A stretch of DNA of 64,000 nucleotides from the NCBI RefSeq assembly GCF_030684315.1, contig NC_081354.1:64392321-64456320 (forward strand). The letters are read 5' to 3'. Shown piece by piece: positions 1 to 64,000 of this stretch. How positions within the stretch are numbered: the first letter of the stretch is position 1; each line of letters opens with the position of its first letter. The notes beneath the pieces were generated by a model that saw nothing but the letters and a program-made list of their open reading frames with translations, searched no databases and was not told where the DNA came from. Source of the DNA: Stegostoma tigrinum (lineage: Eukaryota). The translations under genes were made by a program, and so were the position numbers.

Positions 1-813
1 ACTGCAGGCTTCAGCGAGACATTTACAGAATGCAGAGCTGGGCTGAGAAATGGCAGATGGAGTTCATGGATAAATGCGTAGTGATGCATTTTGGAAGGTC
101 GAACTTAAATGCTGAATATAGGATTAAAGGCAGGATTCTCGGCAGTGTGGAGGAACAGCGGGATCTTGGTGGATAAGGTTGTTAAGAAAGCTTATGGTGT
201 TTTGGCTTTCATTAACCGGGGGATCGAGTTTAAGAGCTGCGAGGTTTTGCTGCAGCCCTATAAAACCCTGGTGAGACCACACTTGGAATATTGTGTCCAG
301 TTCTGGTCACCCTATTATAGGAAAGATGTGGAAGCTTTGGAGAGGGTGCAAAGGAGGTTTACCAGGATGCTGCCTGAACTGGAGGGCTTGTCTTACGAGG
401 AGAGATTGAGCTCGGACTTTTCTCACTGGAGAGAAGGAGGAAGAGAGGCGACCTGATCGAGGTGCACAAGGTAATGAGAGGCATGGGTAGAATCGATAGC
501 CAGAGACGTTTCCCCAGGGCAGGATTGACTGCCACGAGGGGTCATAGTTTTAAGGTGTTAGGAGGAAGGTATAGAGGAGACGTCAGAGGAAGGTCCTTCA
601 CCCAGAGAGTTGTGAGCGCATGGAATAGTTTACCAGTGGTAGTCGTGGAAGCGGAGTCATTCATGACATTTAAGCGACTGCTGGACATGCACATGGACAG
701 CAGTGAATTGAGGGGAGTGTAGGTTAGGTTATTTTATTTTTGTATTTGGATTGTTCCATGGCACAACGTCGTGGGCCGAAGGGCCTGTACTGTGCTGTAC
801 TTTTCTATGTTCT
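1..813 (+). mobile_element. CR1-group LINE, ORF2 C-terminus and 3' UTR
   Basis: YKTLVRPHLEYCVQFWSP...LERVQRRFTRM and TRGHSFKV...FTQRVVSAWNSLP are typical CR1 ORF2 motifs. The 3' UTR ends gggcctgtactgtgctgtac..tctatgttcta. Confidence 0.93.
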
Positions 814-3780
814 AGTGCTCAATGCACCTCAGTTCATTAGCACATCCTATCCAATAGCAGGCACAAACTATGGTCGAACTGGCTTTTAATCTCTGTTCTT
901 GTGTATTAATAAAAATGTCAAAAGTAGAGTTATGCTTCTTGCCCAGACTGCTGCCTTTGTTCCCCCAATAACATTCACAGTCTGAGATAACTCCCAAGAG
1001 TTTACAGTTCAGTTTGTGCATTTTCTCCCATTGAAGCTTCATTGTCACCTGCAGGTGAGATATGCCAGTGTTCCTCTCCAGTCAGCCATTGGATTTAAAA
1101 CCACAGACAGTTTGGCTCTGTCTGCCTTTTCTGTTGTGGAAAAGAAGTCATTGGAATTGAAAGTTGATTTGTCCGTCGGTGATCTGGAGTTATGGTCGCT
1201 TATGATGACATGTCTTCAAATAAGTCCTGGAAGAACAGCCCATGTTGGAATACTAGAGTGAAGGACTGTCTGTCATATTTAAGTCATTGACATATTAGAA
1301 TTATAGATTTTGCAGAATATTTTAGCCTCGTGAATTCCTCAACCCTGCCCATGATAATTCTCACTGTGGCTCTTGATGAAAGTCTCAAATTGCTACACCC
1401 ATGTTTCTGGTTTAATTTCAGCCATCCGTTGTGTGATAATAATAATATCCCCTGATATTGACATTGTACAATGTCACAGAGTTAATGAATTGGTCAACTT
1501 CTCTCCCTTTTACATGGAAAATCTAACACACGCTGAGAATGGAATAATTAAAACTCATGAAACCATTGTGTGTTTTTGGTCCTAAACTGACTAGAGGATG
1601 AACGAACAAAGAAAGTAGCTTACGACAAGGTTTTTTTTCACACTTTCTTGATTTTAAACCCTGTTACAATCCCAGACCAGACCCCAAGTCTGGTTAGGGA
1701 TCAGTAACTTTTTGTTTAAAGTTGATGAAGTTTAGAAATCTCAAAACCTTGCAAAGTGAATAAATGCAGAAGATGCAATGGATATAAACAACCAAATACA
1801 AATTTTACTATACTAAGTTTAACAAAAGAATTAAATTACTGACAATCTCTGTCTTGTATGCCATCGATACGAAGAATATATTAATTAGCAAATTGTGGTC
1901 AAGCACATAGCCTGCACATTAAATGGCAGATATGACCAAGGTAATTTTTAAAAATTTGACAGCAATCCACCCAGACATCAGTAAATACTGTGAGCTGCAA
2001 AAGCCACAATAACTTTTATATCTTCCTCAGGAGATGTTGCTCCTGGAAGCCGATGCTCATTAACTCTTCAATGCAGCTCTAACTTGGAGTGCCTGAACAC
2101 TTGCTTAGCTTTGGGTGTCTCAATCTTGTCTTCTCAACATTGTGCTGACACTGACCCCATGGCTCATCTTGTGATATTTCATGGTTTCCCAGGACCTTTT
2201 CCTGCCCTGCATGCAGCTCCAATTCACTACTTGCATCCTGCACCTCTGGGGGTCACCTCAGGAGGTATCTCCTTTTCTGTTGCCTCTGCCAGTTTTGATA
2301 CGGAATTCCTGGGTCATTCTCATTGCCTGCCTATCTTAATGCCATCTCGAGCGGTTTCTTTGCCTGGTTGCTGAATGCAAAACTCTGCTTCAATTGCCTT
2401 CGATTACTTTTGGTACCAGATATTCATCAATCACAAACATCCCTCTGGGTCCTGTAGGTTCCCTATTGTAGGCATCATTCTATGTCCATGACCCCCAGTT
2501 TTTGCACTGTGCTTCTGATGATCCAGATTGCCTTTAAGTGCAAAAGGAATGAAGGAACAGCAAATAATGTACAGCTGGAAACACTGCTGTGAACTCTGCC
2601 TGCGCCAGTATTTGTTTGCTCGCCAGGAGTTGGTGTTTGCAACCTTCACTCTGGAAGATCCAGTTGGACCCCCATTAACTAAGTTCCACAGCAACAGCAG
2701 AAGTATTTGAGTGATTTGATTTCTACTGCATATTTGCCATCCTGCATTGCACCTCAGAAAACATATTTGAAATTGAGATGATAACTGCCCATGATGCTAT
2801 AGATGGATGATTACATAAGGTGCCCCAAAGTGGCGCCGGGGCGGAAGTTCCATACGTGAATGCTTTGATGTTTTGCATGCTGAAAATTTAATCTGCAAGC
2901 ATCCTAACAATAAACTTACCTTTTGGACTGTTCAAAATGTTTGCAAGATGTCCAATGGATTCAGTAATCATTGTGAAGCCAGTGTAATGTGAGGTAACCT
3001 GGTGGGGAGATCCTTATAACACTTGTGCATTCAGTGTAATTGTTCTGATTTCTGACTTGCAGTATACTTTTATTCTATTGTGCATCTCATTCTGCTTTGC
3101 ATCACTCGAGTGCTAATGTGAAAGTACAACTATCACAGTTTTGAGTTCACTGAAACCAACATAGCTGACTTCATTCTAAACTCATCAACAAATGTGCTTG
3201 TTAACAACAAGGAAGATTTTCTTGGTGTCCTGCATTTTAAAAATGAAATGCAAACAGAGCTACGCAAAGTGCAGAAAAGAAATTGTGCTACAATTAGGTG
3301 GAAATAAAACAATAGGGCAGCAATGAAAACCTTCATATGACAATGGGATCGGCCCAGTGTGCGCACTGTGTGTGGGGGATGGCAAATGATAGTGCATACT
3401 ATCAAGATTGCTGCCTGCTCATTCGAAGGCTTGCTTGAGAACTGACTTGCTCAGGATTAGGGTGGCCGCTGACTTGGAGATTTAACAAAATGTTTCAAGA
3501 GCAGAGATTTTTCCAATTGAATGAGATGGTGATAATCACAAAAAACTGTGCCTATTGATCTAGTTGCATTAAATGGTTGCAATTCTTCCTCATTATACTG
3601 CAACACCAATATAGACAAATTCTTGATACCCCCTTTCTGGGTCAGCACCTTGTCGCCATTAGTGACACCATCATATGTATAAATACATAGAGTGCTCATT
3701 ATTTTTAAGCCCAGGCATTGCTATTTCAGTTTTTGTTAATTTGTTTTCAGGAGGCAAAAACATGGTCAAGCAATTTTTAT

Positions 3781-4006
3781 GATAACAAAGGGTGGAGCTG
3801 GATGAACACAGCAGGCCAAGCAGCATCTTAGGAGCACAAAAGCTGATGTTTCGGGCCTAGACCCTTCATCAGAGCTCTCTGATGAAGGGTCTAGGCCCGA
3901 AATATCAGCTTTTGTGCTCCTGAGATGCTGCTTGGCCTGCTGTGTTCATCCAGCTTCACACTTTGTTATCTCGGATTCTCCAGCATCTGCAGTTTCTATT
4001 ATCTCT
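3781..4006 (+). mobile_element. Non-autonomous fold-back derivative of the PLE 3' end (hairpin 3781-3970 plus 36-nt tail)
   Basis: ~94-bp inverted arms homologous to 39738-39830, each with the ctgatgaaggg..cccgaaa motif. Flanked by the duplication caagcaattt(t/c)tat (3767-3780, 4007-4020). Confidence 0.92.
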
Positions 4007-4339
4007 CAAGCAATTTCTATTCCTTGTTTGTTCTGCAGTATAGGGAGGCCATAAATACTGTGTAATGAGACAGCCAAAATTAATGCATTTGCATTTTCAT
4101 TGTTGGAAATTTGGTTTAGAATGAAAGCTCATCAACAGGAAAATGTGTGTTAACAGGATATCTAAATTAATTTAAATGTATTGAAGGTAATGAAAAATAA
4201 GTGTGCAATTATTTAGTGGTCTACAAATTTGAGATAGAAACATCGAAGCAGTGAGCGGAGCCTTATTGAGGCTTTAAGTTCTTGCCAGTTGGCTGGAGTA
4301 TAGGTCACAGATCCCCGGTGTCTCTTCCTGGGAAGGCTG

Positions 4340-4465
4340 TCTGCTCTTCAGCCAATCACAAGGATACTGGTGCTTATTGTCTGGAATAAGTCACGTGGGT
4401 ACATGTTGTGTCCAGTGAGAGCCGCCACTCAGAGAGGCCGCCAATTCTTTGACTTAGCAGCATAA
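4340..4465 (+). promoter_or_regulatory. Candidate promoter/enhancer motif cluster (CCAAT, E-box, ARE/AP-1-like)
   Basis: agccaatcac (4350-4359), gtcacgtgg (4390-4398) and tgacttagca (4450-4459) in a locally GC-richer stretch with no recognised repeat. Motif evidence only. Confidence 0.35.
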
Positions 4466-5542
4466 TTGAGGAAGCACTGGTTGCTGCCAGAAGGACACCC
4501 TCTGGATTCTTCAAATAAATACATCAAGGATATTAGTCTGCATAGTGGAAAGCCACAGAGGGTCTTGGTAGGAAATTCAGTGGTACTTTCCTTTGAACAA
4601 TGAATGAAAAATGATATTTCACTTAAAGTTGACTTTAATTTCGGAGTAGGCACCTGGAAGTTGGGACTCATTGTTCATTGATAGACCTGATAGCCTCTGC
4701 TGCAAGAGAGCTGTGGAGTTGAATAAATGGGATGCATTTGCAAAAAAAACTCTGCAATGCTAAGTGTTGCTCCTTCGGCAAGTGGAACTGAGGCGGTACT
4801 GTGTAGTTGGCACAAGTAGCATAGCTGCTGTCAAAAAGTACCACACTTCAGGGATGCACTTTTTGCAATAAGCAAACGCAACAGATCAAGTAGTACATAA
4901 AGGGGAATGGGAAGGACATACAGTATTAATTTCAGTAAAGGAAAATTAAAGAATTGTTTGAATTCTTAACAAGAACAACAGAAAGCAAGGAATGAAGAAA
5001 GACCATCTTCCTAAAAAAAAGCCATCTCTTTTTACAGAATATAATCAGTTTTTCATTGATTTTATTTGAGACATTTAGTCTCTGAGAGCATCAAGCATTA
5101 GTTTCTTAAACATAGAGTAGGAACAGTTTATCCTTGAACAGATGCTTCCAATATCATGACATTCCCATGGTCCTAATGGCCTATAAACTATTATATTCTA
5201 ACTCATGTTGGATCATCCTGTATCTATATTTATCTTCTTTTAAACCATCATTTTATTTTAACCAAAAATATATGCAGCTGTTATCACATTTAATGACAGT
5301 CTTGTCCAAGGTTTCTGGGAACATTCTTCTTTGGGTGGTGGGGCGAATTCCTCTAAACTCCCAGCACTTGTTGCTTGTTAATTTTTATGTTTGATTAGTC
5401 TGGTTTGGTTGTACAACGTGACAACACTTTTTTAAAAAAAATCCACTTTCAAGATTCTGATCCTGACAATTTAAGAGTCAGACCAGATTAATTATGCTAA
5501 AAAAAATCAAATTAATGCATTAGGGAACACAAATTGCTCAAG

Positions 5543-5664
5543 AGATAGTAGGAACTGCAGATGCTGGAGAATCTGAGATAACAAGATGTAGAGCTGGATA
5601 AACGCAGCAGCTCTTCTGATGCTGCTTGGCCTGCTGTGTTTATCCAGCTCTACACCTTGTTATC
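5543..5664 (-). mobile_element. Internally deleted fold-back derivative of the PLE 3' end
   Basis: Reverse tail (ggaactgcagatgctggagaat) plus inverted arms gataacaag..../....cttgttatc. Duplication acaaattg(c/t)tcaag on both sides. Confidence 0.88.
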
Positions 5665-6639
5665 ACAAATTGTTCAAGCAGGGATTGGCGGTAAAAACAC
5701 AAATGAGACCAAAGTTACTTAACCTTTTGTGGTTCACTTCCCTTGCAATGCTAGGTGGATTGTGGCAGGAGTGATAGAAATTTGACAAGGAAATGAATGT
5801 GCTAGCTCTTGATTTTATGCTAAAATTTCCTGTTGAATCTCATGAGGGGTAAATTTCTACACTTAACTGAAATGCCACAGATATTGACAAAAAATTAATA
5901 TCACTAACTCTCTGACTACCTTCAGTCAAATAAACATTGTAGAAAATCTGGGATATCAGTCACAGATCAGAGTAAGCCACAATCCAGTTTCATAATTGTC
6001 AATTCACTTTAATAAAATGTACATCAAGTAGCCTTCCCTGTCAGTTGGAGAGTTAAAATATGAATGTTTAACAAGCAACTTCATTTTTAATTGTGCAAAA
6101 GAGCAATAATTTTTAAAATTACATTGTTTTGATCATTCGTGTACCACAGGAGTTTTCTTAAAGCCTTTAGAGAGATGAGCACTGTGGAGGCTGAAATGCA
6201 TCATTTCTCGCAACGTTTCCATGTTGATTTAATGCCCTCCTTTTCTCCTACTCTTTGTGCTATTGTTGCACTGGCCCTGGTGGAGAGTTGTTATAATTTG
6301 TTAACAGTTTAATTAGTCAAATTGTAGATTTGTTGGTGATTCTATTATTAGAAAAATGTCTCGACATCAAACATACTACAAAATGTCAGTCACTATAGCA
6401 AATGACGGATGTAATTAAATATGTTGCGAGTCTTAAACTTAGAAATGCTTGTATTTTTATAAACTCAATTTATAATTTGTACGTTTTAATAAGGAAGGAA
6501 CTATCACCATACATTCGATCTCGGTTAAAATCTAGTATATTTTCTAATTTCTGTCACTCAATATATGATATCACTAGTATATTATATATATTTATTTTTC
6601 CCTATTTCTACAGCCACTTATCCTGCATGCTGTCAAAAT

Positions 6640-6860
6640 AGATAATAGACAACTGGTGCAGGAATAGGCCATTTGGCTCTTTGAGCCAGCACCACCATTC
6701 ATTATGATATGGCTGATCATCCCCCATCAGTATCCTGTTCCTGCCTTATCCCCATAACCCATGATTCCACTATCTTTAAGAGCTCTATCCATCTCTTTCT
6801 TGAAAGTATCCAGAGACTTGGCCTCCACTGCCTTCTAGGGCAGAGCTTTCCATATATTCC
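6640..6860 (-). mobile_element. CR1-group LINE 3' fragment
   Basis: Reverse of the typical end (aggcagtggaggccaag...aagggttatgggga...atcagccat...aatggcctattcctgc). Confidence 0.75.
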
Positions 6861-8879
6861 ATAAAATCATTGGAGCCATTGCCTGTTTCCTGGTTTCAGG
6901 CACTAATTTTTCATCCTGCTTCACTTCTCCTGAATTTTCTCTTAGGATTGTAACAATACAAATCTTAATCTTTCCTTACTCACCATATTTTGAAAACTAC
7001 AACTCTAATCCTACAGTAAAGTATTAACAAGTTTAACGTCTCAGTTTTAGTCATTATCTGCTACTGGATAAGATTAGATTACTTGATTCAGTTTGCGTAC
7101 TGTGCAGAAGCAAATATCTGAAACATAGAAATTTATCTCACTCGGAGTAAATTCCTTGCATTCTTAATTGTTCCCTTTGCACATTCATGTATCGTAAACA
7201 TATAACTGCCATTTTTTTAAAAACAGGACAACCAAGTGTAATCCTAGTTAACAATCAAAATATTTCTATTATACACAATTTGACTGTTTTGCAGCTTTGC
7301 TACCTTTATGAGCTAAGTATATATTAATATTTAAGCATCATAATTTCTGTTAATGAGTCTGCACGTATGCGAGGAGTACTTTAATTCCATTTGTGTCATG
7401 TAAGTTAATAGTTGCGCAAAACTAGGAGCACTTGTGACTTTCAATGTAGTCAACATATTGACAGAACACAAAAAATCATTACGAGGACAAACTGTCCTGG
7501 TATTAGGTATACACTCATGTTTTTGAATGTTCAATGATAATTCAGAGGTAACGTGTACCTAATTATAGATGATCTATGTCATATTATATGCCTCACTTCA
7601 ACCTTGGGGTGAAATATTGTTTACATAATGTGTTGAGTGGCTTGAAGCAACAGTAGATGTGGCGGCAGCAACAAGGTCAGGAAAATGGTGCTTGAGAGCA
7701 ATACTTCATGCTTGTAACTGACAGCGCACTCCTCAGATCACTAAAAAATATTCTGTATCTTGGAGACACAATCCTTCCTACCACCTGCATATATTGAACA
7801 ATGTTTTGTGGAAGCTGGCTTTTGGGTTTGCAGGTCACAGGTACACGTAAAGTGGAGGGACTTTGCATAGCCCAACCACCAATCCTAACCTGTTTAAAAT
7901 TTTAGAGGTGCACAAGGTGAGCTCTTCTGAATTAACATGCACAAGTGGTCAGTTTATTTTGCCCCTGGCAGGAGATGTTCAGCGATGGGGTCAGGGATGT
8001 GATTAACTCAATAAGTGACTCTTCATGTAACTTGGCAGGGTGACAATGCCATGGAACAAGATGAGGGACACCCTGACTCTGGCAGAAGGTGCCAGTGATC
8101 ATGCCGAAAGGGTTGGGGGCGGGTGTGCTTGCTGGTGGGGTGGGTCTACAGGTGAGCATAAGAGTAGAGAAGAGGAACTTGGTGATCATGAAACTGGTGG
8201 GAGTTCCAAAGAGCTGGGAGAGTGTTAAACCCATCAATGTCCCCTTTTCTAGTTGGCTGTGAGTAACCACTCACCCATATCAACTGCTCCCCCAAGCCAA
8301 GTTCTGCTCCAAGTGCTCTATCAGGATTCCTGTCCCCACAAATTCAAATAATCAGTTAGTAAGTCATCAATATGCAGGTAGAATATGGAATTACAACACC
8401 ACTGGATATATTTAGTCTCAGGAAGTTGGGAATCACGGATCACCTCTCGACCCTTGAATTTCCTTGCAATTCACTAAAAGTTAACAAACACAAGCATGAA
8501 ATCTCACAACCTAAATTAAGAAGTGCAGTAACTTCACCTTTTCTTATAAAGAAAATAGCTTATTTCTAGATAGAAGCTTCTGCAACCTGAATTTTGGCTG
8601 CCAAAGGTGCAAAGTTGGGAAAACTCCTAGGCCCACTAACTTGAGCCAGGTAAAAATATTCCAGAAGTTGGGATTTCCATTCCAGGGCATGGGTGAGGGT
8701 GAATATGAGCAGCTGTAGTTCAAAACTCTGGAAAGAATGTGAAGGCTTCCATGGATAGAGGTAGACTGGTAGAAGACCCACCTTGTTGTGCTGTCATTTA
8801 GTTGGACCTAGTTAGTAGAGTTGGCCGAGTGCGTGATTAAGAATAAAACCAGCAGCAGTTCAGTCTCCATATTTGCTGA

Positions 8880-9268
8880 GGCAGCTTTTCCTCTAGCCAT
8901 GAGGGTTCTGGTCAGAGTAAATAGGAAGCAGATAGATGGGGAGAAATTGTTCCCACTCAACAAGAGATCAAGAACATCAGGGTCAGATTTAAAATAATTG
9001 TGAAAAGGTGAAATAGTAATATGAGGAAAAAAAAACTTTCTCATGCACTGAGCAGTTAGGGTCTGGAATCCACTGTTTGCAAGTTATAGTTCAAACTTTG
9101 CATTCATAAAGGGATTTAGATAGTTACTTGAAAAGGAACAGTGTGTGACTTTACAGGGAGAATGAAAGAGAATGGCATCAGGTGGAATCCCCATGTGGAA
9201 AGATGGTGTTGACACAGTGGGCCAGATGGTCGTCTCCTACATTGTAATAATTATTCTGTGATTCTGTA
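8880..9268 (+). mobile_element. Degenerate CR1 3' fragment
   Basis: gagaaattgttcccact...aaaactttctcatgcactgagcagttagggtctggaatccactg, ending ttctgtgattct. Confidence 0.65.
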
Positions 9269-12200
9269 ACGTGAAAAGAATGAAACAAAAATAGCTCACC
9301 AGCCCTCACCTCCCCACTCACCCCGTATGTCCCCCTTCATCCCACCTCATATCCTTCATCGTCTTTCCCCACGGTGCCACATACTGTCTGTGCCAACCTA
9401 TGCCCAGGTATACAACACATGGGTCCTCACAACTTTAATGCCAACTGATGCACTTCGCTCACTTCCATGGCCCTTTTATAGCTCCTATTCCAACTTAATT
9501 CCACCTTGTGCTGAGGAATGCATCCCCCACTCGCCCACATTTTTTCTTCTTTGCGCCTAGCAAGCCAATTCATTCAGAATTTACTAAGGACAGACCTTGT
9601 GACCCTTGTTCTCATGTTTCAAAAAGAACCTTTGTGTAATCCATTATAAGAAATGAACACTGGAATTCATAGTCCAACTTGAAAGAGTTTATAAACACTT
9701 GGAGCTGTCAAATTATGAAATTAAATACCCCTCATTATAACAATGAAAGATTGTGAAGTTGATCATGGAGCACTAATCCTGTAATATATTCCTCAACCAT
9801 ATGTCGTAAAGAGTGAAATAGTAAGCGCTGATCTTTTTCTAACACTTCAGACAATTTTTCTGAAAGGGCAGGGGCTTTCAATGCCTTAACAACTTGACAG
9901 CTGCTTTACATAGTTCTTGGAACAGTTTTAAAGCACTTTTTAAATTTGTGTACTTCTAACATGTAATAATCTGCCCTTTGGCACATCTCTCAAAGGACTC
10001 CTTCCAGATCTAAAGTGCACAGACCATGTTTTCATTTGGAAAAATCAGATCAAGCTGAGGCAGCTGCACCTCCGCTTTTACATTGCCTCTGTGAACCACA
10101 GATGTGCAAATCAGAGCTCACCTCAATCTTTCCTCACCTGCCCCTTCCCTTGTGAAAATTTGTATGCGCTGTGTTTGGGGGCGGAACTTGAGTTCACACC
10201 TCCACAGGTATTTCAGAGTAATCAAGAGGCTGTCTGCCTCCAAGAAAATTGAGGCCTAAATCCCGGGCAGTATAGTCTGAATGATCCGTGATATAGTGCA
10301 CATTGTTACCTTTATGTGATCACCGGAGAGTTTCCAAGTTTTCTTCTCAAAAAATTAAAAGGATCCCACATCTTCATTAATAAGTGGGACTAACAACTTG
10401 TTAAATGTACTTTCCATGCCCACCTCACCATGGAGAGAAAATTGTTCGAAATCTGGCATTTTTAATCAAAGTGGATCTGGTAATTTGGGAAATTTCCTGC
10501 CACAATGAAGAAAATCTAACACCCAGATCTTCAAAGAGAATTTGTACAATTTGAAATTACCATTTTAAAATACAAAAAAAAAGCTGCTGATTTTTCAACT
10601 GAATCTGATTATATCTGTAATAGACAAGCAATTAACAACATTGTCACAAGACCTTTTCCGGTAAGAGCTTTCCTGTCTTAGAGTGTCATTGAACATTAGT
10701 GTCCAATATCTGATGCCATGGAAAATCTTAGAAAGCCTGATTGATCTAACATATGTTGCCTTCCATCAGTGGGAGCTATTTTTTTTTATTCATGATTTAA
10801 TTTGCAGATTTTTTTTTCCCCCCTTGTATTTTATCTTTTGATAACAGTCAAGTGAGTTATCACAAGCTTGCAGCATCTGAAATTTGTTAAAGTAGATTTT
10901 GGTGCATCTGATTGAAATAGTGTTATTACACACCTCTGCAGTGGATGGAACTTGAACACAGGCCATCTGGCTCAGGGCTACTGTGCGACTGGGGCCCTTA
11001 TCTGACTGATAGGACTCTGGCTTGCAATTGACACTCAGCACCATGCCCTGTCTATTTGTCATGTAACCTAAGTCCCACCTCTCTTCTGTGTCTCCTTTTT
11101 GCCTCACTGATTCTTGACAGCCTATTTCCACTTAACTTCTTCCATGGGGAGAGCCACCACATTGAATTTAACCTCTAAGTGTTCTCCCTGACCCTATACC
11201 CTGGCATTACCTCTCAATGATGCCCACCCTGCTCCTCTATGATTCTCCTGTGAAGGTTCAGTGGTGGTTACTGCTACTAACCAGCCTCCAACCCACCATG
11301 ACTTCTGATGCCCTCTGGCAGCTGGCACACACTACACAAATTGCATTAATGCTTTGTTGTGCCATTCATCAAGCTGTGTTTCTGCAACCACCTCCCCACC
11401 CACCCCCAACAGCCCCATAACCTAGACAGATCCTTCCTGACAAAATGACAACCAGCCTGTTTCTGTCGATGCTGCAGAACATTGTCACCAAGGCAATGGG
11501 CATTGCAAAACAATGCAGGGACACCATGACCATGTTAGGTAGGTGCTTGGTGAGCAAGCTCCGAAAGGGCAAGTGCGCAGTCTGGTTTATTCTGTGAGCT
11601 GGCTGTCTGTCCCTGTGCACAGTGCCTCTGTAGCCTTTTAATGCCACTTACCAATATGTTTTGCAAGTCTGCACTTCCTAATCGATGTGCGAGTGGACCA
11701 TAAAGCTGTCTCAAGATTTGGTACATGCCAAATGTCATTGTCACAGACAAGGCTGCAATATGGCTGATGCCTGTGAATCATGCCCCTGAGTAGCAGATTG
11801 GTGCTGAGCCACACGGAAGTTCATTGTAGCCAGTGGTGGGCAATTGTTTCCAGGTACCTGCTCTGGCTTCCATGTCCCAATTATTTGATAGCCAGCTTGT
11901 TTGGTGGGCTCTGTAAAATGGAAAGCTGAACACTGATGAGTCATGTTAGCCTGTTAACAAGACTTTTAACAAGCTCTAATCCCCACAATTGGTGATATGT
12001 CGCTGCCTAGCACAATACCCGTCACATTGCTAATGAATGCATAAAAGATGGAGTGAGATGCTCCCGACATTTAGATGGGTCTCCAAGAATTCTCATCTGA
12101 TTTTCCCACAAATCTTGCTATAGCTGATGTCACTTAGACCTCTGTAAGATTTCATTCTTTGACTCTCGTTAAGTTGGACATCAATCAATTCTTGTTAAGC

Positions 12201-12502
12201 AAGGGGTAAAAATTTATCATGGTTGCCAGGAATGTGGAGTCATCAGAGCTGCCACGACCATATTGAATGACGGGAATTGGCTTAAAGGATTGATTGGCCT
12301 ACTCCCACTAATTAAAGTGATCGTATGCTCTACTTATTGTGCAGAGCATTACTAAAGGTTGTTATAATGTAGTCACCAAGTGGTCTAATTTAGACTTCAG
12401 AAAAATGATGAGAGTGGTGTGAATGTGAAATGTGTGACACATAGTGAATAGTGTAGATGCATTTATAAGGGACAAATGTAGAGGAAAAAGGAGGAGGGTT
12501 TG

Positions 12503-12702
12503 TTAACTCAGTTGGCTGGATGGTTGGTTTGCAGCACCTAGTAACAGCAACAACATGGGTTCAGTTCCATGGGTTGAGATTACCATGAAAGGCTCTTGTT
12601 TCTCAACTTTTCCTCAGGTGTGGTGACCCTCAGATTAAACCACCACCCAACTCGCTCATGGATGTGGAGTAGCCCTACTGTCTGGTAAGATTATGGCAAC
12701 TT
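12503..12702 (+). mobile_element. SINE family C copy
   Basis: ttaactcagttggctggatggttggttt...gggttcagttcc...ttaccatgaa...ttaaaccaccac, shared with 22245-22434. Confidence 0.7.
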
Positions 12703-13039
12703 AACCTATTAGAGAAAGAAGAGAACAGATGTAACAAAATAGATTTAGATGAGGAAAGATGGGAGAAAACCCACCAGATGGCGTAGATGATTGGGTAGAA
12801 TAGCCTGTTGCTGTGTATTAGATCTGATTGTTTTATGCCCTTTCTAAATGTGAACATTTTAATTAGTAGAGGAAAAAAATTGGCTGAAGGTGTCCTACAC
12901 CTGTGGAATTTTGAAAGTGGCCTCAACATGGATTCCTGGCTTTGAGATGAATCTATAGCAAACTTCTGGCACTCCCGGTTTCAAGAACCTCGAAGTGTAG
13001 TCCAGCATGACCTGGAGGCTAGGTCCAAGCACACACTGG

Positions 13040-13307
13040 GTTGGAAGGACTGTTTTTCTGAACTTTTTATGGCTTTATTTATCTAATTTATTTCTATGAT
13101 TTTGTATTTTTGTACCTAAGGTGGTGTGAAGCTTATAATGCTGGACTTCTTATTCATTTTTGAAAAACTTTTCCAAGGAATATGTATTTCAATCTGTATC
13201 TAGGTATATTAGTACCTAAAATGGTGCCATAAGTGGCGACTTGTAAATTTTTCACTGTCCTCATATGAATACACGTGACAATGAAGCTAAAGCTAAGTTA
13301 AAGCTAA
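13040..13307 (+). mobile_element. Probable LINE 3' UTR with short tandem tail
   Basis: Ends ttttcactgt...tacacgtgacaatgaagctaaagctaagttaaagctaa, a non-LTR-like terminus with (aagct)n-like repeats. Confidence 0.45.
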
Positions 13308-14524
13308 CCTAGTCACTAATCTGTTTTTCTAACAGAAAATCTGCACAAATTGTAGTACAATGGTGAAATAAATCACCAATCTTTGCATATATCCTGTTTT
13401 AACAACGCGATATTGACTAAGATGCGAAATATGCTTCATGCTTGCTTTTATACGTGGCAGCTTTAATTGTAAGTGTAAACATTTAGCTGTGTTATAGTTA
13501 TATGCTTATTATAGTTAAAGAAATCTAATTGAACGATCAATTATTTATGCAGGACAATAAATGAATTTGTTACATTAACAGTCTGCTAACTTCCAAGGTA
13601 GAAAATAATCCATACTCCAGTTCAATATTCAGCAGTAACTTTGCTCTCTGGATGCTTTATCTAGTGATTTTTCTCAGTTCATTAAACATTTGCATTTTTA
13701 TTCATTCAACATGTAAAAATTCCTTTTAATTATGAAATCAAGTCATAAAAGCATCAAAAATGCAAATAGATTCAGTGAACAAACAACTTAATGAATTAAT
13801 GGTTCAAAATGTACAGACTATTGACCATATCAGTTGTTGATTCTTGTTCAATTGGTGTGAGACAAAGTGGAGATGTCTGGATGGTGCTTTGTAGAACCAG
13901 TTGAACTTTCCTTTAACCCTTGCCATTGTTCTTTCTTGCCAATGCTTTGAAATAGACATAAAACCAGAAAATCCTGCAGCAGCTCTGCAAGGCGGGCTAC
14001 ATTTGTGGCCAGAGGAACAGAGTCAACCTTTCAAGTCCAAGGAGTCGTCTTCAGAACCCTTTCCATTGAAATAGACAGCTTAAAGCTTTATGTACATGGA
14101 CATCATCATTGATCTGTTTCTTTTAAAATATATTTCTGTTAAATAACTGCAATAAATGTACAAACTTCAGTTAATCTCTGCTGTAACAACCCTTTGTAGC
14201 ACAAATGGATGAAAAATCTTTATAATTTAATGCCTCCCTCATAAATATTTCAAAGCAGAAACCCATAAAACAGTAGGCCATGTTTAAAGGTTCACAATGT
14301 GAGAAAAGAGCTCCTTGGTAAAACTATATAGACTTACAAGTTGTTGTAAATTGAAATGTATCAACTCGATACAGTAGACGTTTTTAAATTTCATTCTTGG
14401 GATCTGGCTGTCTCCGACATTTATTACTTCACCCTAATTGAATAAAACTGATGGGCTTGCTAGACTACATGAGAGGCCAGTTAAGTGTTAACCACATTCA
14501 ACTATGACCATACAGGGAATGTAC

Positions 14525-15700
14525 ATCTGTCTGCATTTGTATTCCATCTGCCAAGTTTTTACCCACTCACTTAACCTGTCTAGAGCCCTCTCTTAGTGCT
14601 GTGTCATCGTCACCTCTTAATTTCCTATGTTTGTGTCATTCACAAACTTGGCTGTAGTACATTCACTTTTTTCATTCAAGTCACAAATATGTATTGTAAA
14701 TCATTCTGGCCCCAGAATGGAATACTGTTGCAGTCCACTGGTTACAGATTGTGGCCCTGAAACTGTGTTCTATTAGTTAGACAGTCCACTATCTATGCTA
14801 ATATACTACCCTTAGAAATATGGACTCTTATTGAGTAACCTTTTATGTGTGGTAACTTATGAAATACCATTTGTAAATCCAAATGTATTATGTCTACTGG
14901 TTCCCCTTTATCTATCTTGATTGCTACCTTCTCAAAGAATTCCATTAACATTTATTGGGCATGATTTCTCCTTCAAGAAGCTATACTGTCTTTGCTTGTT
15001 TATATTATGCACTTGTAAATATTGTACTAATATAGTCTTTACAATAATAGACGATAAACTTTTCCAAATTGATGATGTTCGGCTAACTGGCTGACAGTTA
15101 CTTGTCATTCGTCTGCTCGTTACTTTGACTGTTTCCAGTCCTTTAGACCTTTTCCACAATATCATGATTCTGGGAAGATTGTTACCGGTGCAGCCACTAT
15201 CTCTGTAGCTACTTCCTTTAAAATCCTAGGATTTAACCCATCAGATTCATGGGACTTTTAACCTCATCAGTTTCTCTGATACTTTTTCTTTTGTGACAGC
15301 ATTTATTTGCTCTCATCCCCTAGCTCCTTGATTATGTAGTTTCTTTTTAAATGTTATTAGTGTTATATTTTTGTATAGCTACTGTGAAGACTGATACAGA
15401 ATATTTATTCAAGTTCTCTTCCACTTCCTGATTTCCCCCTTGTTATTTCCCCAGCCTTGTTCTCCAAGCGACTGTGTTCATTTTGGCCAGGCTCTCTCTC
15501 CCTCTTTTAATATATTAAGTCTCAACCCTTTTTATATTGTCTGCTGGTTTGCCCTCATAGTTTGTTTTCTCCCTCTTCTTCATTTTTTGTCATCTTTTGT
15601 TAGCTTTTAAAAACGCCTAATCTTCTAGCTTGTTGCTATTTTTGCCACTTGTTATTTCCAGCTTGATACTATCCTTAATTTCTCTGGTTAACCATAGTTG
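14525..15700 (-). mobile_element. Old CR1-group RT fragment
   Basis: Reverse-strand remnants of YRPVSLTS, GFLKEKSC, YLDF and FA(N/D)DT motifs (ORF 14932-15165: NCQPVSRTS...SFLKEKSC). Confidence 0.65.
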
Positions 15701-15789
15701 ATTTATCTTCTCTCAGAATTCTTCTACCTCATTTGTATATATATTTGCTGGGATTCACAAAGTATTTTCTCAGATGTGAACTCATTAAA

Positions 15790-16122
15790 ACAAACTTTTG
15801 AGGGGGTTTGGAAGGGTACATGCAGAGAGGGTGTTTCCCCTTCTAGGACACAGTTTACAAATAAGAGTCCTTCCATTTATGATGGCAGTAGAGAAATTTC
15901 ATCCCTCTGAGGATCTTTAATCCTTGGAATTTACTTTGCAGAAAACAATGGGAGCTCAGTCACTTGATACATTTAGGTTTTTGATCCAATAAGGAGCCAA
16001 AGGTTATTGGGTGGGGTGGGAGGAGGTACTGGAAAGTAGAGTTTAAAATCACAGCCAGTTTAGCTGTGATCTTATTCAATGGCAAAGTAAGCTTGATTGG
16101 CCTAATAGCCTACTCCTCCTAC
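15790..16122 (+). mobile_element. Degenerate CR1 3' fragment
   Basis: Typical end: aaaggttattggg...agctgtgatcttattcaatggc...ggcctaatagcctactcctcct. Confidence 0.6.
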
Positions 16123-16277
16123 TTTACCCAACAGAGTACTTCTGAGAAACATGACTTTCCTGACCTGATGTTAACCAGTACTGTTTCCCGTTAAACTATT
16201 TATTTTGTATTTCTCCTTATGCTGCTTCCACCAGTTCCTCCATCGTATTAATGTGGGTGGAAACTGACACCAAATCT

Positions 16278-16950
16278 TAGAATATTGCAGCATGGAAACA
16301 GACCCTTCAGTCCAACCAGTCACTGCCAACTATGTTTCCAAACTAAACTAGCCTCACCTGCCTGCGCATGGCTCATATCCCTCCAAACCTTTCCTGTTCA
16401 TAAACTTATATAAATGTCTTTTAAATGTTGTAAATGTGCCTGCATCTACCACTTTGGCAGTTGATTCCACACATGACCCACTGTGTCGAGAAAAAATGGT
16501 TGCCTCTCATGTCCTTTTTAAATCTTCCACCTCCCACCTTTGAAATATGCCCCCTAGTTTTGGACTCACCACTGGAGGGTAAAGACCTTGATGTTCACCT
16601 TTTCCAAGCCCCTCATGATTTTATAAACCTCAATAAGGTCACCCTTCAATCTCCTATGCTCCAGTGAAACCAGTCTCAGGCTTTCCAGTCTTTGTCTATA
16701 TCTCAAACTCTCCATTCCCAGCAACATCCTGGTAAATCTTTTCTGAGCCCACTCTCCAATTTAACTTTATCCTTCCATCAGTAGGACGATCAGAACTGTA
16801 CAGAGTACTACAGAGAAGCCTCACCAATGTCCTGTACAACCTCCATATGACATTGCAACTCCTATACTAAAAGGTCTCAGTAGTGAAGGCAAGCATGCTA
16901 ACCACTTTCTTAAGCACCCTGTCAACATGTGATGTACATTTCAAAGACTT
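16278..16950 (-). mobile_element. CR1-group LINE 3' fragment
   Basis: Reverse complement resembles 20650-21505 (catggaaacagaccctt...; ttaaatgttgta..gtgcctgcatctaccact). Confidence 0.8.
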
Positions 16951-18339
16951 AGGTACTTGAACCAGACTTGCGACTTAGACCAAATGGTTGAATTATTATG
17001 GATATTAATTTTCAATGAGCTGTTCTTTACCATTTCAGGTGAAGGTATTAATCTGACCTTTGTCACAGGGCTTCTGCCTGGTAGACAGTGTTGTAATCTT
17101 TTACATGCTCGATTTAAGAGCATCATTTTAAAATAAAATAATATTTAAATCCTTCACAACTCACCACAAGCAGAGATGCCAATCGTAAATTAGCATGATA
17201 CTACATTTTAATATTAGTAACAAGTCAGGAATTCTAGCTATCAGTTCTGGGCGAATGTTTGCTGCCTAATTTGCTAATGATATACTAAAAAATGTAAAAA
17301 TTTCCATCTTCTGAGTAATGTCTAGAAGTTGTACTAAGATCACACCCACACCCTTGATGCCACATGGAGAATTCTAGATATGTGCAATGATGTCAACATT
17401 TGGTAATGTAGGGTAGGTCAGCTGTTATGATATGATAAATGATTCTCCAGGCACCATGTCACATGGCAGAGTAATCTACTGTAGATGAGCAGTCATCTAT
17501 ATTTCAAACCATATGAATTACTCAAACATTAGTGTGCCGTTGAACGTGAATCCCCTCTTATCTGACAGAAAATGCCTGTGAGTTCGTAGAAAGGGCCTTT
17601 TGACTTGAACAAAGATTGGGAGAGGCAGAGGTAGGAGCAGCTGGTTGGGTGAAAGGGTGGGTGCTTCAAGATGGAGTCTGTGTGTCGCTCTTGCTCGCTT
17701 GCTCTCGTGCGCTCTCTCTCTTAGAAAATAAAAGAAGCATCATTGTGGAAGGGCAGCCATTTGACAGCCTGTGGCTATCTTACAGTTGTGGCCCTGGTAG
17801 ACATGCATTAAAAATGATGGATGCTGGAGGCACCTGACTTGACGTGATGACTGCACATTGGTATCAAAAAGCCCATTAAGGGGTTTAATCGCACTGCTTG
17901 CACAGACAGTTGCTCACTGGCTGTAATCCCCAAGTTGCCAGGTAGAAAGATAGATAATTTTGGAATATGTCCAGGATATTTTTCTCAAGAAATATGTTGT
18001 GGATGTAACAAGGAGACAAGCTAGTATTGAAATTGATAATTAATAATGAGCCATGTTTAATTAATAACTTAATTGTGCATGAGCATTTATGAAATAGTGA
18101 GCATAATGTGATTGAGTTCTGTGTAGCATTTGAAAGGGGAAAAGGATGAATCGACTACTGGAGTTTTAGATTAAAGTTAGTCTGACTTGAATGAGATGAA
18201 ACCTACAGTCCACAGTAAATCAGGAAAATTTGCTAATGGGTCAAATGAAAAACTCCACTTCACAGGAAAAAATTGGTATGGACAACTAAAGAGATAAGTG
18301 GCAGCATAAAACTAAAAGTAAAGTCGTGTAAACATGCAG

Positions 18340-20415
18340 CAAACAGCACAGATCCTGTTGAGTGGTAAAGATAGGCTAGAAAGGGCCAGCTATGAAAAGG
18401 ACTTATGAACAGAAACCTGCCAGGCACATTAACTACAGCATTTCTTTTTTTTGCATAAAGCGGAGTGAGTGATCAGGAGCAATGTTAGCCCTCTGAAGAC
18501 TCAAAGTGGGGATATTGTCAGTGACAATGAGGAAATGGTAGACATATAGAATAATAATTTTACCTCTATCTATGGTAGAAAAGGAGGATAGCTTGTCAGA
18601 AGTCCTGAGTAAATTAATAGTGGGTCTTAAAATTAACGTAAGTAAAACATTGGTAATTAATGGACATAAAGAGTGACATATTCCCAGGACCTGACAGTTT
18701 CCATCTGAGAATGTTAAAGTAAGTAGGGGAGCACATTGTAAATACACTCACTATAATCTTTCAGCGTTCCAAAGATAGAATTGTTCCTCTGGATTGGTAA
18801 ATTGCACATGACATTCTGCTTTTCAAGAAGGGTGATGGAGGATGACCAGGGAATTACTGACCAGTTAGTCTACAGTCTGTGATGTGAGTTTGTCAGAGTT
18901 TATAATCAAGGATGAGGTAACTGAAATCCTTGAAAATTTTCTTATCGGGAAATCCAGTATGGATTCATGATGGTGGGTCATGCCTGACAAACCTCATGGA
19001 ATTTTTTGAAGTGGTGACTAAGGTGGTGAACGTGAAATGTTGTTTCTGAGGATTTCTAGAAAACATTTGGTAAAGTCTTACATAACAGACTGTTAACTGA
19101 AGTGAAAGCCAAAGGAATCGAGGGCAAATGACTGACATGGCTGGTCAGTTAATTGAGTAACAGGTGACAGAGTAGTGATATTTGATAGGTGCTCCACTTG
19201 ACAGGATGTGACCAGTGGTGTCCAACAAGTGCCCGTGTTAGGGGTCTCAATTATTCACACAATTAATTCATGACTCTGCTAATGGCGTAGAAAGTCACAT
19301 GTCCAAATTTGCTGATGATACAAAGTTAGGCAGCATTGTAAACAGTGTAGATTAGAACAGCATTCCAAAGGGGTATCGATAGACTAAGTAAAAAGGAATT
19401 GAATATGAGCAAGTGTGAATTTATCCATTTTGGACTAAGGAAGAATAAACCAGGGTACTTTCTGTGAAGTTAAATGAAGTTAAATATAATGGATGTGAAA
19501 AGTGACTTGCAGTCCATGTGCATAATCTTTAAAATACCAGGACTAGGTACAGAAAATAATCAAGAAAGCGAATGCAATGTTAGTCTTTGTATTGAGAGGA
19601 TGGGAGTACAAGGATGCAGAAATTATGCTGCAGTTGTACAAATCTGAGTTAGATATCAGCTAGAGTACTGAGCGCACATTTGAGCACCACATCTTAGGAA
19701 GGATATATCGGTCTTGGAGGAAGTATAATGTAGGTTTACAAGACGTTACCTTGACTTCAGACCCCAGGAAAGAGCAGACATTATACAGGCTGGGTCAGTT
19801 TTCTCTAAATTTAGAAAATTATGGGGTGAGCTGGTCAAAGTCTTCAAAGTATTAACAGAAGAAGACAGGGTAGGTAAAATTAAGTATTTCCACTGGTTGG
19901 GGATTTCAGAACTAAGGAGCAGAGTTTGAGAATTAGCAATAGACCATTCAGGAGAGTTGTTATGAAGCTCTTGCACACACAGAGTAGACATTTGGAACTC
20001 ACTTCCATAAATGGCAGTGAAATCTGGATGAGTTGTTAATTTTAAATCTGAGATAGCTAAATGCTTGTTAAGCAAAGGTATTAAGGTATATGGAGTTAGG
20101 CCACAAATAAGCCATGAACTCATGCCATGGCAGATTGTGGGTTTGAATTCAATAAAAAGGAAAATCTGGAATTAGGAATCTAATGATGACCGTGAAACCA
20201 TTTCCAATGGTCAGAGAAACCCATCAGGTCCTTACGGGAAGGAAATTGCCATCCTCACCTGGGCTGGTCTGTGTGTGACTGCAGACTCCCAGCAATGTGG
20301 TTGACTCTGGGCAATTAGGAATGGGCAATAAAGGGTGGCCGAGCCAGTGACACCCTCATCTTGTGAATGAATAAATGAAAAACAGGCTCAAGGGGCTGAA
20401 TATCCGACTCCTGTT
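18340..20415 (+). mobile_element. Long degenerate CR1 ORF2 remnant (RT region to 3' end) with a SINE inserted near its end
   Basis: Remnants gggaattactgaccagttagtct (GNYRPVSL), gtgaccagtggtgtccaacaa (VTSGVPQ) and aaatttgctgatgatacaaag (KFADDTK). Confidence 0.85.
20125..20373 (+). mobile_element. SINE family B copy (5' truncated)
   Basis: Shares the core tctggaatta.ga.tctaatgatgacc...gggaaggaaa.tgccatcct.acctg...gggcaataaa...tgaatgaat with the 28513, 44901 and 60322 copies. Confidence 0.8.
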
Positions 20416-20579
20416 CCTAAGTACCTTTCAAATTGAAATTAAGGTGAATCGGCTTTTCCTTTTCCTGGGATTACCATGCAAATGGAAGCTGTGGATGAAT
20501 ATCTTCCTTCCATCCTCTAAAAGCAAAATGCCACATATCTATCCAAATCCAAGGAGTGGTGGGGTGGGGCAGGGAGTGG

Positions 20580-21505
20580 GAGCAAAAATAAACATTTTGT
20601 AATATGAGGTGCTGCATTTTGATAAGGCAGATCAGAATGTATATACTTAGTGGTAAAGTCCTATGGAATAAAGAGACTGCTTGTCTTTTTTGGTCAGTGC
20701 ATTGAGTACAAGAGTTAGGAGGTCCTGTTGTGGCTGTACAGGACATTTGTTAGGCCTCTTTTTGGAATACTGTATTCAGTTCTGGTCTCCCTCCTGTAGG
20801 AAAGATGATGTGAAACTTGAAAGGGTTCAGAAAAGGGATAGCAGGACCTGCAGATGCTGGAGAACCTGAGATAACAAGGTGTAGAGCTGGATGAACACAG
20901 CAGGCAAAGCAGCATCAGACGAGCAGGATAGCTGACATTTCGGGTCTAGGCCCGAAATGTCAGCTATCCTGCTCGTCTGATGCTGCTTTGCCTGCTGTGT
21001 TCATCCAGCTCTACACCTTGTTATCTCAGGGTTCAGAAAATATATACAAGGATGTTGCCAAGGTTGGAAAATTTGATCTATGGGGAGAGGCTGAATAGGC
21101 TGGGGCTATTTTCCTTTCATTGCAGGCTGAAGGGTGACCTTCGAGGTTTATAAAATCATGAGGGGAATGGATAGGGTGAATAGCCAATGCCTTTCCCTAG
21201 GGTAGAGGAGCCTAAAACAAGAGGGCATAGGTTTAAGTTCAGAGGGGAAAGGTTTAAAAGGGACCTAAGGGGCAAAGCTTTTACACACTGGGTGGTGAGT
21301 GTATGGAATAAGTTGCCAGAGAAAGTGGAGGACGCTGGTATAATTACAACATTTAAGAGACATCTGGATGGATACATGAATTGGAAGGGTTTAGAGGGAT
21401 ATGGGCCAAATGCTGACAAATGTGTCGAGATTGATTGAGGATATATGTTTGCATGGATGAGTTGCTTGGAAGGGTCTGTTTCCATGCTGTACATCTGTAT
21501 GACTC
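20580..21505 (+). mobile_element. CR1 3' fragment interrupted by the PLE palindrome
   Basis: LEYCIQFWSP...KLERVQK before the insertion; TRGHRFK...WNKLPEKVEDAG after it. Confidence 0.88.
20835..21027 (-). mobile_element. Fold-back PLE derivative (perfect 80-bp arms) inserted in a CR1 fragment
   Basis: Arms 20865-20944 and 20951-21030 are exact reverse complements. 13-bp TSD agggttcagaaaa (20822-20834, 21028-21040). Confidence 0.93.
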
Positions 21506-22244
21506 AAAGATGTGCAGGAGGTCAAAGAATGGAATATCAATCCTAATCTGTATTTGATATTAATTATACAATGCAATATTAAATTTCAAATATAGGCTTG
21601 GTTAAATTGGATATTTTAAACAAATAGATACAAAATAGTTTGCAATTTCTTCTCATATATTTCTACTTCTGTCTTGCTTTCTGCTTCTGTCTCCACTCCT
21701 TTCTGCTTCATTCTTTGCTCTTTTTTCCCCAGGTTTTGAGTGGTCGACTGTGTGATTTTACACAGGGTGGAATTAAACATACGTAGAAATGTATACAAAA
21801 CTACAACACAACATGTCCTTTCGGTATTCCTTCCTTCACCAAGACCCCACCACCCTTGCAGCCCCACCGTCATCACATTCATTACCCTTTCGTTTCTCAA
21901 TCACTCCCTCCTGTTTACTGAGTTCATTTTGAATGAATTGCTCAATCTCCATATTCTTTGGCCTCCCTTTTGTCCTGCTGCCTCTTATTTTTCTTGGATC
22001 TGGCATCAACCCTAACTGACCATTATTCCCTTAACTGCTATTTTACCCATTGTTGCCTATCATCCCCTAATCCTCCTCATGTTGCCTCCCTGTAAACCCA
22101 CAATTTACTAACTACCAAATACTAACTGCCTCTACAATGGCAACAGCTCTTCCTTGTAGTATGTCACATCCAAATTGTCCCAATTCTGTCATGATATTCA
22201 CTAGCATTTGGCCTAATATTCACTGCATACATATCACTGGGTCA

Positions 22245-22434
22245 GTTAGTTCATTTGGCTGGATAGCTGGTTTGTGATACAGAGTGATGCCAACAGTGTG
22301 GGTTCAGTTCCTCCTACTGCAGCTGAGGTTACCATGAAGGATATTCCTTCTGAATCTCTCCCCTTGCCCTCTGGTTAAACCACCACTTTAACAAGAGAGC
22401 AGTGCTATGGTCTGCTAAGACCACAGCAACTTTA
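22245..22434 (+). mobile_element. SINE family C copy
   Basis: Homologous to 12503-12702; tRNA-like A and B boxes. Confidence 0.7.
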
Positions 22435-25400
22435 CGTGGCCCCTTAATATAACATTGCAATTGCAATCACCTTTCCAATCTGGCGCAGGGCTTGTTTCCT
22501 TCCATTCCACCCCCGCCCATAACCATGCCCAGCCTTTCCTATGTTCCAGTTTTATTCATCTGCAGTCTCACAAACCAACATGTGTTTGCATTTCTCACAT
22601 TAATAGTTTAATGGACTATGATACTCTAAAAAATAATTTTTCACTTTTCCCATGGTATGGTAGTGACCGTGTACGAAATGTCTGCGGGCAGGTTTGAGCA
22701 GTGTAGAACAGGAGAAGTAACAGGAGCACCACAGTAGTCAAGGGTCAAGTGGAATGGCTGGTTTGAGCCAACAGAAACACAGCCAGGAGCATAGCACGGG
22801 AATTAAATTGGAGAAGGTCACATTGAAATTAATTCATGAATTAGTTAAATGAGTTTCAAGTTTTACAGATCCATTTATGATTTATTCAGTTGACTATTGA
22901 TGGAACTGGTAGACAGAATTTGGTAATACCTGGCATCCATTGTTGCTTTGTAGTGGACGTTGTTAAACACCCATGTGCGACCAAATGAAGCCAGTGGTAA
23001 TTTATTCACACTACGGACGGCCTTCATCTACTCGCCTTCCCCATGGGTTTACATAACTTTTAAATTAAGTTCAATTTTAATTGGACTAGATTTGGCTTCC
23101 TTAAATTTTGGCAGGTACCTGAAGCTGCAGTGATTTAATATCTTACCCCAAGGCAGCTTCCAAGGTGGAATTGGGAAACTCGGTGGGAATCTGCTGAAAG
23201 TTTACTCCCAAACCTAACCTCAGGCAGTTATCCAGATTCAGTTCTTGGGACCTGTGTTAACCAAAAATATGAGCTGGATCTTTCGAGGCAGATAACAGAT
23301 GTCAACAAGTTTCCTGCATTGATGCACCCACTTTAGGAGAACATGCATCAAGCTTTATGATTTCATTCGGGCCCTTGGAAGCAGATCAGAAGTGGCCACA
23401 AGTCAAATAAACCAAGCTTGATTCTGTGGGATTTTGCCTCCGTTGTGTTGTGAAATAATTAGTCCTCTAGCCTTCCCTCCATGTACATTTCTAAGCAGTG
23501 CAACCACTCCAGGTGGCCAGTCCATGCAAAATCATGCCAGTCCACACCTTCAATCCATACTTGACGACCCCCACTACTACCTGCGTTGCATGGATGTGAG
23601 TGATCATTGGGGGTGGATGAGACACATGTTGGCATTGGCAGGGCTTAATAACGAATCAAAGAACCAGGACAGCCCCAGAGAACTAAGGCAGGCTATCTAA
23701 ACCAGTCTGCCTTGACCGTCCTTGAGGATACTGCTAAACTTTTTTCAGGGGCAGTGGGTCCAACAGTTTGTAAATCTTTCTAAATTCTGCCTTTTCCCCA
23801 AGATTTTCATTTCCAGAATGCTGAAATTAAATTTATTTTCACAAACTGTAGTGAAACCATGATGCTATGTAGTGCCCAGGAATAGTTTGCTTAGAGAGTG
23901 AGATTTGCCCAGATAAAGCAAATCGCAGTGGCATATCTTCAGGAGAAGCTAGTGTGACATTTAAAATGGTAACTTGAAAAGAGCAACATTTCTCACACTC
24001 TTTTCGATAGACTGAGTATACTTCTCTGGGATCTAACACAATGATAGGTCATCCTACTGTTAAAGAATCTGATAATTTTAAGGATTTTTGCTACAGTAGC
24101 AGACTAGACATTCACCGTTCATCATTTTAACGACTTTTTACATGTTGATAAATTTGTATTTTGCACTTTGAAGGAGGGTTTGTAGATCGTTCCATCTTCT
24201 GCCACTCACTAGGCAGGCAGAATCTGAATGAACGAAATAAAGGAGTGGTCTTGTGACTGATTATCGTGAAGTGGTAATTTAAATTATCATGAATTGTGAC
24301 TAGCTATATTGTGTAGATCAGGCTGTTGAGACATAAAATCTATGACATTTTAGTTCAAAAGGTCACATTGACCCAGCTTAAGTGAAATTGTTTTGTGTTA
24401 CACAAGCTTTTAATGACCAGTACATTTGAGAGCAAGGTATGACTTATTTACAGTCAAGTCAGCAATATTAGAGACCTTTCCTAGCTCTTATTGGAAACCA
24501 CAATGGGGGAAATTTTTATTTACAATTCTCGTAAAGATCCATAACTTTTAAAAAGAAAACAATTCCCATAACACCAACTGAAAGAAAATCAATGAATAAT
24601 ATTACATTTTTAAAATTCTTGCTGTAACATTATAACTGAAATCATCATAATTCAAACATTAATAGGGAAATTATACTTCAAATGTGAAGGTACATTTTCA
24701 CTTTAAATAGCCAATACAACAAAAATATGCCTTGTACAGCTTCAAGCGCACTCATTACTTCCAACACAGAATGACACCACTTGTCAGCTCACAATGTTTC
24801 CTACACAGCATACTTAGGGCCCAGGACCTCTCACTTCCCACTTGATAGATTGGGACGCATGTTGTTTTCCTGAGAGCCATATTGCGCTTGTTTCAAGATA
24901 TGGTTGACCCAAACAGCAGATTGGCTTTGGTGCAAAGTTCCAAGAAAGCCTGTTTTCCAATCCCTTTAAATGGTCAAGTTAGCTTTGGTAAAACTGAAAC
25001 CATAGCAGTTTTGTATTACCTGATAAACAATCCCTGCTTCTTCTATCTTCAGCTCTCTATCATTTCCAAATGTCTGACACATACAGTTAAAAGGGTGCGT
25101 GGAGTCTTCACCAGGATCCGTTCAGAACTGTAGGTTCTGACGCAATTGCGGTTTGATTATCCAATTGGATATCCTTTTTTCAAACTTTCAGCCCCATGCT
25201 ATCCTCAAATTAAATGAGCATTTCTTTTGAACGAGTATGTTTGCCGTGAAGACCGATTCCACCTTTTCAAAATGCAAATTCATTTTAGAATTCCTAAGAC
25301 GTTTCCCCAAGTCTCAACTCTTGAAGTTGAAGAATCCTCCTAATATATGGATGTACTTGCTCCAGTAACCCATTTGAAGGTAACAAAACTTCATAAATAA

Positions 25401-25610
25401 ATGTAAATAATGAGCATCACTAATAGCCTTTTCCATGTTGATGGGAACCTTGGTCAAACCCAATCCTGCTCTGGCCCAGTACCTAATGTAGAAATGTACA
25501 GTAATAAGCAGGAACCATAGCTGACATTTCCACCTGTAGGATCACAATTAATTCCCTGGATGAATCCAATGAAATGGGCACAGAACAAGAGTTGAATTGG
25601 GAATTTCTGC

Positions 25611-26240
25611 ATAAGAACATAAGATCCAGGAGCAGGTGCAGGTCACTCAGCCCCTGGAGCCTGCTCTGCCATTTAATATGATCATACCTGATCAATTCCA
25701 CTTTACTGCCCATTCTTCATAACCCTTCAACTCATTAATAATTAAAAACCTGTCTATCTCCACCTTTAGTTCACTCAATGCTTCACCGTCCACTGCACTT
25801 CGGAGTAGTGAATTCCATAGATTCAGAATCCTTTGACAGAAGTAATTTCTCCTCATTTATTTTAAATCTGCTAACTCTTATCCTAAAACTATGACCTCTT
25901 GTTCCAGACTGCTCCACATGAGGAAACATCCTTTCTGTGCCTTCTTTGTCAATTCCTTTAGAATCTTACATACCTTCAATCAGATCTCCTCTCATTCTTT
26001 TGAACTCCAGAGAGTACAGGCCTAAGCTCCCCAGTTTCTCGACATTTATGATCCCTCATTTTTGGTCATCAAGTGACCCTCTTCTGAACTGACTCCAATA
26101 ATACAACGTCACTCTGAAGGCGACCAATATTGTACGTAGTACTCTAGATGCAGTCTTGTGAATGCCTTGTAGAGTTGCAGCAATGCTTCCCCACTTTATG
26201 CTCTATTTTTGTAGCAAAAAAGGCCAGAATTCCATTTGAG
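25611..26240 (-). mobile_element. CR1-group 3' fragment
   Basis: Begins ataagaacataag (reverse tail); reverse-strand CR1 ORF2 3' motifs. Confidence 0.78.
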
Positions 26241-26671
26241 TTGGTGCATCACTAGGAACCCTGCTGGTAACTCAACTGTGCTATGTCAGGGAACCCTGAG
26301 CCTCCTATACTATAATTCATCCAAAACACCATTTTTAATAATATTGACTAATACTTTTTTTCTGTTAAAAAAGTAAAATAATGTGGAGGGCAAGTCTAGC
26401 TTGTTTGCTGAGTGTCTTGTGAAGTCTTGATGCCTTTAGCATTATGACTCCCAGCGTACGCCACTGACTGGCAGCGTCCTAGGAGATACAGATTACACAA
26501 GGAAAAGCTAAATCAGAGAGCTAAATACCTGGCAAATTCCATAAAAGCCTGGCTATGCATTGAAAACTGGTAGATCATTGCTGTATAAATTTGCCTGGCC
26601 TCAACAGTGCCGTCATGGAGAAATATGAACGGAGGCCAGATATTTATTGAAGAGGCATGACTGAATGGGAC

Positions 26672-26800
26672 GATGATGTGGAGGTGCCGGTGTTGGACTG
26701 GGATGGACAAGGTCAGAAATCACATGCCACCAGGTTATAGTCCAATAGGTTTATTTGAAAACTTAAGCTTTCAGAGCCTTGCTCCTCCTCCAGGTGTTAG
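26672..26800 (-). mobile_element. Probable 3' end of a second PLE family with a decayed hammerhead-like motif
   Basis: The - strand reads cctggaggaggagcaaggctctgaaagctt...aataaa: a degenerate CTGANGA, a ggagc/gctct hairpin, then GAAA followed by palindromic aagctt. Family assignment is by pattern only. Confidence 0.5.
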
Positions 26801-28512
26801 TGAGGTGGTATCAGACACAGAATTTATAAGTAAAAGACCAAATGTTCACACCACTGATGAGCATTAAACAAACCTAAGATGCTGTTAAATCTTTAATTGG
26901 TTAGAAGGTTTTAATTGTAAATCCCTGAATTCCTTCCACATCACTACCCTGAGAGAAATGGAGGTTTTATGTGTATTGCTGTACATTTCTACATCAGGCA
27001 CTGGGCCAGAGCAGGATTGGGTTTGACGAAGGTTCTCATCACAGTGGAAAAGGCCAAGTCTTTTCTTCAGGGCCTGCTGATATTATCAGGAAAGCTATAT
27101 CTTATTTAGGCAATGGCAGAGGTCATTTGGCTGCTCAAAGAAAGGGAAATTCCTCTTCTGTGCCTTGATCTGGGCACAACTGCATGGTTGCAATCATAAC
27201 AATCCCAAACTTATTTGCATTTGGTGACATGGGTAGGAATCGGGCTCCCATTAGGCATTTCAAGAGGCTTTGGCCACTTTATTTCCTGGGTCTTATTAAC
27301 ATGTTCTGAGAGTGAAGAGGTGGCTGCTGGCCAATTGTAACCAGCACAACAAATGGAAAGATTATGCATATGGCTCCCCAGCTGACACTGAATTGCCTTC
27401 AGTGAATGTGTTGAGGCTTACAGAAATGGTCAAAAGCATCTTTTGGTCATACTGGCTCTTGATCAAATGTGTCCTCTTAAGTTATATTGGTGCAGCAAAG
27501 CAGCAATTGGGAATTTGGCCCCTTCAAAACGAACTTGTCAATCTTAAAGGGACTATGCAATGAGATGAACCATGCTCAATAAGGGAATTTTAGGTAGGGT
27601 CTTGCTCTTACCTTTTAAGGACTGAAAGTAGGATATACTGTCTCATAGTAAAAACCTATATTATGATTATTAAATATTAACATAGTTGATCAAATCTGCA
27701 GTTACAGCTTCCTTTATCAGGATGAACCACCCCTGTAGTAATTATCTGCCAATATAAGAAATGGATATTTCTCTCTGCAGGTGTCTTATGGCTCTCATCC
27801 AAAATCTAGAATTGTATTTCAGCATTGCAGTGAGGGAGTATAATATGGTCAAGTGGAATTTGCTACAAAATTTATTGAAGAAGCTTAGGAACGTCTGATG
27901 TGTTCCCGTGAAATGAGGGAAGCAGGAATGGCAACAGAAGATCCATTGAATAGTCTCCCTGTAAAGGATTCAGAACATTGGAATAAATGAGCCACAGGTT
28001 TCAACCCAAATCCTGGTGGATTTCTCCTGCCAATCTGGTTTTGTGCCATCGAAAAAGCCTATGTTAATAAATGGGAAAATACTTGTTCTTGCCGTGGTTG
28101 AACTTCTGAGTGTGCATATAAGACAGAAGTGGGGGTTTTACACCCATGCAAAGTGAGTTGTTAGAAATTGACAAACTTTTGGGACATTTGGAACTTGCTG
28201 AGGATAATTGGGGGAAAAAGAGTGTTAACATGCTTACAGAAAGCTATGCTCACTAACATCAGTTAAAAGATTATACTTTTGATGATTGTAAAGATGTAAT
28301 ACAGCAGTTTGTAACTACAAGATTTAAAATTGGTAGTGGCTGTCATTTTACGTCTTAACCATCATCAAAAAGATAATAGTTAATTGACGGCAGTAATTTG
28401 TAATAGTAACTGTCTGCATGCGCATTAATGCTGTCTTTCCCTGACTAGTGAGGAATGTAGGGCTAGCAGTGTAAATCAGCTTAAATTTGGTACTGATTTT
28501 CTGCAGTATAAT

Positions 28513-28827
28513 AGGAGAGGTGATGGCCAAGTGGTACTATTGTTAATCCAGAGACCGAGATAGCATTCTGGAGACATGGGTTCAAATCCTGCCACGGCAG
28601 ATGGTGGAATTTGAATTCGATAAATATCTGGAATTAAGAGTCTAATGATGACCATTTGTTGATTGTTGGGAAAACCCCATTTGGTTCGCTATTGTCCTTT
28701 AGGGACGGAAACTGTCATCCTTACCTGCTCTGGTCTCCATGTGACTCCAGACCAGCTCCCTGAGCAGTTAGGGATGGGCAATAAATGTTGCCTAGTCAGT
28801 GACACCCTCATCCCATGAATGAATTTA
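28513..28827 (+). mobile_element. SINE family B copy (tRNA-like head)
   Basis: Head gtgatggccaagtggta..gggttcaaatcc, shared core, and tail cccatgaatgaat. Confidence 0.85.
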
Positions 28828-30043
28828 AAAACAACAGTATTATAAAGGATATTATTGTACAGGGCTTCAACTCTCCTGATTAAATAGGATTCTAATGATT
28901 CATAAAGTTAATTCTTCCACAGTTGATTTTGGAGTTGGGCCCTCTGAGTCAACGCATTGTCTGTAGTGATGGTAATCATCACTCTTGAAGCAGTAAGTTT
29001 GACAATTGATATATAAATATAGATGGTATATTTAATGTGTTTAAATATATGCTGCTTTTTTCAAGTAACATGCAATAACATTTTGAGTATCAAAGTTAAT
29101 TCAGCACAGAGGCTCCAGTGAAGAAAACAGTCTTTGAGGCTGCAGTGATCACAGGCTATGGGATGAGTAAAATCAGATTTTACATTGCTGCAGAGTGATC
29201 TACAGTGCTATTAGTCACATGAATACTCCATGCGCAATGCTGCAAAATACAGCATCGTCAGCTCAGCCAGCTTGGTGAAGTACCATGGATGGAAATGTAG
29301 TTAAATTCAATACCTAGGATTAGTTTAAATATGGATTTTTATTTGACTGAACGTGGTTAGACAATATATATAGAAATCCAACAGGAGGAAATTTGTTGAC
29401 GTGCTTGTTTTGAATTTGACCACACCCCTCTCAGTGCAGACTGTTGAGGGTGTCACTGCATTATATGTAATGCTGGAGCTGTGATTGACTAACAGAAGCT
29501 GCAGGGCATCTGGCATTACGTATTAATGCAGATGAACATGTTTCTTGAGGTGGACTGCAGCATTGCCGAACTCACTTTTCCTTTGATGTTCGATTTAAAA
29601 GGAATGGATGGAGACAATAAAGTAGGAGATTGTAGCGCTGGCCCAAGGAAGCATTGTCTATATACATATCTGTTTTAGAATCAATTTAATATATTTTTTG
29701 TAGGAGATATGCTTGAAAACGGGAATAAAACATCTGAAGTGTGTCACTGCAGTGCAGCATTTCTTTGAGCTGTTCTGTTAGTAGACTTTTGACAGGCAGG
29801 ATTTTTGACATTCACTCTTTTAAATATCCTGCAACTTTATTCAAAAATGTAACCTTTTCTCGACAATATTCATGGTGCTAGAATTCAAAACAATTAGTCA
29901 TTTTAAGACAGTGACTGCATTAAATATTGTAATATTTGAATGTTCATACTGCATTTGAGTATGATTAGCTGTTTTCATTTTGTACCAGGATAGAGGTATG
30001 GTCTGAGGGAATGATATGCTCACCCTAATTAATGCCCCATTGA

Positions 30044-30385
30044 CACAGTGGCTCAGTGGTTAGCACTGCTGCCTCACAGTGCCAGGGACCTGGGTTTGAT
30101 TCCACTCTTGCGTGACTGTCTGTGTGGAGTTTGCATGTTCTTTTGGTGTCTGTGTGGGTTTCCTCTGGGTACTCTGATTTCCTCCCACAGTCCAACGATG
30201 TGCAGGTTGGGTGGATTAACTGTGCTAAATTGACTCAGTGTCCACAGAAGTGCAGACAAGGTGGATTAGCCGTGGGAAATGCAGAGCTAGGGGCATAGGG
30301 TAGGAATGGGGAGTGGGTATGGGTGGGATGCTCTTCAGACGCGATTGCTGAATGGCCTGCTTCCACACTGGAGGGATTTTGTGAT
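30044..30385 (+). mobile_element. HE1-like tRNA-derived SINE
   Basis: A box (gtggctcagtggttagc), B box (gggtttgattcc), core ctgtgtggagtttgca..gtgggtttcctc, and CR1-like tail ggcctgcttccacactggaggga. Confidence 0.88.
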
Positions 30386-32236
30386 TGATGAACTGTAGGA
30401 CATGCATCCGGAATATTCTGGAGATTGAGAACTTAATCAATCGTGTTTTATTTCAGTCAGCAAAGGTTCCTTCATGCACCATTACAAATCCTGTTCAATA
30501 AATGGCTGCTGGAGTTTACAAGAAAAATTTTTTTATACTGGCATTGTCTCTCAGGTGTTGATGAGGAGATAGCAAGCAGCAATGGTAATTCCTGCAGTAT
30601 CAAATTAGGCAGCAAACCAACCTGTGCTATTTTTCAACATGCCCCCAATGCTGGCACAAGGGGCTTTCAGGCAGGATAACTATGCTGGAAGATTACACAT
30701 CAATTATTTAGGAGAACTCAGAAATAGCTAGGGCAAAGGAAACTTCAGGGAAGGTACTTGGGAGCAAGTTAAAATTCCAATTAATAAAATTAATCAATCA
30801 AATAATTAGTAGTAAGGAAGTGTAAAGTTTTGGCCCAGATATCTGTAATAATGAGTTACACTGATCTCCCATAATAATTTCAAAGCGACAGTGACAGTAT
30901 TACTTCAGACAAGAAGCCTTGTAGCTGAATGGAATGGCAACAAGTTCCTACTTCTCATTTTTTAGAAATGCCACTGACCAATTTATTTTAATCCATGGAA
31001 TTGTGGGACAAGGAAATATTCACCAAAGTGTGATGGTCATCGTCCAAAGAATTTTAAAAGCAATTTAAAAATTACAATGCATGGATGCATGACAATCTGT
31101 TTCTGAAATTCTGATCCATCACTCTTTTTGGATATTAAAAGTGTCCTTGGAAGTATAAAATGGTATATGTGGCATATAGCGTGAATCACAAAAGGCACAA
31201 TGTTGGCAACGGCGTGAGCTCGTGTCATGGATGCCCACTGTGGAAGTGTGCACACTAGGCAAATAGTGACAACAGTTAGTGTGCAACATTGTTTTGCCAC
31301 CAGTTTTGCCATTTTTGAACTCTGTGCTCCACCTGAGGTGCCATTTGTTAATCAGTTATAGCTGAGCACATGTTCAGTGACAGGAAATAATCTCCCCATC
31401 ATCCCTCCTGAAGGGATCAGCCTTAATAGCTTGAGTTTGCAAGTCACAGATTGCCGGAAAAAAAAAAGCTGGTTGAGAACTTAGTTCATTTTAATGTAGG
31501 TTATTAAGAATCAACATTTTAGATATGATGCATAAACTAAATAAATAGAAAATGCATAAAATCTGTGACAGCTAAGAGTGGTTTTCTGATCCTAAAGGAC
31601 AAACACAGATGGCCCACAGCAAGTGTAGATCTCTGTAGCTTGGAACAGCAGCCTTCTGCTCAGTTGTCAGTGTTAGGAAGCTCTTGTTGCACTTTTCCTC
31701 CATCCCCATCTTCCCTGGTCGTCGTCCATGTGAAGAAGACCGGACTGCACCCTGCTTCTGAGCCCTCATTGCTTTACTTTCTCTACGTGGCCAACTTGTC
31801 TGCCTGATGCCAATTACTTGCTCAGACCTTTCTAACCAATGAATGCAAGCACTTGGGGGGTCACATCTGCCCTTCTCCATCATTTTAACTCAAGCATTTT
31901 ACTTTACTTCATACTGGGATCCATTTGTTAGTTTGTCCTAGACATTTGTGTCGTTAAGTGATTGCTACACGCAACCCCATTGACTTATGGATGTCAACAT
32001 ACCTGAGTCCAGAGACTTTGACATTACTGGGAACTGTTTGCTTTTCCAAAGAGAGAAGAGAAACAGACTTCCACTGAATAGCCTCATACTATGCCTACTA
32101 ATTTTATAAGAATTCTATAATGGTCTGATAATGCCATTTCTTACATTGGTTAGATGTGCTGATTGGAAGTAGAAATCAATGCCTTCTGAATTTTTTTTTA
32201 CTTTCGCTGAAGTCTGTCAGTTGTGAAGTAGGTGCT

Positions 32237-33165
32237 GACGGAGTTGAAGGCACATGGCACACTTGCCTTCATCGTTTGGGGTAGAGAGTATAAAAAATGG
32301 TGAGTCGCATTGCGGTTGTATGAGGCTTTAGTTAGGCCATGTTTGGAATATTGCGTACCGTTCTAGTCATCACACCATCAGAGGATGTGGGGGCTTTGGA
32401 GAAGGTACAGAAAAGATTCACCAGGATATTGCTTGGTTTGGAAAGTGTTAGTTATGAGGAGGGATTGGGACAAACTTGGCTTGTTTTCACTTGAATGTTG
32501 GAGGCTGAAGGGCCAACTGAGAGAAACCCCAGATAGTTGGACTCATTTTTCCCAGGGCCAAAATGTCAATTTTCAGGGGAAATGGGTTAAATGTAAAAGA
32601 GAAATGATTTAAAAGATATGGGAGAGGCAAGTTTTTAGAGGGTAGTAAGTACCTGGAATGCACTGCCAGAGGAGATGGTGGAGGCCGAAACAATAGCATT
32701 GTTAAAGAGACATCTTTACAGGTACAAGAAGAGGTGGTGAATACAGGGATTACAGACCATGTAGAAGCAAAAGGTTTTTAGTTCAGAAAAATTTGGCTCA
32801 GTAGTTAGCACTGCAGCCTCACAGCGCCAGGGACCGGGGTTCGATTCCAGCCTCGGGTAACTGTCTGTGCGGAGTTTGCAAGTTCTCCCTGTGTCTGCGT
32901 GGGTTTCCTCCGGGTCCTCCGGTTTCCTCCCACAGTCCAAAGATGTGCAGGTTAGGTGGACTGGCCATGCCAAATTGCCCGTGGTGTTCAGGGGTGTGTG
33001 GGTTATAGGGGGATGTGTCTGGGTGGGATGTTTCAAGGGGCAGTGTGGACTTGCTGGGCTAAAGGGCCTGTTTCCACACAGTAGGGAATCTAATTGAAAA
33101 ATGTGTGTTGGTGCAGATCCTCGGTGAGCCAAAGGGCCTGTTCCTGGGCTGTTGCTGAAGTGTTG
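32237..33165 (+). mobile_element. CR1 3' fragment with a SINE inserted in its 3' UTR
   Basis: ttagttaggccatgtttggaatattgcgt..ttctag (LVRP.LEYC..FW). The tail resumes after the SINE with gagccaaagggcctgttcct. Confidence 0.8.
32794..33094 (+). mobile_element. HE1-like tRNA-derived SINE (young)
   Basis: tggctcagtagttagc...gggttcgattcc with retained CpGs; tail gggcctgtttccacacagtagggaatctaat. Confidence 0.92.
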
Positions 33166-33750
33166 TGTATAAGTAGGCATTTTTTATTTAGCCACAATGC
33201 GACTTGGAGATTGAGTACAGGACACAGAGCAGGATCCAATACTAGAAGAAGGAAAAGACTGAAAGAGGGGAGAAGGGTATGGAGCAGGAGACCAGGTGCA
33301 AGAACACAGGAGTGCCTCAGCAAGGACTCTGTGAGATGGTAGGACTTCAGTCATTCAGATCTGCCATAGCAGTAGCTGCAATCAAAAAGCAACACAAAGG
33401 CTGCATTTGTGTTTCTGTGAAAGTTAGGTGTGTCAGTGAAATTTGAAGAATCAAGTCTGTTCTAGACTGTATATTTGCCACATTTTGCATCTTTCCACCA
33501 TTGTTTAGGAATGTAACTGAGCTCCTTTTATTCACTGCATATAAAATATATTATTTACATAATTCCATTACCAGGTAGAGGTGGATGACATGAGCAAACT
33601 CATTCTGTAGGTTTGCAGGAATCCCAATTTGTAGAGTGCCATTGACAGCAGAAACATTGCTTTGCATGTGTTACGTGCAAACTCTGCCTTGTATCAAAAC
33701 TGAAATGTCTGCCACTATCTTAGTGTGTACCTGGTATGTGACTGTAGCCA

Positions 33751-34105
33751 AGGTGTACAAGGTAATGAGAGGCATGGATAGAGTCGATAGCCAGAGACTT
33801 TTCCCCAGGGCAGGACTGACTGCCACGAGGGATCATAGTTTTAAGGTGTTAGGAGGAAGGTATAGAGGAGACGTCAGAGGGAGGTTCTTCACCCAGAGAG
33901 TTGTGAGCGCATGGAATAGTTTACCACTGGAAGTCGTGGCAGCAGAGTCATTAGTGACATATAAGCGACTGCTGGACATGCACATAGACAGCAGTGAATT
34001 GAGGGGAATGTAGGTTAGGTTATTTTATTTTTGGATTAGGATTATTCCATGGCACAACATCGTGGGCCGAAGGGCCTGTACTGTGCTGTACTTTTCTGTG
34101 TTCTA
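33751..34105 (+). mobile_element. 5'-truncated CR1 3' end, same young subfamily as 1-813
   Basis: Nearly identical to 460-813. Confidence 0.92.
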
Positions 34106-34534
34106 TATGTAATGACTCAATGGACAAGGTCAGTTTGAGGTCTTACAACACAAAGAGGACATTTGGCCCATCATATCCACACTGGTCATTGAGCATCAAT
34201 CTAATCTAATCCTGTTTTCCAGCACTTGGCATGCACCCTTGCAAGCTATAGCATTTCAAGTGTTTGTCTAAATAGTTCTTAAATATTTTGAGGGTTCCCA
34301 CCCTGACGCCCTTTCATGCAGTGAGTTCCAAATGTTCACGAACCTGGTTGAAAAGACTTTGAGGCAGTAAAGATTTTTTTCCTCCAATTTCCTCTAAACC
34401 TCCTCCTTACCTCTAAACCCATGCCCCTGGATATTGACCCCTGAACTGAAGGGAATATTTCTCCCTATCTACCCTGTCTATACCTCACAGAACTTATTGT
34501 ATATCTCAAATTGTATCCCGCCTTTGCTGCTGTC

Positions 34535-34853
34535 AGATTAGAATAGATTCCCTCCAGTGTGAAAACAGGCCCTTTGGCCCAACAAGCCCACACTGCCCCT
34601 TGAAGAATCCCACCCAGACCTATCCCCCTATAACCCACACACCCCTAAACACTACGGGCAATTTAGCATGGCAGATCCACCTAGCCTGCACATCTTTGGA
34701 CTGTGGGAGGAAACCGGAGCACCGGAAAAAAACCCACGCAGACACGGGGAGATTGTGCAAACTCCACACAGACAGTCGTCCAAGGCTGGAATCGAACCTG
34801 GGTCCCTGGCATTGCAGCCTCACAGTGCTAACCACTGAGCCACCGTGCCACCC
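34535..34853 (-). mobile_element. HE1-like tRNA-derived SINE
   Basis: Reverse complement of the 32794 family, with complete 5' end gggtggcacggtggctcagtggttagc. Confidence 0.92.
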
Positions 34854-36245
34854 CAAGGAAAACATCTATCTACTCTCTTTTCATAGTTGAATTGCTTCAG
34901 CCCAGGCAACATCTTGGGAAATCTCTCTGTACCCTCTCTAATGCAATTGCATCATTCCTATAGCATGACAATCAGAACTGCACACAGTACTGTGGCTGTG
35001 GTCTAAATAATATTATTAAGTACAGCTCTATCAGAGCCTCCTTGCTGTTCTATTTCATGCAACGACTAACAAAGGCCAGCACCCCATATATGGTCTTAAC
35101 CACCATATCTACCTGTCCTGCTGCCGTCAAGGATCTACGGACATGCACACAAACATCTCTGTGATCCTCTATACTTCCTCCGGTCCCAACATTCAACTGT
35201 ACTTCCTTGCCTTGTCGGTCCTCCCAAAATACATTACCTTTTACCTTTGAGGATTAAATTCCATTTGTCACTGTTCAACCCATCTGACCAGCTGGTCTAT
35301 ATTGTCCTGTAGTCTAAGGCTTCCCTATTCACCACTTAATCGAGTTTCATGTTGTCTGTGAATGTACTCAAGATACCGTCTACTTTCTTGCCTAGATCAT
35401 TAATGCAAGCAACAAACAATAAGGGACCCAGCAGTAAACCCTGTGATATGCCAATTGACACATGTTCCTGTCACAAACACACCCTTTCAAACATCGCCAT
35501 CTTGCTTCCGTCTCTGAATTAATTTTGGAACCAATTTGCCACATTGCTTTGGATTTCATGGGCTGTTAGCCTCTTAACTAATCTGCCATGCAAGATCTTG
35601 TCAAAAGCCTGACTGAAATTCATGTAGACTACATTAATTGCATTTATACTCATCCACCCACTCGGTCACTTCCTCGAAAAAATCAATCAAGGTTATTAAG
35701 CATGATCTCCCCCTTACAAAGTGATGTTGACTATTCTGATTAATCCTTGCCTCTCCAAGTGGAAATAATTCTGTCCCTTCGGAATTATTTCAATTGTTTT
35801 CCTGCCACATATGTTAAGTTCAGTGGCCTTTAGTTTCCTTGTTTATTTCTACCATTCTTCTGGAAAACAGAACCTCTAGTCATCTGTGGCCAGAGATGGT
35901 GTGAAACTTAATGTCAGAGCCCCTGTAATCTCCTCCCTACAGTAACTTGGGCTGTATCTCATTTGGGCCTGGGAACTTATCTTTTTTCAAGCTTGTTAAA
36001 ACTCGTTCAAGTACATCGCAATTCCCCTCCCTTGATTACTGTACCCCACATCATCCTTTGCTGCAGCAAATACAGATGTAGAGTCTCTCATTTCAATACC
36101 TCCGCTATGTCTTCCTGCTCCACACATGGATTGACATGTTGGTCCCTAACAAGCTCTATTCTTTCTCTATTCTCTATTCTCCAGCATCTGCAGTTCCCAT
36201 TATCTCTGATACTATTTTAACCTCACTGCGAAGCCTCTTCCAGGG

Positions 36246-39200
36246 ATGCCTAACCTGAAGAAGTTACCCTCCTCCCTCCAGACCAACTTCAGGGAATCTC
36301 TCTCCCATTGCAACTCTCTTGTAATCTCTTCGGCCTTGAAACTGCTCGACCATGTCCTGAAGCAAACCAGGTACCACAGCCACATCACCTTCCTCAGCAC
36401 CTGCCTACGGAACCAGATCATCCCCAAGGGACTACAGTCCACATTTCAGCCTTCCCAATTTTGCCCCAACCGTGACCACCTCTACACCCACAGCATTCAG
36501 ACCCTTCAGAAGCGTTTCTCCCTGCGAGTCCTGAAACAGACACTTGCAGCCATGCGCCGGCACCTCCAGGCACTGCAATCCAGCCTGCCCCAGCTCAGAG
36601 CCTCCCTCTCCCAGACCTGCAAAGGACCTCTGCTGTTTTTTATCCTCCGCAGGATCCACAGACTGAACACCCAGTTTCACTCAGCTTTGCTGGACACCAA
36701 AAATTGTAAGTACAACCAACTCACTGGCCCCTGCCACCCACAAGAGGATTCCTGCGCCTCCCAAATCCTGAGTCTGTCCCTGCCCCTCCCCCACCATGCA
36801 CCCGCCGCCATTGACCATGAGGACATGGCCGGAGACCCCACCGATGACGTCACATCCACCTCCGCTGGCCACAGAACTTCCGGAACCGCTGCTGCAGTCA
36901 CCACCTCCACTTCCAGGTACAACACCCCACACACCACCCTCACCGCAGCTGCTGCCGCCCACCCCGATCCTCCAACCGCCGACGGAATCCCGCCCATGGC
37001 CGACGGAATCCCGCCCATGGCCGACGGAATCCCGCCCACGGCCGACGGAATCCCGCCCACGGCCGACGGAATCCCGCCCACGGCCGACGACCTCATCGCC
37101 CCGCCCACAACCTCCGCAGCCAGCAACCCCAGAGAAGACAGCCACACTGAGCCCTGCCGCATCTTCACCGTCCCCCCAGACCTCCCACTGACTGAGGAAG
37201 AACGGTCAGTCCTTAGTAAGGGGCTCACCTTTTGTCCCCCTACAACCACACATCAACGAATACCAGTCACGGTTGGACATAGAGCAGTTTTTCCGCCGTC
37301 TTCGCCTCCATGCCTACTTCTTCAACCGGGAACCTAACCCTCCTTCCACTGACCCCTTCACCCGCTTCCAACACAAGTCCTCCTCCTGGACACCACCCCC
37401 AGGCCTCCTACCCTCCCTCGACCTCTTCATCTCCAACTGCCGTCAAGACATTAACCGCCTCAACCTCTCCACCCCTCTCACCCACTCCAACCTCTCCCCC
37501 GCAGAATGGGCAGCCCTCCGCTCCCTCCGCTCCAACCCCAACCTCACCATCAAACCCGCAGACAAGGGTGGCGCAGTGGTAGTATGGCGCACTGACCTCT
37601 ACATCGCCGAGGCCAGACGCCAACTCTCTGACACCACCTCCTACCGCCCCCTCGATCGTGACCCCACACCCGAGCACCAAACCATCATCTCCAACACCAT
37701 TCACAACCTCATCACCTCAGGGGACCTCCCACCCACAGCCTCCAACCTCATTGTTCCCCAACCCCGCATGGCCCGTTTCTATCTCCTTCCCAAAATCCAC
37801 AAACCTGCCTGCCCTGGTCGACCCATCGTCTCAGCCTGCTCCTGCCCCACCGAACTCATCTCCACCTATCTGGACTCCATTTTCTCCCCTTTGGTCCAGG
37901 AACTCCCCACCTACGTCCGTGACACCACCCACGCCCTCCACCTCCTCCAGGACTTCCAATTCCCTGGCCCCCAACACCTCATATTCACCATGGACGTCCA
38001 GTCCCTATACACCTGCATTCCGCATGCAGATGGCCTCAAGGCCCTCCGCTTCTTCCTGTCCCGCAGGCCCGACCAGTCCCCCTCCACCGACACTCTCATC
38101 CGCCTAGCTGAACTCGTCCTCACACTCAACAACTTCTCTTTTGACTCCTCCCACTTCCTACAGACTAAGGGGGTGGCCATGGGCACCCGCATGGGCCCCA
38201 GCTATGCCTGCCTCTTTGTAGGTTACGTGGAACAGTCCCCTCTTCCGCACCTACACAGGCCCCAAACCCCACCTCTTCCTCCGGTACATTGATGACTGTA
38301 TCAGCGCCGCGTCTTGCTCCCCAGAGGAGCTTGAACAGTTCATCCACTTCACCAACACCTTCCACCCCAACCTTCAGTTCACCTGGGCCATCTCCAGCAC
38401 ATCCCTCACCTTCCTGGACCTCTCAGTCTCCATCTCAGGCAACCAGCTTGTAACTGATGTCCATTTCAAGCCCACTGACTCCCACAGCTACCTACAATAC
38501 ACATCCTCCCACCCACCCAGCTGCAAAAATTCCATCCCCTATTCCCAATTCCTCCGCCTCCGCCGCATCTGCTCCCACGATAAGACATTCCACTCCCGCA
38601 CATCCCAGATGTCCAAGTTCTTTAAGGACCGCAACTTTCCCCCCACAGTGATCGAGAACGCCCTTGACCGCGTCTCCCGTATTTCCCGCAACACCCCCCC
38701 CCCCCCCCCCCCCCCCCACAACCGCCCTAAGAGGATCCCCCTCGTTCTCACACACCACCCTACCAACCTCCGGATACAACGCATCATCCTTTGACACTTT
38801 CGCCATTTACAATCCGACCCCACCACCCAAGACATTTTTCCATCCCCACCCCTGTCTGCTTTCCGGAGAGACCACTCTCTCCGTGACTCCCTTGTTCGCT
38901 CCACACTGCCCTCCAACCCCACCACACCCGGCACCTTCCCCTGCAACCGCAGGAAATGCTACACTTGTCCCCACACCTCCTCCCTCACCCCTATCCCAGG
39001 CCCCAAGATGACATTCCACATTAAGCAGAGGTTCACCTGCACATCTGCCAATGTGGTATACTGCATCCACTGTACCCGGTGCGGCTTCCTCTACATTGGG
39101 GAAAACCAAGCGGAGGCTTGGAGACCGCTTTGCAGAACACCTCCGCTCAGTTCGCAACAAACAACTGCACCTCCCAGTCGCAAACCATTTTCCACTCCCC

Positions 39201-39597
39201 CTCCCATTCTCTAGATGACGTGTCCATCATGGGCCTCCTGCACTGCCACAATGATGCCACCCGAAGGTTGCAGGAACAGCAACTCATATTCCGCCTGGGA
39301 ACCCTGCAGCCTAATGGTATCAATGTGGACTTCACCAGTTTCAAAATCTCCCCTTCCGCCACCGGATCCCAAAGCCAGCCCAGTTCGTCCCCTCCCCCCA
39401 CTGCACCACACAACCAGCCCAGCTCTCTTCCCCAATTCCCCCCCCACCCCCACCCCACCCACCCACCCACTGCACTGCATCCCAAAACCAGTCCAACCTG
39501 TCTCTGCCTCCCTAACCGGTTCTTCCTCTCACCCATCCCTTCCTCCCACCCCAAGCCGCACCCCCATCTACCTACTAACCTCATCCCACCTCCTTGA
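36246..39597 (+). pseudogene. Disrupted single ORF of the Penelope-like element (about 1100 codons when repaired)
   Basis: ORF-track pieces 36246-37337, 37273-38292, 38609-38794, 39008-39214 and 39079-39597 join after removing single extra bases in homopolymers (~37230, ~38237, ~39102, ~39188). One in-frame TGA at 38792-38794. Confidence 0.88.
36978..37089 (+). repeat. 21-bp coding minisatellite (gccgacggaatcccgccca[c/t]g, 5.3 copies) encoding ADGIPP(T/M)
   Basis: Directly visible tandem units; frame-preserving. Confidence 0.95.
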
Positions 39598-39739
39598 CCT
39601 GTCCGTCTTCCCTGGACTGACCTATCCCCTCCCTACCTCCCCACCTATACTCTCTCCACCTATCTTCTTTACTCTCCATCTTCGGTCTGCCTCCCCCTCT
39701 CTCCCTATTTATTCCAGTTCCCTCTCCCCATCCCCCTCT

Positions 39740-39769
39740 CTGATGAAGGGTCCAGGCCCGAAACGTCAG
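39740..39769 (+). ncRNA. Minimal type-I hammerhead-ribozyme-like motif in the PLE 3' end
   Basis: CTGATGA-A-[gggt ccag gccc hairpin]-GAAA-C-GTC contains the CUGANGA and GAAA boxes, stem II and a GUC cleavage triplet. Minimal hammerheads are an established feature of PLE termini. Stem I is very short and activity is untested. Confidence 0.7.
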
Positions 39770-41637
39770 CTTTTGTGCTCCTGAGATGCTGCTTGGCCTG
39801 CTGTGTTCATCCAGCCTCACATTTTATTATCTCTATTCTTTCTCTAATTGTTTTCTTGCCCTGAGTACACTCTCAAATTGCTTTTAATTTTCTTTAATGT
39901 TACCCACTCATGTCCTCTCTTTCTCAATTTCTTCTTTCAGCAACCCATGACCTTTCTAAACTGCTTTAGGACAATCACTGTTTTAAACCTTTTGGATATA
40001 TCATAACTTCTTTTTTCGTTATCTTATTCTGTACATTCCTTGGCACCCTGGATTATTTGGTTTTAATGGTCCCACCCTTCAATTTTACAGGAACATCTTA
40101 GCCCTGCACACCCACTTTCACCTCTTTAAATGTCTCCCATTGCTCTGTGGATTTTACACCAAGTGGTTGCTCCCAGTCCACTTTGGCCAGATCCTGCCTT
40201 GTCTCATTGAAATAATCTTCCCCCAATTCAGGACCTTTGTGGTTCATTTTTGGCCTTTTCCAAAATTACTTTAAAACTTAGGGTCACTGTTTGGTATACT
40301 TAGCTTTTTGCAGGATTGCATCTGCTTCCTCAGCACTTCACTTTGGCATTGACTGTGTGATGACCATCTTGTCCCACTTCTTCCTGAGCATTTTCTCGAA
40401 GACTTCCTAGACTGCTTCAGTGTGGCCCTTCTCTTTTCATCTCTACAAAGGCGTTCAGTGTGTTGCCTGAGTTCCTTGAAGCATGCTGTCTCCCAGGTCA
40501 TGCCGTTCTTAAACAGTTTTTCACTTCACAATGCCTAATACAAGGACATCTACTATCGGTTGTAGCCACTATGCTCCTTCGCTTAGGAGATGCAGGCTGG
40601 CGTGAAGTAATGCTAACTAGTGATTAAGCTGTGTTTGCCGCTCATGATTTAGACTACCTGCTGATGCCTGTAGCTGCAGAACAATACATTTAATGGTGAC
40701 TGTTCATTATAATACTTGACACAAAATCGGCGTTTTGCTGGCATCACGTTGCACCATCATTGGGTAATTGCACATCATGAGGTCTAAACTCACTTTTCGG
40801 GCAGTATCCAATTTAGCCCCCTGTGCAGAATCAATCCTATGATAATGTGAAAATATATGTCAAACATTTTGGAAATATGTAATTAAAACAGGTATTTTTG
40901 GAAACTTGCAGAAGGCATATTGGCATATAAAGAAAAAAATGGATGAGTTATCATGAAAGTCTGTGTGCAATATATTTCTGTTACATATTGATTTTATTTG
41001 TTTTGTATTTTACTGTCTCACATGCAATAACAGTTAGATAGATCAGACCCAGCAACTCCTAATGGCTTCCTTGTCAGTTTTAAAGTAACTTTGCAGGGGA
41101 AAAATACCTTTGTTTGAAAAGTAGCTTGTGCTGAAAGTATTTGATTATTCTGAATTGTCATGAAGTTATTCAGTCAAGCCACTAGTTTATCCTAATTTTA
41201 TTCTCCCGTTCAAGTATTCGTATGATTTTGGATAACTTCAGCTGTACTGTTTGAAGGACACGTATTTTGGGTGGACATTATTATAGTCAGACTGAAGTGA
41301 TTTTTTTTAAATTAACAGCAACATTTCTTCCAGTCCAAAGTGGCTGCCTGGCGTGGTGACACCTGTCTCGTGAACGGAGAATTCCATTTATCTGTATCAA
41401 AAATGATAAACAGTTTTAAAATACCAACGGATTAACTGTTGAAAAAAGAAGTTTAATGTAGTAGCCAGCTTTAGGCCAGGAGTTTGATGGACTTAGCTTG
41501 GTTTCCAGTGAGAGTTGCCTATTCTTGTTGTTCTGTACAAACTAATACTTACTGTTTACTGTTTCGAATTCCTGATTACAGTGTATTCCACAAGTGGAGT
41601 AAAGCACATGCTAATTGATGGTGTTTCTCTTTTACAG

Positions 41638-41739
41638 TCTGACAGCAATGCAAGCTTCCTCCGTGCTGCCAGAGCAGGGAATCTGGACAAAGTGCTTGAA
41701 TACCTCAAAGGAGGGATAGATATCAACACATCAAATCAG
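41638..41739 (+). CDS. ANK2: Ankyrin-2 coding exon ([34 protein letters not shown]), first ankyrin-repeat exon
   Basis: Polypyrimidine acceptor tttctcttttacag|TCT and donor CAG|gtgtgt. 102 nt, phase 0. The peptide is nearly identical to recalled vertebrate ANK2 [34 protein letters not shown]. Confidence 0.95.
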
Positions 41740-44700
41740 GTGTGTACTGTTATTAGCATTTTGGAATACTGTGATTTGTTACTGAAAATTCCTATGACTT
41801 GAGTAAAAATGTGTTAGAATTTTGCTGGGCTTTTATGGACATACAGTATTACATCTGCACAAAAGTGTGTTTCCACTGTTTGTAAAGTTCCAAGGAAATT
41901 TGCAGGCATCATCCTCTTTATAATACATAATTCACCATCCAGTCTTTCCTGTCGCCCCATTTCATTGCCCGTGTTTCATTGTGTAGGATTATGCGGTCTG
42001 TGTTGAAGCCAGCGTGCTTACTGTTAGCTATGAAGTAAATATGTTTTGCTAAGTATTCCAGGGATCTTTATAGTGAGAATGCCCACTCTGTTGCTGTATA
42101 GTTTGCTGCAACTGATTACAGGGTTCTTGTTTCCAGTGTGTGTCTAGAATTGTGTCAAAGCAGCCAAACACAAGCCCTCACCCCCTAAACTGATGCCTAA
42201 AACTGGCCAGGAAAGTAAATACAGTAAAAGAAAATGTCATCTTTTTTAACATCAAACAAATTGATGTACGTATTCAGCAAAAGTAGAAGCTAAATGACTG
42301 TGGAACAGTTTTTTAAAAAAAGCAAATTTAGAATAATTTAACTGATCATTTAACAGAATTGCATGATTCTAAATTTTTTTCATATAATTTCTGTTTATCA
42401 AAATGGATTAGTTACACTACCATTAAAAATTCAGTTATGCCTGATGAGCAAAGTGCAACTTTTTAAAGGAGATTCCAGTCAAGCGGTAAGAGCGAGAGAG
42501 TTCAAGTCCTCACTGGAGTGAGGTGGATGTTCAGTGGGGCCAAACAGTACAGACTGTATTGAGACAAAGTGCAGGATTAAAATCAATTGTCTCCTAACTT
42601 TAGGATTTTTTTTATATTTCTGGTTTACCTATGACATTATCCATAATTACCTTAAATCTTAGTTCGGCATTATTTGCACGTGCTCAGTATCTTGAAATTG
42701 CAATCAAAGTAATAAGGATGAATGCTGACATTTTACTGTCAACTCCTCCTGTCCATTGCAAAATCTAGCACAATCATTCATTAGTTGTGCATCTTTAGAT
42801 GTTTCCATTGCATTGTCACATTCAGTATGTTATATTCTAGTTCATCTAATCATTAAGTAGCTTGTGAACCTTAATTGCCGTCAAAATCATTTTGGAAATA
42901 ATGCGTCACTACTTCTGTGGCAGAAACAATAGAACATGAATTAATTTTGTTGCATGCTACTTGTTTATGTAGGTTTAGACATTTTGTTTTATTGTTGCAG
43001 TTAACCATTCACTTTGAGGTTCAGCAGTAATAAAGAAGGTTTGAAACACTGTATTTGCTGTCAGACTAGGCCACAAATGCACTATTACACAGTGTGTCTG
43101 AGCCAGTAAACTAGTGCGGATAAGGCACAGGTAAAAACAGATCTTAACTTCTGAATCTAGCAATGTAAAACCATTTCAGTTTAAATACATTCCCTTGTTT
43201 GCAGAAGTGGGAACAGGTTGTTTGCTAGTTGCAATATTATGCACAAGTTGTTTCTGTCTTGTGGAATCTGTCCCACATTCTCTGCTCTAAGCACAACCAT
43301 CTCCAGTCTCAATGTTCAAAGGACTTGATCTGTCATTCAGAGGGTTCACCGCAGATGACTCTAGAGATAATAGGCAATGTACTTTAATGTGTCAAGCCTT
43401 GTCTATCAGCTGGTGAACTTAATAACTATTTCTAAATTTTACCTTGGATACTAAGAAATATGTTATAATTTGTAATTATCATATCTTGTGACAAAAATTC
43501 AAATTTGTAAAGTTTGACCCTGTATACCAATCCAAAAGTGTAAACTAAATTCAAGAAATAATCAAGAATAGCATAAAAGTGAAGACACCAAATTCACAAC
43601 TTCACAAAAGTATTCACAATTGGGAACTTGGTGAGAAGTCTTCAAATTTGGTTTGATGGTTGTCGAGTAAAATTTGCACCTCTGGCATTGAACAGCTCCA
43701 CCAACAACATCATTTTTGCAGGTCCCTGGCAATGAAAATGCCAGTTGCTGGGGTAAAACAAAAATGAAAAGTTGATTTGCTGAGGAGCTCTCACCGCTGG
43801 TCACTTTTTCCAGAGAGAACCTGAAACCAGTGACAGCAACTTACACATCAGTGGTGTTATGGCGGTTGTTACGACTCCAGCTCATGGTATTATGAGATAA
43901 ATCAGATCCCAGGCAGAAACCTGACGTAATAGATCACATTTTGGTTTGCTTTGGTTTTAATAAAATGTCTCTTGCAGAAACATAAACATGCAATGTGGTA
44001 GATTTTACTTTCACAATGAAATCAAAGATTAGTAATAACACAAGTTGGGGAAAAAAATAAACCAAACACACTATTTTTGAATACCAATTGAAAAGTTTTA
44101 AATGCTCAGCAAGAGTATAATCCCATTACTCCCAAAATATTGCTACATAAATTGAAAAGAAACAAAACCACTTTTGTATAATTGGCAAAATACACCCCTG
44201 CCACCACACCAAAACCACCACTCTCACAACACTCACATCAGAGTCCTTATATTTCACACCTTAGTAGGTTTAAGTTACTTGTGACTTCAACTTTTAGACT
44301 GCAATTGCAGGTAACTTCCTACTGAAATTATTATACACCTGAGCTTCAATATGCTCAGCAATAAATAACCTCATTAGGATTTTATTCCAACATTTTTGGT
44401 CTGGAACTATCATTAATACACCTAATTTACCAAATATCTTTCCCTTCTCTGGAGCAGTGGTCTGTACAGCCATCCTATTCCAAGTTCTTCACTAGACTTC
44501 CCAAAACTCAAAGTCAAACTGAACCCAAAAGTATATGTTCACAAGTGATGGTGTTTCCCCAATGCTTAGAAAGGAAACAAGTTCCAGAAGTTACACTCAA
44601 ACCTTGTTGCCCCATTATTTACCTAACTGGGATGAAAAACTATCTAAGATAACAAATAAATCATTGATGGTGCTCAAAGACCCATCCATTTAAAAAAAAT

Positions 44701-44900
44701 CACAAAAATATCTACAAGTTAGCCATTGAAACTTCTGATATATAGAAACCTCAGAGATTACTAACTCAAAAACCAGAAACCCAAACTTACAATATAGCCA
44801 ATATCACGTGATTATAGTAGTTAAGGGATTAATTTTCAGCAATCTCACCCATGTGGGGGAATGTCTTCAATATCATACAGACCTGCACTGTCAGCAACTC

Positions 44901-45228
44901 GGGGGAGATAATGGGCTAGTGGAACTGTTATTGGACTGTGAATCCAGTGACCCAGTAATGTTCTGAGGACCTAGGTTCAAATCCAGCTATGTCAGATAGT
45001 AGAATGTAAATGTGACAAAAAAATCTGGAATTAAGAGTCTAATAATGATCGTTAGTCCATTGTCGATTGTTGGGAAAAACCCATCTGCTTCACGAATGTC
45101 CTTTCGGGAAGGAGACTGCCATCCATACCTGGTGTGGCCTACATGTGACAGCTGACCCACAGCAGTGGGGTTAGTTCTTAACTGCCCTGTGGGCAATAAA
45201 TGTTGGGCCTCATCCAACGAATGAATTT
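44901..45228 (+). mobile_element. SINE family B copy
   Basis: Same head, core and tail as the 28513 copy. Confidence 0.85.
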
Positions 45229-45959
45229 AAAAAATCCCAAAACACAGGGCAGTAGCAGCACAGTGAAAGATCGGAGCTACATCAGATTGTAAGGCATTTT
45301 GATGCCACTGGCAAAATATTGTCAAGCTGATCTGATGAATTCCTATAATAGAGGCTTGCCATAACTTGAGTACTTAATACAGAGTAGCCGTTCAGACTGA
45401 TAGTCTGCCAGCCAGTTTCCTGATAATGATGGCACCTCCCATGTGTACCCTGTACTCTTACATCTCCTTTATAGTTACACAACAGAGTTTGCCAGTCACC
45501 AAGCAGTGGGCCTTGCTGTTGGCATGACAATGTGCTTATGGAGCCCACTTGTATCTTTAATTGGATGGAAGTTCCACAGGCAGCTTCTTCATTGACCAGT
45601 TCTCTCAAGACTCCACCCTGAACTTCCACTACTGCAGTGAATGGACTCAGCACTCAAATCTAGCCATGATAAACTGAAAATTTTCAAATTTTGGAAGATT
45701 TGTTCCAAAATGTTGAGCTACTGCTTTGATATTCATGAATACTACATCTGTACGTTCCCTGCCATAAACATCCTGGAAGTGGATTTGTGGCTTGGGCAGG
45801 GTGTGCTCTCTACTGACTAGAAACTGAACTGTACAACCACATAAATGCTGTAAATATAAGAATAGGGCACAGCCTGGTTATTCTGTGTTGAATGCCTCAC
45901 TTTTTATCCTGTCCAGTAACGAGTCACAAATCAGAAGGAACACTGTCCACATTTTTATT

Positions 45960-46420
45960 ATTTCAACTGCGCCCATTCAGTTAGGAGACTTGAAACTATT
46001 CAGAGTAAACTAAATGACTTGTCTCCGCCCACCATCTTTGAATTCATTGCACTCTCAATGACACACTGTGGTTGCTGTGTGTACACTCTACAGGATTTTC
46101 CTGCAGCATTTTGCAAAGGTTGCTCCATCAGAATCCCAGATCTATGTCCTCTGCCACTAGAATGACTGGGCTAGCAGGTGTATCAATAGTAACTCTGTGG
46201 ATCTCATTTTCTTGACTTGGACATACATTCTCTAATGTATTTGAAAGTATTCAAGAGTCAACTAGTTATAGCACTTGGGGTTAATGGGATCAAAGGTTGT
46301 TGGGAGAAAGCAGCATTAGGCTATTGAGTTGGACAATCAGCCGTGATTGTGAAGAATGGTGGGTCAGGCTCAAATGGCCAAATGGCCGCCTCCTGCTCCT
46401 ATCTTCTGTGTTTCTATGTA
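45960..46420 (+). mobile_element. Decayed LINE 3' remnants (two abutting fragments)
   Basis: cacactgtggttgctgtgtgtacactctacaggat (TVVAVCTLYR-like), followed by a CR1-type end (gggatcaaaggttgttgggagaa...aatggccgcctcctgctcctat). Confidence 0.5.
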
Positions 46421-47183
46421 GATGCCTGCTTTTTTTGGTATACCTAGATATCATTTTTTTTGTTCAAATTGGCTGTACCTTGCTGCTGGATTGTTTCTAG
46501 TTACATGTGTGGCTAAGAGTTTTTTTGTATGCAGAATGAGGGATTTTCATTTTATGTCAGCTGCTCTGATTTTACTTCCTAACTGGTTTAACAGATTTTA
46601 AATGGATCAGCCGCCTGTCATCTGATCATTAAAGATACCCAGTTCCAATTTCATTGGTTGTAGAAAGTTATGTCTTAAGAGCAAACTCCCTTTTCAAAAC
46701 TGTATACAAAGAATTTTGAAAAATTAAATGAAAAGGTAGCTCAGGTTGTATCTTGAAATCCAGAGATTCACGTGATGATGTGGTTAGCTCTAATCAAGTT
46801 ATTTGGATTGCTATATTTTCCAATTAATATGTCTAGACAGAAGTACTGAAGTTTGTTTTCCTTACATACATTAACATATATTGTGCATAGTGTTTTAAGA
46901 GCTCAGCTTTCCAATTTGTCTACGGCTAAGGGGTTTAAGTAAAGCTCCAAATTAAACAGACTACATCTCTGAATATTGTTGATGGAAATGTTTGTTGATT
47001 ACTTCTTTTAAGCATGTAGATGAACCAGACAAGCTGTATACTTTCATAAATGATAATATGCAAAAGGATTCAAAACGTACACCATTCATCACATTAATTC
47101 ATCTGAATACAAGTAATCATATGTGTGTATGTTTTTCACTTGAAATGTAGTTCTACAATGGTATGTCTATTTTACTGTTACAG

Positions 47184-47282
47184 AATGGCCTCAATGCATT
47201 ACATCTGGCAGCAAAAGAAGGACATGTGGATCTTGTGCAGGAATTATTAGAGAGAGGTGCAGTTGTTGATTCATCGACAAAG
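47184..47282 (+). CDS. ANK2: Ankyrin-2 coding exon ([33 protein letters not shown])
   Basis: Acceptor ttttactgttacag|AAT and donor AAG|gtaata. 99 nt = one 33-aa ankyrin repeat, in frame with the previous exon. Not in the ORF track; read manually. Confidence 0.95.
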
Positions 47283-48351
47283 GTAATATCTGACTTCAAA
47301 TCCACTAAATAGAATGCTTCCTTAAATTATGCCATTATATTTGAAGAGTACAAGTAGATAGGAACGCCACACTCTTGTAGTCAGAATAAAATGGAGATCC
47401 TGAGGTCAACCAGCACAGGAAACCACATCCATATTTGTTATCTGTGTCACTATGGCTCTATCTTGTAATGTTGTGTTTCCTGCTTTGAAGCTTTGCACAT
47501 CATTTCATTAATATCACAACTTAACTTCTGAAGGCAGAGTTTCTGGTTTAAGCTAATTATTAGTGTAAACAGAGCATTGGAAAGGATTAATCAATCAAAA
47601 TCCTTTTCTCTGAATATGTTGGAGAAACGAAATGAAAGAATAAGTCTAATGCAAATTGACAGGGTAGAAGGATTGATTAAAAGATGTCCCTGGTTATTAT
47701 TAGAAGTTATTTCTTTTGGAACGTCTAACAAAGTAGCTCTGATGTGAGTCTTCAGTATTGCATTCCAGGATTTTCACTCAGTGATGCAGAAGGAATAATG
47801 ACGTGTGTGTGGTTGAGTGGATAAATGGGAAGATGTTTTGCTGGGTTGGTGGAGGTGATGCTGTAGTTGGGACAGGTCAAAGAGATGTTTGCTCAGTTGC
47901 AGCTTAAGCTTCCCAGCAATTTCAGGACTTTAGGTACTCTGCAGAGTCCTATTACGCGTCCCCTGACTTAGGTCCAGATTTTGATAATTTAGGTATCACC
48001 AGAATTTGACCAATGGTAATGTGAAATCACTTTAAATTGAGTTGGATAATTAGGGAGCTGAGATGATTCACGGGCAGTAGCACTGGTGCTAGGTAGGAGT
48101 GAGCTGTTCCGTTGGGTTGGGCTCCATTCGAACGAGGCTGAGACCAGAGCACTGGTGAGCCACATAGCTCCATTGGTAAATGGGGTTTTAAATGAGCAGA
48201 GGGCTGAGATGGCATTGGGATGATTCAGCAATGGATAAATTCAAGAGCATTTGAGAAATTTTGCAGTTGTGGCTTTGGTTAAAAATAGTAGAATAGATCA
48301 GAAAAGTTTTTAGTTTCAGTTTTGAGATTCTGTCGGCCTCCTGTCTATTAG

Positions 48352-49090
48352 ACCATAAGATGCGGGAGCAGAAATTAAGCCATTTAGCCCATTGAATCTG
48401 TTCTGCCATTCAGTCATGGTTGATAAGTTCCTCAACCCCATTCTCCCACTTTCTCCCCGTAATCCTTGATAATTCAGAACCTGTCTATCTCGGTCTTAAA
48501 TGTACTCAACGACCTGGCCTCCACAGTCTTCTGTGACAGTCAATTCCATCGTTTCACCACTCTCTGGCTGAAGAAGTTTTTCCTTATCTCCGTTCTAATA
48601 GTTCTTCCCTTTACTCTAAGGCTGTGTCCTTGGGTCCTTGGGTCCCAGTCTCTCCCACAAATGAAAACATCTTGCCAACATCCACTCTGTCTGGGCTATT
48701 CAGTATTCTGCAAGTTTCAATTAGATCCCACTCATCCTTCTAAATGCCAATGAGTATAGTCCCAGAGTCCTCAAATGTTCCTCATATGTTAAGCTTTTCT
48801 TTCCTGGGAACATTCTTGTGAATCTCCTCTGAACCTGCTCCAGGGCCAGGACATCCTTCTTGAAATTTAGGGTCCAGAACTGCACACAATACTCCAAATG
48901 TGGCCTGACCAGAGCCTTATAAAGCTTCAGTAGTGCAACCCTGCTTTTATATTCAAGTCCTCTCAAAATAATGCCAACCTTGCATTTGCCTTCCTGACTA
49001 CAGACTCAACCTGCAAGTTTACCTTGGGAGAATCCTGGACTAGAACTCTCAAGTCTCTCTGCACTTCAGACTTCTGAATTTTCTCCCCGT
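48352..49090 (-). mobile_element. CR1-group LINE 3' fragment
   Basis: ORF 48721-48966 (-) encodes LYKALVRPHLEYCVQFW...LEQVQRRFTRM. Confidence 0.92.
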
Positions 49091-49379
49091 TTCTGTCCTA
49101 GCCGCTCCAAACCATTTTTCCCTGAAAACTGTTTTTTTGTATGTACCATTACAGCTTTCCTATAATAACTTAAAGTTGATGAAGCCTCTTTTGCTTATCA
49201 AATTCCACAGAATAAATCTGTTCATGTAATCTGTCTCCCAAGTTTAAGCCTAGAAGGCCTTGGCTTTCTACCGTGCCCATCTAAGCCACCATAAATTTAA
49301 TGGGTACTTGGAGCTCCACACAAATCCTTGCTGCACATTTCAAGTCAGACCCTGCTAATTATAGGACACAGCCATTACC

Positions 49380-49966
49380 TTTACTTGTTGTCTCCTGATG
49401 CTAAGCCAATTACCTAACCAGGTCAATAGTTAGCCTTAAATTCCAGCTTTCACATGCAAAAACAGTCTCTGACAGACTTATTCAAATGTCTTCTGGAAGT
49501 TCATATAAATTAGATGTTTGTACCTTACTCTGGCCACTGCTTTAGTCATATCCTAAAAAAAATCCATTTACAAATCTATGCTGGCTGTCTCTGCTCAGAT
49601 GAAAATTCTTAAGTGGTCTGACAGAATTGATCGTTGAAGATTGTTGCTTCTGGCTAGGGGAGTCGAGAACCTGGAGTCACAAGTCTCTGAATAAGAGGCT
49701 GACTGTTTAGGGCTGAGATGAGGAAAGGTTTATTCACTAAAGGGGTAATAGTTATTTTGCAAGTTACTACTTCTGGGCTGTGGGTGCTCAGTAATTGATT
49801 TTATTCAAAACAAAGATCAAGAGATTTTTGTATTCTCAGGGAATTGAGCAATATGGAAATCACAGGAAAGATTTCATTGATGTGAAAGATCAGCCATAAT
49901 CTTGTTGAATCACGGAACATGCTCAAAGGGTGGAATGATTGAGTCATGCTCATGTTTGTTATGGTT
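49380..49966. mobile_element. Adjacent degenerate CR1 fragments (antisense ~49380-49620, sense 3' end ~49630-49966)
   Basis: ggggagtcgagaacctggagtcac...gagatgaggaaaggtttattcact...gatcagccataatcttgttgaat in the sense part. Confidence 0.55.
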
Positions 49967-50255
49967 GTGCAATAAACAACATTAACATATTCAACAGCTG
50001 CATGCTATTATTTTCAAAAGTGGGCCAGTATCCAAGAGTTAGCCGTCTAAATGTTTTCTACTCAAAGAACCTCAGTTCTTTACTGCTGAATTTTACTGAA
50101 CCTGAATGTTAACAAGACCATTCTTAAAAAAATATTCTGTCTTCAGGAAATGCGTTCTTTTTCTTGGGTTTCTGTCTTTGCCTCTCTGTCCTGAAGGTGG
50201 AGGCTTGTCATAGGCTTTCTGACATTCTTTCTAATTATCTTGTCTCTCTTTCTAG

Positions 50256-50354
50256 AAAGGAAACTCAGCCCTTCACATTGCATCTCTGGCTGGACAAACC
50301 GAGGTGGTAAGAATTCTAGTGAAGCAGGGAGCCAATATCAACTCTCAATCCCAG
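50256..50354 (+). CDS. ANK2: Ankyrin-2 coding exon ([33 protein letters not shown])
   Basis: Acceptor tgtctctctttctag|AAA. 99 nt, matching ANK2 [33 protein letters not shown]. The donor at the expected position is CAG|gcaagt (GC-AG type). Confidence 0.93.
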
Positions 50355-52699
50355 GCAAGTAACTGAAACATGTCACAATCGACAATACTCTACAATTGGC
50401 CTAAAACTGGCAACACACAAGTTGCCTTCTATCAAGCAGTGTCATACTTTTTGATGTTAGCTCTTCTCCTAGTATCACTTTGCCATTCATCAATATGTGA
50501 ATTTATGAACCAGTTCTGAACCTTGAGTTTCTATTTCGACTGACTTGTCTTTAAAGCATTAAGCAAATGTATTGTAACAGTACTTCACCATTCAAAGTCT
50601 TTGAAAAATTGCTAGAGAATGATTTTTCATATATCCATGGGCACTGTTCAGTGCTTTTGTGTCTTTCCTATCATTTTGATAATTGAGCCTGCAAATTAAG
50701 AATTGCAGCCAATGTGGGACTGGGGAGTTCAGTGGAGACTGACTCTTCGCCCACAGCAATCAACGTGCTAACAGCTGACTTACAAACTGATAGGTTGATT
50801 ACAAGCCTTCAGAATGGAGTCTCCCCCTGTCAGAAGCTGCCAGCCCAGCAGAAGAGGTTAAGTGGCTTTCTTTCGCTTCTCAGTAGGAGGTTGTGTGGAA
50901 AAGGAGTTCAGGGGAGTTGGTGGCAATGGCAGGGATGTGGTTTTAAAAGACTGTTGCCATTCCTCCCATTTGGGCCTTCATTTGCTCCCAGGATGTGGAA
51001 GACTGATTCCCCGGCATCACCACCCGTGATAAACAGGCAGACAGGTTGCCCTGATTTCCCAGTCAGGAAACCAGCCACTTTTCTTCCCTGCCAGAGAGGT
51101 AGGTAATTGGGCTGGTGGTGAGTTGAGACAATTAAATTTGTGAGTTGATTGACCAATATAGAGCATTAAATGTTGGCAAATTGAGAAAATCCCCAGGGGG
51201 TCCCTCTAATCCAGCACTTAATTAGTGAGAGGTGGGGTGGTGAGAAGGGGCAAGGAGTCTCTCCAGAACTAACTTATCCAATTACTTTCTGATCTTACCA
51301 CTTCTCTTGACGACAACGTGGTGGAAAAATTGCCATTCAATATCTTTACAAATTGCTTATAAAGGCTCTGAGTTTGGAGTATGATTTGCAGTTTACAAAT
51401 TGCAGCCCTTATCACACGTTGTTATCCTTATAATATGCACTTGAAAGGGCATCTTAACCTGTAGCAAAAACAAAATAGTAGTTCGATACTACCTTGTCAC
51501 ATAACCTTGAGTATCCTTTAGGTCTGTGATTTATATTCTCTCCAAGTTATTTGTGTTTCCGATGCTTATTGTTTCACATTAAATGTTATTGCAATCCAGC
51601 TCCATGAGTCTATGCATATATATGTATTGTTTGCAAGTACATAATTTTCTCAAGTATCAGCAATAGTTAGTTAAGAAATTTAGCAGAATCTATCTTGCAG
51701 TTAATAATCCCTCAGCACTTAGTGGCAGCTGCAGAGCAGAGTGTAATATGATTCCCCAGGAGACATTTTAACTTTCACCATCATGCAGACAGCTGGTACG
51801 GGGATTAACCCCACTCCTCCCCGACAGACTGTGCCTTATATTCCTTCCCAGTGTGAGAAAGGTAACACAATAGTCATGGGCTGTTGAACCTTGAAGTCAA
51901 TTGGACAAATTAATTTGACAAAGATAGACTTGAGGAAAAGTTTACACAATGTGTTTGCCACTGTAACATTGAGCAATATATTCTGGTATAAACCAGGAAG
52001 AGGCCAAAAGTGACCACCATATTGGTAGTGACACCGTAGCCTCTGCTCAATATCATAGCCACAAGCCCTGAACCTTGTCCAGGTCTTGGGCTCATTTAGT
52101 ATTACCAACAAACTATTTGGATGCTCTTTAGCATCTTACTGGATTGCTGCAGTGGCAAATTAGCTGCCTTTTCCATGGAGCTACATGGAATGGAGGGGTG
52201 AAGATGAGATTAGGCTGACATCTAGCAGAGTTTGGTGAGTCCAGAAGGAAAATTAATGCTGCATTTAGTCTTAGTGAAATAGTTTTTTTTATCTTGAAGA
52301 AGCAAAAACTCGCTTTTGCTGAAAGGCTTCCACTGATCCCTTTTAAGCCACCAAGCACTGACCCCAGAAGCAGATCCTAATTGGCTAAGATGGTGGCCTA
52401 ATGCTGACATAGTTTGGTTAAAAGACCTGCTTTGGTTGGCTGCTGTGTTATCGTAGTTCAGGTTGTGGCTGTTAGGCTTTCTAGCTCTCACCATTCACAC
52501 CCCCTCAGCTTCCACCCATCGCTTCCACAGAATTTCATACTCTTTATTCTACCTCCATGCCAACACACGCCTCTTTCACCCACCCAAGTCTATGACGACT
52601 TAAACCCACATGTCACCTCCATAATCATTCACCCAGTATTCATCATGAGCAGACCTCAACAGCAATGTATAAATGAAAAGAAAACTAAAACCAATCCAA

Positions 52700-52888
52700 G
52701 ATAACAAAGTGTGCGGCTGGATGAATACAGCAGGCCAAGCAGCATCTTAGGAGCACAAAAGGCTGACGTTTTGGGCCTAGACCCTTCATCAGAAATTTGT
52801 GCTCCTAAGATGCTGCTTGGCCTGCTATGTTCATCCAGCTCCACACTTCGTCTCGGATTCTCCAGCATCTGCAGTTCCCATTATCTCT
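52700..52888 (+). mobile_element. Fold-back PLE derivative with partly deleted right arm and 36-nt tail
   Basis: Same arms and tail (attctccagcatctgcagttcccattatctct) as 3781-4006. A hammerhead-like motif remains only on the - strand, with GAAA changed to AAAA. Confidence 0.9.
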
Positions 52889-54659
52889 AATACAGCTCCC
52901 ACTCATTCACACTCAGTACTAAAATAACACTCCATTTGTGACAGCCATTCAAAACCTTTGAATCTCTTCGGATGTTTAATCTCTGACAGAAATCAACAAA
53001 TTTGTATTCAGACCCCACATCAAAGGCAGCAAATGTTGTAATAGCTTCTTCATGCTGTCAATCACGCTGGAAATTCAGAAACCCCTACTGAGACAATTGA
53101 AGCTCTTGAAACTCTGTTAAGTATTCATCATGGCATAATATCCCTTGGAGTAACGTGACCAAAGAATTCTTCTAAAACTGCAGGGCAAGATAGCATTTTT
53201 CTTCTTCCTAATCTCCATCAGATGGGCTGTCAATCAAAGCAATTCAGGAGAGTTTTAACTCCTGACAGTTTAAGCCTATTTTAGTTTTAAAGGGTGAGGG
53301 GTTTGGTGGAAATTTTCTTAAAAATGACAGACCTTATCCACCCTTCAAGAATGTTTTATAACTACTCCATAAATTTGTAACCCCAGTGTGGATTAATGCC
53401 CTTGCAATAGGTGCTGAATGTCTGTTTGAAACTCGGCATTAGTTCAAATGGCCCAGCTGAGTTTGGATTTTCTTCCCTGTGAGATTCACAGTCTACCCCT
53501 TCTCATTGCGAGTAAAACAGTTAATCTGTCAGAGGAAGTGGGGTCAGGTATTCGGTTTCACCAGCTCACCATTTGTATAGCTCCACATGCTTTTCGAAGT
53601 TTGCAATAAATTTGGCTTTTTATGTCCAATTTTAACTGTCACACTTTTTAAGGAGATTGTCAAGTACTTCGAAAAGGTGCAAAGGAAATTTGCCAGAATC
53701 GTAGCAGAGATAACGAAATCCAGTTGTGCAGAGAAACTAGAAATTTTTATGGCAGAGTGAAAAGGCTTTTATCTTTGGGTGTGCCTGTATTAAACCTCAC
53801 AAGATGCATTTACGTAGCATCTTTAACGTCATAAATCATCCAAAAGTGCCTCTTAGGAGTGATATTGAACAAAACTTGACTGAAGCCATGTAAGGTGATG
53901 CTACTTTTAGTAACAGTACTGGAGTTGAAGAGGTAGAATTTGAAGATCAGCTTATGAAAGATAGAGAAGAGAAGAGGCTAAGAGGTTTAGAGAGCACATT
54001 CCAGAGCATGTGAACTGGATGTCTAGAGTTAGGGCTGTTGGTTCTGTTGCAAAAGTAATTAGGGAATCCCTGTGATTAATGCTAACAAAGAACCTGGATC
54101 ATGGAAATGCATTGTTCCATAACAATATTGCTTCAATAACCTCTTAAAAATGCACTTGAGCTATTTTTCACTTTCTATGCCATATGCTAATAAATGGTGC
54201 TTGATTCAAAATTGAATTGGCAGCGTTGTCACCCCAATAGCTTGAAAGAACAGCAAAGTGCCATCTTAAGAGATCTACCACTGGAAGTGCAAATTCCATT
54301 TTAATATGCAAAACATGATCTGAGAACCATGATGACCTTTTCAGTTTGGAACAATATGTGTTGTGCATACTTGGGCTATTTTCTTAGGTGTTGGTACCAG
54401 AGAAGTCTCACAATATAAGTTTTAGATTTTGTTTGTGTGGAGTTATTTACATAAACGTGAGCAAGGGGAGCATGTTGTAGAGTAGCCTTAAGCGGGTGAT
54501 TTATAGAGCAATACCAACCTGATCCTCAAACAAGTATGTGAAAGTGAAAATTAGTCACATAGATTTGTTGTTTTAAATAACTAAAAACAATTTTTTAAGC
54601 TCTTCACTTTCTTCACATGTTTATTGTGAATAGCAAGCTAATTTAGTTAATTAACATCC

Positions 54660-54997
54660 CGGTGGACGCTAGGAAGTTGTTTCCGTTAGGCGGGGAGACT
54701 AGGACCCGTGGGAAAAGCCTTAAAATTAGAGGAGGTAAATTTAAAATGGAAATGAGACGACGTCTCTTCAGCCGGAGAGTGGTGGGCTTGTGGAATTCAT
54801 TGCCACGGACTGCAGTGGAGGCCGGGACGTTGGATGCCTTCAAGGCAGAGATCGACAAATTCTTGATCTCACGAGGAATCAAGGGCTATGGGGAGAGTGC
54901 AGGGAAGTGGAGTTGAAATGCCCATCAGCCATGATTTAAATGGCGGAGTGGACTTGATGGGCCGAATGGCCTTACTTCCACTCCTATGTCTTATGGT
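54660..54997 (+). mobile_element. Young 5'-truncated CR1 3' end
   Basis: Intact 84-aa ORF2 C-terminus (TRTRGKSLKIRGG...RVVGLWNSLP), CpGs retained, tail cctatgtcttatgg. Confidence 0.92.
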
Positions 54998-55939
54998 TTT
55001 ATAATTTGGTACCATTGAACTGGCTGGAATGATTTCAGTGCTGTCTCAGATTCAATGATAGTTGTGTTGTTAGTTTGAATGTATTAATTGTAATTTACCT
55101 TTTTTTGATCAGCGTTTAAAAGGAGCTATGTTTTTTTTCAGCAAAAACAAAAATTCCATGCGACTGATCTACAGATATGCAGGAGGCTGACAATCTGATT
55201 TTCTGAATTAACATTTTCGAACATAATGTTGTCATATAAAGTTACATTTTGAACAGTTTCACAAAACATGATCACGTTTCTTTTACTACCCAGTATGCTC
55301 TGGAAAGTTTTTGCCTTGCATTCAGTGAATTCAATTTAGTGAAACGCACCTGATGAAGAACTGACCTGTTTGAGTTCTGAAGGCAAGAAATGGCACATGT
55401 GTATGAGCGACCAGCCTGAAGTTAGCTGTTTTTCTCCGTATTCAGTAACTCAGTAATTTCGGTAAATTGATTCATGGAAAAGGAATTAGTATTTTGTGAA
55501 GTATGAGTAAAGTCATACAAAGTTTGAGACCATGTTTAGAAACAATGTTCTGAAAATTCTCATACAGGTGCTCAGATTAGAATTTTTTTCAAAATTTCTA
55601 GTGAGCTACCTTCGCTGAGCTAGATAACAATTTATTTTAAACGATCATGCAGCAAATTTTCTGAGCAAATGAAATGTTTAATAATTGTGCTATGATGTCT
55701 CATGGTATAAATTGTGTGCTTTTTTTGGTAACTCTTATCTTCACCATAATATTGAAGGAAATCAATCGTCTTCGCTTTCTGCTTTTACATATATGATCCA
55801 ATGTAGATTTTCAAGCTAGAATTAGCCACTGGTACTAATTATTCACTGCTATAAGTGAAAGCATCCAATGGTTATGGTGTTGTGCAGTCGAGGGTGACTT
55901 TTGTTCTATGTGTGATATTTCTTCTTGAACTGAGCATCT

Positions 55940-56430
55940 GATTCTATATCCTCTAATCACTAGGCCTACCTTCATCTCCATAATATCATCCATCTGAAGC
56001 TAGCCTCAACCAATTTGCTGTTGAAACCTTCATCAAAGTTATTCGTCGTTCCAAGTTCAAGCGCTCAAGTTTTTACTTGTTGCTGCCTAGTGTATCTCCT
56101 GTAATAACTTTCACTCATCCAAAGCTCCTGTCCTAACACACACAATCCTTTTCAACTGTCACACCACAGCTTACTGACCTAGATTGGATTCTGTCCCAGC
56201 AAAATCTCTATTTAAATGTTATCATTCTTGCTTTGAGATCTTTCCACTTCACCCCTCTCTACTTCTATGACCACTGTAAGTCCTAAGACACTGTGCTACT
56301 TCAATTCTGGCCTCTTGTGTGTCCCCGATTTCCTTTGACTGTGCCTTCAGCAGTCTACACCCTAAGTTGTAGAATTTCGTTCCTAACACTCTCCACCTTT
56401 TAAAATGCTCCTTTTCAATTTACACCTGTG
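55940..56430 (+). mobile_element. Old L2 LINE ORF2 3' remnant
   Basis: Remnants of AYFHLRNI, ETLIHAFVTSRLD, QLIQN and L.DL.W.PV...FK (gcctaccttcatctccataatatc; gaaaccttcatc; actgacctagattggattctgtcccagc). Confidence 0.6.
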
Positions 56431-57142
56431 ACCAAATTCACACAACTTAATTTCCTCTTTTATGATTGCCACGGGGCAACCATAAACCAAAATAACCAAA
56501 TTCACTGGATAACCCAAAATGAAAAAAAGTTCAGTTTGCCACTTCTGGGAGCTTTTGATGTTAAGTCAAGTTAGCGCCAACCCAAATTACACAATGATAT
56601 ATAAAATAATAAGTCTGACTTTAAATGGTCTATACAACAGTGTTACAGTTTATGCAGCCACAAATATTTACATCACTGTCTTCCCCAGTATGGCATTATA
56701 TAGCTCTTTAGTTCCAAAATATGTTTTATTCATAAAGGGTAGGTTGGGACTCTTATCTGATAACATGTTCACATTTGAGATAGGTGGGTGTGATTATTAG
56801 CAAGACAGACTTCTATAAGTCCTCAATCCCCACAACATTTTGAATGATATGGCTTTCCAGAGTTTTTTTAATCAATCTGCCCAACCAATAACGCCCCAAT
56901 CCACGGTTTACCCATTCTGAGAAAATATCCAATTAATTAGTGTCTCTGAGCTATTTACAAGGCTTTCCAGATTTAGATCATTTTCACCAGCTTACAGACT
57001 TACTTTAAAAGCTTTAAAAGCTCCTTTCCTGCCAAACAGAAAAAAAATCCTTAAGAATTATTCTTTACTTCTCGAAAGAATTTTGTGTGGTCCTCATTCT
57101 ATAATGCTCTGCTTTTTCTTTGTGTTTTCATCTGGGCTTTTT

Positions 57143-57298
57143 CCCATCTGGTCCACCAAGGCCCTTCAGGGAAGGAACTCTGCCATCCTCATTATCTGGC
57201 CTACATGTGACTTCAGACCCACAGCAATTTGGTTGCCTCTCAATTGCCCTTTGAAATCACCGAGCAAGTCACTCGGTTGTGTCAATCACTATGAAGTC
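57143..57298 (+). mobile_element. SINE family B core fragment
   Basis: cccatctggtccac...agggaaggaactctgccatcctc..tctggcctacatgtgacttcagacccacagcaat. Confidence 0.7.
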
Positions 57299-58246
57299 TC
57301 CTCTGTTGTAGCTCTCTTCTGTGTTTGGACGTATGGCTTCTTTCTAAACATCCATCTCATTGGCAATGTTTTCAGGCCAAGAGTCAATAGACCACATGGA
57401 CTAATATTTCATATTATCCAAAAAAAATTACCATTGATCCCTTTAAAATGTAATGGAAACTCTTGGAATTCAAGGAAAACAGCATAAACAGCTTTATTGG
57501 ACATCTCCCTCTGGTTCTGTTGCTATTACTGTTTGTTTCAGCACAAAAAAGAAATCAACATAAATTCCATAAAGACACATGCAGACTCATTGACAGATTT
57601 GCATTACTGCAGCTGCTGTCGGTCAGACTGGGCCACAGCATTTCCATCCAGAGTAGATTCCAACACAAAGTTTGCCGAAGTTACACTCGTTGCAAGACAG
57701 TTGTTTATTTCCATCAATTATTTTAAAGCAGCAATAACTGGATACCTGTTGAAAGTTGGATTATTTAAAAGAAGCATATTCAATTTGGGTTTCCTTTTAA
57801 CAAGGTTAAAAAATAGATCTGCAACAACGCCTGATCTTGCAGACATCACCAAATCAGTAAAGGAGAGTAGATTAATGCTTTGTTAATGTGTGTAATTCTA
57901 TATATTTTTTTCTCCTCCACAGTCAGCCCTGTGTAGTTGTTGGATGAAATAACATGTAGGTTTAGATGTGATGCTGCTGATTAAGCATTCTGTTCCAGCC
58001 GATGTCTCCTGTAGGTACTGCATCCTATCATGAACTCTTCAGAGCTTTCGGAATAATTGTTATGTGCGTTGTTCGCACCTTTGCAAGTAAGCTGAGAGTG
58101 TTTTAAGTTTTATTCACCACTGCAACTGGAAGAAACATGAGCAGCACTTTAAAAAATGTCAGTTGTGGGGTTTACCACAAAACAGCTGGCCACCACTAAA
58201 TGGTTTTTAGCTTTTCTTAAAAAAAATTAACCTATTTTTAATAATC

Positions 58247-58346
58247 AACCTGTTCAGAGATTGCTCTAGAGGTGTGTAATAACAGTTGAGACTTGAACCT
58301 GGGCCTCCCAGTCTAGGGTAGGGACACTACCACTGTGTCACCAGAG
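58247..58346 (-). mobile_element. Short tRNA-derived SINE remnant
   Basis: The - strand reads tggtgacacagtggtagtgtccct...cccaggttcaagtc (A and B boxes). Confidence 0.5.
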
Positions 58347-58657
58347 TGGACATCATCAGTTGAAATGTGTTAGTTAAGTGCAAGCAGGAACTATCATTTA
58401 ATGTTTATTGAAGTGTGCAGCCCCTCTAAATGTTTTGCACATCCATGCATGGTAAACTGAAAGGCTGACTTGTATATGGGCTACACAAGGACTTTTGGGT
58501 TGTTGAGTAGCCATGCAAATTAAAGGTGACCATTTGTGAGTAGATATTTTAAGTAGAAATTGATAATTATACTAGTCTCCGAAGCTGTTCCTAATGTTGG
58601 TTTCAACTCCCTTACCAAGGTGGTGTCCTGCCCTTGAAAACAGCCAGTCTTGGTATC

Positions 58658-58732
58658 TAGGCTTGAAACGTCAGCTTTGCTGCTCCTCTGATGCTACTTG
58701 GCCTGCTGTGTTCATTCAGCTCTACACCTTGT
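58658..58732 (+). mobile_element. Single-arm PLE 3'-end fragment
   Basis: taggcttgaaacgtcagctttgctgctcctctgatgctacttggcctgctgtgttcattcagctctacacctt, flanked by agtctt(g/a)gtatc (58646-58657, 58733-58744). Confidence 0.85.
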
Positions 58733-59034
58733 AGTCTTAGTATCCTGAAACTTCTGGAACATGGTACTATTTTAATATCTAGGTCAGGCAAGGGGAGCCA
58801 CGATTATACTTCCCTTGAATTAACTGCTTGTTCAGCTACTTTAAAAGGTTGGTAATGGAAGGTAATTTTCAAGTCAGCTATTTAAATTAAATAAGTGATA
58901 AATTAAGAAGCTTGTCTTGCATTTTACTTACTGCTGACAGCAGCCCTAAGATTAGTTAAATTGTTGTAAGGTAAAATTTCTGTCAAAGGACACAACAGAT
59001 GTATTGAGGCATTATTAATCTGTTGGCACGTGTG

Positions 59035-60230
59035 AAAGCATAAGATGTAGCAGTAGAAAGAGTAGAATCTGCTCTGCCATTAAACAAGATCATGGCTGAT
59101 CTGATGATCCTCCATGCCACTTTCTCTCTTTTTCTCCACAAGTTTAGCATAGATTTTATTGTTAAAGAAAGAACTAGCTTCTACAATTTTCTGCAGTTTC
59201 TCTTTTAAATGAGCCATCCCTTGCTCTGAGTTTATGTCTACTGATCCTAGAGTCTCTGACAAGGGGAAACAACTACTTAGCATCTACCTTGTCAAATCCC
59301 TCAATAACCTTTTATATGTTTTCAGTAATGTTGCCTCTCATTCTTGTAAATTTCACTGAGCGTAGGCCAAACCTACTGAACCTCTCCTCATAGAAATTTC
59401 CACCTAAAGCCTGGGATCATCCTAATAAACCTTCTCTGGATTGCCTCCAACACTGGGATAGCTTTCTTTAGATAATAATGCCAAAGTGTTCACGGTATTC
59501 TAGGTATTCCTAACTAGTGCTTGTATAGTTTTGGCAAGATTTCCTTAGTTTTATACTTCATCCCCTTGGAAGAGAGGCCAGCATTCTATTTGCCTTCCCT
59601 TGTAACTGCTGAACTTGTAGGCTATCTTTTTGTGATTCATGCATAAGGACCCCAAATCCTGCTGTGCTAGTATTTTGCAGTCTTTGGCCATTAAATAATT
59701 TTCACCTCTTATACTGTTCCTGCCAAAGAGCATAACCTCCCACTTTTCCACATTATATTTCTACCTGCTCAGTTTTTCCTCACTTAATTAACCTTTCCAT
59801 GTCTTTGCAGACTCTTCATGTATTATGTACATAAATGGCCTTCCCATCGATTTTTGTGCCATATGTAACCTTGGCAATGCTTTTCTCATATAAATCATTA
59901 ATATATAATATAGTAAATAATTATGGTCTCTGCACTGATTCCTGTGGCTCTCCCATATTTGCAGGTTACCAACTTGAAATAGTGCCTTTCATCCAAACTC
60001 TGTCTCCTATTAGTTAACCAATCCTTCATCCATGCTAATATGCTAATCCCCAGCATGTTCTATTTTTCTATTTAGTAGTGTTATTTGCAGTACCTTATTG
60101 AATGTATTCTTGGAAATCCAAATATATCACACAGAATGGTTCCCTTTTATTTGTCCTGCTTTTAATTTACTCAAAGTATTCAAATAAATGTGGCAAAAAT
60201 TATTCAGCCATGCTGACTCTGCTGGATTAG
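59035..60230 (-). mobile_element. Old CR1-group fragment
   Basis: Reverse-strand ORF2 remnants (EKWEVMLFGRN; QDLG) and reverse 3' UTR (taagatgtagcagtag...agatcatggctgatct). Confidence 0.75.
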
Positions 60231-60320
60231 ATTTTTTTCCTAAAGGATTACATCCTTTCCTGTAAGCTGAAGCATTCCCATCAATAATAATAAAAAATCT
60301 TCCTGAATAGGAGGTAGTTT

Positions 60321-60679
60321 GGGGAGGTAATGGCCTATCAGTATTATTACTGGACTGTTAATCCCGACACCCAGATAACATTATGGGGACCCGGGTTTGA
60401 ATCCCACCACTGCGGACGGTGGAATCTGAATTCAATTTTTCAAAAAATCTGGAATTAAGAATCTATTGATGACCATGAATCCATTGTTGATTGTCAGTAA
60501 AACCCAACTGGTTCACAAATGCTTTTTAGGGAAGAAAACTGCCACCCTTACCTGATCTGGACAACATGTGACTCCAAGCCCACAGCAATGTGATTGACTG
60601 TGAACTGCCCTCTGGGAAATTAGGGGTGGGCAACAAATGCTGCCTAGCCAGCGATACCCGCATCCCATTAATGAATAAA
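60321..60679 (+). mobile_element. SINE family B copy
   Basis: ggggaggtaatggcct...gacccgggtttgaatccc, shared core, and tail catcccattaatgaataaa. Confidence 0.85.
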
Positions 60680-60799
60680 GAAAGAGAAGTTGTTATCTTT
60701 ATTTGCATAGTTCAAACATGCTTCGTTTTTTTCACCTTGGTTCGCAGTACATATCTTTTCCTAGCCTTTGGGGAGAATTGGCAAACAGATAAAGTCAAA

Positions 60800-61142
60800 G
60801 AATCATAGAATCCTCACAATGAGAAAACAGGCCAGGTGGCCCAATGAGTGCACACCAACCCTCCAAAGTGTATCTCATCTAGACCCATCCCCCTGGTCCC
60901 TACTCTGTAACCCTGCATTTCCCATGGCTAACACACCTGATGTACACATCCACGAACACTACAGAGTAATTTAGCATGGCCAATCCACCTAACTTGCACA
61001 TCTTTGAACTGTGGGAGGAAACCAGAGCACTCCGAGGAAACCCATGCAGACACGGGGAGAGTATTCAAACTCCACACAGACAGTTGCCTGAGGGCGGATT
61101 CAAACCCAGATCCCAGGTGCTGTGAGGTACCAGTGCTGCCTC
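60800..61142 (-). mobile_element. HE1-like SINE (older)
   Basis: tgtgggaggaaaccagagcac..gaggaaacccatgcagacacggggaga..caaactccacacagacag. Confidence 0.88.
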
Positions 61143-62863
61143 ATGCAGACCCCACAATTTTCCAGAAAACTGCGTAGGATAACAGGGGTCAAAATTTCTG
61201 CCACAGCAGAACGTTGGAGTATTAAATATACTGCACTTATATTGCAAATATAGACTATTTCCAACATGGAATGAAGCCACTCAGTCTTTATCAGTCCAAG
61301 AATGTTATCAAGCTTAATCTCACATTCCTGCTCAGTGTCCATACCCCTGTAGTGAGTAATTATACTTTAAGTATATATCAGACATATATTTTAAACGCAT
61401 TGAAAGGCTCTGCATTGACTACATTATCATGAAATGTTTTTTCAGACCCTAAATACCATGAGGACAGAAAGATTCTGTGACATCACTCCATTGATTCTGG
61501 CAATTACTTCCAACCACTGTTTCTTGTTCTTGTTTTACATTTTTTACAACAGTGATTTGATCATTCCTACCCACTGTATCTAGGCCCTTCATAATTTCAG
61601 CTCTCAGTTAATTCTCCAATCTGATTAAAGAAAAAAAACTATTTATCCAATAACTTTTAATAGCTAAAATTCACCCTTCCCAGCAACATCTATGTGCCCT
61701 TTCTGGTGTAATTCCTTACAATTTGGTGATCAGAGATATACACCACACCCTAGCTATACTTATTGTAGTGATATAAAAATTGTTTTCATTGTGGAAAGAA
61801 GGGAAAAGTAAAGATCACATTAAAAACACTGTTGCTTTATAGGGGCCAGTTTGAATCTGTAGAAAATCTTAGGCCACATCTGTAGAATTGTGTATGTTTT
61901 GGAACATTTCATTATAGAAGGGATAGAAAAGTAATGAGAAATTTGTAGCACAGATTCTCTGTTTTGTTACTTAGGGTGAACAATTAATTTATAAAGAGAT
62001 GTAATGAGTTATTTACTTTAATAACCAAAGCTGAGTTAGTTACGAGGTGATCTTCTAGACCCTTCAAGTTTATTAAGGGTTACAATTAGTAGCCCTAGCT
62101 TGCTTGCACAGGTCAATAATATGTAATGGGCAGACATGAAATTAACATGCTCACAAGTAGCATTAAAGGAAAGGTTAATTTTTTAAAAAAAATCTTGGTA
62201 CAGTCTTGGGGAAAAGTACTTTGCCCCCGTAGAGAATCTTTACCAAGAAAAAACAATTTTTCCCTTTACTGTGTACATGTTTGTGTATTTCAAACTATAA
62301 AAAGGAATAACTGGTTATATTTGCATATTACAAACGAAGTGCATTGCTCAGTATTGCATCTTCATTGAATTATTATAAAATAAACCTTATTCAAAAACGT
62401 TATCTCTGTTGAAGAAACTTGATTGGATCTTTTTTCATTTCAATTTGAGTCATACCATCATGATTGGGATCAGTTTGAGTCTTGGACCAAAGTTCAAATG
62501 ATTTAAAAAAAAACGCCATGATGTATTGAAGTTGGCAGAGCAAATTGACAAATCAATTATCCAGAATATTCCCTATTGTTTCATCACTCGGATTTCCACT
62601 TGCTGTAGTGAAGAAGTATGAAAAGAAGCATAATGGATTTAATTTGGGGATATAACATTAATAGCAGCCAGAGTGTGGAATAGGATTAGAGTTACAGCAG
62701 CTTCAAGCCAACCTGCCAATTTGCCCTTCCTTTGAGCATGCCTTGTCTTTTGTCCTGACATCATTGACTTAACTCAAATATTTTAGTGTCATTTCTGTGT
62801 TACTTCACTGTGCAAGTCAAAATGTTTCGTGCTGTAAAAGATTATTGTACATTCAGAGATAAT

Positions 62864-64000
62864 TTCGCCTCCACGCTTACTTCTTTAACTGGGAGCCTAA
62901 CTCTCACTCCACTGACCCCTTCGCCCGCCTCCAACACAAGTCCCCTTCCTGGACACCACCCCCAGGCCTCCTACCCTCCCTCAACCTCTTCATCTCCAAC
63001 TGCCATCGAGACACTAACTGCCTCAACCTCTCCACCCCTCTCACCCACTTGAAACTCTCCCCCTCAGAACGGGCAGCCCTCCGCTCCAACCCCAACCTCA
63101 CCATCAAACCCGCAGACATGGGTGGCGCAGTGGTAGTATGGCGCATTGACCTCTACATCGCCGAGGCCAAATGCCAACTCTCCGACACCACCTCCTACCG
63201 CCCCCTTGATCATGACCCCACCCCCGAACACCAAACCATCATCTCCAATACCATCCATGACCTCATCACCTCAGGGAACCTCCCACCCACAGCCTCCAAC
63301 CTCATTGTTCCCCAACCCCACACGGTCCGTTTCTATCTCCTTCCCAAAATCCACAAACCTGCCTGCCCTGGTCGACCCATTGTCTCAGCCTGTTCCTGCC
63401 CCACCGAACTCATCCCCACCTATCGGGACTCCATTTTCTCCCCTTTGGTCCAGGAACTCCCTACCTACATCTGTGAAACCACCCACCTCCTCCAGAACTT
63501 CCAATTCCCTGGCCCCCAACACCTCATTTCACCATGGACGTGCAGTCCCTATACACCTGTATTCCTCATGCAGATGGCCTCAAGGCCCTCCGCTTCTTCC
63601 TGTTCCGCAGGCCCGACCAGTCCCCCTCCACCGACCCCCTCATCCGCCTAGCTGAACTCGTCCTCACCCTCAACAACTTCTCTTTCGATTCCTCCCACTT
63701 CCTACAGACAGAGGGGGTGGTCATGGGTACCCGCATGGGTCCAAGCTATGCCTGCCTCTTTGTAGGTTACGTGGAACAGTCCCTCTTCCGCACCTACATA
63801 GGCCCCAAACCCCACCTCTTCCTCCGTTACATTGATGACTGTATCAGCGCCGCCTCTTGCTCCCCAGAGGAGCTGTTCATCCACTTCACCAACACCTTCC
63901 ACCCCAACCTCAAGTTCACCTGGGCCATCTCCAACACATCGCTCACCTTCCTGGACCTCTCGGTCTCCATCTCAGGTAACCAGCTAGAAACTGATGTCCA
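62864..64000 (+). mobile_element. 5'-truncated second copy of the same Penelope-like element (RT region), running off the window
   Basis: Colinear and highly similar to ~37301-38462. Encodes IKPADMGG, FYLLPKIHKPACPGRPIVS and YIDD, with several small deletions and frameshifts. Confidence 0.95.

Follow-up and report, generated by a model that had tools for sequence, protein, structure and literature searches.

Five short insertions, scattered over a 64,000-nucleotide stretch of the Stegostoma tigrinum genome (hereafter the window), raise the question of whether they form a mobile-element class of their own or are products of the Penelope-like element (PLE) that lies among them. Self-BLAST and alignment recovered all five at 75–225 bp and showed, in agreement with the preliminary description, that they are built only from the PLE end, namely its terminal 36–98 nt (source segment PLE 39736–39833). 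Four of them (A–D) are indeed inverted duplications, arranged head-to-head and carrying a tail at one end. This tail, first given as ~36 nt, measures 33 nt and is the PLE’s own 5′ start (36176..36206 on the plus strand, plus 2 nt).

Copy A (3781..4005, plus strand; subfamily 1) joins an inverted arm, PLE 39738–39831, to a direct arm, 39736–39833, and the tail; its fold is blunt and the arms differ at 4 of 94 sites. Copy B (5543..5664, minus strand; subfamily 2) has an inverted arm from 39777, a tail arm from 39798 and the tail, with a fold at which 1 nt is shared and the hammerhead entirely gone. Copy C (20835..21027, minus strand; subfamily 2) sits inside another repeat and combines an inverted arm from 39748 with a tail arm from 39757 and the tail; it folds at hammerhead helix II with a 3-nt microhomology, and its arms are identical at 74/74 sites. 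In copy D (52700..52887, plus strand; subfamily 1), 2 untemplated nt separate an inverted arm from 39739 and a tail arm from 39772, again followed by the tail, and the element sequence may be 5–6 nt longer at both ends. Copy E (58658..58732, plus strand; subfamily 2) is a single arm, 39753 to about 39827, with neither inversion nor tail.

A profile search of the window revealed no further copies (10 arm and 5 tail matches at E<1e-6, next best E=0.24). Insertions A–E make up 1.3% of the window, and their density, 5 in 64 kb with a Poisson 95% range of one per 5.5–39 kb, indicates that the high copy number proposed earlier is probably right. An exact 24-nt scan of bacterial and archaeal genomes, where contaminating host DNA might carry more copies, returned 0 loci, an RT scan of such genomes gave 63 pattern matches with 0 confirmed, and a plasmid search for copies gave no match. 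No paper on such stubs in sharks was found in the open-access literature searched.

The full-length PLE (36176..39833, plus strand; subfamily 1) was delineated by ORF pieces, RT homologs, tblastn and a 16-bp target site duplication (TSD; 36154–36169/39831–39846, 0 mismatches). Frameshifts and a stop interrupt its ORF. The reverse transcriptase region (37192..38794, plus strand) lies in two frames, matches Pfam RVT_1 at E=0.0084, under the curated cutoff, and shares 77–82% identity with Chiloscyllium and Stegostoma proteins. For the segment that follows (38795..39330, plus strand), motifs were read by eye in the translations against the definitions of PMC8557442; the last ORF piece has no Pfam match. 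Read in this way across the broken ORF, the RT is followed by a C-terminal GIY-YIG with two Cys between GIY and YIG, which is the criterion of EN+ PLEs. Piece 38795–39214 contains a CX4CxxC linker that fits the CX2–5CxxC RT-endonuclease linker of Neptune, a linker described as common to Nematis and Neptune (PMC8557442). We prefer Neptune over Nematis since the PLEs reported from vertebrates are Neptune and Poseidon, and the element is classified as probably Neptune-type.

This full-length copy is one unit between flush TSDs and lacks the upstream pseudo-LTR (pLTR) typical of insertions, a partial tandem with a second copy, which published descriptions treat as an insertion variant outside the PLE consensus. 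The tandem order is visible instead in the junctions of A–D, where the 3′ end is followed by the tail. Because the tail is the PLE start placed after the 3′ end, it marks a tandem or circular junction between two start sites, sites 1 and 2. The C/pyrimidine-rich 3′ region (39330..39735, plus strand), whose cDNA would be G-rich, is entered by no short arm; G4Hunter-type scores are –1.6 to –1.9 in windows from 39710 and 39720, compared with a magnitude of ≤0.44 from 39740 on. The tail, the element start and the hammerhead region show no folding advantage over shuffled sequences (z –0.67 to 0.81), which gives no sign of a start-site stem-loop. A second PLE copy (62864..64000, plus strand) is 5′-truncated at PLE 37301, is 91% identical to the full-length copy and extends beyond the window end.

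All 9 arms start within 39736–39798, so that fold points are non-random over the element, and five of the seven PLE insertions in the window reach ≤98 nt, which rejects constant-rate truncation (P about 1e-4). Three of the nine arm ends fall at 39736–39739; as two of these come from one insertion, we do not treat the clustering as significant. At the other end, non-tail arms stop ≤2 nt from site 1 (4/4) and tail arms stop at site 2 (4/4). The tail-less arm extends further 5′ than the tail arm in three of the four hairpins (B, C and D).

Four of the five short copies have their own TSD, as first described, and the duplications are variable in length, at 12–15 bp slightly beyond the 12–14 bp originally given: A, 3766–3780/4006–4020 (15 bp, 1 mismatch); B, 5528–5542/5664–5678 (15 bp, 1 mismatch); C, 20822–20834/21028–21040 (13 bp, 0 mismatches); and E, 58646–58657/58733–58744 (12 bp, 1 mismatch). 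No TSD was found at copy D. TSD scores range from 10 to 16, against a maximum of 9 among 300 random position pairs. The target of C is single in 3/3 paralogous host-repeat copies, which represent empty sites, and double at C. These data bear out the view that the copies are separate insertions.

The targets may resemble the element’s own junction. At site 2, with the register set on the element, the target matches the element continuation at 22 of 48 positions (13.4 expected, p=0.007), or at 16 of 36 for A–C only (10.1 expected, p=0.026); in the initial register, which was shifted by one base for B and D, the value was p=0.25. At site 1, with the distal copy of the TSD and without D, 24 of 60 positions match (15.2 expected, p=0.009); the initial test gave p=0.0008, but it counted D, where the flank may belong to the element. 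As both tests are post hoc, the resemblance counts only as a weak hint.

Six diagnostic sites separate the copies into two subfamilies with tree support of 99/97, each containing hairpin and plain copies: A, D and the full-length PLE in subfamily 1, and B, C and E in subfamily 2. The full-length copy belongs to subfamily 1 only, so B, C and E have another parent; the earlier proposal that this PLE gave rise to all five holds for PLE origin and fails for these three. Hairpin monophyly was rejected (AU p=0.034) on an alignment of only 10 rows and 96 columns. The fold junctions of the four hairpins all differ, with 0 shared. According to the preliminary description, random folds without a hairpin clade would mark ordinary truncation and inversion products; within the window the four folds do differ and the clade is rejected, whereas arm starts are confined to 39736–39798. 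Private variants common to both arms of a hairpin occur at 1 site in A, 1 in B and 4 in C, and are as compatible with self-copying or gene conversion as with two RNAs of common source. Four private sites in the arms set copy C apart from B and E, and its tail departs from that of B at 4 of 31 positions; this unpaired tail is the more diverged part of C, while its arms are identical.

A minimal type I hammerhead-like motif lies at 39740..39767 (plus strand), with both core boxes, an extra nucleotide before a 4-bp helix II, and a palindromic helix III. Helix I has just 2 bp, and the predicted cut falls after 39767. The features listed for PLE minimal hammerheads (PMC4209133) are present: core boxes, extra nucleotide, G10.1–C11.1 pair and palindromic 15.2–16.2. 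The loose pattern is weak alone (2 matches, 0.28 expected), and the Rfam hammerhead families have no match in the whole window or in 39700–39850. Both core boxes are kept in one of the five short copies, where helix III is altered, and the first box is missing in three (B, C and E), so that calling the insertions hammerhead-derived was an overstatement. The predicted cut is read through by six of the nine arms, matching the uncleaved templates used in vitro (PMC11167929). Rfam microRNA matches of B and C were rejected as generic hairpins below the gathering score.

The anatomy of the short copies is that of known PLE products. The published signature comprises an inverted, 5′-truncated copy with a 30–40 bp tail at one end and a variable TSD (PMC8557442, PMC3846280); here, inversion, a one-sided 33-nt tail and a TSD are each found in 4/5. 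With the Neptune-clade EN+ PLEs of Craig et al. 2021 (PMC8557442) and Arkhipova et al. 2013 (PMC3846280), our element has in common the RT followed by GIY-YIG, the CX2–5CxxC linker, 5′ truncation, a head-to-head inverted arm, a one-end tail of 30–40 nt, a variable TSD and a minimal hammerhead in the terminal repeat. However, the inverted arms described in these papers sit on ORF-bearing or longer copies with pLTRs of 180–220 bp, whereas here arms of 36–98 nt are the whole insertion. Compared with the insertions described there, stubs account for 5/7 of the insertions, the inverted arm is mostly the longer one and the full-length copy has no upstream pLTR.

A second parallel concerns dispersed metazoan minimal hammerheads, where truncated PLEs have been named as the source of single motifs, in their thousands, and of pairs lying close together on opposite strands (Cervera and de la Pena 2014, PMC4209133). 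Copy A forms a pair of this type. In the available text of that study the pairs lie about 100–700 bp apart and no shark is named, and here three of five copies lack the first box. Non-LTR retrozymes (PMC7761336; bioRxiv 10.64898/2026.07.22.740005) are likewise short, non-coding kin of PLE terminal repeats found in a cartilaginous fish. They are described as head-to-tail tandem units with a full hammerhead each, while the stubs run head-to-head, form no tandems and mostly lack a hammerhead. Tandem arrays in the window are limited to a 21-bp repeat within the ORF, and a retrozyme identity was rejected on this and on the core boxes.

MITEs and retro-MITEs have inverted repeats flush with both ends, a fixed short TSD and uniform size. 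The stubs do not belong there: the tail lies outside the inverted arms, TSDs are 12–15 bp and sizes span 75–225 bp. Descent from a short master was rejected on the absence of shared junctions and the AU test, for this small sample within the window. Nor are they SINEs, as the five copies have no tRNA-, 5S- or 7SL-derived head.

We propose that the five pieces are likely to be independent, extremely 5′-truncated insertions, produced by the ordinary integration apparatus of a Neptune-type shark PLE with at least two subfamilies, each a dead end rather than a member of a self-copying family. That they are independent PLE truncation products is highly probable, and this upholds the second option of the preliminary description, stereotyped short products of PLE reverse transcription; twin priming as the origin of the inversion is favoured by a smaller margin of confidence, at somewhat better than even. 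The direct sequence evidence is the element-derived arms, the one-sided tail, staggered-cut TSDs, differing folds and two subfamilies. Five copies from one window form the sample.

In L1 twin priming, both target strands prime cDNA and microhomology joining leads to an inversion; the second primer is internal, and the inversion arises without duplication. Here, by contrast, both primers would lie 33 nt apart at the 3′ junction and thereby yield an inverted duplication. The RT-endonuclease would be bound to RNA across the junction of 3′ end, tail and ORF start, and both target strands would be nicked 12–16 nt apart. Of the two target 3′ ends, one would prime at site 2, the distal edge of the tail, and the other at site 1, its proximal edge, possibly aided by partial pairing with the RNA. 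Both cDNAs would halt within about 100 nt, either at the RNA 5′ end, if the junction in use lies near the mRNA start, or at the C-rich tract that starts at 39735. Their 3′ ends would then fuse head-to-head via 0–3 nt of microhomology, and site 1 used alone would give a plain stub (E) or a long copy.

Biochemical work on the purified Poseidon_Ac protein (PAc) of Anolis (Frangieh et al. 2024, PMC11167929) describes cutting and extension of both strands, two start sites bounding the tail, dispensable hammerhead cleavage and a dimer model, and it predicts the arm ends seen here. PAc is from a different clade, so that a lizard Poseidon element serves as the analogue for a shark Neptune, and it starts without target homology, whereas we see a weak resemblance of target to RNA continuation; nor is the PAc study known to discuss inverted stubs. 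This difference, and the missing TSD at D, count against the preferred explanation. More speculatively, and with rather less confidence, the commonest outcome of carpet-shark Neptune may be a stereotyped twin-primed stub, in which a dimeric RT primes both target strands at the tail-bounding sites, guided by partial target-RNA pairing, and leaves the template at a fixed boundary, the transcript 5′ end, some 100 nt upstream. On this view, the unit-length full copy would correspond to a single circuit of a circular or tandem template, begun at the same start site.

A less likely origin of the inversion, from the same PLE, is self-priming, in which one cDNA folds back or an antisense template is used and the endonuclease resolves the product at the tail boundary. 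Such an origin has been suggested for inverted repeats of PLEs that have palindromes at their junctions (PMC3846280), and tail formation has been attributed to endonuclease resolution (PMC8557442). The fold of C at hammerhead helix II, the fold of A at a near-perfect palindrome centre and the private variants common to both arms agree with it. However, the inverted arm contains sequence missing from the tail arm in B, C and D, which a tail-primed cDNA folding back on itself could not produce; the helix II loop of C is oriented as the tail-less arm, and the A junction offers no pairing for a snap-back primer. The two in vitro start sites (PMC11167929) explain the arm ends with no resolution step.

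Alternatively, the arms could have become asymmetric when palindrome centres were later deleted. Instability is a general property of long perfect palindromes, and the insertions might have arrived as longer or perfectly symmetric palindromes that were trimmed centrally and homogenised by cruciform repair or gene conversion. Asymmetry of B and D, the identical arms and more diverged tail of C, and the lack of a TSD at D are in line with such trimming. Yet E has no palindrome and starts in the same narrow interval as the other arms, 39736 is crossed by no arm, which is unexpected from random central deletion, and the arms of A are not homogenised. We therefore consider trimming improbable.

Least probable of all is the retro-MITE or retrozyme-like family first suggested, with short or hairpin RNAs transcribed and re-inserted in trans: high density, narrow size range, a C copy that looks young (TSD 13/13, arms 74/74) yet diverged from B and E as if from a decayed template, and known non-autonomous PLE derivatives (MRC1; retrozymes) speak for it, but no two copies share a fold or length, a hairpin clade and tandem units are absent, the one copy with both core boxes has an altered helix III, C may derive from a third subfamily, and the stubs stop at the tail and lack the ORF-start sequence downstream of it, which a template must carry for the Anolis protein (PMC11167929, extrapolated across clades).

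The stubs are thus no evidence for a new mobile-element class. What stands out is their narrow size window and the weak resemblance of the targets to the element junction. Near-perfect hairpins of this kind could be misannotated as MITEs or microRNA precursors, a risk illustrated by the sub-threshold Rfam matches of B and C. For the origin of PLE inverted pseudo-LTRs and one-sided tails, self-priming or endonuclease resolution has been proposed without direct test in the published accounts. These very short copies bring the two priming sites together with fold and TSD in a span of 250 bp, and their joints may help to test the mode of PLE insertion. If a shark genome contains about 10^5 stubs, a figure scaled up from a single selected window, the question would reduce to counting, and this natural record would decide whether PLE inverted repeats arise by twin priming or by self-priming.

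Window self-comparison and searches with both ends of the long Penelope-like element (PLE; 36176–39833, + strand) recovered the five short PLE-end insertions of the preliminary description: A (3781–4005, +), B (5543–5664, –), C (20835–21027, –), D (52700–52887, +) and E (58658–58732, +). Profile searching across the full window recovered these copies and gave no other significant match. The source of all five is PLE 39736–39833, and the inverted duplications A–D carry a 33-nt tail (not ~36 nt, as first put) that matches the PLE's own start, 36176–36206. Target-site duplications (TSDs) measure 15 bp in A, 15 bp in B, 13 bp in C, 12 bp in E and 16 bp in the long PLE, and their scores of 10–16 exceed the highest value, 9, among 300 random pairs; A, B, C and E thus stand as separate insertions, with TSDs of 12–15 bp rather than the 12–14 bp first reported. 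Copy C is nested in another repeat, and its target is single in all three paralogs of that repeat. Long hairpin folds of –110 to –190 kcal/mol are predicted for A, C and D; B folds less strongly and E forms no hairpin. B (5571–5670) and C (20890–21005) have Rfam microRNA-precursor matches below the gathering score; as generic hairpins they are open to mis-annotation and, if transcribed, could yield small RNAs.

Standard PLE insertions consist of an inverted 5′-truncated copy with a 30–40 bp tail at one end (PMC8557442, PMC3846280, PMC8969392), and truncated PLEs were earlier named as the source of single hammerheads scattered through genomes and of closely spaced pairs on opposite strands (PMC4209133). 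The five insertions are real but of an ordinary sort, adding one more example to this known type. An expansion of PLEs in the whale shark has been reported (10.1101/443036), and PMC8455134 notes their presence; the openly accessible papers searched gave no description of such stubs in sharks.

The long PLE has a fragmented ORF, and we tentatively call it Neptune-type from its sequence. Of 4176 candidates, 1050 are homologous to its RT piece at E ≤ 1e-20; Chiloscyllium (77%) and Stegostoma (82%) supply the best, which makes a carpet shark the probable host. The element begins at the tail start and stops at the point where a tail would follow; it therefore spans a single unit and lacks an upstream pseudo-LTR. 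It is an almost exact monomer, starting and ending at start site 1 (the near end of the tail) with two junction nucleotides missing. Speculatively, this one copy is the product expected if a circular or tandem template were traversed once. A 7-nt stutter (36163–36176) lies beside its TSD, and its N-terminal coding region holds an in-frame 21-bp tandem repeat (36978–37089; 5.3 copies, 98% match). A second PLE copy (62864–64000), 91% identical and 5′-truncated at PLE 37301, has a frameshift near 63528 and a 3′ end outside the window.

The ends of the hairpin arms fit two cDNA start sites. In each of the four hairpins the tail-less arm stops no more than 2 nt from 39833, and the tail arm runs to the end of the tail. 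Each nicked target strand would prime one cDNA, and the two cDNAs would be joined at their 3′ ends, a model for A–D that resembles L1 twin priming. Copy A has a blunt join; 1 nt is shared at the join in B and 3 nt in C (at hammerhead helix II), and D has 2 untemplated nt there. At site 39783, A's arms differ as D and the long PLE differ, which is what two templates would give, at this single site. Both ends of D (52694–52893) match the PLE 5–6 nt past the usual start sites, and comparison of its flanks gave no TSD, which may reflect shifted priming or a target deletion. For the Anolis PLE protein, modelled as a dimer, both target strands are nicked and extended from two start sites bounding the tail, hammerhead cleavage is dispensable and RNA from the ORF start is required (PMC11167929).

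Self-copying or conversion also suits private variants common to both arms, as in copy C, whose arms show 0/74 differences and four private sites. Self-priming on an antisense template is a published proposal for such junctions (PMC3846280). Simple fold-back of one cDNA is opposed mainly by the three of four hairpins whose tail-less arm contains sequence absent from the tail arm, an asymmetry that later deletion at palindrome centres could also produce.

Whether A–E constitute a self-copying short family, as the proposed retro-MITE or retrozyme-like class implied, is answered no by the window evidence. The arms start, in PLE coordinates, at 39736 (tail) and 39738 (tail-less) in A, 39798 and 39777 in B, 39757 and 39748 in C, 39772 and 39739 in D, and 39753 in E; no two copies agree in their junctions. 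Six diagnostic sites separate {PLE, A, D} from {B, C, E} (tree support 99/97), with hairpin and plain copies on both sides, and constraining the eight hairpin arms to a single clade was rejected (AU p = 0.034; 10 rows, 96 columns). The broken long PLE, initially seen as the parent, cannot be that of B, C and E. Copy C looks young, with a perfect TSD and identical arms, yet it differs from B and E, above all in its unpaired tail; it may stand for a third subfamily, have been copied from a decayed template or have had its arms homogenised.

The window's sole tandem array sits within the PLE ORF, and both hammerhead core boxes are kept in one of the five short copies; A–E are not the tandem units, each carrying a full hammerhead, that define retrozymes (bioRxiv 10.64898/2026.07.22.740005; PMC7761336). 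The minimal hammerhead-like motif of the PLE (39740–39767), a candidate by sequence with a helix I of only 2 bp, has the features listed in PMC4209133 and no Rfam match. The predicted cut after 39767 is crossed by six of nine arms, and most arm ends are therefore not products of cleavage.

Five of the seven PLE insertions in the window reach at most 98 nt, the other two extending to 3658 nt and to 1137 nt or more; under a constant truncation rate these lengths have P ~ 1e-4. No arm crosses 39736. The enzyme may use a junction near the mRNA 5′ end and then run off, or may stall at the start of a C-rich tract (G4Hunter-type score –1.6 to –1.9 just upstream of the arm, magnitude <0.5 inside it); both fit the window data.

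Other repeats include a ~300-bp family (20117–20384, 28541–28833, 44902–45208, 57143–57253, 60321–60683; 69–76% identity by self-comparison), probably a tRNA-derived SINE, a label inferred from a tRNA-like call in one copy (44905–44994). A second ~300-bp family (30041–30284, 32794–33092, 34544–34850, 60913–61137; 77–86% identity) we take by eye to be SINE-like. LINE-like fragments (283–408, 460–814, 16288–16871, 20702–21489, 32343–32467, 33751–34105), presumably CR1-like, include two 355-bp stretches that are 94% identical, and also the repeat into which copy C inserted. Two unrelated inverted repeat pairs lie at 25426–25506/26974–27054 (81 bp, 90%) and 6655–6772/46282–46399 (119 bp, 72%).

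There is a hint, from a post hoc idea, that target sites resemble the RNA sequence past each start site. Matches number 22/48 past site 2, the far end of the tail (13.4 expected, p = 0.007; a mis-registered first run gave p = 0.25 at this site), and 24/60 past site 1 (15.2 expected, p = 0.009; distal TSD copy, D left out). The TSDs of A (3766–3780) and B (5528–5542) have an 8-nt word in common and, read in element orientation, are followed by similar bases; both resemble the PLE sequence after the tail, possibly a target preference. If real, the target resemblance would depart from the Anolis result. Five stubs in 64 kb correspond to one per 5.5–39 kb, or roughly 0.8–5 × 10^5 genome-wide when a window picked for stubs is scaled to 2.96 Gb, a whale shark assembly figure (PMC8455134) that need not hold for this species. 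The short stubs offer a modestly useful system for testing the PLE mechanism.

Follow-up and report, generated by a model that had tools for sequence, protein, structure and literature searches.

The window analysed here, a 64,000-nucleotide stretch of the Stegostoma tigrinum genome, carries at 20835-21027 an insertion of 193 nt flanked by two identical 13-nt copies of the TSD AGGGTTCAGAAAA (20822-34 and 21028-40, 13/13 identical). The insertion, hereafter called the palindromic stub, contains two exact reverse-complement arms (20865-20944 and 20951-21030) that match over 80/80 bp around the 6-nt loop TCTAGG, in agreement with the first-pass annotation of this DNA. When pairs are counted outward from the centre, 82/83 match, with a T/G pair as the sole mismatch. 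It is the longest perfect inverted repeat of the window at a spacer of up to 30 nt; the runner-up has 26 bp (3849-3902). The symmetry was also correctly described as extending 3 nt into the right TSD (21028-21030). Two of these three nucleotides are ordinary element-end microhomology and only position 20865 departs from the family, with C in the stub and T in the four other tail-bearing ends of the window. The predicted fold is a 166-nt hairpin of -169 kcal/mol as RNA and -110 kcal/mol as DNA. The insertion splits a high-copy host repeat, which we take to be a CR1-type LINE. In public contigs (4 of 24 listed runs, likeness 88, with 17,000-90,000 contigs of the inserted family per run), those representing the empty site continue past 20835 into sequence resembling that from 21041 onward, and the host repeat is deep in 4/4 runs. 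The coordinates of all features are collected in Table 1.

Table 1. Features of the palindromic stub, its surroundings and its relatives in the window.
Feature	Position	Strand	Basis or remark
High-copy host repeat split by the insertion; bounds approximate	20690..21290	+	empty-site contigs
TSD, left copy, 13 nt	20822..20834	+	identical to 21028-21040
PLE tail of about 31 nt, unpaired but for its last 3 nt; outer end is the second RT start (site B)	20835..20867	-	aligned to other tails
C in place of the T of other copies; forms a pair with TSD base 21030 and may mark the end of a template-switch tract	20865	+	copy comparison
Tail-bearing arm: PLE pLTR from the stem II 3' strand to site A	20868..20944	-	arm comparison
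Hammerhead stem II with CUAG loop, sense polarity, 10/12 self-complementary; this is the junction	20942..20953	+	descriptor, folding
Tail-less arm, reaching from stem II to site A (the first RT start, equal to the element end at 39833)	20942..21027	+	inner-end alignment, contig-end pile-up
TSD, right copy	21028..21040	+	first 3 nt inside the palindrome
Comparison stub	3781..4006	+	junction just upstream of CUGAUGA; 4/94 arm differences
Comparison stub	5544..5666	-	junction +37/+58; 2/34 arm differences
Comparison stub	52699..52886	+	junction -1/+32; 5/56 substitutions and a 3-nt deletion; lacks a clear TSD
Near-full-length frameshifted PLE of the same family as the stub; defines the terminus	36170..39833	+	RT with YIDD, CxxxxCxxC linker, VVY..YIG endonuclease motif

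Three consecutive ankyrin exons were found on the + strand at 41639-41740, about 47187 and 50256-50354, the third of which (50256) matches solved ankyrin-1/2 chains. By similarity to solved ankyrin chains the gene is ANK2-like. The first of these exons is about 21 kb downstream of the stub, and a search of the window upstream of 41639 for a first exon of the gene gave nothing convincing. Plausibly, the stub is situated in a long first intron of the ankyrin gene, and if it is transcribed, the modelled hairpin could be edited or diced. The window also holds an inverted pair of another dispersed repeat (32826-33092 and 34544-34810, 88% over 267 nt, 1.45 kb apart), which is present again at 30049-30232 and 60968-61137; these are probably SINE copies.

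The palindrome had been attributed to a Penelope-like element (PLE), and its layout and the near-full-length relative at 36170-39833 confirm this. The published PLE layout, as given in the cited sections, comprises an inverted pLTR, a one-sided 31-bp tail, a TSD and junction palindromes (PMC3846280; PMC8557442). In the stub, a head-to-head inverted 5'-truncated copy lies beside a direct copy, a tail in the 30-40 nt range occurs on a single end (20835-20867, and likewise in 4/4 stubs of the window), and the 13-nt TSD is in place. The tail aligns to the 5' start of the long element (36176-36207) and to the tails at 3973-4006, 5544-5574 and 52856-52886. The stub is a truncated head-to-head end of a PLE, which is a known insertion type. 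Such a structure is ordinary for PLEs and matters only as a pointer.

The long PLE has the organisation of a single ORF with RT and C-terminal GIY-YIG endonuclease, which is absent from the stub. It runs from site A to site A, is flanked by a 16-nt duplication and is interrupted by several frameshifts and one stop; the N-terminal portion of its ORF contains a 21-nt tandem repeat (36948-37110). The Pfam match of its RT to RVT_1 is weak (E=0.0086); at E<=1e-20 the RT finds 444 homologues, of which many carry RVT_1 and some GIY-YIG PF01541, and the closest of them (81% identity) bears the source label of a Chiloscyllium punctatum protein. A Pfam search of the frameshifted endonuclease pieces gave no match, and the VVY..YIG motif was read directly. 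The ORF at 38795-39214 includes the linker CNRRKCYTC. A CxxxxCxxC linker is given as a feature of the Neptune/Nematis group in the cited part of PMC8557442, and the motif points to a placement of the family near this group on sequence grounds. A second, 5'-truncated copy of the same ORF occupies 62864-64000, is 90-97% identical in ungapped blocks and runs off the window end.

Further family copies were sought in metagenome, prokaryote-genome and viral contigs, with 0 matches. Among the public contigs, three runs from two organisms (A and B) show the family at very great depth, and the run of organism D has next to none of it. Organism D has the host repeat in abundance but hardly any PLE terminus, so the family is either restricted to some lineages or strongly diverged in this organism.

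At the 3' end of the long PLE, a descriptor search located a minimal type I hammerhead core (CUGAUGA-stem II-GAAAC-GUC, 39740-39767) with a stem I of 2-4 bp. Judged by this descriptor, the pLTR carries a predicted ribozyme core of the kind described for PLE pLTRs in PMC4209133. An Rfam search for hammerheads gave none at the gathering or E<=10 thresholds. Rfam matches to miRNA families at 3781 were rejected as generic long-hairpin matches, far below gathering scores. Within the window the descriptor found cores only at 3872(-), 3879(+) and 39740(+), and none in 20835-21027. The symmetry axis had been placed on hammerhead stem II with loss of the CUGAUGA box, and both observations hold: 20942-20953 is identical to the stem II and loop that the copies at 3879 and 52699 have in their intact hammerhead, and the box is absent by descriptor. 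A CUGANGA box, stem II, GAAA and NUH are not found together on one strand of the stub, which is almost certainly an inert transposon remnant lacking an active ribozyme.

BLAST of the 193-nt insertion against the 64-kb window returned four two-armed stubs (3781, 5544, 20835 and 52699), a single-armed copy at 58656 and both ends of the long PLE. In each of the four two-armed stubs the arms stand head-to-head; one arm stops at site A, and its partner is longer by the tail of about 31 nt. A clear TSD is present in all except that at 52699. Counted from CUGAUGA, the inner ends are located at -4/-2 (3781), +32/-1 (52699) and +58/+37 (5544), and at +11 in the single-armed copy. In the palindromic stub they are at +8 for the tail-less arm and, for the tail arm, at +17 exactly or at +8 with two mismatches. 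The stem-II axis had been offered as a general clue to the origin of inverted PLE termini, a suggestion that the siblings do not sustain: only the palindromic stub has its junction on stem II (1/4), and the other three junctions show 0-1 nt overlap and no hairpin. The chance probability of at least one microhomology of at least 3 nt among four junctions is about 0.10.

The single-armed copy (58656-58740) likewise has its 5' end within stem II, with eight private letters in 84 and no TSD seen. Short copies reach at most 4 nt upstream of CUGAUGA, and 3/9 inner ends fall at -1 to -4 (3781-3876, 3875-4006, 52699-52795). The template just upstream of CUGAUGA is C-rich, giving a cDNA rich in G-runs. 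The limit on the inner ends suggests that the RNA begins, or that the RT is blocked, at a point upstream of the predicted cleavage site.

The real oddity of the palindromic stub is the presence of perfect arms alongside private variants, not its layout. The comparison of arm-arm divergence with divergence from the family, proposed earlier as a check, was run in the window and proved informative: the arms are 0/80 apart, yet share four private variants. The other three stubs have 11/184 substitutions between their arms (Fisher p=0.038), or 14/190 differing columns when gaps are counted, and carry 1, 0 and 1 variants that are common to both arms and absent from other window loci. Three of the four shared variants are firm transversions; one column is covered by a single copy of the same subfamily and may hold a subfamily letter. 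The first-pass annotation had called the arm-shared variants absent from other copies; this stands for the four columns and fails for the C>T in gacatttc, a CpG change also found in the right arm of the stub at 3781. At the sites listed, public contigs of three runs have the family letter instead of the stub letter in 94-95% of the depth at 20906/20989 and in 80-92% at 20975.

If the arms had aged independently at 5-6.5% each, 8-10 differences would be expected between them; the probability of zero is 3e-4 to 5e-5, which excludes independent ageing. RT errors copied by fold-back were considered as the source of the variants and rejected, because tail and arm are similarly diverged although the tail is unpaired (3/31 vs 4/77, p=0.41), and because four errors in 77 nt are too many.

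Hundreds of the public contigs end at 20866-20869 or 21027-21028; family contigs swamp the locus, and among those listed none is locus-specific across the palindrome. In two samples of organism A, the flank 20560-20707 was recovered with an identical sequence. An assembly or polishing artefact that made slightly different arms identical is unlikely. Inverted PLE structures do trouble assemblers, as stated in the cited part of PMC8557442, and the contigs listed include none that spans the palindrome, but three other window palindromes have kept their arm differences, one of them with a 33-nt identical stretch. Moreover, the shared letters are the minority and not the consensus letters in public contigs, and the flanks continue normally with a TSD, unlike those of a fold-back chimera.

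Further inverted joints within the arms occur in the contigs at other positions, some at multi-copy depth. Joints 20891 to 20978 (mirror 20914 to 21001) and 20904 to 20982 have depths of 542 and 1426, against about 6-20 for single-copy sequence, and one multi-copy joint carries an 8-nt insert resembling the PLE tail. It may be that certain palindromic stubs multiplied, either as units or as part of another repeat. Junctions on stem II would map collinearly to the stub in this comparison and are hence invisible there. Joints 20864 to 20942 and 21026 to 20869 were set aside as probable partial alignments.

With regard to the inversion, the stub was probably born by twin priming. The PLE protein would nick both target strands 13 nt apart and prime one cDNA on each, one starting at the tail-end RT start and the other at the tail-less RT start. 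Both cDNAs would stop early, within the hammerhead region, and would anneal at stem II and its loop, because cDNAs of the same polarity can pair only where the template is self-complementary; fill-in would then produce a head-to-head stub with its TSD. In line with this, 4/4 two-armed stubs pair one tail arm with one tail-less arm. A random stop does not account for the tail-less outer end, which coincides with the 3' end of the long PLE (39833) and with the contig-end pile-up. The central unpaired piece derives from the tail-less arm in 3/4 stubs, and in the palindromic stub sense stem II occupies the + strand centre (20942-20953), continuous with the tail-less right arm. For an anole PLE, cleavage and extension of both strands with two RT starts bounding the tail have been reported (PMC11167929, cited sections).

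Pairing of two cDNAs through their stem II sequences was calculated at -7.8 kcal/mol, the second best of 2346 pairs of cDNA ends (template: right arm of the 3781 copy; both 3' ends are paired in 38 of the 2346). The antisense fold-back hairpin at stem II, with 3 bp and -0.4 to -0.9 kcal/mol, is outside the ten best sites. The short overlaps at the other three junctions indicate that strong annealing is not required, and the position on stem II may be a coincidence. It should be noted that the account is based on n=4 stubs and that junction palindromes were interpreted as self-priming by Arkhipova et al. 2013 (PMC3846280, cited part).

The first-pass annotation had proposed such self-priming, in which a single cDNA folds on the ribozyme hairpin and primes its own second arm. 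This is rather unlikely for the stub, including the hybrid version discussed below. The axis lies exactly at stem II, as it predicts; self-priming has been put forward for PLE junction palindromes in the cited part of PMC3846280, and small-hairpin fold-back duplications at L1 breaks are described in that of 10.1101/2024.12.14.628481. A pure fold-back cannot supply the tail, however. It is disfavoured because a copy cannot exceed its template: the tail of about 31 nt sits on one arm, whereas the loop is in the polarity of the other, tail-less one. Fold-back of a tail-primed cDNA predicts the opposite loop polarity. Self-priming is further disfavoured because RT also starts at the tail-less outer end, and it has to contend with the weak hairpin and with the hairpin-free junctions of 3/4 stubs. 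Fold-back alone also leaves the four private variants unexplained, so that a divergent source or later conversion would still be needed.

A second arm contained within the first cDNA and a paired 3' hairpin start, which define a self-primed fold-back duplication, were not found here. Two routes could possibly reconcile fold-back with the structure. In the hybrid version, a tail-less cDNA folds, copies itself 3 nt into the target and anneals to a second, tail-bearing cDNA, which accounts for the loop polarity and the base at 20865 at birth. Alternatively, the spacer may have been inverted later. Template switching can invert a spacer according to the cited sections of PMC8604942, and the loop polarity of a single stub is therefore not proof against fold-back.

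After a twin-primed birth, a second step may account for the perfect arms. Once the arms had aged, a quasi-palindrome template switch would have copied the tail-less arm over the other arm and overrun by one base into the TSD (20865 T>C), so that the identical arms retain the private mutations of the donor. Later homogenisation had been the second of the two ideas in the first-pass annotation; it is the better one and the most likely reading of the perfect arms, at somewhat above even weight. The change at 20865 is the expected trace of right-over-left copying one base into the TSD and is seen only in this stub; perfect arms and a TSD-matching base in the opposite arm coincide in this single copy and are both missing from all others. 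The absence of arm differences and the excess of shared private variants over the sibling stubs agree with such a switch, and template switching is known to homogenise the arms of inverted repeats (PMC8604942, cited part). The stub at 3781, with a 2-nt spacer and longer arms, was not homogenised, which means that conversion is not routine.

The identical TSD copies, which have a probability of 0.19-0.26 if the insertion is old, would better suit a young one. In that case a transcribed source about 7% diverged would have been inserted by twin priming, with arms identical from birth and no later conversion. This is a less probable explanation. In its favour, apart from the perfect TSD, the window copies differ mutually by 2-9% private letters, and two other stubs each have one variant common to both arms. 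A young copy would, however, require a source that happened to carry at 20865 the very letter of the target. The longest contig pieces (best eight per run) include no close sibling, and the stub is diverged to a similar degree as the host repeat (about 13 majority differences over some 190 nt). Taken as a whole, twin-primed birth followed by a template switch is given about an even chance.

The origin of inverted PLE ends is stated as open in the cited sections of PMC8557442 and PMC11167929. A broader, tentative proposal is that such ends may arise by double TPRT, with a dimeric RT, two starts bounding the tail and joins at self-complementary motifs, stem II being among the strongest, and that the numerous shark palindromes are then episodically re-perfected by template switching. 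If true, these palindromes would preserve in the germ line of a vertebrate, and on a large scale, a natural record of how PLEs make their second strand and how palindromes are homogenised. A genome rich in short stubs with scoreable junctions and arm divergence would make twin priming versus self-priming, and the rate of arm conversion, countable.

In L1 twin priming, which generates 5' inversions, two target nicks each prime a cDNA, and the cDNAs are joined by short microhomology and flanked by a TSD. The proposed birth of the stub likewise involves two nicks, two cDNAs, a microhomology join and a TSD. In L1 the cDNAs copy different parts of the RNA, whereas in the stub the starts are 31 nt apart and the same stretch is copied, giving a palindrome. 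L1 twin priming is invoked in the cited part of 10.1101/2024.12.14.628481. In open-licence literature screened by title and start of abstract, no paper was found that applies twin priming or stem-II annealing to PLE inversions, and none that describes the shark PLE family of the stub. Extending twin priming to PLE inversions is a short step from published results, and the evidence for it here comes from four copies.

Non-LTR retrozymes, as presented in the cited sections of 10.64898/2026.07.22.740005, resemble the stub in being short non-coding derivatives of PLE pLTRs with type I hammerhead sequence. They consist of units in head-to-tail tandem, each with a complete hammerhead, whereas the stub is a single head-to-head unit without CUGAUGA and does not belong to them. 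The proposed homogenisation step resembles quasi-palindrome template switching (Ripley model; PMC8604942, cited part), in which an imperfect inverted repeat is made perfect in one event that removes several differences together, and the spacer may be inverted. The yeast examples given there measure 10-16 bp, unlike the 80-bp arms of the stub, for which an imperfect ancestor is presumed.

The closest resemblance in layout is to PLE inverted-pLTR insertions (PMC3846280 and PMC8557442, cited sections), with which the stub shares the head-to-head 5'-truncated copy, the tail of about 31 nt at one end, the TSD and the junction palindrome. It differs from them in that both halves are shorter than 110 nt and lack an ORF, the junction falls on stem II, and the arms, for all their private variants, do not differ from each other. 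In the anole Poseidon element PAc (Frangieh et al. 2024, PMC11167929), both target strands are cleaved and extended and two internal RT starts bound the tail; inverted copies are left unexplained in the cited sections of that paper. The shark family is distinct from PAc in its CxxxxCxxC linker of the Neptune/Nematis type and in that the ORF start is not in stem II. The two systems are alike in the use of uncleaved RNA, as three arms in the window extend upstream of the predicted cleavage site and of CUGAUGA.

Follow-up and report, generated by a model that had tools for sequence, protein, structure and literature searches.

The ribozyme motif and its element in ANK2

The window, meaning the whole 64-kb stretch of Stegostoma tigrinum DNA analysed here, contains a hammerhead-like motif near the 3′ end of a Penelope-like element (PLE), and the first ANK2-like exon of the window lies 1.87 kb downstream of the motif on the same strand (Table 1). 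This agrees with the original prediction, in which the motif was placed about 1.9 kb before the first visible ANK2 exon and on the transcribed strand. The best natural-protein match of the exon is AnkB, with 63.2 bits vs 45.8 bits for ankyrin-1, and designed repeat proteins outscored AnkB. The + strand has additional ankyrin-repeat exons between 47193 and positions past 159,000. Upstream of the window start, at 173 kb (L078) and 78 kb (L068), are two stretches that we take to be candidate alternative first coding exons of ANK2; they are two of six pattern matches and were picked for their resemblance to ANK2 first exons. Each closes with a basic run and with a GT donor whose phase agrees with that of the exon at 41638. 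Given these candidates upstream and the ankyrin exons downstream on the + strand, the motif likely lies in intron 1 of ANK2 in the sense orientation.

Table 1. Positions of the motif, the element and the neighbouring exon within the window.
Feature	Position	Strand	Remark
Target-site duplication, left, 16 bp	36154..36169	+	
Penelope-like element, one unit, 3.66 kb	36176..39832	+	Motif near 3′ end
Optional tail of 30-40 bases between two inferred reverse-transcription start sites	36176..36210	+	
Broken ORF for reverse transcriptase (RT) and GIY-YIG endonuclease	36246..39350	+	3′ end approximate
CX4CxxC zinc-finger-like linker between RT and endonuclease parts	38942..38968	+	From translation
Candidate 3′ splice site of element intron	39575..39717	+	CTAAC branch-point-like motif, then pyrimidine-rich tract, AG
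Stem I, 2 bp, CT before core and AG after cut	39738-39739 with 39768-39769	+	
C3-A9 core box CUGAUGA (CTGATGA)	39740..39746	+	Sequence inspection
Bulged A (9.1)	39747	+	Between A9 and stem II
Stem II, 4 bp, GGGT/GCCC, tetraloop CCAG	39748..39759	+	Closing pair G10.1-C11.1
GAAA box	39760..39763	+	Second catalytic box
Palindromic ACGU, 15.2-16.2 position	39763..39766	+	Without loop
C-GTC, ending in C17	39764..39767	+	Predicted cut after 39767
Target-site duplication, right, 16 bp	39831..39846	+	2-base overlap with element end
First ANK2-like exon of window, internal, phase 0	41638..41739	+	Normal splice sites

The intact hammerhead-like core that had been claimed for the + strand in the region 39738-39772 was present in the sequence, and stem III is reduced, as proposed, to the palindrome ACGU. 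Positions 39740-39767 hold the core of the minimal hammerhead ribozymes (min-HHRs) with CUGANGA, GAAA and UH all intact, together with an unpaired base between 9 and 10.1, the pair G10.1-C11.1, a palindromic 15.2-16.2 from which stem III can be formed only as a dimer, and a location inside the pLTR of a Penelope-like element. Helix I of published min-HHRs reaches down to 2 bp, the length of stem I here. Judged by these sequence features, 39740-39767 is an intact minimal type I hammerhead and an added member of the published PLE min-HHR class, in line with the view that it belongs to the PLE-type minimal forms that need a second copy. The proposed check against hammerhead models went the other way: the Rfam hammerhead models gave no match at gathering score in the whole 64-kb window, and in 39500-40000 with E values up to 10 a single, unrelated match was returned (E = 9) and no hammerhead. 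An AUG within the catalytic box starts a 13-codon ORF, 39743-39784, which is lost in a variant at position 7.

In other copies of the family, joints within contigs showed that 39832 continues into 36176 across 4 bases, and the copy at the locus is therefore one unit, without a 5′ pLTR and with a single ribozyme. Partial pLTR tandems, inverted 5′-truncated partners and the optional tail are present family-wide, while the copy at the locus is a monomer. Matches to the tail began at 36176 in 85 of 100 cases and ended mostly at 36204-36212. The copy is young, with long stretches of up to 97% identity to other copies. In two samples single contigs span both element edges at single-copy depth, so that an empty allele was not observed; the contig data are four sets from one study, and contigs drop rare variants.

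The first AUG of the main ORF is at 36246. Relative to family contigs the ORF has one extra base each at 37230, 38237, 39102 and 39188, all of them in homopolymers, where errors of assembly may be the cause; it is also interrupted by an in-frame stop at 38792-38794. RT motifs and the VVY..YIG endonuclease motif are readable in the translations. On the broken ORF pieces Pfam RVT_1 scored below its cut-off (E = 0.0084), and no match was obtained for the Pfam endonuclease domain. A CX2-5CxxC linker between RT and endonuclease marks the Neptune and Nematis clades according to PMC8557442, and the element, whose linker points to one or other of these two, is likely Neptune-type. The N-terminal part of the ORF also contains a 21-base in-frame tandem repeat of 5.3 copies at 36978-37089. 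Elsewhere in the window another fragment of the family is found in sense orientation at 62864-64000, 91% identical to 37301-38463 and ending at the window edge, and short pLTR copies occur as head-to-head inverted pairs at 3781-4006, 20868-21027 and 52699-52893. In the pair at 3849-3902 stem III is CpG-decayed on both arms.

Abundance and conservation of the motif

The two catalytic boxes alone matched three times in the window vs 1.98 expected, which is within chance, and all three matches are copies of one repeat family. The full 28-base pattern was found in 98,247 exact copies in the 3.2-Gb genome, balanced between the strands (48,984 forward, 49,263 reverse), and in none in the reversed control. 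A descriptor consisting of the core plus stem II gave 106 matches in 1.264 Mb, 99 of them with the bulge, vs 5 in the reversed sequence. Copy number and the reversed-sequence controls rule out a chance origin. The motif is one of about 100,000 family copies and not a single intronic curiosity, and the genome contains 311,650 pLTR copies.

As regards selective conservation of the catalytic boxes among family members, on which the original prediction was made to depend, the core, the bulge and also the 2-bp stem I are kept across subfamilies and families. Among 132 sampled copies covering the core, conservation was about equal in the core and in the sequence downstream of it, leaving the boxes without contrast to their flank, and the shared non-CpG variants within the motif were confined to position 7, loop 2 and a change of a U-G to a U-A pair. 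Genome-wide, a variant at the free position 7 was carried by 4,296 copies and a core-breaking change of like kind at the neighbouring catalytic A6 by 289, a difference that speaks for selection on the fold but compares one pair of positions only.

The shortness of stem I (about 2 bp) had been regarded as the weak point of the motif. Its length was confirmed, with exactly two pairs in 44 of 53 sampled copies; no longer stem I was found in these 53 copies and folds of the flanks gave no better helix. At pair 2.2/1.2, C-G occurs 90,823 times genome-wide, U-G 12,418 times, U-A 1,315 times and the C-A mismatch 632 times, classes that share ancestry and reflect few events, and the level of the mismatch fits neutral decay. 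A second family has A-U at 2.1/1.1 of stem I. In other families of the genome the core, bulge and palindrome are retained; their stem II differs in sequence, and their stem I measures 1-5 bp. From the pair classes, the sampled copies and the other families, a stem I of 2 bp, with compensatory changes, is characteristic of the family and no sign of decay. The second Penelope-like family (e.g. L164, L169 and L271) has a stem II of 6-7 bp, a stem I of 3 bp and an AC-rich tail, and a third has a stem II of 5 bp and a GUU cut site.

Copy starts and junctions at the predicted cut site

The points at which family copies begin were sampled from 250 matches downstream of the cut in 1.264 Mb, reduced to 245 by dropping piece edges and duplicates and to 230 by removing 15 tandem-array units, the source of a start peak at 39774. 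Among the 230 copies 94 began at 39730-39749 and 6 at 39766-39770. Because part of the peak at 39739 comes from older subfamilies with differing upstream sequence, the young copies were recounted: 36 of 89 began at 39730-39749, 2 at 39766-39770, and 41 extended past 39610. Among the 29 long relatives, the ORF is preceded by a whole ribozyme in 12, two of which have CpG decay in stem III, and one relative begins next to the predicted cut. With sampled starts mostly away from the cut and the whole 5′ ribozyme in these 12, most insertions appear to derive from uncut RNA. The cluster at 39730-39749 coincides with the 5′ edge of the ribozyme, where many copies have an inverted partner, and may mark a pLTR transcription start or RT drop-off; starts there yield many SINE-like copies of 95-140 bases.

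When starts were scored genome-wide as copies whose three preceding bases mismatch the family, 3,158 fell at 39768, 492 at 39770 and 172 at 39766, and starts at the cut thus defined make up about 1-2% of the 311,650 pLTR copies. Among 100 starts listed at 39768, 65 join two copies head to head through the AGCT palindrome, a product that microhomology could give with no cleavage involved. With these joins set aside, 39768 exceeds its neighbours no more than about 1.4- to 6-fold.

Among head-to-tail junctions, contig joints connect both inferred RT start sites (one at 39832 plus 4 bases, the other near 36209) back to exactly 39768. A search for junctions at about 39757-39769 gave 153 matches, and among 100 listed 87 were at 39768, 8 at 39767, one at 39769 and 4 further upstream; counted by hand, 47 of 56 loci from this search had a junction at 39768. 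A second search at 39763-39775 (124 matches) again gave 87 of 100 listed at 39768, from loci that largely overlap with those of the first search. Of 75 junctions at the second start site, 57 were compatible with 39768, in a search range that disfavours upstream junctions, and a script count over 60 fetched loci (L211-L270) placed 58 of 74 junctions there. The cut that had been predicted after 39767 thus corresponds to the base at which junctions resume across the family. Junctions at 39739 and 39754, outside the range of the searches, had a contig depth similar to that of the cut-site joints. In arrays with units of 68-70 or about 104 bases the upstream end varies from junction to junction while the downstream start is fixed, as repeated template jumps off one constant RNA end would give. 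Where the upstream end lacks an A, the sequence after the junction nevertheless begins with AGC, which identifies the end as 39768 and not 39769.

An older subfamily does not share this pattern, with only 3 of 29 matches at the cut and 14 near 39756 with microhomology (10 loci viewed). In the second family 55 starts coincide with the cut, 19 lie at −2 and 177 at +2; among 100 listed +2 starts 67 are A-run insertions, and 4 of 15 viewed cases are internal deletions and not ends. In favour of cutting in this family are one tandem joined at the cut and four blunt head-to-head pairs, both arms of which stop there. Junction searches at the second start site of the second family and in the third family gave no matches, an outcome that counts neither for nor against cutting. 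Arrays with units of about 50 bases (L151, L147) derive from downstream of the older subfamily's ribozyme and start near 39774, not at the cut. Contig joints from 36276-36331 to 39652-39690 are head-to-tail and would give units of about 300 bases, each with a whole ribozyme, that is, retrozyme-like tandems which would be natural dimer substrates elsewhere in the genome.

We favour, with some reserve, the reading that the genome holds a base-exact DNA record of germline cleavage by a PLE hammerhead with a 2-bp stem I, in which RT runs off the cut end and jumps repeatedly. Two motifs, either in the 5′ and 3′ pLTR of a partial-tandem transcript or on two RNAs, would pair via ACGU to form stem III, and both dimer pairing and cutting would probably be helped by the element's protein. 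Cleavage would give such RNAs a constant 5′ end, at 39768. From one of the two internal sites, about 70 and about 105 bases downstream, reverse transcription would then proceed, run off the cut end and sometimes jump back to a start site, giving head-to-tail arrays of 68-70 or about 104 bases. Uncut RNA would remain the template of most insertions, with cleavage affecting a minor share.

The same end could also arise if the motif were kept as a structural or promoter signal and 39768 were produced by an RT stop at the hairpin, by transcription start or by a host nuclease. The predicted hairpin of the isolated motif has its 3′ base at 39769, but RT halted before this hairpin would leave ends at 39770 or 39769; copies begin at 39770 six times less often than at 39768, and unambiguous junctions at 39769 were found once among 100 listed and once among 75 at the second start site. 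A transcription start would suit 39768, which is an A after C, a common dinucleotide for transcription initiation; a cap might then leave an extra G, and the junctions have no regular extra G. The palindrome AGCT at 39768-39771 could favour joining at this position, yet no direct junction has more than a single base of homology. Two further points on this side are the lack of a clear peak at the cut in the older subfamily and the second family, and the report on Anolis, in which no RNA ends at the cut are described (PMC11167929). Conservation of the catalytic positions across families goes beyond what a hairpin alone would need, and on balance we regard an origin of the 39768 end other than self-cleavage as unlikely.

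The intronic copy, ANK2 transcripts and known systems

Cleavage of host ANK2 pre-mRNA, which the original prediction had offered beside cleavage of element RNA, was not upheld for this copy: there is no 5′ ribozyme, the nearest intact sense copies are 41-47 kb off, inactive folds are predicted to be far more stable and sense copies are not depleted. For 39738-39772 an inactive hairpin is predicted at −11.4 kcal/mol and 84% of the ensemble; in it the CUGAUG box is base-paired to the strand of the cut site. Two separate monomers, at −22.0 kcal/mol, and an inactive duplex, at −30.6 kcal/mol, are both predicted to be more stable than a double hammerhead (−4.5 kcal/mol), in a model that leaves tertiary contacts aside. 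From the first candidate exon to the last ankyrin exon 26 pLTR copies are sense and 23 antisense, with 8 vs 4 intact (p = 0.39), a small sample that gives no sign of purging of sense copies in ANK2. The copy is likely an inert passenger in the ANK2 intron.

That it might nevertheless cut or regulate ANK2 pre-mRNA, together with another intronic sense copy or with element RNA in trans, we consider very improbable. Its core is intact, it lies on the transcribed strand shortly before an exon, intact sense copies are present in the probable same intron, element RNAs could be abundant, and domesticated intronic hammerheads are known from amniotes (PMC6155905). The nearest intact sense copies are, however, 40.8 and 46.7 kb upstream, stem III of the copy at 3879 is decayed, and an antisense copy at 52699-52793, 13 kb downstream, is predicted to pair over about 95 bases at −171.6 kcal/mol, which far exceeds a 4-bp stem III. 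In addition to the undepleted sense copies, the youth of the copy means that its intactness needs no host selection.

An effect of the element on ANK2 apart from the ribozyme, through a pLTR splice acceptor or an internal promoter, is the least probable reading of all, for although a sense AG at 39716-39717 sits 22 bases before C3, preceded by a branch-point-like motif and a pyrimidine-rich tract free of AG for about 140 bases, is conserved in long copies (A in 51 of 52, G in 52 of 52, the next two bases variable) and has counterparts in other PLE pLTRs that carry promoters and introns (PMC6765202; PMC4209133), the same signal is present in thousands of copies, a crude motif scan of 39718-40490 found no strong splice donor, and spliced pLTR-intron copies were absent among 15 DNA joints listed of 129.

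We hold it to be probable that the motif is a minimal type I hammerhead in an abundant PLE end repeat, that the copy itself is likely inert, and that the family's ribozyme likely cleaves, after GUC, a minor fraction of the element RNAs. The intronic copy is in itself of little consequence, whereas the junctions at the family level bear on whether weak PLE hammerheads cut in cells. They provide a testable model of minor, likely protein-assisted cleavage that is dispensable for transposition, and if this is true, junction mapping would be a general, assay-free DNA readout of genomic hammerheads active in vivo, cheap and applicable to other genomes. Dimer cleavage of PLE hammerheads is reportedly the subject of Lunse et al. 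2016.

The min-HHR class in metazoan PLE pLTRs was published by Cervera and de la Pena 2014 (PMC4209133), where single min-HHRs are reported as inactive and dimers as weak in assays, and where in vivo evidence of cutting by PLE hammerheads is stated to be lacking; PMC8557442 likewise calls the function of PLE hammerheads unclear. Ribozymes in pLTRs, tandems and inverted joins are described in PMC6765202, PMC5680766 and PMC3846280, in accounts that do not mention cut-site junctions. No earlier report of such junctions was found in the literature searched, which did not extend to Arkhipova 2006/2017, Repbase and the figure supplements of PMC4209133 and PMC11167929.

Three comparisons concern the class of the motif and the locus. 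A canonical type I hammerhead was rejected on the absence of an Rfam hammerhead score and the incomplete helices I and III. Domesticated amniote intronic hammerheads such as RECK share the type I architecture, the host intron and the sense strand, but RECK-type ribozymes are canonical and conserved at one locus across species (PMC6155905), whereas the copy here is young, belongs to a family about 100,000 strong and cannot form stem III by itself; a RECK-type monomer-cutting fold was discarded, as stem III has no loop and the inactive hairpin is predicted to dominate 39738-39772. The non-LTR retrozymes (Li et al. 2026, bioRxiv 10.64898/2026.07.22.740005) are likewise derived from PLE pLTRs, non-coding and in some cases arranged in head-to-tail arrays. 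As described there, each retrozyme unit has a whole hammerhead, while the arrays found here contain only the part downstream of the cut. The locus itself is not a retrozyme, having no tandem and being an ORF-carrying monomer of a coding element.

Closest in structure are the min-HHRs of PMC4209133, with which the motif shares the core boxes, the bulge after A9, the pair G10.1-C11.1, the palindromic 15.2-16.2 without loop 3 and the position in the pLTR, and the family shares the predominance of dispersed single copies from truncated elements and the inverted pairs. Helix I has 2 bp here vs 4-5 bp in S. mansoni, although that of D. virilis also has 2 bp, and the helix II of 4 bp is a further difference from the min-HHRs in that account. 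The 98,247 exact copies here compare with 4,000-9,000 in coelacanth and Xenopus, and the cut-site junctions have no described counterpart in that paper.

The Poseidon element PAc of Anolis carolinensis (Frangieh et al. 2024, PMC11167929) resembles the present family in having two internal RT start sites that bound a tail of 30-40 bases, in that most insertions span the ribozyme with uncut RNA as the main template, and in a ribozyme that likely needs protein help; the Anolis ribozyme is reported to cut only with protein and to be dispensable for insertion. Unlike PAc, the element here has the Neptune/Nematis-type CX4CxxC linker and its main ORF begins about 165 bases after the ribozyme, and, where RNA ends at the cut were not found for PAc in that study, the present family has DNA junctions on the cut.
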